Source: a virus
Taxonomy: Duplodnaviria > Caudoviricetes
Strand: one strand, 5' to 3'
IMG/VR virus record: IMGVR_UViG_3300038393_002326
Span: 1 to 31,557 of that record
Length of the DNA: 31,557 nucleotides
Part shown: in pieces, positions 1-31,557 of the stretch
How positions within the stretch are numbered: the first letter of the stretch is position 1
Layout: each line of letters begins with the position of its first letter
Program-made: the position numbers and the translations under genes
The notes under the pieces: generated by a model
What the model saw: only the letters and a program-made list of their open reading frames with translations
The model's database searches: none
Told to the model about the DNA's origin: nothing

Positions 1-2196
1 GGTCGCGGCCGGCAGGTGGCGCTTCCGGCCGACCGCCGTCTTCACGTAGCCCTTCGCGATGGCGAGGTCGTGCTGGCGCTTGATGTACGTCTTCACGCCT
101 GGATACCGGCCCATGTAACGGACCTGAATCATCTCCTTCGCTTCCTCGACGTCGATGCCCAGGTCCTTCGCCAGCTTCTGCGGACCCATGCCGTAGATGA
201 CGCCGAAGTTGATGGGCTTCGAGTTCTTCCGCTCCTTCGGGAAGCGCTTCTTCACTTCCTTCAGGCTGATGTCCTTCGGGATGTAGTCGAAGCAGGCCTG
301 CGCGGTGAGCGCGTGGATGTCCTCGTCGTTGCGGACCGCCTCGCACAGGGTCTTGTCGCCCGACACGTGCGCGAGCAGGCGAATCTCCAGCTGCGAGTAG
401 TCGCCCACGAAGAGGACGAACGGCGGGTTCTTCCCCCACCAGCGGACGACCCAGCCGTCCTTGATTTCGTAGCCGCCGTCGATACGACCTAACAGCGGGT
501 GCACCAGTTGCGGGTTGCCGCGCACCGTGAGGTGCTTCGGTCGCACAGGCTCACCCGCGTCGTTCAGGTGCCACTCATGCACCTCGATGTCACAGCACGT
601 GAGTCCCGTCGCGATGAACGCCTCGCGGATGGGGAACTCGCCGGAGACCGGGATGTTCTGGAGGTTCGGCTCGCGCGAGGAGAGGCGGCCGGTGCGCGCC
701 CCGCCCTGGATGAACCGCGTGCGGAGCCGTCCGTCCCGCGCGACCTTCTGCACCATCCCGACGAGGTAGGTGCCTAACAGCTTCCCGATTTCGCGCAGCC
801 GCTGCAGCTGCTGCGCCATCGGGTTGCCCTGCTCGTCGGCCCAGACGTCGATGTACTCCGACTTCGTGGACCACAGGCCGTTGGCGCCCTTCAGGCCTAA
901 CGGGGCGAGCGCGCACTCCTCGAAGAGGATGGCGTTCAGGACGTTGTTGCTGCCAGGATTGAAGACCTTGTGTGCAAGGTGCGGGAACTGCTTCAGCGCC
1001 GGCCGCAGCTTGTCGTCCTTGATTTTCTCCACGACCGGGTGGCCGGCGAGGCCGCTCGCGGCCCACAGCTCCTTCCGCGCCGCCGTCTTGTTCCACGGGA
1101 CGACGGCGTCGACCTTCGGCTTCCCGCGCCCCTGTGATTGCTGCTTGACCGTCTTTGGGTACTCCGCGTCGTCCGGCTTCAGCGCGAAGCGCCGCTCGTA
1201 CTCGTCGTACTGCTCGCACACCTTGCGCAGCAGGTCCGCGTCGACCAGCTGGTCGAAGTCCTGTCCCGGCCGCAGGGCGTACATCTTCGACTGGATGTCC
1301 GCGAGTTCCGCCTCGACCTGCACGCGCAGCCGCTTGAGCAGCGTCACGTCCAGCTCGATGCCGAACATCTCCATCTCGGCGAGGCAGAAGATGAAGTCGC
1401 GCTGGATGACGTCCCACACGCGCGCGGTCTCCGGGTCCTCGGCCAGCTTCGGCTGGAAGTACTCCCAGAGGCCTAACGTCTGCACCGAGTCATCGAACGC
1501 GTACTTCCCGAGACCGCGCTTGACGAGCTTCCCGTCGGCGTCGTACTGGTCCTCGATGGGAACGAGGTCGACGCGCATGATGACGTGCTCCTCGCCCTCC
1601 TCGTCGGCGTACTTCTCCTTCGGCGCGAAGTCCGGCAGCTCGGCCGCGAACTCGTAGCCGAGCAGGTGCTTCGAGCACGCCTTGAGTCCGTGCTCCCCCT
1701 CGCCTAGCAGCACCTGCTTCGGGCTCCCGACGCCGTTCGTGTTGAACAGGAACGAGAGAATCATCGTGTCCGCGATGCGGTTGCGGACGCGGATGCCCAC
1801 CTTGCCGTTCGGGCCGGGGAAGACGGCGAGCGCCTGGATGTCGGCCTTCGCGTTGTGCAGCACCCACTCGATGTCGCTGTCGAGGAGCCGCTGCAGGTCG
1901 TCGTAGACGTCTTCGTGCCGCAGCGAGAACTCGCCCGTCGAGTGGCCGACCGGGACGTAGGCGCCGTTGCGCGTGCAGACGCCGTTCTCCCACTCGAACC
2001 ACGCGAGGGAGAGGCCGACGTCCCAGAGGTCGGCGTACGACGTCAGAGAGGCGGGGTGGGCGGGCGTGAGGCCGCAGCGGCTGGCCTCGGGAACGAACTC
2101 GGTGTCGATGGCGCACACCCGCCGCCCGTCGTGCCACCGGCTCTGCTCCAGCTTCTGCAGGACGGCCTTCCAGGCCGCCCGGTCGCGTACAATCAT
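1..2196 (-). CDS. polA: Family A DNA polymerase with 3'-5' exonuclease domain (3' end truncated by window edge)
   Basis: Manual translation from ATG 2196 is open to position 1. ExoI CAIDTEF, ExoII HNAKAD, ExoIII KYAFDD, LAEMEMFGIELD, TGRLSSREPNLQNIP, motif A DYSQLEIR, motif B RKNSKPINFGVIYG. No N-terminal 5'-3' exonuclease domain. Not in the ORF track because the stop lies outside the window. Confidence 0.97.
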   Translation of the reverse strand, partial: MIVRDRAAWKAVLQKLEQSRWHDGRRVCAIDTEFVPEASRCGLTPAHPASLTSYADLWDVGLSLAWFEWENGVCTRNGAYVPVGHSTGEFSLRHEDVYDDLQRLLDSDIEWVLHNAKADIQALAVFPGPNGKVGIRVRNRIADTMILSFLFNTNGVGSPKQVLLGEGEHGLKACSKHLLGYEFAAELPDFAPKEKYADEEGEEHVIMRVDLVPIEDQYDADGKLVKRGLGKYAFDDSVQTLGLWEYFQPKLAEDPETARVWDVIQRDFIFCLAEMEMFGIELDVTLLKRLRVQVEAELADIQSKMYALRPGQDFDQLVDADLLRKVCEQYDEYERRFALKPDDAEYPKTVKQQSQGRGKPKVDAVVPWNKTAARKELWAASGLAGHPVVEKIKDDKLRPALKQFPHLAHKVFNPGSNNVLNAILFEECALAPLGLKGANGLWSTKSEYIDVWADEQGNPMAQQLQRLREIGKLLGTYLVGMVQKVARDGRLRTRFIQGGARTGRLSSREPNLQNIPVSGEFPIREAFIATGLTCCDIEVHEWHLNDAGEPVRPKHLTVRGNPQLVHPLLGRIDGGYEIKDGWVVRWWGKNPPFVLFVGDYSQLEIRLLAHVSGDKTLCEAVRNDEDIHALTAQACFDYIPKDISLKEVKKRFPKERKNSKPINFGVIYGMGPQKLAKDLGIDVEEAKEMIQVRYMGRYPGVKTYIKRQHDLAIAKGYVKTAVGRKRHLPAAT

Positions 2197-2237
2197 CTGC
2201 GGGGTGTCGTCGTGTACTCTACGTGCATTGTACCGGT

Positions 2238-2266
2238 ACAGTACTCCGGCACAATGGGGTCGTCAA
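2238..2266 (-). promoter_or_regulatory. Sigma70-type promoter for polA
   Basis: TTGACG-N17-TACTGT on the minus strand. A TACCGGTA palindrome overlaps the -10/+1 region. Confidence 0.65.
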
Positions 2267-2270
2267 GGGC

Positions 2271-2303
2271 AGAGACGCGAACGGGGACGCCGAAGCGTCC
2301 CCG
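2271..2303 (-). terminator. Hairpin terminator downstream of SSB
   Basis: Minus strand CGGGGACGC-TTCG-GCGTCCCCG (9-bp stem, cUUCGg tetraloop) followed by TTCGCGTCTCT. Confidence 0.7.
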
Positions 2304-2324
2304 CGCGTGCCTCCCCGTCGCCGC

Positions 2325-3002
2325 TCAGTTGTAGCGGACGACCTCCTCCTCAGCCTCTTCGGCGCTCGCCTGCGCCTTGCCCACCAGCTTCGCGAGGTCC
2401 TCGGCCGACTGCGGCGCGAGGTACTCCTCCCAGTTGATGAGCACCGCGTCGAGCGACTCGACGGGCGTCTTGCGCTGCTTGTTGATGAGGTCCAGCAGCT
2501 GCGACTCCGTCAGCTGGCCCTGCGGGACGAGCACGTCGCCGGTGGACGCCGACTGCCCCGAGTTGGAGCGCTCGACGTTGAACTCCTGGCCGGCGAGGCC
2601 GCCGAGCTTCACGCTGTACTTCTTCAGCGCCTTCAGCGACTTGAACTTCACGCCGAGGACGCGAATCTGGTCCTGGCCCGTCGACTTGTCCTTCCGCGTG
2701 AACTTCGTGCGGTCGAGGATGGTGTAGAACCCGACGGTGTACGGCTTGTCGCCGCTGGCGCAGAGCGGGCACTTGCCGCCCAGCTCCGGGGCGCGCAGGC
2801 ACGTGAACCAGTTCTGCCACTTCCCGTCGATTTTCAGCTGGTGCTCCTCGATGATGGGCGGGTTGTCATCGAGGAAGACGATGTTCGTCTCCGCGCCGGG
2901 CTTCATCCAGAAGCGCCACGGCTTCCCCGCCTCGGCCATCCGCTCCGCGAACTCCTGCTCCTTCTGCTCGAACGCCTCGTACCCCCGCTTGATGAACGAC
3001 AT
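2325..3002 (-). CDS. Single-stranded DNA-binding protein, gp32-like
   Basis: RFWMKPG...IVFLDD, putative Zn ligands H...C...CPLC, acidic C-terminal tail (AEEAEEEVVRYN). Lies between primase and polymerase; GGGAG SD upstream. Confidence 0.75.
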   Translation of the reverse strand: MSFIKRGYEAFEQKEQEFAERMAEAGKPWRFWMKPGAETNIVFLDDNPPIIEEHQLKIDGKWQNWFTCLRAPELGGKCPLCASGDKPYTVGFYTILDRTKFTRKDKSTGQDQIRVLGVKFKSLKALKKYSVKLGGLAGQEFNVERSNSGQSASTGDVLVPQGQLTESQLLDLINKQRKTPVESLDAVLINWEEYLAPQSAEDLAKLVGKAQASAEEAEEEVVRYN

Positions 3003-3111
3003 GCCGTTCTCCCTGGTGTGCTGCCTACTGGCCCAGAGCCGTAGAGGCGGGCGGTCGGTCAGCGTGATGGTGTCCTACATGGTGACGCCGGCAGTATGCC
3101 GTGAGTGTACC

Positions 3112-3140
3112 AGTATACCGTCGCTGCAACGCCTTGTCAA
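3112..3140 (-). promoter_or_regulatory. Near-consensus sigma70 promoter for SSB
   Basis: TTGACA-N17-TATACT on the minus strand. Confidence 0.8.
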
Positions 3141-3168
3141 CGGTAAATGACCGTTCAGTACCGGTACG

Positions 3169-4272
3169 TTACCTGCGCGCCCGGTGCCGCCGCTGGGACG
3201 TCAGCTTGGCGTACTTGAGCGCGAGCCAGGACTTCCGGTCCCGCACCGCGAGGCGGGCGCGCTCTCGCAGCGCGTCCACGGGCTCGTCGGGCGTGAGCTT
3301 GTCCAGCGGGTCGGTCTTCGGCCACTCGACCACCGTCACGCGCGGCACGCGCCGCCGGAGGTGCTCCATGAGGCCGGGGTGCTCGATGCCACTGCGCTCG
3401 ACACCCCACGTCGCGAGCCGCCCCTCGTTGTCCGCGTCGAACGCGATGCAGACCTCGCCGCGCAGCGTGAGGCTGCCGAGGATGAGGCGCATCTGCTCCT
3501 CACTCCACTTCGCGCCCATCGTCGCCACAGCGACCGCCCCCTCGGTGCTCGCGCCGTAGGGAAGGACGTCCTGCCAGTCGGGCCGCTTCAGCCAGCCCGA
3601 GAGCGCCTCCGCGCTGGCCGGCGCCTCCACGACGACGAGGAAGTCGACCGGGCGGACGAGTCGGTGCTCACCGAACAGGTGCTCCGACTTGAGGAAGCCG
3701 TTGGGGTAGGTGCGGTACTTCGCGTCCTGCGTGTCCGGGTCCGTCTCACCGGGCAGGAGCCGCCCCTGCACCGCCACGACCTCGCCCTTCTTGTCGCGGA
3801 GCGGCAGCCACGCCCGCGCCTCGGCCTCCCCGTACGCCTTCGCCTCCTCGGGGTCGAGACCGCGCCCCACCCAGTACGGCGAGCCGGTGCCGAGAGCCAC
3901 GAGGATGGACGCGGGGATGAGCGCGACCTGCCGCGCGATGAACGCGGACTCGCCCATCTCGTCGTCCTCGGCCATGATGGTGAAGGCCTTGAGGTCGTTC
4001 AGCTGCTCGGCCGTCATGAGGCCGTCGCGCACGCGGTATCCGCCCGCCTTCACCACGGCGTCGTATATCGTCCCCGAGAAGCAGCCGGGGATGAAGCAGT
4101 TCGCCGGAGACATGCCCTCGGTGATGAGGGCGCCGAACTTCCGCCCCTTGTCGTGCCCGGAGTCGTGCGTCCACGGCGCGAGCGGGCAGTCGCAGGTCAG
4201 GTTGTCGCCCGACCGCTTGAAGCGGCTGGAGCCCAGCTGCTCAAGAATGTACTCCAAGGACTCGACGTTCAT
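3169..4272 (-). CDS. DNA primase (Zn-binding domain + TOPRIM)
   Basis: N-terminal CPLAPWTH...CFIPGC Zn module; PLRDKKGEVVAVQGR; KY..P.GF.KSEHLFG; TOPRIM VVVE and FDADNEG. Confidence 0.88.
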   Translation of the reverse strand: MNVESLEYILEQLGSSRFKRSGDNLTCDCPLAPWTHDSGHDKGRKFGALITEGMSPANCFIPGCFSGTIYDAVVKAGGYRVRDGLMTAEQLNDLKAFTIMAEDDEMGESAFIARQVALIPASILVALGTGSPYWVGRGLDPEEAKAYGEAEARAWLPLRDKKGEVVAVQGRLLPGETDPDTQDAKYRTYPNGFLKSEHLFGEHRLVRPVDFLVVVEAPASAEALSGWLKRPDWQDVLPYGASTEGAVAVATMGAKWSEEQMRLILGSLTLRGEVCIAFDADNEGRLATWGVERSGIEHPGLMEHLRRRVPRVTVVEWPKTDPLDKLTPDEPVDALRERARLAVRDRKSWLALKYAKLTSQRRHRARR

Positions 4273-4517
4273 CCGGCGAGGCCCAGGTACGTGCGAAGCG
4301 CTTTCTGGTTGTCACTCCGACCCGCGTTGTACGCGGTGTCTTTGACGTACTGCAGGAGGTTGAGGAGGGAGAGGCAGGGCCGCTCCTCGGTATGCGGGAA
4401 CAGCACGGCGTCGTCCCGCCAGCAGCCGGTGGCCGCATCGCGCCGGAAGCCCAGCGCCGCCATCTGGTCTTCGGTCAGGGGCGCCTGCAGCGCCGCCGCC
4501 GTGTAGTCGATTGTCAT
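4269..4517 (-). CDS. Hypothetical protein (~82 aa)
   Basis: ATGA overlap with the primase start and GC-rich third codon positions. Start placed at ATG 4517 because the promoter at 4547-4575 overlaps the longer ORF-track start. Confidence 0.65.
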   Translation of the reverse strand: MTIDYTAAALQAPLTEDQMAALGFRRDAATGCWRDDAVLFPHTEERPCLSLLNLLQYVKDTAYNAGRSDNQKALRTYLGLAG

Positions 4518-4546
4518 AGATACCGCTGGTGTACCAGCGTGGCGCC

Positions 4547-4575
4547 AGTATGCCACGCGCGAATGTCTTCGTCAA
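4547..4575 (-). promoter_or_regulatory. Sigma70-type promoter for hypothetical gene + primase
   Basis: TTGACG-N17-CATACT with an extended -10 TG. Confidence 0.6.
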
Positions 4576-4708
4576 GGTACCCAACGGATACGGTGCCGGG
4601 ATGGGGGCTCTTCCAGCCGCTCTTGGGGGAACACGCTGCCTGGGTCGTTCCCTCCCCAGGACCCCTTCCGACACCGCATCCGAAGCGTACCGCGCGCTTC
4701 GGACAGAA

Positions 4709-5980
4709 TCAAGCGTACTGCAGCGCGTCGTCGTCCTCGATGATGACCGTGCCGACGCCGAGGTCCTTGCTCTCCATCGTGTCGAAGTCCCAGCCGACGC
4801 GGATGGGCTCGGGCCGCGCCTCGCGCACCGCGAGCGGGAGGAGGTTCAACACGTTGTTCACCCGGTCATCGTCGCTCTGCTCCAGGCCGATGAGGATGTC
4901 GACGTCCTGCGCGAACGCGTCGGAGCCCCGCGCGTCGGACATCGTCATCTGCGTCTTCGACTTCTTCTGGTCTGCGCCACGCCCCGCCTGGATGCTGATG
5001 ATGGTCGGGACCTTCTGGACCTGCGCGATGCGTTTGAAGCCGCGCGAGAGGTTCTGCTGCTGCTCCCACGCCTGCCGCGCCTTCTCCTCGTCAATGAGCA
5101 GGTAGGCGCCGTCGATGAAGAGGATGTCGGGCTTGAACTCCTCCACCTTCGCGTCGATACCGCTCACCGTCGACACGCCGTGCACCCACCGAAAGTCCGG
5201 CACCGCGCCGGCCGCGAACGCGGCGTCGAGGTCCGCCATAGCCTTCTCGTAGCGCTGTTCCTCGACGTCGGTCAGGTCGCCGGTGCGGAAGCGCTCGTAC
5301 GGCAGCTTCGCGTGGAGTGCGTCGAAGCGCCGGTCCATCATCTCGTCCGGCAGCTCCTTGTTGACGAACATCACGCGGTAGCCGGCCCGCCACGCCGCGT
5401 ACGCGAGGCGCAGCATGAACCACGTCTTTCCGGTCTTCGGTCGTGCCATCACGCCGACGTACATCTCTTTCTGCCACCCCTGCGTCATGTCGTCCAGCGA
5501 CGGCCACGGCGTGGGGATGCCTAACAGACCGACCTTCGCCTTCCGCTGCCGGTAGGCGTCGAGGCGCTGCGAGATGTTGTCGGTGATGAGTCGCTCGATG
5601 TGCCGCGTGCCTAACGCCGAGAGGCGCACCAGCTGCTGGCCGAGCGACGTGGCGACGTCGAGCGGGTTGCCGAGGTCGAGCCGCGTGATGTGCTGCTCCA
5701 CGACCTCGAAGGCCCGGTTGCGCACGAACTGCTCGACCATCGCATCGACGTAGACCTCGACCGGCTCGGCCGCGTAGCCGAACTGGTAGCCGGGGAACTG
5801 CGCCTGCACCGTCTGCGGCGACGGGACCTTGCGGTACTGCTTGTGGAAATCGAGGAGGTACTTGTAGACCCCCGCGCTCTCCGCGTCCGCGAACATCTCA
5901 GGCTGCACCCGGCGGTCGAGGAAGACCGCGAGGCTCTGGTCCGAGAGGGCGCGGGAGAGCGCCATACGTCCGAAGTCCAA
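4709..5980 (-). CDS. dnaB: DnaB-like replicative helicase (SF4)
   Basis: GIPTPWPSLD, Walker A ARPKTGKT, FVNKEL, Walker B ILFIDGAYL, ARGSDAFAQDVD. Start is TTG 5980 or ATG 5965. Confidence 0.92.
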   Translation of the reverse strand: MDFGRMALSRALSDQSLAVFLDRRVQPEMFADAESAGVYKYLLDFHKQYRKVPSPQTVQAQFPGYQFGYAAEPVEVYVDAMVEQFVRNRAFEVVEQHITRLDLGNPLDVATSLGQQLVRLSALGTRHIERLITDNISQRLDAYRQRKAKVGLLGIPTPWPSLDDMTQGWQKEMYVGVMARPKTGKTWFMLRLAYAAWRAGYRVMFVNKELPDEMMDRRFDALHAKLPYERFRTGDLTDVEEQRYEKAMADLDAAFAAGAVPDFRWVHGVSTVSGIDAKVEEFKPDILFIDGAYLLIDEEKARQAWEQQQNLSRGFKRIAQVQKVPTIISIQAGRGADQKKSKTQMTMSDARGSDAFAQDVDILIGLEQSDDDRVNNVLNLLPLAVREARPEPIRVGWDFDTMESKDLGVGTVIIEDDDALQYA

Positions 5981-6607
5981 TTATGCCTCCCCCTTGAAGA
6001 GCCCGCGCAGCTGCTGCTGCCGCTCGCGCCGCCAGTTCCGCCCGCCCCGGTCCTCGCCCACGACCTCGATGGGCACGGCCGCCTCCGCGAGAAGGCTCGC
6101 GACGTCGACCGTCGACTGCTCCGCGACCTTCGCGAACTCCACGTTGCTGGTGAACACCGTGACCTTCTGCCGCTGCGTGCGGTCGCGAATGAGCTTCTCC
6201 AGTTCCGCCTCCACGAAGCCGCTCTTCCCCTTGTGCTCCTTGAGGAAGTCGTCCAGCACCAGCACGTCGACCGCGCGCATCCGCTCGGGGATGGTCGTGT
6301 GGTCGTCGTACGCGGGCCGCTGGATGGCGAGGTCCGGCACGTCGGACGACATCACGTAGTGCGCGGTGAACCCGAGCCGCAGTGCGTGCTTCGCGATGAC
6401 GCACGCGAGCGCCGTCTTGCCCGTCCCGTTCTTGCTCGCCCAGAGGTATACGCCGCCGCCCTGCGCGACCCCCTCGCGGAGGTTGCGCAGGTAGTTGGCG
6501 ACGTGCGCCTTGAACGGCGCAGTGTCTGGGACCTTCGAGAGCGTGGCGTCCCAGTACTTCTCGGGGATGTGGGCCTTGGCGAGGTCCGTGCTGGTCAGCG
6601 TACGCAC
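5981..6607 (-). CDS. DnaC/IstB-like AAA+ ATPase (helicase loader)
   Basis: AHIPEKYWDATL, Walker A NGTGKT, Walker B VLVLDD, TVFTSN. GTG 6607 follows the ligase stop by one base and is preferred to the overlapping 6691 start. Confidence 0.85.
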   Translation of the reverse strand: MRTLTSTDLAKAHIPEKYWDATLSKVPDTAPFKAHVANYLRNLREGVAQGGGVYLWASKNGTGKTALACVIAKHALRLGFTAHYVMSSDVPDLAIQRPAYDDHTTIPERMRAVDVLVLDDFLKEHKGKSGFVEAELEKLIRDRTQRQKVTVFTSNVEFAKVAEQSTVDVASLLAEAAVPIEVVGEDRGGRNWRRERQQQLRGLFKGEA

Positions 6608-6608
6608 G

Positions 6609-7973
6609 TTAGGCCGCGTCGTACACGCAATCCGAGGGGTTTTTCTCGGAAATCCGCATGCGGATGAAGCAGGGATGCCGCATGAGACCACTGTCCGGCC
6701 AGCGCTGCTGGAACGTCACCATCATCGGCTCCCCGATGTAGTCAATCGGGCGCTCGGTGAAGAGCCGCGCCTGCTCCTGCGTGAAGCCGCTGCAGGAGCC
6801 CATGTGAACGAGGGCGTGCGTCGGAATCATGGACAGGGCGTCGTCCACCAGCTCCGTCGGGTTCCCGACGATGTTCTTCTCCATCTTCGGAGTGAGCTGG
6901 TTGATGGGCACCCACTGCGCGAAGGTGATGGCCCCGACCACCTCGGTGTTGTACATGCCCTTCCCCATCTCGAAGCCGGTCACGATGACGTCGGCCTCGC
7001 TGAAGGGCTTCACCTTGAGCAGGTCGGCCGAGCGCCGGCCCGGCAGCGTCGTGTCGGTGTACGGAGCCGTGAGGCGCTTGAGCATGATGCCCTCCCAGCG
7101 CTCCGTCTGGCTCCGCTGGAGCAGGGCGCGCTTCTCCTCCTCGGTCCGCGCGATGGGCGAGCGCTTCGCGCTCTTCGCGAAGCCCTTCCACATACCGGCG
7201 ATGCCGCCCTGGTCGAGGAGGTGCTGCCGCGCCTCGCTGTACCACGTGTCGAGCACCGCGCGCCGCTGCTCGTACGGCAGGCCGCGCAGGTCGCGCCCGT
7301 TGAACCACAGGCAGTCGAGGAGCCACGCGAAGACCAACCCCTGCTCGTCCTGCTTGCGCAGCGCTTCCGCGTACGACGAGCCCATGATGCTGCGCATCGC
7401 GCGAAACCCACCCTCGTGGTCGAGTTCCACGTCGAACACCGTCACCCCGTCCATCGGCACCGGCCACTCGGCCATGTGCTGTATGTGGTACGAGTTCGCC
7501 GCGAGGCGGCCAGAGTGCTTGCCGATGACGCGCGTCGTCGCGCGGAAGCCGACGTTCCCCTTGTCGGCGCCGGTCGTGATGAACTCGTCGCGGTCGAAGT
7601 CCGGGTTGATGCCCGGCCAGAACGTGAGCAGCTGCCGCTCGCCGTCGTACTTCCGTTCGGCCACCCACTCGTCGGAGCGGAGCAGGTCATCGAGGTCGAG
7701 GTTCGCGTAGTCCTCGATGTTCTTCGCGAGCATCGGGTGAATCTGGTCGAACGGGTCCGGCGACAGTTGGCCGAAGACCTCGGACAGCGGCAGCTCCAGC
7801 ACCACACCCGTGTCCTCGATGCGGACCTTGAGCGACTTCGTCGCGTTGACCTTCTCGATGATGACGGCCGTGTCGGTGTCGCGGTCGGCGTAGTTCACCA
7901 GCACCCGCATTCCCTTCTTGTACTTCGCGTAGGGGAGCGGGACGGCGCGGTCGATGGGGATGCTGAGTGGCAT
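6609..7973 (-). CDS. ATP-dependent DNA ligase with N-terminal extension
   Basis: Motif I KYDGER, III FDVEL, IIIa LLDCLW, IV EGIMLK, V LLKVK, VI RHPCFIRMR. ATG 7973 chosen because a promoter and repeat array occupy 8009-8053. Confidence 0.93.
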   Translation of the reverse strand: MPLSIPIDRAVPLPYAKYKKGMRVLVNYADRDTDTAVIIEKVNATKSLKVRIEDTGVVLELPLSEVFGQLSPDPFDQIHPMLAKNIEDYANLDLDDLLRSDEWVAERKYDGERQLLTFWPGINPDFDRDEFITTGADKGNVGFRATTRVIGKHSGRLAANSYHIQHMAEWPVPMDGVTVFDVELDHEGGFRAMRSIMGSSYAEALRKQDEQGLVFAWLLDCLWFNGRDLRGLPYEQRRAVLDTWYSEARQHLLDQGGIAGMWKGFAKSAKRSPIARTEEEKRALLQRSQTERWEGIMLKRLTAPYTDTTLPGRRSADLLKVKPFSEADVIVTGFEMGKGMYNTEVVGAITFAQWVPINQLTPKMEKNIVGNPTELVDDALSMIPTHALVHMGSCSGFTQEQARLFTERPIDYIGEPMMVTFQQRWPDSGLMRHPCFIRMRISEKNPSDCVYDAA

Positions 7974-8008
7974 CGGGGAGTCGTCTGGTGGTGGGTCGTC
8001 GCGTGCGG

Positions 8009-8038
8009 ACGGTAACCGCGAATACCGGTACATGTCAA
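8009..8038 (-). promoter_or_regulatory. Sigma70-type promoter for ligase-loader-helicase genes
   Basis: TTGACA-N18-TACCGT. One TACCGGTA sits inside the spacer and another just upstream of the -35. Confidence 0.55.
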
Positions 8039-8059
8039 GTACTGTACCGGTACATAAGG

Positions 8060-9247
8060 TCACAAGGACTCAAACTCGGCCAACGGGTTGACCACCTCGG
8101 CGGTGACCTCCGCGCCGCCCGAGCGCCGGAGCGCGGGCGCCTCGGTGAGGCCGAGTACGAAGGGGATGAGCGTCTCTGCCCACCCGAGCAGCAGGGCCGG
8201 CGTCGGGATGTGCGCGTCAATCTTGTAGCGCGCCTTCGCCGCCGCCCAGGTCTTCGGGTCGGTGATACCGTCAATGTACCGTTGCACGGTGTCCGCGCCG
8301 AACTGCTCGCGAAGCCGCACCATGATGCCCCAGTTGTCTTTCGTGTCCTTCGGCTGGACGGGCGATTCCAGCGAACTCTTTACCCGGTAACGGAGTCGCT
8401 CCATCAAGGCGCGCCCCTGCTCGTCCTTCGGGATGGTGGTGGTGTTCTTCTGCCCGCCGCCCATCTTCTGCGCCGCCGGCTTCTCCGTCCGTCGCTTGTG
8501 CGCCGACGCGGTGCCGCTGTTCGCTTCCTTCATGTGGGCCGTCAGGTCTTCCAGCTTCTGCCACGGGGCTCGACGCACGCGTTGCTCCTCTATCCATTCA
8601 AGAAATCGGTCGTCACTCCAATCCGCCGCCCACGGGGCCTCGTCCGCGAGGTAGTTCACCGAGGCGCGGGCGAACACCGGCGTGGAGTCCTCCGCGAGCA
8701 GCGTTTGCTGCCGCGTGCCGTACTCCGCGAGTGCGAGGACCCGCGCCCCCTTCGAGGTCCGCGCGCGGACTCCCGACGTGACGGCGCGCACCTCGGGGTC
8801 GAACGGCAGCACCTTCCGGTCGTACTTCTCCGGGTACATGAGCTTGAGGCGCGCCTGGGCGTCGGGCCGCGCGAGCAACTGCTCGATGACGGTCTGGACG
8901 GGCGTCATCCAGAGGTCGGACCCCGAACCGCGCACGAGGAGCCCGAGGTCCTCCAGTTCGGTGAGGTAGCGCTGGAGTGTGCGCCGGTCGACCAGCAGCT
9001 CGGCCGCGAGTCGCTCGCGCGTCGGCCAGACCTTGACGCGCCCCTCCGCGTCCACCGTGTCCGGCTCGTTGAGCGACAGGGTCGTCTCCGCGTACTCGTA
9101 CAGTAGCTGTAGAGTACAGGTACTTTCGGCCGAAAGAGCGGCGGCGCACAGCGCGCGCCGCAGCTCACGTCGAAAGGGGACGAACCGCCCGTCTGTGGTC
9201 CCGAAGAACTGCGCGGGGGTCGTGCCGCGCACGCCCCCGGAAATCAT
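8060..9247 (-). CDS. Winged-HTH protein, putative replication initiator
   Basis: VWPTRERLAAELLVDRRTLQRYLTELEDLGLL resembles the HTH of phage/plasmid replication initiators. Lies upstream of ligase, loader and helicase. Start is ATG 9247 or TTG 9262. Confidence 0.6.
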   Translation of the reverse strand: MISGGVRGTTPAQFFGTTDGRFVPFRRELRRALCAAALSAESTCTLQLLYEYAETTLSLNEPDTVDAEGRVKVWPTRERLAAELLVDRRTLQRYLTELEDLGLLVRGSGSDLWMTPVQTVIEQLLARPDAQARLKLMYPEKYDRKVLPFDPEVRAVTSGVRARTSKGARVLALAEYGTRQQTLLAEDSTPVFARASVNYLADEAPWAADWSDDRFLEWIEEQRVRRAPWQKLEDLTAHMKEANSGTASAHKRRTEKPAAQKMGGGQKNTTTIPKDEQGRALMERLRYRVKSSLESPVQPKDTKDNWGIMVRLREQFGADTVQRYIDGITDPKTWAAAKARYKIDAHIPTPALLLGWAETLIPFVLGLTEAPALRRSGGAEVTAEVVNPLAEFESL

Positions 9248-9302
9248 CTTCGCGTGTCCCAACAGTGCTCCCGCCTGAACCGTCGTTACCGTGCTCGGGC
9301 GA

Positions 9303-9327
9303 CGGGACTGCGAGAACCGCAGTCCCG
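9303..9327. terminator. 10-bp perfect hairpin after the RHH gene (terminator, attenuator or processing site)
   Basis: CGGGACTGCG-agaac-CGCAGTCCCG; no U-tract. Confidence 0.45.
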
Positions 9328-9331
9328 CCGG

Positions 9332-9601
9332 TTAGGCCGAGCGCGTCTTGCGCCGCTGAACCTGCTTCGGGTGGGTGGGCTTGCTACCCCGCGAGGCGAC
9401 CTGCGCCGTACGTCCGCGCTCCGTCGTCTCGGGCCGGTGGGCCGACATCACCTTGAACCCCGCCGCCTCGGCCGCCATGAGGCCGTGTGAGAGGAGGAAG
9501 TTCGAGGTCGAGCGGTGCTCGGACGCCGCCGCCTGGGCCAGGATGTCCGCCTGCTCCTCCGTCAGGTAAACCGAAACCGCCTTCAGGTTCGCGCGTGCCA
9601 T
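9332..9601 (-). CDS. Ribbon-helix-helix (CopG/Arc/MetJ-like) transcriptional regulator
   Basis: MARANLKAVSVYLTEEQADILAQAAASEHRSTSNFL has an alternating beta strand followed by two helices, typical of RHH. GGAGAG SD and its own promoter lie directly upstream of ATG 9601. Confidence 0.75.
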   Translation of the reverse strand: MARANLKAVSVYLTEEQADILAQAAASEHRSTSNFLLSHGLMAAEAAGFKVMSAHRPETTERGRTAQVASRGSKPTHPKQVQRRKTRSA

Positions 9602-9616
9602 CGTCTCTCTCCGTGG

Positions 9617-9645
9617 AGTGTAGCGTGACGCTACGGTGTCGTCAA
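9617..9645 (-). promoter_or_regulatory. Sigma70-type promoter P1 (RHH/initiator operon)
   Basis: TTGACG-N17-TACACT. Confidence 0.75.
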
Positions 9646-9794
9646 TGTACCGTTGCACTGCAGGTACCTCGCCGCCGACTCTCAGCCACCCCACCGACCT
9701 CGCCCCAATCGGGGTTCCCCCGAGGTCGTCCACGTCGCGAATCAGCCGTTGTCGTCTCGAATCGTTACCGGTGCCGCACTGGCGGCGTCGCGCT

Positions 9795-9823
9795 ACCCTA
9801 ACAGTACTCTACGGGTGCGTCAA
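9795..9823 (-). promoter_or_regulatory. Sigma70-type promoter P2
   Basis: TTGACG-N17-TAGGGT with an extended -10 TG. Confidence 0.6.
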
Positions 9824-9906
9824 TTCTTTCGGTGTCGCTTCGGTCTGAAAGGCTCATCCCAGATACGCGGGGCGCGCCAGAGCGCCACTACGGGTTTCAT
9901 GACGGT

Positions 9907-9935
9907 ACAGTAATGGGGTCACACCCGTCCGTCAA
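9907..9935 (-). promoter_or_regulatory. Sigma70-type promoter P3
   Basis: TTGACG-N17-TACTGT; the same hexamers as the polA promoter. Confidence 0.62.
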
Positions 9936-9980
9936 GCGTAAGACGACGCACAAAACGGTCGCGCAGTCAGGCAATCCCCG

Positions 9981-10008
9981 GCAACGCGAACGGCCCCCGG
10001 AGGGGCCG
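9981..10008 (-). terminator. Hairpin terminator ending the tail/lysis transcript
   Basis: Minus strand CGGCCCC-TCCG-GGGGCCG then TTCGCGTTGC, 4 nt after the holin stop. Confidence 0.65.
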
Positions 10009-10012
10009 TGTC

Positions 10013-10564
10013 TCAGACCGTCTTGTTGCTGCTCTTCTGCAGGAGCTTCTCGGCCGCTGTCTTCAGGAAGGCGGGCATCGGAACGCCGAGCCGCGTCGCG
10101 TTCTCGTAGAGGGACAGCGCCTCGGTCGCGATGAACCAGCTGGTCGTCCACGTAAAGAGGAGCCCGTCGAGGGGCAGGTGGTTCGCTTTGAAGACGTGGT
10201 CGAGGAGCACCGAGGAGGCGACCATCATGAGCATCAGCAGCTTGCGCTTCACGCCGACCCCGAACCGGGAGCTGGTAATGCGCTGCCCGTCCTGCCGCGC
10301 CGCGAGTACGCCGGTGAAGAGGTCGAGGGCGTTCATCGCGAGGAGCACGCGGACCAGTTCGTGAATCCCGTCGACCGCCGCGCAGGCGAGTTCCGTCGCG
10401 TTGTTCAGCTGGCAGAGCCACTGGAGCAGCGCCGCGAGGCCGACCGCGCCGCCGGAGACGGCCGCCTTCACCGGCGCGGCTTGCGTGAGATAGGCCGACT
10501 TGAAAATCCGGTCGGGCATGAGACCGTGGATGGGGGAGAGGGTGAGAGGCCGTCCGACCCCCAT
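10013..10564 (-). CDS. Holin (phage holin family 4 type)
   Basis: DLFTGVLAA...ITSSRFGVGVKRK...EALSLYENATRLGVPMPAFL signature with hydrophobic segments; adjacent to the endolysin. Start may be ATG 10519. Confidence 0.88.
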   Translation of the reverse strand: MGVGRPLTLSPIHGLMPDRIFKSAYLTQAAPVKAAVSGGAVGLAALLQWLCQLNNATELACAAVDGIHELVRVLLAMNALDLFTGVLAARQDGQRITSSRFGVGVKRKLLMLMMVASSVLLDHVFKANHLPLDGLLFTWTTSWFIATEALSLYENATRLGVPMPAFLKTAAEKLLQKSSNKTV

Positions 10565-10621
10565 CGGGGTCAGTGCGTCAGCTGAAAGATACCGGTATTG
10601 TACCGGTACAGCAACCCACCC

Positions 10622-11098
10622 CTACGCGGCGAGTGCCCGGACCCAGACGTACTGGCGTGGGTCGTCCTTCCCGGCGCGTGTGTGTTCGAGGACGCCGTCG
10701 CCGTCCCGTCCGCCGCCGTCGTTCGTGTTGCCCTCGACCGTCGCCACGGAACCGTCCGCGTTCACCCCGGCGACGATGAACGCGTGGTCTGCGTCCGACT
10801 GGCTCTTCAGTCGCAGGCCGACACACCCCGGCACCGGCACCGGAAGCACGAGCTTGTGGGCTCGCGCGTATTCGAGCGTGACGTCGCAGCTGCCCGTCAC
10901 CGGGAGGAGCCACGCCTCTCCGAGCAGCTGCTTGCCGACGTACGACACGAAGGCCATGCACCACGGGTCGCCCGGCTTGAGACCACAGAAGGCGAGCATG
11001 GCCTCCACGAACCGGCCGTGGTTGTTCTGTCCCGCCGCCTCGCGGACGGGCGTGAGCAGCTTCGCCGCCCGGACGAAGAGCAAGGCAAGTCCCGGCAT
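10622..11098 (-). CDS. Endolysin, CHAP-domain cysteine peptidase
   Basis: PWCMAFVSY (catalytic Cys), DHAFIV (catalytic His), TVEGNT. ATG 11098 follows the upstream stop. Confidence 0.88.
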   Translation of the reverse strand: MPGLALLFVRAAKLLTPVREAAGQNNHGRFVEAMLAFCGLKPGDPWCMAFVSYVGKQLLGEAWLLPVTGSCDVTLEYARAHKLVLPVPVPGCVGLRLKSQSDADHAFIVAGVNADGSVATVEGNTNDGGGRDGDGVLEHTRAGKDDPRQYVWVRALAA

Positions 11099-11100
11099 CG

Positions 11101-11304
11101 TTAGGCTCCGGGCACCGGAATTGGGTAGTACGCGCCGGGCCACGACGTCGTCTCATGGGGCAGCGCGACGTTGAGCGGCAGCGGACCCACGAAGTAGGTC
11201 TCATCCCGGCAGGCTTCTACGGCGCCGGCTTCAGTCAAGAAGACACCTTGGAGGTCCCACGTCGTCTCCTTCCACCGTCCGACGACCCACACGCTATCAG
11301 TCAT
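11101..11304 (-). CDS. Small hypothetical protein (67 aa)
   Basis: Fills the gap, has a protein-like sequence (VWVVG...WDLQGVFLTEAGAVEAC) and abuts the endolysin start. Confidence 0.7.
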   Translation of the reverse strand: MTDSVWVVGRWKETTWDLQGVFLTEAGAVEACRDETYFVGPLPLNVALPHETTSWPGAYYPIPVPGA

Positions 11305-11425
11305 TGGCGAATCCGAAAGTTTCGAGGAGGCCGCGCGAGCGTGGCGGCGGCGATTCGCTCGCGTCGATGGCCTGCTGCAGGAAGTCCTGCTTCCACCATT
11401 CGAGGTGGGCGTTCTTGCTGTGCAC
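11297..11425 (-). CDS. Possible 42-aa hypothetical protein
   Basis: GTG-initiated frame HSKNAHLEWWKQDFLQQAIDAS... overlapping the next start; below the ORF-track cutoff. Confidence 0.3.
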   Translation of the reverse strand: MHSKNAHLEWWKQDFLQQAIDASESPPPRSRGLLETFGFAND

Positions 11426-11455
11426 CGTACTCGCTATGCGAAAACCCGTGCGCGC

Positions 11456-14146
11456 TTAGATGTGGCTGTAATTGGTGAACTGGTTCGACGGGTTCGGCCC
11501 GATGGCCCAGGCGTACATGCTCCCGCCGCCGTACGAGCCGTCCGCGTTGCGGAAGCGCAGGAGGAAGTTGACCTGCGTGAGACCGGGCGACCCGCTGATG
11601 TTGGTCGTGGAGACCGTCTGTGCGCCGCTGTTCGCCGCGACCTCAGTGACCTTCTTGTACTGTACCGGCCCGCTGCCGGTGTACTGGGCGAACCACACCT
11701 CGACCATAGCGCCGGACGGACCGGCCGAGTCGAACGAGACTTGGTAGCCGCCTGCGATGGCCGACACGCCGTGGAAGACCACGCCCCCGGCGACGCCGGA
11801 CGACATGGTGCCGGAGAGGAGGGGTCCCTTGTGGTCCGGGGCCTGCGGCGAGGCGAACCCGTCCCAGTTGCCGCCTAACGCCACCGGCGCCCACGGGCTG
11901 TAGAGCGTGACCGCCTGGCTCGTCACCGGGTCGGTCACCGTCCGCTTCAGGCGCACCTGCAGCGCGGACACACCGCCACCGGCGTAGTAGTTCGGCGCGT
12001 ACGTGAGGGTATAGCCCCACGCCGACCGCCACTCTTTGTACAGCAGCTGCGCTTCCAACGCTCCGATGGCCCCGCTGAGGGCCGTCACGTTCGCCGTCAC
12101 GCCACCGCTGTTCGGGGTGCGCGAAAACTCGACGGAAGTATCCGCCCGGTCGTTCTGCGCGAACAGTACTGTGACGAACTCGTTCCAGTACCAGAGTTGA
12201 CGGTACAGGTTGAAGCTGTCGTCGTACTGGTCGTCCCTGTACCCGACCACGCCGAGGAACGCCGCGTCGATGTTCGGCGGCGCATCGGGCACGCCGATGT
12301 TCCCCGTGGTCACCCAGGCCGTCGGGTAACCGCTACGGCTCTGGCGCACGCGGTACTGGAAGACCGAGCCGGCGGTGCGCGGCTTCACCTCGTACGACGT
12401 CGCTGGCGTGGAGCCCGTGGCGAGGCGGTTCCACGTGCCGCCGCTGTACTCCTCGATGTCGAGCGTCGAGTTGTAGTCGAGGTTCCCGAACGTAAGCGCC
12501 ACGCCTAACTGCCCGTCCGACAGGCGCCCGCCGCTCGCGCTGACTGTCGGCAGCGTCGCGGGAATCGGCGGCAGCACGGCCGTGCCGTACACGAAGCTGC
12601 TGGGGACCCCGTTCTTCGTGTACCGCACCGCGAAGGTGCAGGACGAGTTCCACGGGAACGTGACGTTCGACTGCGACGTCGCGCCGGGCGACGTCGTCGT
12701 GCGCAGCTGCAGGCCGTTCCCGTCGTTCAGGTTCGTCCAGACCTCGACCGCGCACGACGTGTCGTACGTGTTCGCCCAACTGATGGTCCCGAAGCCGCTG
12801 GCTCCGGGCGTGACGACCGTGCCTACCGGCTGGCCGTTCGTGAACGTCACCGACTGTGGGTCGCCGTCCGGGCCGTCCACGAGCGTGCGCGCCGACGCCG
12901 TCGAGCCGGCGCTTTCCACGCCGCTCTTCACGTGTCGGACTTCGTAGCTGTACAGCGTGTTTGACGGCCGTCCGGTGTCCGCCCACCCCGCCGTGCCCGC
13001 GCCCACCGTCTGCACCAGCACCCCATCGCGGTAGACGCGCGTCTGCGCCGTCACGTCGCCATTCACCCACGACAGCGACAGCTGCGTCTCGCCCGTCGGC
13101 CGCGCCGGCACGGCGACCATGAGGTTACTCGGCGGCGCTTCAGGGATGTCCAGCCCCGTGTGCGCACTCGCGATGTTGGAGAACGCCGAACTGAGCGCGT
13201 TCTTGACGTGGACGACCTTGAAGTACCGGAGGACGTCGTACGCGTTCTCCGAGAACACGTTCGAGGCCACACCAGGGTTGACGGTCCGGTAGAACGTGTA
13301 GGTGGTCCCGTCCGTCGAGTAGTAGATGTCGGTCTGCGCCGAGGTGTCGCCGTTGGTCCAGGCGAGGGCAATCGTCCCCTGCCCCGGCACCCCGGTCCCC
13401 TGTGTGGCCGTTAGGCCCGTCGGCGGGGCATCCGGGCCATCGACCAGAGTCGTCGCGCCCGCGATGTTGGAGTCGGCCGAGTTCACCGTGTCCTTCTGGT
13501 GCACGGCCTTGAAGTTGTACGACTGATTCGGCGTTAGGCCCGTGGCAGCGTACGCCGCCACCCCGGCGCCGACCGAGCCGTGCAGCGTCCACGTTGAGGC
13601 CCCGGCGATGCGGTAGTAGAGCAGCGTGGTGACGCCGGCCGACGCGTCACCGTTCACCCACGTGAGGTTCGCCGTCGTCTCTCCGGCAGGGCGCGTGCCC
13701 GGTGTCGTTGCGACGAGGGTCGTCGGCGCACCGGCCGGATAGTCCGCTTGGTTCGTCGCGGAGACCACCGCCGTGGACGGCGACACGTCGGTCACGTTCA
13801 CGTGGCGGAACTTGTAGTACCGCAGCGTGCGCGTCGGGCTGTAGACGTCCACGTACGACGTCGTCGTCAGCGGCACCGTCGTCAGCGAGTACCACGTGAC
13901 GTTGTCCGGCGAGTAGAGAATCTCCGTCTGCGCGTTGCTCGACACGCCGTTCGCCCACGCCAGCTGCACGCCGCCGCGCGTGGTGGGGTGTGTCGTCGCG
14001 GACGGGTTGTATGGCGCCGCGCCCGGCGCCGGGGGCGCGTAGCGCGGGAACAGGCGAGAGTTCCGCTCCGCGATGACGACGCCCGCCGTGCGGCTCCGCA
14101 GCCACGACAGGCCGCCGACGAGAATCTGTCCGCTGATGAGAGCCAT
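11456..14146 (-). CDS. Fibronectin type III repeat tail/adhesion protein
   Basis: About six ~95-aa repeats, most with P.AP..L.A...L.W.NGD and Y.F/Y.V.H patterns. Thr/Ser/Gly rich; lies at the end of the tail module. Confidence 0.8.
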   Translation of the reverse strand: MALISGQILVGGLSWLRSRTAGVVIAERNSRLFPRYAPPAPGAAPYNPSATTHPTTRGGVQLAWANGVSSNAQTEILYSPDNVTWYSLTTVPLTTTSYVDVYSPTRTLRYYKFRHVNVTDVSPSTAVVSATNQADYPAGAPTTLVATTPGTRPAGETTANLTWVNGDASAGVTTLLYYRIAGASTWTLHGSVGAGVAAYAATGLTPNQSYNFKAVHQKDTVNSADSNIAGATTLVDGPDAPPTGLTATQGTGVPGQGTIALAWTNGDTSAQTDIYYSTDGTTYTFYRTVNPGVASNVFSENAYDVLRYFKVVHVKNALSSAFSNIASAHTGLDIPEAPPSNLMVAVPARPTGETQLSLSWVNGDVTAQTRVYRDGVLVQTVGAGTAGWADTGRPSNTLYSYEVRHVKSGVESAGSTASARTLVDGPDGDPQSVTFTNGQPVGTVVTPGASGFGTISWANTYDTSCAVEVWTNLNDGNGLQLRTTTSPGATSQSNVTFPWNSSCTFAVRYTKNGVPSSFVYGTAVLPPIPATLPTVSASGGRLSDGQLGVALTFGNLDYNSTLDIEEYSGGTWNRLATGSTPATSYEVKPRTAGSVFQYRVRQSRSGYPTAWVTTGNIGVPDAPPNIDAAFLGVVGYRDDQYDDSFNLYRQLWYWNEFVTVLFAQNDRADTSVEFSRTPNSGGVTANVTALSGAIGALEAQLLYKEWRSAWGYTLTYAPNYYAGGGVSALQVRLKRTVTDPVTSQAVTLYSPWAPVALGGNWDGFASPQAPDHKGPLLSGTMSSGVAGGVVFHGVSAIAGGYQVSFDSAGPSGAMVEVWFAQYTGSGPVQYKKVTEVAANSGAQTVSTTNISGSPGLTQVNFLLRFRNADGSYGGGSMYAWAIGPNPSNQFTNYSHI

Positions 14147-14176
14147 GGGAGACCAGTACTTTACCGGTACGCCCGC

Positions 14177-15736
14177 TTACGCGAAGCGCTCGGCGGTGAG
14201 CGTGACCGTGAAGTTGTGGGGCGTCCCCGTCTGCGTCTGCTTCGTGATGACGACGAAGAGGGCCTCGTCGCTGCGCGCGTTGACGAAGTACCACGGCACC
14301 TTGTCGGTGACGGCGCCGGACTGGTTCGACCACTGCGCGACGATGTTACCGCTGCCGGCGTTGTCGTACACGACGATGTCGTACGCGCCGGTGTACGCGC
14401 CGGGGTCCACAGAGAGCGCGCAGACGAGGGCGCGCGCGCCGACGTTGGCGAACTGGAACTGCTGCGACGCCGTCACGGCGGTCGGGCCGTTCGCCGCCGG
14501 GCCGTACGCGTTGCCGGTGAGCTTCGCGCGGCCGTTCACTGTGAGAGCACCTGTGACCGTGCCGCCGGCCAGCGCGAGATACGCCGCCGCTGCGGCGACG
14601 GTCGTGAGCAGCGCCGAGGCGTGCACGCCGTCCACCATGTCGGCGTTCAGGTTCGTGACCACACCGTTCGCGCCGCCCGCCACCGAGAACGGCACGTTGC
14701 CCACCGTCGGGGCGAACGTGATGGGTCCGTTGATGTTCGTCGCGGCGGCGCGGTTCGTGTGGACGTACTGCGGGTGGTCGTCCGAGGTGGTCAGCCCCGT
14801 CAGGGTCGCGTGACTCACCTTCGGGCCGCCCTTCGCCGTGCCGTCGTGCGCGTGCACGTCGAGGTCGACGCCGTCGACCGTCGCGTTCGCCCCGAGGGTC
14901 ACGTTCCCCGTGATGTCCACGTTCGCGCGCAGCTTCACGGCCCCGTTCACGTCAAGCGCCTGCGTCGGCTGCACGCCGATACCGATGCTGCCCGCCGCGT
15001 CGATGTAGACCTTCGCCGTGCCCGCGTTCTTCAGCACGAGCAGGTTGCCGGTCTGCGTGTTCAGCGTGTCGAAGCTGTACGCGACCTGCGCGGCGGGTGC
15101 CGCCGACTTGAGCGAGAGCGTACGCGCGGGACCCCGTCCGGCGAGTTCCCCGAGCGACGGCGCGACGCCCGCGAGCGTGAACGTCGCACTCGTCAGGAAG
15201 ACGCCGTTCGTCGTGAAGTCGTGCGAGACGTCAGCAATCTTGAAGACGTTCCGCCCGACCTGCGACGGGCCGGGCAGAACGCTCGTGTTCTGCGCCGCGA
15301 GGACGCGCACGTTCCGGCGGTAGCGCGTCGAGCCCGCGCCGTACGTGGCGTCGGTCCACGCCGCGTCATCGCCCGCCGTGACCTCGTCGTCCCACCACTC
15401 ACAGTAGATGACGGAGTTCTGGATGCCTGTCGTCGTCCCCGTGGCGAACGCCTGCAGCGCGGTCGCCGCCGGCAGGCGGATGAACACCCCGTTGTGCACC
15501 GCGACGCCGGACGCGACGTCCACGCTGCGCGCCGTGGCCGACGCCGTGAGGACGCCCGCACTGCCTAACAGATTCGCCGTGCCGGCGAGGGCCGTGACGA
15601 GGCGGTCGCGCGCGTCCCGCATCATGTCCTGCGCTTCGTTGAAGTCGCAGTCCAGAATGACGCCCTGCTGCTGCCAGATGACCTTGTCGTAGCCCTTCCC
15701 GGCGTTCAGGGCGAAGGTGTCCTTGGAGATACTCAC
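14177..15736 (-). CDS. Tail fibre/baseplate-associated protein
   Basis: N-terminal YDKVIWQQQGVILDCDFNEAQD resembles the N-terminus of eCIS/myophage fibre-attachment proteins. Fibre-like repeats: IGIGVQPTQALDVNG, LNADMVDGVHA, LAGGTVTG. Confidence 0.7.
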   Translation of the reverse strand: MSISKDTFALNAGKGYDKVIWQQQGVILDCDFNEAQDMMRDARDRLVTALAGTANLLGSAGVLTASATARSVDVASGVAVHNGVFIRLPAATALQAFATGTTTGIQNSVIYCEWWDDEVTAGDDAAWTDATYGAGSTRYRRNVRVLAAQNTSVLPGPSQVGRNVFKIADVSHDFTTNGVFLTSATFTLAGVAPSLGELAGRGPARTLSLKSAAPAAQVAYSFDTLNTQTGNLLVLKNAGTAKVYIDAAGSIGIGVQPTQALDVNGAVKLRANVDITGNVTLGANATVDGVDLDVHAHDGTAKGGPKVSHATLTGLTTSDDHPQYVHTNRAAATNINGPITFAPTVGNVPFSVAGGANGVVTNLNADMVDGVHASALLTTVAAAAAYLALAGGTVTGALTVNGRAKLTGNAYGPAANGPTAVTASQQFQFANVGARALVCALSVDPGAYTGAYDIVVYDNAGSGNIVAQWSNQSGAVTDKVPWYFVNARSDEALFVVITKQTQTGTPHNFTVTLTAERFA

Positions 15737-15748
15737 GGCAGGCTACCG

Positions 15749-16273
15749 TCAGAGGGTGAAGTACAGCACGCGCTGAAGCGTGACGCCGGTCTGCTTGCGG
15801 TACGTCGCGTGGACCTTGTGGTTGACCATCAACCCCGTGTTCGCGCCCGCGCCCGCATTGCCGGCGAAGAGCCCCCACTCGCGGAGGTCCGAGTCGACGG
15901 CCGGCTCGGTGTTGCCGAGCGTCATCGTGACTCTCAGGCGGTTCGTCGGCGTCGCGCTGGTGTTGTTCCCCGAGTCCACGTACTCGATGTCAGCCAGCTG
16001 TACGGCCTTGCGGTAGGTCTCGCGGAGCAGATGCGTCTCGGTCGGCGCCGGCACGGTGGTGCCGGCGGCCACGCCCGCGTCCCACGTCGCCGTGTTCGTC
16101 GTGTTGCCGTCCCCGACCGCCCAGTACAGGAACCCGTTGCCGTAGGTGGCGTCCCGCTTGAGCAGGGCGGCCATCACCACGTAGGCGGTGTTCATGACCA
16201 TGTTGCGCCCGCTGCGTACCAGCACGCGGCGGCCGTCCGGGTGTAGCTCGTAGTCCTCCCAGTATCCTTCCAT
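15749..16273 (-). CDS. Tail-collar fibre/baseplate protein
   Basis: GRNMVMN...YWAVGDG...PAPTETHLLRETYRK...LREWGLF pattern. ATG 16273 preferred because the longer ORF crosses the repeat array. Confidence 0.72.
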   Translation of the reverse strand: MEGYWEDYELHPDGRRVLVRSGRNMVMNTAYVVMAALLKRDATYGNGFLYWAVGDGNTTNTATWDAGVAAGTTVPAPTETHLLRETYRKAVQLADIEYVDSGNNTSATPTNRLRVTMTLGNTEPAVDSDLREWGLFAGNAGAGANTGLMVNHKVHATYRKQTGVTLQRVLYFTL

Positions 16274-16368
16274 GGTGCCCCGAGTATGCAGGTACAGTAC
16301 CGGTAATATACCGCCGGCCCGAGGGGAACTCCACCCCGGACCGGGACTCACTGCGCCGGACGCAGCAC

Positions 16369-17265
16369 TCAGATGGCGAGTGGGGCCACCCCGGCGTTGT
16401 TCACGCTCACGGTGTAGCCGTAGGGAGTCTGCGTGTTCAGCGTGTGGCCCCGGTTCAGCCGCCAGGGCGTCGTCTCCGTCGTGGTCCCTTGCAGCGCGTC
16501 GGACGCGCCGCCGTGCCCCGCCTCGATGCCGTACGTCGACACCACGCGGTTCGGAATCATCCCGGCCGGCGCGTAGAGGTTGACGAGGTACGTGATGCGG
16601 TCCATCAGCACGGCGCCGAGGGCGTTCGCCTCGTCCATCGTGAGGATGAAGTCGAACGTCTTCGCGACGTGGTCCTCGTTCTGGATGTCGAGCGTGATGC
16701 CCTGACCCGCGATGAGCCGCCCGACCATGTACTTCATGGCGTTCGGCGTCCCCTTGATGCGGTAGACCGCGATGATGGAGCGGATGAAGTTCCGCTGCAG
16801 CTTCTCATCGAGGTCGTACGGGAACTCGAACCCGAGCATCGCGCCCAGCGCCGGCAGGTAGTCCGTCGGGCAGTGGTCCGGGTCCACGTAGTCGAGGATG
16901 TACGCGACGTGGTCCTTGACCCCCTGCAGCCCGCTGCCGAGCACCTGCACCAGCTGGTAGAGCGCGCCGCCGCCGGTCGCGTCTCGCTCGCGGGTGAGTT
17001 CTGGGATGCGGTCGTAGAGCCACTCCACCAGCGCCGGCACGTAGAGATACGTGTCGCCGTCGGCCACCGGCGTATCGCTGTCGACCACGTCGCCGCGCTC
17101 GTTGAGCACCTCCAGCAGCTGCCCGGTCCACGCGTGGAACACGACGGCGCTCGTCGCGCCCGCGACGACGGTAGCGGTCCCGATGCGCGCGGTGTACCCG
17201 ACGGGCACGCCGAGCACCGTGACGGTGCCGGTCGGCGTCCCGGTGATGGTCCGGTAGAGCGACAT
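16369..17265 (-). CDS. Baseplate wedge protein, P2 gpI-like
   Basis: DPDHCPTDYLPALGAMLG...RNFIRSIIAVYRIKGT; follows baseplate J. Confidence 0.85.
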   Translation of the reverse strand: MSLYRTITGTPTGTVTVLGVPVGYTARIGTATVVAGATSAVVFHAWTGQLLEVLNERGDVVDSDTPVADGDTYLYVPALVEWLYDRIPELTRERDATGGGALYQLVQVLGSGLQGVKDHVAYILDYVDPDHCPTDYLPALGAMLGFEFPYDLDEKLQRNFIRSIIAVYRIKGTPNAMKYMVGRLIAGQGITLDIQNEDHVAKTFDFILTMDEANALGAVLMDRITYLVNLYAPAGMIPNRVVSTYGIEAGHGGASDALQGTTTETTPWRLNRGHTLNTQTPYGYTVSVNNAGVAPLAI

Positions 17266-19022
17266 CAGCCGACGACCCCACCCGACATCGTGAGCGCGAC
17301 CGTGCCGAGTTGCGCCAGCTGGCCGTTGGTAATGGCCGTGTCTCCGCTGGGCGCCGTGAAGCTCACCGAGCGGACGCCGTCCACGCCCATCACGACCGCG
17401 TAGAGGTCCGACAGCGGGACCGCCGTCGCGAACCCCTGGTTGGTGAAGGCGAAGTAACTCTGCAGCGCCGCCGTCACCGCGCCCTGCACCGCCGACTGCA
17501 GGTAGTTGTTGTAGATGGTGACCGTGGCCGTGACGTTCACCTGCACGTACGTCGGGTTGAAGACCGCGAAGACCGTCCCGATGAGGCGACGCGCTTCGAG
17601 GTAGGCCTCGATGGCCTGCCGCAGGCTGGTCGCGGCGTCGGACGACCGGGCGCCTGTCGTGTTCGCGGTCGGGAACGTCGCGCTAGGGGCCGGCAGCGAC
17701 GTCATGACCTGCGTCGTGCCCGCCGTCTGCTGGTACAGGCGCCACGTGGCGCCGCTGTCGTTGGAAATCCAGTAGCGGTAGGCCGTCGCACCGGTGACCG
17801 GCGTGACGGTGGCGCTGATGGAGCTGGTCGCCCCCGACGCGATGGTCACCGTCTGTGTGCGGTCGATGACCGTGCGGTCGGACGGATTGTACTCGCTCGC
17901 CGTGGTCTCGCCGTTCGCGTCCACGGCGGTCGCGCGCACCTTGTACGTGCCCGCCGGCAGGGTCCCGCCCGTCGTGGAACCCGTCGCCGCAACGGTGGGC
18001 GCCGGCAGGAAGAACGTCACCCCGTTGTCCGGCGCGACGTAGCACTCGGCGTAGCCGTTGTGGTTGATGGCCTGTGCTTTCGCCACGCCGGGGAAGCCTT
18101 CGAGCAGGTCCTCGAAGTCCTGTAGCGTGACGGCGCGGCCGAGCGTGCGCAGCCGGCGCGGCGCGTTCACGCGCGCGTGGTCGACCGCCTCCCGGTCCGC
18201 CCCGCCGGACGCGACCGTCGTGTTCGACACGGTGAGCCCGGTCGGCACGGCGCTGTTGTCGCCCATCTGCACGATGGCGTTCACGACGCCGGAGCCGACG
18301 TTGCCGGCCGCGCCTAACGTCTCGACGTACCGCGCGACGACGGTCGTGTTCTGCGACGGCACGTCGCCCAGGTACGTCGAGAAGCGGACCGTGGCCGACT
18401 CGTTCACGTCGGTCGCGACGTCGTAGAGCGTCGTCGCGTACGCGGTATTGTCGGCCGAGTCCTCCGTCCAGACCTGCGCGCCGACGAGCACCGTCAGGAA
18501 GTTCTGCGCGACGTTGCTGTGCGAGAGCTTCAGTTCCTGCAGGTCCACGCCCGTGCCCACGAACGCGTCCGACCAGAACTTGCCCTGGTAGCCGTCCACG
18601 TCGACATACGTGCGGCCGGCGTAGATGTACGCGTCGTCTTTCGTGGTGAAGTACACGCCGGCCGCCGTCTTGACCTGCGTGTACTTCGGGATGAGCACCG
18701 GCGTGCCGACGACCGCCGACGGGAGCGTGAAGCGCAGCGTCGTCTTCGCCGCGACCGGACGCGAGAGCCGGTAGTCGATGAGGGCGCAGAGCCGCTGCAC
18801 GGCCTCGCGCGTCACGGCCGTCGGCAGGAACGTCTCGTCCGTGGACCTGTCGAGCATGTAGCCGAGCATGTCCCCGGCGCCCGCGATGAGATTGATGAGC
18901 ACCATCCCGAGGTCGCCCTCGTTCAGGTTCGTCCACAGGGGCGCGAGCAGCGGAATCTTCGCCACCATCTCCGTCTTGAGGGTGTCGAAGTCCTTTGAAG
19001 TCTTCTGGAGCGAGAGCGCCAT
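17265..19022 (-). CDS. Baseplate J / gp6-like wedge protein
   Basis: KDFDTLK...WTNLNEGDLGMVL...ETFLPTA; GAAGNVG; GGADRE; RAVTLQDFE. Confidence 0.92.
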   Translation of the reverse strand: MALSLQKTSKDFDTLKTEMVAKIPLLAPLWTNLNEGDLGMVLINLIAGAGDMLGYMLDRSTDETFLPTAVTREAVQRLCALIDYRLSRPVAAKTTLRFTLPSAVVGTPVLIPKYTQVKTAAGVYFTTKDDAYIYAGRTYVDVDGYQGKFWSDAFVGTGVDLQELKLSHSNVAQNFLTVLVGAQVWTEDSADNTAYATTLYDVATDVNESATVRFSTYLGDVPSQNTTVVARYVETLGAAGNVGSGVVNAIVQMGDNSAVPTGLTVSNTTVASGGADREAVDHARVNAPRRLRTLGRAVTLQDFEDLLEGFPGVAKAQAINHNGYAECYVAPDNGVTFFLPAPTVAATGSTTGGTLPAGTYKVRATAVDANGETTASEYNPSDRTVIDRTQTVTIASGATSSISATVTPVTGATAYRYWISNDSGATWRLYQQTAGTTQVMTSLPAPSATFPTANTTGARSSDAATSLRQAIEAYLEARRLIGTVFAVFNPTYVQVNVTATVTIYNNYLQSAVQGAVTAALQSYFAFTNQGFATAVPLSDLYAVVMGVDGVRSVSFTAPSGDTAITNGQLAQLGTVALTMSGGVVG

Positions 19023-19025
19023 GCG

Positions 19026-19433
19026 TTAGGCCTGCGTCGTGAACGGATAGACGAAGTTGTCGACGGTCTGACTCTGGATGAGCCGGAAGAACGTCGTCAC
19101 GTGGAGGGTGTTCGGGTCCACTTCGTCGTCACGCGTCACCTCGACCGACAGCACCTGGGCGATGCGCGGCTCCCAGCGGGCGATGGCCCGACGAATCTCG
19201 GTCTCCACCAGGGCGCGGAGCACGTCGGTGTCCTGCTCGAACAGCAGGTACTTCAGCCCGCAGCCGTACTCAGGGAGCATGAACTCCTCGCCCGGCGCCG
19301 TGTCGAAGAGCCGGTAGAGCGACGCCCGGACGCTGTCGACCGCCGTGGCGCTCGCCACGCCCCCGTGGTTCGGGTCAAACGCGAACGGGTAGGCGAACCC
19401 GGCCCCGTAGAGCATCGAGCGGTCGGCTGCCAT
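19026..19433 (-). CDS. gp25/gpW-like baseplate sheath initiator
   Basis: GFAYPF...TAPGEEFMLPEYGCGL...AIARWEPRI...NFVYPF. Confidence 0.93.
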   Translation of the reverse strand: MAADRSMLYGAGFAYPFAFDPNHGGVASATAVDSVRASLYRLFDTAPGEEFMLPEYGCGLKYLLFEQDTDVLRALVETEIRRAIARWEPRIAQVLSVEVTRDDEVDPNTLHVTTFFRLIQSQTVDNFVYPFTTQA

Positions 19434-19491
19434 TGCTTTACCTGTAGAGTACCGGTACTGGGAAGATAGCCGGGGACGCCCGGCCGGTCAA

Positions 19492-19707
19492 CTACGCGAC
19501 GGTGCCCGTTCCCGTCCCCGCGCCGGCTCCGCAGGCGGTCGTGACGGAGACCAGGGCGTTCGCCTGGATGTAACCGACGATGGCGGCGGCGAGGCGGTCG
19601 CAGAAGTGCTGGCGCTCGGTGGTGCCGTTGTTCGTCGCCTCGATGGGGAAGTCCGCGTCCAGCTGGGCCTTGATGGCGGCGGACATCCCGGCGGTGGTCA
19701 TGGGCAT
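19492..19707 (-). CDS. Small baseplate-region hypothetical protein (71 aa)
   Basis: Lies between the spike and gp25; LAAAIVGYIQANALV, Gly/Thr-rich C-terminus. Confidence 0.7.
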   Translation of the reverse strand: MPMTTAGMSAAIKAQLDADFPIEATNNGTTERQHFCDRLAAAIVGYIQANALVSVTTACGAGAGTGTGTVA

Positions 19708-19710
19708 GCG

Positions 19711-20838
19711 CTACTCACTCAGCTGCTTTTTCGTGATGTCCTGTCCCGGCACCAGCGGCGAGAGGACGATGGGCGGCGACGTCGGCGTTCCAGGCGAAGA
19801 CGACACGTGCGTGTGCGTGTTGAAGTGGCTCTGGACGAAATCCTTCGTCGCCAACTGCTGCGCGGCCCCCTCGCCGCCGACGTAGACGTGGCTCGACGCG
19901 GCGACGGAGATGGTCACCTTGCCGGCCGTCATCGTGATGACGTTGCTGTTGCCGTCGGTGACGGTGATGGTCTTCGTCTCGGGGTCGAGCTTGATGTTCT
20001 GCCCCTGCCAGTCCCACAGCTGGATGTACCGGGCGCCGGACTTCGACGCGATGCGCAGGAACTGGTTCCACGCGTCACGGAGTTCTAGCTTCTGCTGCCC
20101 CGCCGTGCTCTCCATGCGGAACTCGCCGCCGGCCATGTCCTTCAGACTGACGTACTGTCCCGCGATGACGTCCGGGTCGCTCCCGTCCGGGTCGTTGAGG
20201 CCGTCCGCGAGGATGAGCCGGTGGGACGCGTTGCCGGTGTTGCCGGCGGCATCCGTGAAGCCCGTCTGGATGTAGCTCCGCAGCTTCGTGACGCCTAACG
20301 CCGTCATCTCCAACAGGCGGCCGAAGCGCTCGAAGAGCCGAACGTAACCGCCCTTGCCGGGATGGTCGTTGAACTCCAGATGGTGGCCCGTCTGCGACAT
20401 CCACACGCGGCGGTGCGGCGTGTAGAACGTCGAGACGTGGTCGTGGAAGGCGCTGTGCTCCGCGTGGTCCGTCGGGTCCTTCGCGTCCACGTGGTCGAGG
20501 TCCGGCTCCGCGTCGGCGCCAGCGAAGTCGGTCATCTTCGGGTGGACCGCCTGGAAGGGCGCCTTCGTCGGGTTGTCCGAGTTGCCCATGCCCGCGTACC
20601 AGACGCCCACCCACACGGGCTGATTCGGGTCGCCGTCCGCGAACTCGACCCACACGCCCTGCCCCTCCTTCGGCACCTCGAAGACGCCCGGCGGCAGGCA
20701 CGGCATCGCCCACGTCGACTCGTCCATGCCTAACGGGTACGGGCACCGCACGCGGATGCGTCCGACCATCCACGGGTCGTTGTTGTCCACGCACCACCCG
20801 AGGTACTTCCCGACGAACTTGCGGCCCGTGTACGTCAC
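19711..20838 (-). CDS. Baseplate spike, gp5/gpV/VgrG-like (OB fold + beta-repeat + HxH tip)
   Basis: GKYLGWCVDNNDP..GRIRVRCP...WAMP...VPKEGQGVWVEFADGDPNQPVWVG; C-terminal NTHTHV. GTG 20838 overlaps the upstream TGA (GTGA). Confidence 0.9.
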   Translation of the reverse strand: MTYTGRKFVGKYLGWCVDNNDPWMVGRIRVRCPYPLGMDESTWAMPCLPPGVFEVPKEGQGVWVEFADGDPNQPVWVGVWYAGMGNSDNPTKAPFQAVHPKMTDFAGADAEPDLDHVDAKDPTDHAEHSAFHDHVSTFYTPHRRVWMSQTGHHLEFNDHPGKGGYVRLFERFGRLLEMTALGVTKLRSYIQTGFTDAAGNTGNASHRLILADGLNDPDGSDPDVIAGQYVSLKDMAGGEFRMESTAGQQKLELRDAWNQFLRIASKSGARYIQLWDWQGQNIKLDPETKTITVTDGNSNVITMTAGKVTISVAASSHVYVGGEGAAQQLATKDFVQSHFNTHTHVSSSPGTPTSPPIVLSPLVPGQDITKKQLSE

Positions 20839-22487
20839 TGGCTCCCCTTCGCGAGCACGCGCTGCGCCCCGGCGCTGACGCCGGCCGGCTTGTTGCTGTT
20901 CAAGGTGAGGTGCGCGTCGGCGTCCCCGACGTCGGCAGCCGCGTTGATGGTGGCCGTGTTCGCGGTGTGCGTGTCCGACGGACGCTGCGCGGTCTCGTCC
21001 TTGAACACCTTCTCCACCGTGTCCGCCGGCTTCTGCGGGAGGCCGCTGCCTAACGGGAAGCCGTCGCGCGTCAGCGACATCTCCGTGAGGTAGCCGGAGC
21101 CGTCGTAGACCTGCTTGCACTCCTCGACGTACCACGCGCCGTTCCACTTCACACCGACGTTCCAGACGGCAATCAGCTGCCCGGCCTCCAGGCGCGGGTC
21201 CCCGAGCACGACCGCCCGCGCGCGGACCGCGTCCTGCTCTTCGAGCAGGTACGACAGGCCCGCCTTGACGCGGCTCTCCGGCGACTGGTGCGCCGCCGTC
21301 TCGTCCGAGACGTAGGCCTCGACCTTGATGGTCAGCTGCTGCCCCGGCGTCAGCACCGTGTTCTCGGACGACAGCCCGTTGGCCGACACGATGGCATCCG
21401 TGGTCACGCCGTACTTGGCCGCGAGCGAGTGCACCGTCTCGCCCGCCTTCACCACGTGCGTGAGCGCGGTGTTGTCGGCCTTGTACATCTTGACTTCGAC
21501 CGGGTCGCCCACCTTCCCGGTCCCGGCGCTGTGCACCTTCGTGAGGTGCGCCTCGCGCGACCCGAGTTCGGCCGCCGCGTTGATGGCGTAGTGCTCCCCG
21601 ACAATCTTCGTGTCGGCGGCCTTCGTCTGCGGCCCGTGCTGCGCGTTGATGGGCGCGTCGAGCACCGGGTGCGCGCCCATGACGGCGTGCCGCGTGGCCG
21701 CCGTGTTCACCTCGGGCTCGAACGAGAGAAGCCGCGCGCCTAACGCCGGGGAGCGGTACGTGTAGTAGCCGGAGAACGTCGAGGGCCAGATGCGCGGCCG
21801 GAAGTACAGGACGTTGTCCTTCACGTACAGGTCGATGGGGACGACGTTCTCGCCCTTCCCTTCCGCGATGGTGCGCAGGTTGTACAGGAACTCCATCGGC
21901 GAGCCGACGGCCTGACTGAAGCGCCACCGCTTCCCCTCCCACGGGTCGGGGACCTTCGTGCCGTCCTCGCCCTCCGGGCCGAACTTGATGTCGAGGTTGA
22001 ACTTGAGGATGCTGCGCGCCTCCTCGACCATGTACTCGGCCATCTCCTTGATGCTGAACGCCTCCTTGCGCTTCAGGAGACGCGGCACGATGGGGACGGA
22101 GAGCAGGATGCTCTTGTCGTACGCCGTGATGGTCGTCTCGACGTGGCCGCCCTGCGGGAAGGACGGCTTCTGCCGGAAGAAGACGAACGTCCGGTTGCCC
22201 GACATCAGACGGCTGCCGACGTAGCCGAAGTTCACGGTGACCTCGGTCTTGAGGTCCTCGGTGAGCATGGCGTTGTCGATGAACGCATACGCCTCGTCGG
22301 GGACGGTGAGCGTCACGTACGACGCGCCGTTGATGCTCGTCGTGAACTCGAAGTGCGTCGGGTGCACCTCGAAGCTCTGCGCCTCGCTCATACCCGGCCG
22401 CGTGAACTTCACGAAGACCGTCGGCGTCTCCCCGTTGCTCGCGGTGAAGTCGAGCGCCGCCGCCTCGGCCGTCGAGAAGTCCGCCAT
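20835..22487 (-). CDS. Baseplate hub, gpD/gp27-like, with internal LysM domain
   Basis: VNFGY, PSFPQGG...ITAYD, LYFRP, GDPRLEAGQLI...GVKWNGAWYV; LysM HVVKAGETVHSLAAKYGV...IVSANGL...LTPGQQLTI. Confidence 0.85.
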   Translation of the reverse strand: MADFSTAEAAALDFTASNGETPTVFVKFTRPGMSEAQSFEVHPTHFEFTTSINGASYVTLTVPDEAYAFIDNAMLTEDLKTEVTVNFGYVGSRLMSGNRTFVFFRQKPSFPQGGHVETTITAYDKSILLSVPIVPRLLKRKEAFSIKEMAEYMVEEARSILKFNLDIKFGPEGEDGTKVPDPWEGKRWRFSQAVGSPMEFLYNLRTIAEGKGENVVPIDLYVKDNVLYFRPRIWPSTFSGYYTYRSPALGARLLSFEPEVNTAATRHAVMGAHPVLDAPINAQHGPQTKAADTKIVGEHYAINAAAELGSREAHLTKVHSAGTGKVGDPVEVKMYKADNTALTHVVKAGETVHSLAAKYGVTTDAIVSANGLSSENTVLTPGQQLTIKVEAYVSDETAAHQSPESRVKAGLSYLLEEQDAVRARAVVLGDPRLEAGQLIAVWNVGVKWNGAWYVEECKQVYDGSGYLTEMSLTRDGFPLGSGLPQKPADTVEKVFKDETAQRPSDTHTANTATINAAADVGDADAHLTLNSNKPAGVSAGAQRVLAKGSQ

Positions 22488-22783
22488 CAGCCCAGCACCT
22501 CAAGGAAGAGTCGCTGCCGGCTCGGCGCGCGCAGCGTGTCGCCCGGCGTCAGGGCGGCGAACGGGTCGAGGGCGTCGTTGAAGTCCGCGAGCACCCACCA
22601 GTACCGGGGGTCGCCGTAGAGCGCCCCCGCGATGGAGGCGAACGTGTCCCCCGGCTGGACGTCGTAGAACTGGTCGCTCGTCTTCGGGACGGTACTGTAC
22701 CGGGGCCGCAGCCCGTAATATAGCTCCGTCCCCTTCTGGATGACAGTACAGTACCGGTACCGCGAGACAGCCGGCGTGGGCAT
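22487..22783 (-). CDS. LysM/gpX-like baseplate protein
   Basis: YDVQPGDTFASIAGALYGDPRYWWVLADFN...LTPGDTLRAP. Confidence 0.88.
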   Translation of the reverse strand: MPTPAVSRYRYCTVIQKGTELYYGLRPRYSTVPKTSDQFYDVQPGDTFASIAGALYGDPRYWWVLADFNDALDPFAALTPGDTLRAPSRQRLFLEVLG

Positions 22784-22794
22784 GGGCGGGGTCC

Positions 22795-23622
22795 TTAGAA
22801 GCTGTTGCCGAGGACGCGCCGGATGTCGCCGCGCCCGCTCGCGAGGCTCACGTTGTTCGGACGACCGAGGTCGTCGCGCACCTCCGGCGCGTACGCGAGC
22901 GTGAGTTCAGCCGTCGCGAGCATCGGCAGCAGCGTGAGCGGGTCGAACATCTTCGACGCCTCAATCTTGACGTTCTTGACGACGAAACGCTCGCCGGGGA
23001 TGTACTTGCCGAAGTAGAACCAGACGAGCGGCGCCTTGCCTAACGCCGCCTTGTCCGTCTCGTTCTGCGTCCGGGTGAGCAGCGGGCGTTGCGTCAGGCT
23101 CTTGAGTCGGTCGAGGTCCTGCTTGATGTGCGACCGGTCGCGGAAGCCGTAGAAGAAGTTGAGCGTGAACGTGACTTCGCGCGCCCCGCCGTTGATGAAC
23201 TGGTAGACGGGGCCGTTCTGTCCCGGCGCCTTGATTTCCGCCCAGTCGGGCGACAGCTGCTCGGAGATGGCTTCGGGGTTCATCTGGAAGAGCAGCTTCT
23301 GCTGAACGACGTCGCGCCGCGTCCCCTTCGTGAACGAGAGCGACAGCAGCCGGCCGGCGTCGTCGCGGTTCTCCGCGACGGCGTTGTCGACAGTCACGTC
23401 GGCCGGCGACTCCCAGGCGAGGATGCCTTTCTGCAGCGAGCCGCCGGCCGCCGCGAGCTTCATCCCCGCCTGCAGCACCGCCCGGCCTAACGGGTTGTTC
23501 ACCGCCGCCGTCGCGAGTGCGCCGGCCTTCAAGCTGCCGAGCAGGGGGACGCTCGGCAGTGGGAAGGACAGCGTGTTCGCGGTGCCCAGGACGTCGATGA
23601 TTTGGTCCTTCGTGGCGTTCAC
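22795..23622 (-). CDS. Tail tube initiator (CIS tube / gpU-like)
   Basis: FQMNPEAISE...W.EIKAPGQNGPVYQFINGGAREVTFTLNF; lies directly after the tape measure gene. Confidence 0.78.
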   Translation of the reverse strand: MNATKDQIIDVLGTANTLSFPLPSVPLLGSLKAGALATAAVNNPLGRAVLQAGMKLAAAGGSLQKGILAWESPADVTVDNAVAENRDDAGRLLSLSFTKGTRRDVVQQKLLFQMNPEAISEQLSPDWAEIKAPGQNGPVYQFINGGAREVTFTLNFFYGFRDRSHIKQDLDRLKSLTQRPLLTRTQNETDKAALGKAPLVWFYFGKYIPGERFVVKNVKIEASKMFDPLTLLPMLATAELTLAYAPEVRDDLGRPNNVSLASGRGDIRRVLGNSF

Positions 23623-23634
23623 GAGTCTCCCTCG

Positions 23635-26600
23635 TTACGGCATGGCAGGGATGGGGATGATGCTGCTCCCCGACAGATTCTTGCCGCGCTCCCGGTCGGT
23701 GCGCACTTGGTTCTGCACCGCGCTGACGGCGGCCTCGCCTAACACCTTGTCCTTGAGCTTCATGGTCACGTGCATCGCGCGTCCGGCGACCGCCTTCATG
23801 TCGGAGCCGACGGCCTCCAGCGCGCCCTTCATGGAGTCGATGGACTCCTGCAGGTTCTGCTGGTGTGCCGCCGCCTTCGCCTGCGGCGCCGTCTGACCCT
23901 TCGCGAGCAGGTCGAGGAACTTCGCCTGCTCGGCCTCGAACGGGTCCTTGAGCGCCGTCTTCGGGAACTCCCAGACGCGGAACGGCGAGTACTTCATCAG
24001 CGTCTTGTTGACGTCGTAGATGGCGTCCTTGTTCTCATCCAGCTTGCCCCCGAGGTTGTCGCCGAGGTCGTGGATGTCGTCCTCGCTCGGCGGCGGGGGG
24101 TTGCCGACGCCACTCGCCGTCACGGCGTCGACTCCGATGAGCTTGTCCAATCCCGCCGCCTGCAACCGGTCGCGAATCATCGCGTTCAGGTCTGTAGACC
24201 CGAGTGCGCCGAGCATGAGCTTCCCGTTCGTGAGGGCGAGCGGGTTCTCGTACATCACGGCGCTGCGGAGATTCGCGAGGTGCCCGATGTACGCGTCGAG
24301 CAGCCGCGTGTAGTCCCCGTTCTTGCGAATGGGGTCGTTCTTGTTCTGGTACCGGTCGAGCGTCGCCTCCAGCGTCGAGAGGTCGTCGTCGGAGATACGC
24401 TGGTAGTAGTGCTTGTCCGTCTCCTGCCCGTACCGCGTGTGGCTGTCCACCAGCGTGTCTAGCACGCCCGCGCTCGCGCCCATGTTCTGCAGACCGCGCG
24501 CGACGTCCCCGAACTTCTGGCGCAGCCAGATGACGAACGGGTTGTCCCACAGCTTGTGGAACATCGACATGATGCCGTTGAGCGCCGTCATGGCCTTGTC
24601 CTTCACCCACGTCCAGGCGCCGCCCAGCTTGTCCGTGATGAAGTTGCCGATGCGGCTCACCCAGCCCCACCACGACACGAAGACGCCCTTGATGTGCGTC
24701 CAGCTGTTCAGGAAGAACGTGCGGAACGCGCCCCACTTGAAGTAGAGCACCGCCAGCACCGCGACGACCGCCATGATGGCGAGGCCGACGGGGTTCGTCG
24801 CCATCGCGACGGCCATCTCGACCATCGTGCTGAGGAACATGCGACCGAACGACACCACAGCGCCGCCCGCGATGCGCGCCGCCGAACCGATGGCCGAGAG
24901 CCCGCGTGCGATGCCGCTCCCCGCGCCGAGGAGGCCCTGCAGCGCGAGCGCGCCGATGTTCTGGAACCCGCGCCCGACGGCACCGACGAGACGCCCCGGC
25001 GCGCTGCGCACGGCGCGGAAGGCGCCCCCGGCGCGGTTCGCCACGACGGACCACACGTCCGACGCCATGCCGCTGATGCCACCGGCCGCCGCGTATGCCC
25101 GACGTCCGCGACCGAACAGACCGCCGGCCGCCCCGTGCGCCGCTTGCGCGGCGGTGAGCGGCCCCATGATGCCGCCGGAGCGGCCGAACATGAGGAAGCG
25201 GAGCCCACGCACGGACGCCACGACGCTGCGCGCCGCGTTCGCCAGCCGGAGGAACGCGCCCGTGAGCAGGTTCCACGGCGTGACGATGGGCGCGCGCGCC
25301 ATCCACAGCAGCGTGCCGCCGATGAGGCGCAGTCCGGTCAGCGTGCGCGGGATGGCGATGAGCGCCGTGAGCACGCCGACGAACTTGCCGACGGCGACGC
25401 CCCACGCGAGGAACCGGTGCGGGTTCGCGGCCGAGAGGCTCTGGAGGAACGTCTCGAGCCGCCGGCCCCAGTTCGGCGCAATCTTGCCGATGACCTTCGC
25501 GAGCTTCTCCAGCCCGTCGATGACGAAGTCGGAGATGCCCTTGAAGACGTCCCCGAAGCCGCTCATGAAGCCCTTCCCGAACTGCCCCAGGCGGTAGAGG
25601 ATGCGGAACCACTTCTCGAAGGCCGCGACGCCACCCGGCGTGCGCTGCAGCGCCTTGAACGTGTCCTCGGAAATCGACCCCTTCGCGCCGGTCATGTTGC
25701 CGAGGGCTTCCATGAGCGCGTCCTTCACCACGTTGAACTTCGCGGTGCGCTCCGCGAGGTGGAACGTGTTGCGCTCCAGCATCCGGCGGTACACCGCCAA
25801 CGCGCCGCCTAACAGCATGAACGTCGCCGTTAGGCGCGGGATGACGTTGCGCATCGTCATGTTCACGCCGAGCCACGGCCGCGTCATGTGGTTGACGAAG
25901 TCGATGGTGCCCGGCTGGAACCCGCGCGCGTAGGCGCCCGCGCGCCGCCCCATCATGACGCCGCCATACGTGAGCAGCGCGGCGCCGAGCGCCTGCACCC
26001 ACGTCGTGAGGCCGCGCGCGATGCCCTGGTGCTTCGTGAGCATCTGGCCGAGGTGGCCGATGCCCGTGGCGAGGGCGCCGATGGGGCCGGAGAGCCCGTT
26101 GATGACCGGCTTGCCTAACGACTGCCCGAGAACTTGGAACGTCCCCCGGAGGCGCGACAGCTGGTAGTCCAGCTGCTTCGAGCGGATGTAGAGCGCGTAG
26201 AGGCGGTTGGAGTAGCGGCGGCCGTACTCATCGAACCGTTCGTCCGAGAACATGTTGTCGAGGATGAACTTCCATCGACCCATGTTCTGCGTGAGCGTCG
26301 TCGCCCCGGCGAAGGCCTGTCGGCCCGTGAGCATCGTCTGGAACAGTTCCGACCCGCTCCGCGCGCCGCCCTTCGCCATCGACTTCGCGTACATCTCCTG
26401 CAGGAAGCGCTGCATCCCGTAGCCGGGGGACTGCTTCTCTAGGTCGCGCAGGTGCCCGACCGAGAGGTCCATCCCCATGCTCGCGGCGACCTTCCGCGCC
26501 TCCTTCTTCGGGTGGTTGAACCCGAGGACGATTTGCCGGAGGTACTGCGCCGCCGCCTCCGGGGGCAGGCCGCCCAGCGTCATCGACGCGTAGGTGCCGA

Positions 26601-27258
26601 GCAGTTCCTTGTACGGGATGCCTAACGCCGCGCCGGACGACGAGACGAGCGGGAAGAAGCGCGCGACCTCGCTCCCCCGCACCTTACCGAACTTGACGGT
26701 CTGGAAGAACGCGTCGGAGACCTCGGCCGCCTTGTCCGCGCTGAGGCGGTAGGCGTTCATCGTGCCGACGAGGCCGTCGAGGACGGTCTTCGTGTCGGTG
26801 AACGTCACCGCCGCCGTCTTCGTCGCCTCGCTCGCGATGTAGCTCGCGTCGGCGGTGTTGAGGAAGCCCGCCGAGACGGCCTCGTAGACCGCCTGCGACT
26901 GCGTGACGAGGTCGCCGGGGAAGTCGGTAATCTGCTTCAGGATGGAGTCCGAGAGCCGGCCCATGTTGGACGTGAACTCGTCCGCGATGGTCTCGACTTC
27001 GGAGAGGGCCTTCCCGAACTCGACGGCCTGCTTGACCGGGAACGCGAGCGACGACAGCACCGCGCCGGCCGCGAAGACCGAGCGCGTGATGTTGTTGAAG
27101 CTGGACTCGACGTCCACGGCCGCCCGGTTCATGCCGCGCGCGGCCGAGTAGGCGGCGTACTCCATCGACCGGAACGCGCGCTGCACGTTGCCGGCGCGGT
27201 AGCTGACGCCGTCCTTCAGGACGATGGCGATGCCCAGGTTCAGCGGACTCGCGAACAT
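23635..27258 (-). CDS. Tail tape measure protein
   Basis: 1207 aa, Ala/Gly-rich helical sequence, TP901-like core (AAEVSDAFFQTVKFGK), MATNPVGLAIMAVVAVLAVLYFKW and Trp-periodic repeats. Lies downstream of the chaperone. Confidence 0.93.
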   Translation of the reverse strand: MFASPLNLGIAIVLKDGVSYRAGNVQRAFRSMEYAAYSAARGMNRAAVDVESSFNNITRSVFAAGAVLSSLAFPVKQAVEFGKALSEVETIADEFTSNMGRLSDSILKQITDFPGDLVTQSQAVYEAVSAGFLNTADASYIASEATKTAAVTFTDTKTVLDGLVGTMNAYRLSADKAAEVSDAFFQTVKFGKVRGSEVARFFPLVSSSGAALGIPYKELLGTYASMTLGGLPPEAAAQYLRQIVLGFNHPKKEARKVAASMGMDLSVGHLRDLEKQSPGYGMQRFLQEMYAKSMAKGGARSGSELFQTMLTGRQAFAGATTLTQNMGRWKFILDNMFSDERFDEYGRRYSNRLYALYIRSKQLDYQLSRLRGTFQVLGQSLGKPVINGLSGPIGALATGIGHLGQMLTKHQGIARGLTTWVQALGAALLTYGGVMMGRRAGAYARGFQPGTIDFVNHMTRPWLGVNMTMRNVIPRLTATFMLLGGALAVYRRMLERNTFHLAERTAKFNVVKDALMEALGNMTGAKGSISEDTFKALQRTPGGVAAFEKWFRILYRLGQFGKGFMSGFGDVFKGISDFVIDGLEKLAKVIGKIAPNWGRRLETFLQSLSAANPHRFLAWGVAVGKFVGVLTALIAIPRTLTGLRLIGGTLLWMARAPIVTPWNLLTGAFLRLANAARSVVASVRGLRFLMFGRSGGIMGPLTAAQAAHGAAGGLFGRGRRAYAAAGGISGMASDVWSVVANRAGGAFRAVRSAPGRLVGAVGRGFQNIGALALQGLLGAGSGIARGLSAIGSAARIAGGAVVSFGRMFLSTMVEMAVAMATNPVGLAIMAVVAVLAVLYFKWGAFRTFFLNSWTHIKGVFVSWWGWVSRIGNFITDKLGGAWTWVKDKAMTALNGIMSMFHKLWDNPFVIWLRQKFGDVARGLQNMGASAGVLDTLVDSHTRYGQETDKHYYQRISDDDLSTLEATLDRYQNKNDPIRKNGDYTRLLDAYIGHLANLRSAVMYENPLALTNGKLMLGALGSTDLNAMIRDRLQAAGLDKLIGVDAVTASGVGNPPPPSEDDIHDLGDNLGGKLDENKDAIYDVNKTLMKYSPFRVWEFPKTALKDPFEAEQAKFLDLLAKGQTAPQAKAAAHQQNLQESIDSMKGALEAVGSDMKAVAGRAMHVTMKLKDKVLGEAAVSAVQNQVRTDRERGKNLSGSSIIPIPAMP

Positions 27259-27351
27259 GCGGGGGCTCCGGTGTGCAGATACCCGTACCGGTAAAGTACC
27301 GGTACGGGTGGAGATGCCGTTAGGCGGCGCCCAACGGCGCGCCGCGAGGCG

Positions 27352-27519
27352 TTAGGCCTTCGCCTCGTGCTCCTTCTGGAGGCGCAGCCGCTCGACAAAC
27401 CAGCGCCGCTGCTCGCCGGGCATGTCGAGCATTTCGTCCGGGGACCAATGCAGGCCGCCGTACGCGAGGAAGAACATGTCCTCGCGGACGCTGTTCAGTC
27501 CTTCGGGAAGAAAAAACCC
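27352..27519 (-). CDS. Frameshift extension of the tail assembly chaperone (G-T type)
   Basis: The -1 frame after the slippery site reads GFFLPEGLNSVREDMFFLAYGGLHWSPDEMLDMPGEQRRWFVERL, an HW...R..W pattern typical of small pre-tape-measure ORFs. Confidence 0.75.
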   Translation of the reverse strand, partial: GFFLPEGLNSVREDMFFLAYGGLHWSPDEMLDMPGEQRRWFVERLRLQKEHEAKA

Positions 27520-28178
27520 GGCTGCTGCTTCACGTCGAAGCGGACCTCGTCGCCGCAGGACGGGCACTCGGCGGCGACCTCGGTCTCCATGCCGAAGTCG
27601 AGTTCGCCCATGAGCTTCCGCAGTTGCCCGCGCGCGCGCATGGTGAGGTCCTGCAGCCACTTGCGCATGTCGTTCTTGTGGACGCCCTCGACCTCCACGA
27701 TGCGCGCGAGCATGGCCGTGGTGACGACGTCGGCGGTCGTCTTCGCGACCATCTTCTCCTTACGCCCGTCCATGAGGTCGACGCGCACGATGAGCGGCTT
27801 GTCGTTGACGGTGAGCGTCACCTCGGCCGGGAGGACGAGGTCCTTCGGCGCCTCCTTCACGGGCCGCTGCGAGAGGTCGACGTCGACCGCCCACTGGTTC
27901 TGGCAGCTGGGGCACTGCAGGTCGACGTTGACGATGTCCCCGAACGTCTCGCGCCGGACGGCGATGAGGAGCCCGAGGCGGTCCGGGCTCTTGAGCCGCT
28001 CGATGTCGCCGGGCTGGATGGTCGTCTTGTCCCCGATGCGCTTCGTGCAGTTCGCGAGGATTTCGTCCATCGCGTCCCCGCCCTGCATCTTCTTGCGATT
28101 CGTGAGGATGTCCTCCTCGCGGCCCGTCATCCCGCGAATCTCGGCCTCCTGGCCCAGCGGGAGCGAAATGGTCGGCAT
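27495..28178 (-). CDS. Tail assembly chaperone
   Basis: Lies between tube and tape measure; IRGMTGREEDIL, DRLGLLIAVRRETFG, two CPSC motifs, ends PGFFFPKD. Confidence 0.8.
   Translation of the reverse strand: MPTISLPLGQEAEIRGMTGREEDILTNRKKMQGGDAMDEILANCTKRIGDKTTIQPGDIERLKSPDRLGLLIAVRRETFGDIVNVDLQCPSCQNQWAVDVDLSQRPVKEAPKDLVLPAEVTLTVNDKPLIVRVDLMDGRKEKMVAKTTADVVTTAMLARIVEVEGVHKNDMRKWLQDLTMRARGQLRKLMGELDFGMETEVAAECPSCGDEVRFDVKQQPGFFFPKD
27510..27519 (-). promoter_or_regulatory. -1 programmed ribosomal frameshift slippery site
   Basis: Minus strand G GGT TTT TTC; the A6 run on the + strand is exceptional in this GC-rich DNA. Confidence 0.8.
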
Positions 28179-28290
28179 GTATGCGTCCTACGTCGTCAGT
28201 GTCGGATAGAAGACGTCCCCTTCCGGGGTGCGTACGATACCAGTAATGTACCGGTACCGCACCGTCCTCGCAAGGGGACAGGCGTCTGGG

Positions 28291-28337
28291 CGAAACGCGA
28301 AACGCCGGCCGACGTCACCTCCTCCCGTCGGCCAGCG
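28291..28337 (-). terminator. Hairpin terminator after the tube gene
   Basis: 12-bp stem 28303-28314/28326-28337 (one U.G pair on the minus strand) followed by TTTCGCGTTTCG. Confidence 0.6.
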
Positions 28338-28397
28338 GTTGGCGTTGCGGTTCGCGTGTGAGCCGTGAGGTCGTACGGAACTGCAGCTGCGCGACGC

Positions 28398-28868
28398 TTA
28401 CACCGTGTCGAAGTACTGGAAGCAGAGCGTCATCGACTCGATGTTGTTGTCGCTGGACGAGCCCTCGGCGTCGCCCATCTTCGCGGTCTTGATGAACGCG
28501 TTGAAGAGGCGGTAGCGCCGGAACTCCGCGCCCTTGCGGTCGTACAGCACGAGGTCGACGTCGCGCTGGTAGTCGCTCGGGACGCCGCCGGTGGCCGCCG
28601 CGACCGTGATGCACTCGCGCACCCAGTCGAGGATGTTGGTCTCCGGGTTCTCCTGCGGAATCCCCTTCTCCAGGGTGATGTCGTTGAACTTCGCCCGGCC
28701 CGCCGCCTTCTGCGGGAACATCGAACCGCCGGGGTTGAACTCGACCTCATCGAACTCGACTTCGGGGAGGTCGGCCTTGCTGAACAGGGCCGCGTCGAAG
28801 CCCTGAATCTGGACGCCGAACTGCCACTTCTGCTGAAGCGACTTCGGCGTCACACCCGCGCTATTCAT
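28398..28868 (-). CDS. Tail tube protein (T4 gp19-like)
   Basis: FGVQIQG...FSKADLPE...GRAKFNDITLEKG...DW...RYRLFNAF...IESMTLCF. Confidence 0.93.
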   Translation of the reverse strand: MNSAGVTPKSLQQKWQFGVQIQGFDAALFSKADLPEVEFDEVEFNPGGSMFPQKAAGRAKFNDITLEKGIPQENPETNILDWVRECITVAAATGGVPSDYQRDVDLVLYDRKGAEFRRYRLFNAFIKTAKMGDAEGSSSDNNIESMTLCFQYFDTV

Positions 28869-28947
28869 GGAGATACTCCGTCGAGAGGGTGAACAGGTAC
28901 AGTACCGGTACGGTTAGACCGCGCCGGTACTGTACCGGTACGCCAGC

Positions 28948-30534
28948 TTACAGCGTGGCGAAGTTGGCGCCCGTCGGGGCGATGGCGAAGTCGATGGCGA
29001 TGAACTCGGCCGTCTTCGTCGGCTTGACGAGGATGCGCGCCTTCATCGTGTTCGTGTCGATGAGGTCCGGGGTGTTGATGGACTCATCGCACACGACGAC
29101 GAAGTCGTAGAACCCACCGCCGTCCTTGATGCGCCGCAGGAACGGGGAGACCGTGCGCTTGAAGCTCTCCCACGTGTCCTTGTTGTTCGCCTCGAAGACG
29201 ATGCCGTTCGCCGCGTCCTCGATGCTCGCCTCGATGAAGCACAGGAGGCGCCGCACGTTCATGCGGTCGAGCGCCGACGCCTTGAGCGCCAGCGTCTTCT
29301 GGCCGTAGACCTGCAGGCCGCCCGCGACGAGCGCGATGGGGTTGACGCCCTTCGTGTACATCGCGTCGCGCTGCGACTCCGGCATCGGCTTCTCCGTGCC
29401 GAGCGCGCCGATGAGGCCACCCCGGTTCGGGCCGGCGGGGGCCGTCCACACGGCGCCCTCGCGGTCGTTGCGGGCGAACACGCCCGCGACGAAGCCCCAC
29501 GGCGGGAGCGTCACGACCTGGGAGGTCGTCGGGTGCAGCGCGGTGACCCACGGGCCGTACAGCCCACCGTACGTGCCGCTCGCCGTGCGGCTGGTGAGCG
29601 TGGCGACGAACGTCTGGTGGCCCGCCGCGTCGTTGCCCTGCGGCGCTTCGATGATGGCGACGCAGTCCTTGCGGCCCGCGCAGTAGTCGAGCAGCGCGTT
29701 GCCGAGCGCCGTCGCCGCCGTGTAGTTCGCCGCCGTCGTGCCGGCCTCGCCGGGGATGGAGACGAAGTTCACGTCCGCCGTGTCGAGCGCGTACAGGCCG
29801 TTCCCGACCGACGACGAGCCGATGAAGTCCGTCGTGGCGATGCCCGTGAGGCCGTCGTTGCCGGCGGCGAGGGTCACCGTGTTGAACGCCGGGCGCCGCA
29901 GCGTCGAGGCGTTCTGGCCGGACGCGTACAGGTCACTGACGGCGATGTACGCCGACTTGCCGTTGACGCGCCGCTCGACGTGGTCCGGGTCCGACCGCTT
30001 GTCGTACCCAATCCACAGGTCGCTGTACGTCTCCAGCACGTTCCCGGCCGCGTCCTTCACGACGAGGTTGAACTGGTTCGTCGCGTCGGCGGTGCCGGCG
30101 CTGAGTACGACCTGCACGCCGTTCGCCCACACGCCCGGCGAGTCGAGCGAGACGCCGCCGAGGGCCACCGCCGCCTTGACGGTGAGGCAGTTGGCCGGCG
30201 TGCCCTGCTGGTCGACCGCCGTGACCGTCGCGACCGCCGACGACGGCGTCGCGCCCGTGTACTTCACCGTGCGGACGATGACCGCCTTGTTGCCGCCGTT
30301 CTCGAAGAAGTTCTTGAGCGCGAGCATCGCGAACCCGGTCCCGGCCGCTGCCGTGGTCAGGTAATTCCCGAAGATGCGCTGCGCCTCATCGAGCGACCCG
30401 ACGAGAACCGGCACGCCGATGGGACCCTTCTCGAAGAGTCCCACGACGCCCCACGTCGAGGTGCTCTTCGCCTTCACGTACGCGGAGTAGTTCACCTCGT
30501 TCGGGTAAACGCCCGCCGAAATGCCGAGAGCCAT
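28948..30534 (-). CDS. Contractile tail sheath protein
   Basis: AGVYPNEV, KGPIG.P, FFENGG, PPWGFVAG, WTAPAG, GVNPI, MNVRRL, FEAN, VKPTKTAEFI. Confidence 0.96.
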   Translation of the reverse strand: MALGISAGVYPNEVNYSAYVKAKSTSTWGVVGLFEKGPIGVPVLVGSLDEAQRIFGNYLTTAAAGTGFAMLALKNFFENGGNKAVIVRTVKYTGATPSSAVATVTAVDQQGTPANCLTVKAAVALGGVSLDSPGVWANGVQVVLSAGTADATNQFNLVVKDAAGNVLETYSDLWIGYDKRSDPDHVERRVNGKSAYIAVSDLYASGQNASTLRRPAFNTVTLAAGNDGLTGIATTDFIGSSSVGNGLYALDTADVNFVSIPGEAGTTAANYTAATALGNALLDYCAGRKDCVAIIEAPQGNDAAGHQTFVATLTSRTASGTYGGLYGPWVTALHPTTSQVVTLPPWGFVAGVFARNDREGAVWTAPAGPNRGGLIGALGTEKPMPESQRDAMYTKGVNPIALVAGGLQVYGQKTLALKASALDRMNVRRLLCFIEASIEDAANGIVFEANNKDTWESFKRTVSPFLRRIKDGGGFYDFVVVCDESINTPDLIDTNTMKARILVKPTKTAEFIAIDFAIAPTGANFATL

Positions 30535-30552
30535 GGTGGTAGATGCTCCTGC

Positions 30553-30891
30553 TTAGGAGTGGTGACGGATGTGGATTTCTCCCCGGCGCTGCTGGTTCTC
30601 CGTGCTCGCAGTCACCTGCTCGCGGGGGACGGTGAGGTCCTCGTACGGCCCCAGACGCACGATGCTCGACCCGACCTCGACCCACTGGAACTCGCGCGAC
30701 GGGTTCGTGATGGTCGCGTTCAGCATTCCGGCGTCGGGGTCCGGGGTCGGCTCGCCCACCGGCGGCGCGCCGTTCACGCGAGCGTCGTCGGGCGGGCCGT
30801 CCTGCGCCGCGTCCGCCGCATCCGGCAGGTCCACCGGCACGGTGGGGTCAGGCGTGGGGATGTCTGCGGCCGGCGGTTTGGCACGGGCCAT
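30553..30891 (-). CDS. Hypothetical protein (Pro/Asp-rich N-terminus)
   Basis: Fills the gap on the coding strand with GAGAGG SD. Confidence 0.7.
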   Translation of the reverse strand: MARAKPPAADIPTPDPTVPVDLPDAADAAQDGPPDDARVNGAPPVGEPTPDPDAGMLNATITNPSREFQWVEVGSSIVRLGPYEDLTVPREQVTASTENQQRRGEIHIRHHS

Positions 30892-30945
30892 GGACGGTCC
30901 TCTCGGAGGTATGTACCGGTGCTGTACCGGTACAGGTGAACATGC

Positions 30946-31212
30946 TTACGCCGGGACGGCCTGCGGGGCGCCGGACGCCGCGCCGTCTCCGGGCGACGCG
31001 ACAGGCGTCACCGGAGCGTCCGGCACGACGATGGCACCCGCCTCGAAGTCCACCTCGCTGTGCTCGGGCAAGCCGAGCGCGTCGAAGAGCACCACAAGGA
31101 GGTCGGTCCGGTGCGCGAGCGCCTGCTGATACGCCGCGTGGGCGTTCAGCACGCGCTGCTGCGCGGCCCCGAGCTTCGCGATTTGCGTGTTCGACAGCGG
31201 AATCGTCTGCAT
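30946..31212 (-). CDS. Hypothetical protein (88 aa)
   Basis: Fills the gap on the coding strand; helical N-terminus. Confidence 0.65.
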   Translation of the reverse strand: MQTIPLSNTQIAKLGAAQQRVLNAHAAYQQALAHRTDLLVVLFDALGLPEHSEVDFEAGAIVVPDAPVTPVASPGDGAASGAPQAVPA

Positions 31213-31320
31213 CGAAGACGAGGGTACGAAATGGCGATGGCACCGGCGGGCACCGGTACACCGCAGGTAATATACCGGTACGCCGGAGGCCGACGCAAGG
31301 GTTCGTTCGGTAGCGCGCCG

Positions 31321-31557
31321 TTACGGCACCACGATGTGGTCCGTGAGCGGCGGGGGTGGCTCGGGCGGCGGTGGCGGTCGCAGGGTCTCGCCGGTGTCGT
31401 GCACCTCGACGCCGACGTCCACCGTGAGAATCTGCGCCTCCGTGGTGCATTCGAGCGACGGCGTGAACCAGCCGTCCACGGTGTAGTCGAACTGATAGCG
31501 GAACTTCCGCCCCTTCGGCGTCACCGGGTCCGACAGATTGCGCATCCCCGTGTGCCG
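31321..31557 (-). CDS. Probable tail completion/terminator protein (5' end outside window)
   Basis: Frame is open to the window edge; NLSD...FRYQFDYTVDGW; lies upstream of the sheath gene. Confidence 0.5.
   Translation of the reverse strand, partial: RHTGMRNLSDPVTPKGRKFRYQFDYTVDGWFTPSLECTTEAQILTVDVGVEVHDTGETLRPPPPPEPPPPLTDHIVVP

Follow-up and report, generated by a model that had tools for sequence, protein, structure and literature searches.

Why does a contractile-tailed soil phage carry the heptamer GCCTAAC (GTTAGGC on the opposite strand) in its genes far more often than expected, and what might read it? We analysed a window of 31,557 nt, the whole stretch of DNA at hand, which is part of such a phage, has a GC content of 67.5% and carries all of its genes on the minus strand. 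A replication module (1–9601, minus strand) encodes a DNA polymerase fragment, an SSB-like protein, primase, DnaB helicase, DnaC loader, ligase, and Rep-like and Arc-like proteins, and holds 7 exact copies of the word, counted up to position 9733. A lysis and contractile-tail module (10013–31545, minus strand) encodes holin, endolysin, fibre, baseplate, tape measure, chaperone, tube and sheath, and holds 21. A sequence-only reading had reported these 28 copies (0.89/kb; 19 as GCCTAAC and 9 as GTTAGGC), and all of its positions were correct on recount; the GCCTAAC starts given below lie one base before its CCTAAC core positions.

Read along the genes on the minus strand, the word is GTTAGGC and is written as Leu-Gly. 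The DNA polymerase contains CTG-TTA-GGC (772–778), CCG-TTA-GGC (895–901) and ACG-TTA-GGC (1471–1477), together with the variant GTTAGGT in CTG-TTA-GGT (Leu-Leu-Gly, 487–493; ACCTAAC, core at 488), and the helicase contains CTG-TTA-GGC (5519–5525) and GCG-TTA-GGC (5609–5615). In the tail module, still on the minus strand, the copies are GCG-TTA-GGC (11873–11879) and CAG-TTA-GGC (12503–12509) in an 896-aa tail protein, CTG-TTA-GGC (15563–15569) in a 519-aa tail protein, ACG-TTA-GGC (18312–18318) in a baseplate wedge gene, GCG-TTA-GGC (20293–20299) and CCG-TTA-GGC (20728–20734) in a spike/hub gene, CCG-TTA-GGC (21048–21054) and GCG-TTA-GGC (21738–21744) in a LysM tail gene, GCG-TTA-GGC (23038–23044) and CCG-TTA-GGC (23485–23491) in a 275-aa gene, and GTG-TTA-GGC (23737–23743), CTG-TTA-GGC (25807–25813), TCG-TTA-GGC (26113–26119) and GCG-TTA-GGC (26620–26626) in the tape measure. 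A second variant, GTTAGGG (9796–9802, minus strand; CCCTAAC, core at 9797), is intergenic.

On the plus strand, five of the nine GTTAGGC copies form the Ala-stop end of a gene: the ligase (6608–6614, also read as CCT-AAC in the overlapping loader gene), the Arc-like gene (9331–9337), a 68-aa ORF at 11101–11304 (11100–11106, directly ahead of the likely endolysin ATG), a small baseplate wedge gene (19025–19031) and the frame downstream of the tail chaperone (27351–27357). Three are CTA-ACG (Leu-Thr), within GGC-CTA-ACG (Gly-Leu-Thr; 13410–13416 and 13533–13539) and, in the tape measure, CGC-CTA-ACG (Arg-Leu-Thr; 25829–25835), and the last is intergenic, upstream of the tape measure (27319–27325). 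This is the split of three and five that had been described, with the remaining copy outside genes.

The excess was confirmed. The GC content is below the 70% assumed earlier for an expectation of about 3 copies; independent bases give 3.5, and an order-2 Markov model expects 0.78. When synonymous codons were permuted across all genes, keeping protein and codon usage (2000 runs), the gene models held 0.97 ± 0.95 copies (maximum 5) against 24 observed, so the enrichment survives the shuffle that had been proposed as its test. All 20 in-frame TTA codons of the phage lie in G-TTA-GGY (19 GGC, 1 GGT), which bears out the claims that coding copies in this orientation are TTA-GGY and that TTA is otherwise rare; TTA is the only Leu codon restricted to a single context.

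Such confinement is what favours a phage-specific signal or translational control by rare TTA codons, as in the bldA system. We consider this extremely improbable: the nine opposite-orientation copies contain no TTA, a syntenic phage relative lacks the word at this density, and the word is present in host chromosomes and in unrelated phages, so that the host-wide distribution refutes the idea in the main. A drive at the amino-acid level was likewise rejected, as Leu is kept in the relative at 7/17 TTA sites and at 25/51 other Leu-Gly sites (p = 0.78). Because several frames, both orientations and stop codons are used, we conclude, in support of the sequence-only reading, that the word acts at the DNA level.

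The relative is a 124-kb phage, G239, which holds 6 copies and writes none of its 175 x-Leu-Gly opportunities as the word; hence the word is not a phage-family trait. No closer relative was found: metagenome scans gave none or only distant matches, and helicase homologues reached 58% at best. G239 has a word of its own, TTCNTANGAA, for which five Gemmatimonadota genomes show no enrichment. Other soil runs contain near-identical, low-depth pieces of the phage with four listed differences, too little for a selection test.

The word is a property of bacterial chromosomes. Three Gemmatimonadaceae MAGs contain 5,795, 8,747 and 4,740 copies, and among 401 genomes of the family 115 reach at least 0.1/kb, 53 at least 0.4 and 15 at least 1.0, up to 1.6/kb; the proposed scan of bacterial genomes thus recovered the same enrichment. 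Of 41 genomes surrounding a Chthoniobacterales MAG, 25 also have it, in the form GCCTAACGA where read. In a phylum-wide draw of 151 genomes none but G001 exceeded 0.3/kb, which makes the trait family-level and patchy. It is patchy even inside one genus, the same core occurs in two phyla, and an rpoB tree (16 rows, two partial) requires at least two separate origins within the family. In 400 kb of the host genome G159, 232 of 359 in-frame TTA codons are G-TTA-GGC, as in the phage. The phage writes 19 of its 73 x-Leu-Gly opportunities as the word (26%), compared with 231/827 in G159, 51/435 in G269 and 0/306 in word-negative genomes.

Saturation of chromosomes in part of the Gemmatimonadaceae and in the Chthoniobacterales group, with near absence from the closest related phage, upholds the suggestion that the word is a host fingerprint. 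The flanks in the phage fit high-GC Gemmatimonadaceae, likely its host family. Nothing resembling a spacer or a prophage was found in 26 genomes of one genus (positions 11500–31400 compared) or in five word-rich genomes (positions 1–19900 compared), and a sheath profile gave only distant matches in the 401 family genomes (best E 1e-58).

Several features of the chromosomal word are shared with uptake sequences. It is non-palindromic, and its edges are graded, GCCCAAC, TCCTAAC and GACTAAC being enriched 17-, 12- and 10-fold over negative genomes. Its flanks differ by lineage in the manner of dialects; for G299, G341, G375, G402, G430 and G456, the lineages richest in the word beyond the genus of G001, they come from genome-wide pattern counts only. 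Gaps below 100 bp are few (5.2% vs 12.8% expected), and in rpoB TTA within the word is retained in 153/164 pair comparisons vs 78% for common Leu codons. The word is also weakly or not strand-polar: the leading-strand share, with origins placed by means of parS and GC skew, is 305/550 in G159 C9 and 70/123 in G269, that is 55–57%, and inconsistent once gene direction is considered, which disfavours the likeness to Chi raised earlier.

On these grounds we give about an even chance to a drive like that of DNA-uptake sequences on host DNA, acting on prophages too, by analogy with Pasteurellaceae. A host pilus/ComEA/ComEC machine would bind and import (C)GTTAGGC-bearing DNA more often; since imported homologous DNA recombines, word-making point mutations would become common at any site where the protein can accept them, chiefly as x-Leu-Gly in the form NNG-TTA-GGC, the codon pattern observed. 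A temperate phage residing in the chromosome would go through the same cycle and could reach the host-level density observed. According to PMC6776037, in a set of 2045 phages each of the 12 that lysogenise Pasteurellaceae had USS, and large, likely lytic ones lacked it.

Lysogeny of our phage may be supposed from the tyrosine integrase of G239, but the 31,557-nt window has no integrase, and no CRISPR spacer or close prophage ties the phage to a host. Three unrelated phages, G244 (55 copies in 45.6 kb), G243 (49 in 41 kb) and G240 (18 in 49 kb), all bear an integrase, the G243 match being weak (E 3e-7); their hosts are inferred from the word itself, and the comparison has no lytic control group. 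We set aside a further candidate, G245 (24 copies against 19 of a control word, at 58% GC), because just 1 of its 17 TTA codons falls in the word.

Other observations argue against uptake. Overall spacing is near random in the host (CV 0.96 vs 1.01 ± 0.04) and in the phage, and even spacing was looked for in phages and not seen; in G159, pairs closer than 100 bp (16 same-strand, 13 opposite-strand) are depleted overall, with no excess of inverted pairs. The phage stands at 26% of opportunities, twice the 12% of the closed genome whose flanks match best, and shows no excess of one-mismatch variants. The shared core in two phyla and the repeated origins in one family are unlike DUS and USS, which are unrelated to each other. 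Moreover, parS is surrounded by a word-free gap of 2.7–3.2 kb in 4/4 regions read, when gaps above 2.5 kb are 2.8% of all host gaps, which would fit an intracellular reader.

Such a reader, a sequence-specific protein of recombination, repair, nucleoid organisation or self/non-self defence, would recognise GTTAGGC, and the phage would be selected or driven to carry the word while replicating in the cell, integrated or not. We think this less likely than not. It would accommodate phage saturation on par with the richest hosts, the strong cross-species retention, a patchy gain within a genus and a common core in two phyla (as for a single transferable gene), and G246, which has 17 copies in 41.6 kb and no integrase among 8 genes scanned in a record that is 70% complete. 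However, orthology makes the four parS regions non-independent, lysogeny suffices for the well-characterised word-bearing phages, all integrase-bearing, and no candidate protein tracks the word. Replication polarity is slight, and Chi and KOPS are strongly oriented with replication direction.

The search for a reader likewise weighs on the uptake reading. Genes for competence, pilins, the integron integrase and the methyltransferases searched all failed to track the word, and no reader was found. ComEC (3/3), ComEA-type HhH (4/4) and DprA (4/4) are present in the word-positive genomes tested, as are type IV pilins, but word-negative genomes have the three competence genes too. A ComP_DUS profile matched 0/5 genomes, and likewise 0/14 controls. 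The one minor-pilin operon that had seemed specific is present in 211/401 family genomes and only 24/53 word-rich ones.

A host methyltransferase could instead mark the word, with methylated DNA preferred in transformation, recombination or repair, as for HIP1 or in Campylobacter. Asymmetric m6A enzymes have sites with a penultimate A, which GCCTAAC resembles, and a conserved NPPW methyltransferase of about 1,070 aa is found in 9/9 word-positive Gemmatimonadaceae searched. The same enzyme occurs in 6/8 word-negative genomes and follows the species tree, and the Chthoniobacterales searched gave no comparable long-frame match. PF01555 enzymes occur in 3/9 word-positive vs 5/8 word-negative Gemmatimonadaceae; neither they nor PF02384, the two families searched, track the word. 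The word's graded edges and dialects contrast with the sharp site of an enzyme. We therefore judge this quite unlikely, even though HIP1 is described as raising transformation in a way that depends on methylation in the relevant part of bioRxiv 10.1101/2024.09.10.611283.

Integrons offer another source, in which the word is a common attC core spread or selected through the integron integrase or cassette capture. Indeed, attC-like repeats with GCCTAAC...GTTAGGC ends occur in Rhodanobacter, Methylotenera, an Acidobacteria MAG and G005; the G005 repeats end in TTCCGTTAGGC, and G159 is enriched for TTCCGTTA. Yet IntI above cut-off is unrelated to the word in Gemmatimonadaceae (6/14 word-positive, 7/13 word-negative) and in Chthoniobacterales relatives (4/5 and 4/5), and G005 has just 89 copies genome-wide despite its repeats. 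Synonymous codon changes such as those in rpoB cannot arise by site-specific insertion, and we regard the idea as very improbable. The G005 'island', once a candidate for transferred word-rich DNA, is an attC-like array.

The word points to a DNA-reading machine, probably of the DNA-uptake kind. A bolder scheme, which we think rather unlikely, is that a horizontally transferable GTTAGGC reader, gained several times by Gemmatimonadaceae and once more by Chthoniobacterales, marks DNA as self in these dominant soil bacteria; phages would have to write the word, even at host-maximum density, to count as self, and identity with the attC core would let the reader pick integron cassettes from environmental DNA. 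Few lineages (Neisseriaceae, Pasteurellaceae, cyanobacteria) have been described as having words this abundant. Within one genus, GTTAGGC is present in some species and absent from their sisters, and it is common to a second phylum; these contrasts are natural positive/negative pairs for finding the reader and could separate uptake-driven molecular drive from intracellular selection, while temperate versus lytic phages offer a sharp test. A 7-mer count can also nominate hosts for soil phages that lack a spacer or prophage link. Across CC-licensed papers in PMC and the main texts of bioRxiv we found no description of the word, and nothing relevant among the titles listed on over-represented motifs in Gemmatimonads or on the Gemmatimonas methylome; supplements and REBASE, outside this scope, could hold a methylation motif.

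Among known systems, the word shares its short asymmetric form and chromosomal setting with Chi and KOPS, and Chi can be carried by phages, but its leading-strand share of 55–57%, inconsistent by gene direction, is unlike theirs. The integron attC core is GTTRRRY, and the ends of the attC-like repeats seen here have the same letters as the word; the genomic copies differ in being single 7-mers dispersed in genes, with no hairpin and no link to IntI. HIP1 (GCGATCGC) of cyanobacteria, in the relevant portions of PMC13756078 and bioRxiv 10.1101/2024.09.10.611283, is hyper-abundant, conserved and non-polar, of debated function and tied to transformation. GCCTAAC is likewise a hyper-abundant, conserved genome word, but HIP1 is palindromic, has known methylases and is near phylum-wide, whereas GCCTAAC is asymmetric, patchy and without an assigned methylase. 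Compared with the USS of Pasteurellaceae and the DUS of Neisseriaceae, the sequence and phyla are different, the length is 7–9 bp, no ComP match was obtained (controls also gave none), distribution is patchy within a genus with one core in two phyla, and there is no excess of inverted pairs, which in DUS and USS occur in terminators. USS and DUS are described, in PMC6776037, PMC7371117 and PMC1939737, as asymmetric words at about 1/kb with graded mismatches and dialects that accumulate in temperate phages; here too a short asymmetric word is written into genes on both strands at about 1/kb, is graded and dialectal in hosts, and can serve to assign hosts to the phages that carry it.

The sequence-only reading had proposed that a heptamer, GCCTAAC/GTTAGGC (one word in two orientations), is written into the genes of the window with rare codons and stop codons. 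Every position at which it had placed the word proved correct: GCCTAAC occurs 19 times and GTTAGGC nine times, together with two first-base variants, and all 21 plus-strand CTAA tetramers lie inside CCTAAC. TTA accounts for 20 of the 871 Leu codons, and all 20 fall within G-TTA-GGY, with no in-frame TTA beyond that context. The opposite orientation likewise forms five Ala-stop gene ends and three Leu-Thr pairs, plus one intergenic copy. When synonymous codons were permuted with proteins and codon usage preserved, the mean was 0.97 copies (maximum 5 in 2000 runs) versus 24 observed, counting only copies within gene models. The word is controlled at the DNA level, not at the protein level. The phage uses 19 of its 73 x-Leu-Gly opportunities (sites where NNG-TTA-GGC could be written), a share similar to that of the richest host read (231 of 827) and above that of the Gemmatimonadaceae genome G269 (51 of 435).

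The window, a 31.6-kb fragment of a virus record (GC 67.5%), carries all its genes on the minus strand. One block encodes DNA polymerase, primase, DnaB helicase, loader, ligase, Rep-like and Arc-like proteins, and a second encodes holin, endolysin, baseplate, tape measure, chaperone, tube and sheath; the DNA polymerase was named from its own sequence and the gene order. Soil and rhizosphere metagenomes contain near-identical DNA, and at least half of the sampled window words are present in two metagenome runs, one possibly the source of the window. A 68-aa ORF (MTDSVWVVG..., 11101-11304) between a tail gene and the endolysin has the opposite codon style, with lower GC3, and its stop codon is spelled by the word.

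The only close relative found, G239, is a 123,873-bp phage with direct terminal repeats that is syntenic with the window at about 30-67% protein identity. It contains six copies of the word and uses none of its 175 x-Leu-Gly opportunities, and the word is not a phage-family trait. A tyrosine integrase gene lies in G239 beyond the part corresponding to the window, so the phage group is probably temperate, and the window phage may be as well. Several other features were seen in the pair. The palindrome TACCGGTA has 17 window copies (2231, 3159, 8023, 8045, 10590, 10601, 14162, 16298, 19450, 22752, 27286, 27297, 28249, 28903, 28933, 30925 and 31273), 16 of them 16-157 bp upstream of gene starts and often doubled; with 38 copies in G239 it is an intergenic motif common to both and likely serves this phage group as a promoter or operator. 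A frame overlapping and downstream of the tail chaperone (27352-28178), whose end reads GGT TTT TTC TTC CCG, is a probable programmed frameshift product and is conserved in G239 (63%). Across its whole record (L282-L288), G239 has a dispersed word of its own, TTCNTANGAA, present as 38 exact copies over 124 kb, roughly half of them inside predicted genes. The window lacks this second word, and five Gemmatimonadota genomes show no enrichment for it; it may be an operator or another host's word. G239 also has repeated promoter-like sites, CCCCTTGACAA.

Over-representation in high-GC bacteria, which had been suggested as a route to the host, was borne out. A three-copy pattern run against GTDB species genomes gave 121 loci (80 with flanks). 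Gemmatimonadaceae and Chthoniobacterales showed the word at high density and dispersed; the other dense loci proved to be attC-like arrays or tandem repeats. Counted over whole genomes, three Gemmatimonadaceae MAGs have 1.4-1.5 copies/kb and one Chthoniobacterales MAG has 1.55/kb. In a draw of 401 Gemmatimonadaceae genomes, 115 have at least 0.1/kb, 94 at least 0.2, 53 at least 0.4 and 15 at least 1.0. The 26 genomes of the G001 genus divide into 12 at 0.76-1.5/kb and 14 at or below 0.02/kb, and 25 of the 41 genomes around the Chthoniobacterales MAG G004 lie at 0.44-1.55/kb. Some of the genomes counted are unpublished, namely G174 (negative), G202 (positive), G264 (at-least-0.1 class) and, in denominators, G061, G101, G185, G263, G343, G452, G469 and G496; the conclusions are independent of them. 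In a 16-row rpoB tree, the word-positive members of the G001 genus form one nested clade, and G186 and G002 (positive) with G144 (0.25/kb) fall in a different one; the word was thus gained or lost more than once. attC-like cassette arrays with the ends GCCTAAC...GTTAGGC (L292-L293, at 8-27 kb of G005:C35; L199; L123; L126) occur without genome-wide enrichment, as shown for G005. ACCTAAC is about as frequent as GCCTAAC in a piece of G288 (L650; 10 versus 12) and is raised in G186 (L494-L495) and G367 (L649), a possible second dialect.

In 400 kb of the word-rich genome G159, 232 of 359 in-frame TTA codons are written as G-TTA-GGC, and the word also occurs in other frames. One-mismatch variants are enriched 5-17-fold over negative genomes at several positions. 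Near neighbours are depleted, with overall spacing close to random, and inverted word pairs show no enrichment in the host. Across five species (10-22% fourfold-site difference), rpoB TTA inside the word is retained in 153 of 164 comparisons, as against 78% for common Leu codons and 48% for all rare ones. Four orthologous regions share a word-free gap of 2.7-3.2 kb flanking parS. Strand polarity relative to the origin, also raised by the sequence-only reading, was weak or absent: the inferred leading strand carries GTTAGGC in 305 of 550 cases in G159 (p=0.012, uncorrected for gene direction, with leading and lagging genes disagreeing) and in 70 of 123 in G269 (p=0.15). Orientation tracks gene direction more than replication.

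Flanking bases bear on the host. GA follows the word directly 3' in 88 of 97 copies in G004 versus 2 of 28 in the phage, which excludes the G004 dialect. An R-S-C flank, chosen post hoc once the data had been seen, marks 14 of 28 phage copies. Its share of the word copies is 22-26% in G269, G292, G534, G421 and genomes like them, compared with 8-10% for the G001 genus and roughly 2% for three Chthoniobacterales. Leu codon use in the phage also resembles that of G269 (72.5% GC; contigs of 5.3 and 1.1 Mb). Together, flanks and codon use point to a high-GC Gemmatimonadaceae lineage as the likely host; no spacer or prophage link was found in 26 G001-genus and five word-rich genomes, or with a sheath profile in 401 family genomes.

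Other phages carry the word. A two-copy pattern retrieved 80 viral loci, of which six (GC above 64% or near 58%) have 0.37-1.3 dispersed copies/kb. Whole records hold 49 copies in 41 kb (G243), 55 in 45.6 kb (G244), 18 in 49 kb (G240) and 17 in 41.6 kb (G246). Across 63 of 113 predicted genes in five phage records, integrases are clear in G244 and G240 and weakly matched in G243, with none among the eight G246 genes scanned. The variant spectrum of G244 resembles that of the G001 genus, and that of G243 the high-GC lineages.

We suggest that an uptake-driven drive on the word, in a presumably competent host, would have acted on the phage as a prophage, a reading we hold at about even chances. 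Genes for ComEC, ComEA-type proteins and DprA are present in word-positive and word-negative genomes alike, and pilin sets overlap between two positive and two negative genomes. ComP_DUS gave no match in five genomes, nor in the controls. A fimT/pilV/pilW/pilX-like operon (L656 6393-10583, G159:C8), 87-93% identical among word-positive species of its genus, was rejected as a word-specific reader; it occurs in about half of Gemmatimonadaceae (211 of 401 family genomes, 24 of 53 word-rich ones). A reader acting inside the cell would be a less probable account, and a methylation-coupled version seems unlikely. A gene of about 1,070 aa, gamma-class (NPPW) methyltransferase-like and conserved in most Gemmatimonadaceae searched (L602-L616, for example G001:C208, G177:C34 and G166:C37), is vertically inherited in positives and negatives. 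The presence of IntI and of PF01555 enzymes does not track the word.

We found no published description of the word in CC-licensed PMC and bioRxiv main texts. The contribution of the window lies on the phage side: a phage that carries the word at host-level saturation, a word-free sister phage (G239, six copies) that serves as control, and other phages that bear the word and are probably temperate. Of known systems, the DNA uptake sequences (DUS/USS) come closest to the profile of the word, which is asymmetric, present at about 1/kb, graded, split into dialects, non-polar, retained and found in phages that are probably temperate. Uptake sequences, however, form inverted pairs in terminators, a feature that the word does not share. 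In its genomic pattern the word behaves like an uptake sequence, and it is a candidate member of that class. Graded mismatch excess and molecular drive are described in PMC1939737, and DUS dialects serve to assign donors in PMC7371117. For HIP1, too, a link to transformation has now been described (PMC13756078; bioRxiv 10.1101/2024.09.10.611283). According to PMC6776037, large, likely lytic phages are USS-poor, and USS counts in 2045 phages singled out every one of the 12 that lysogenise Pasteurellaceae.
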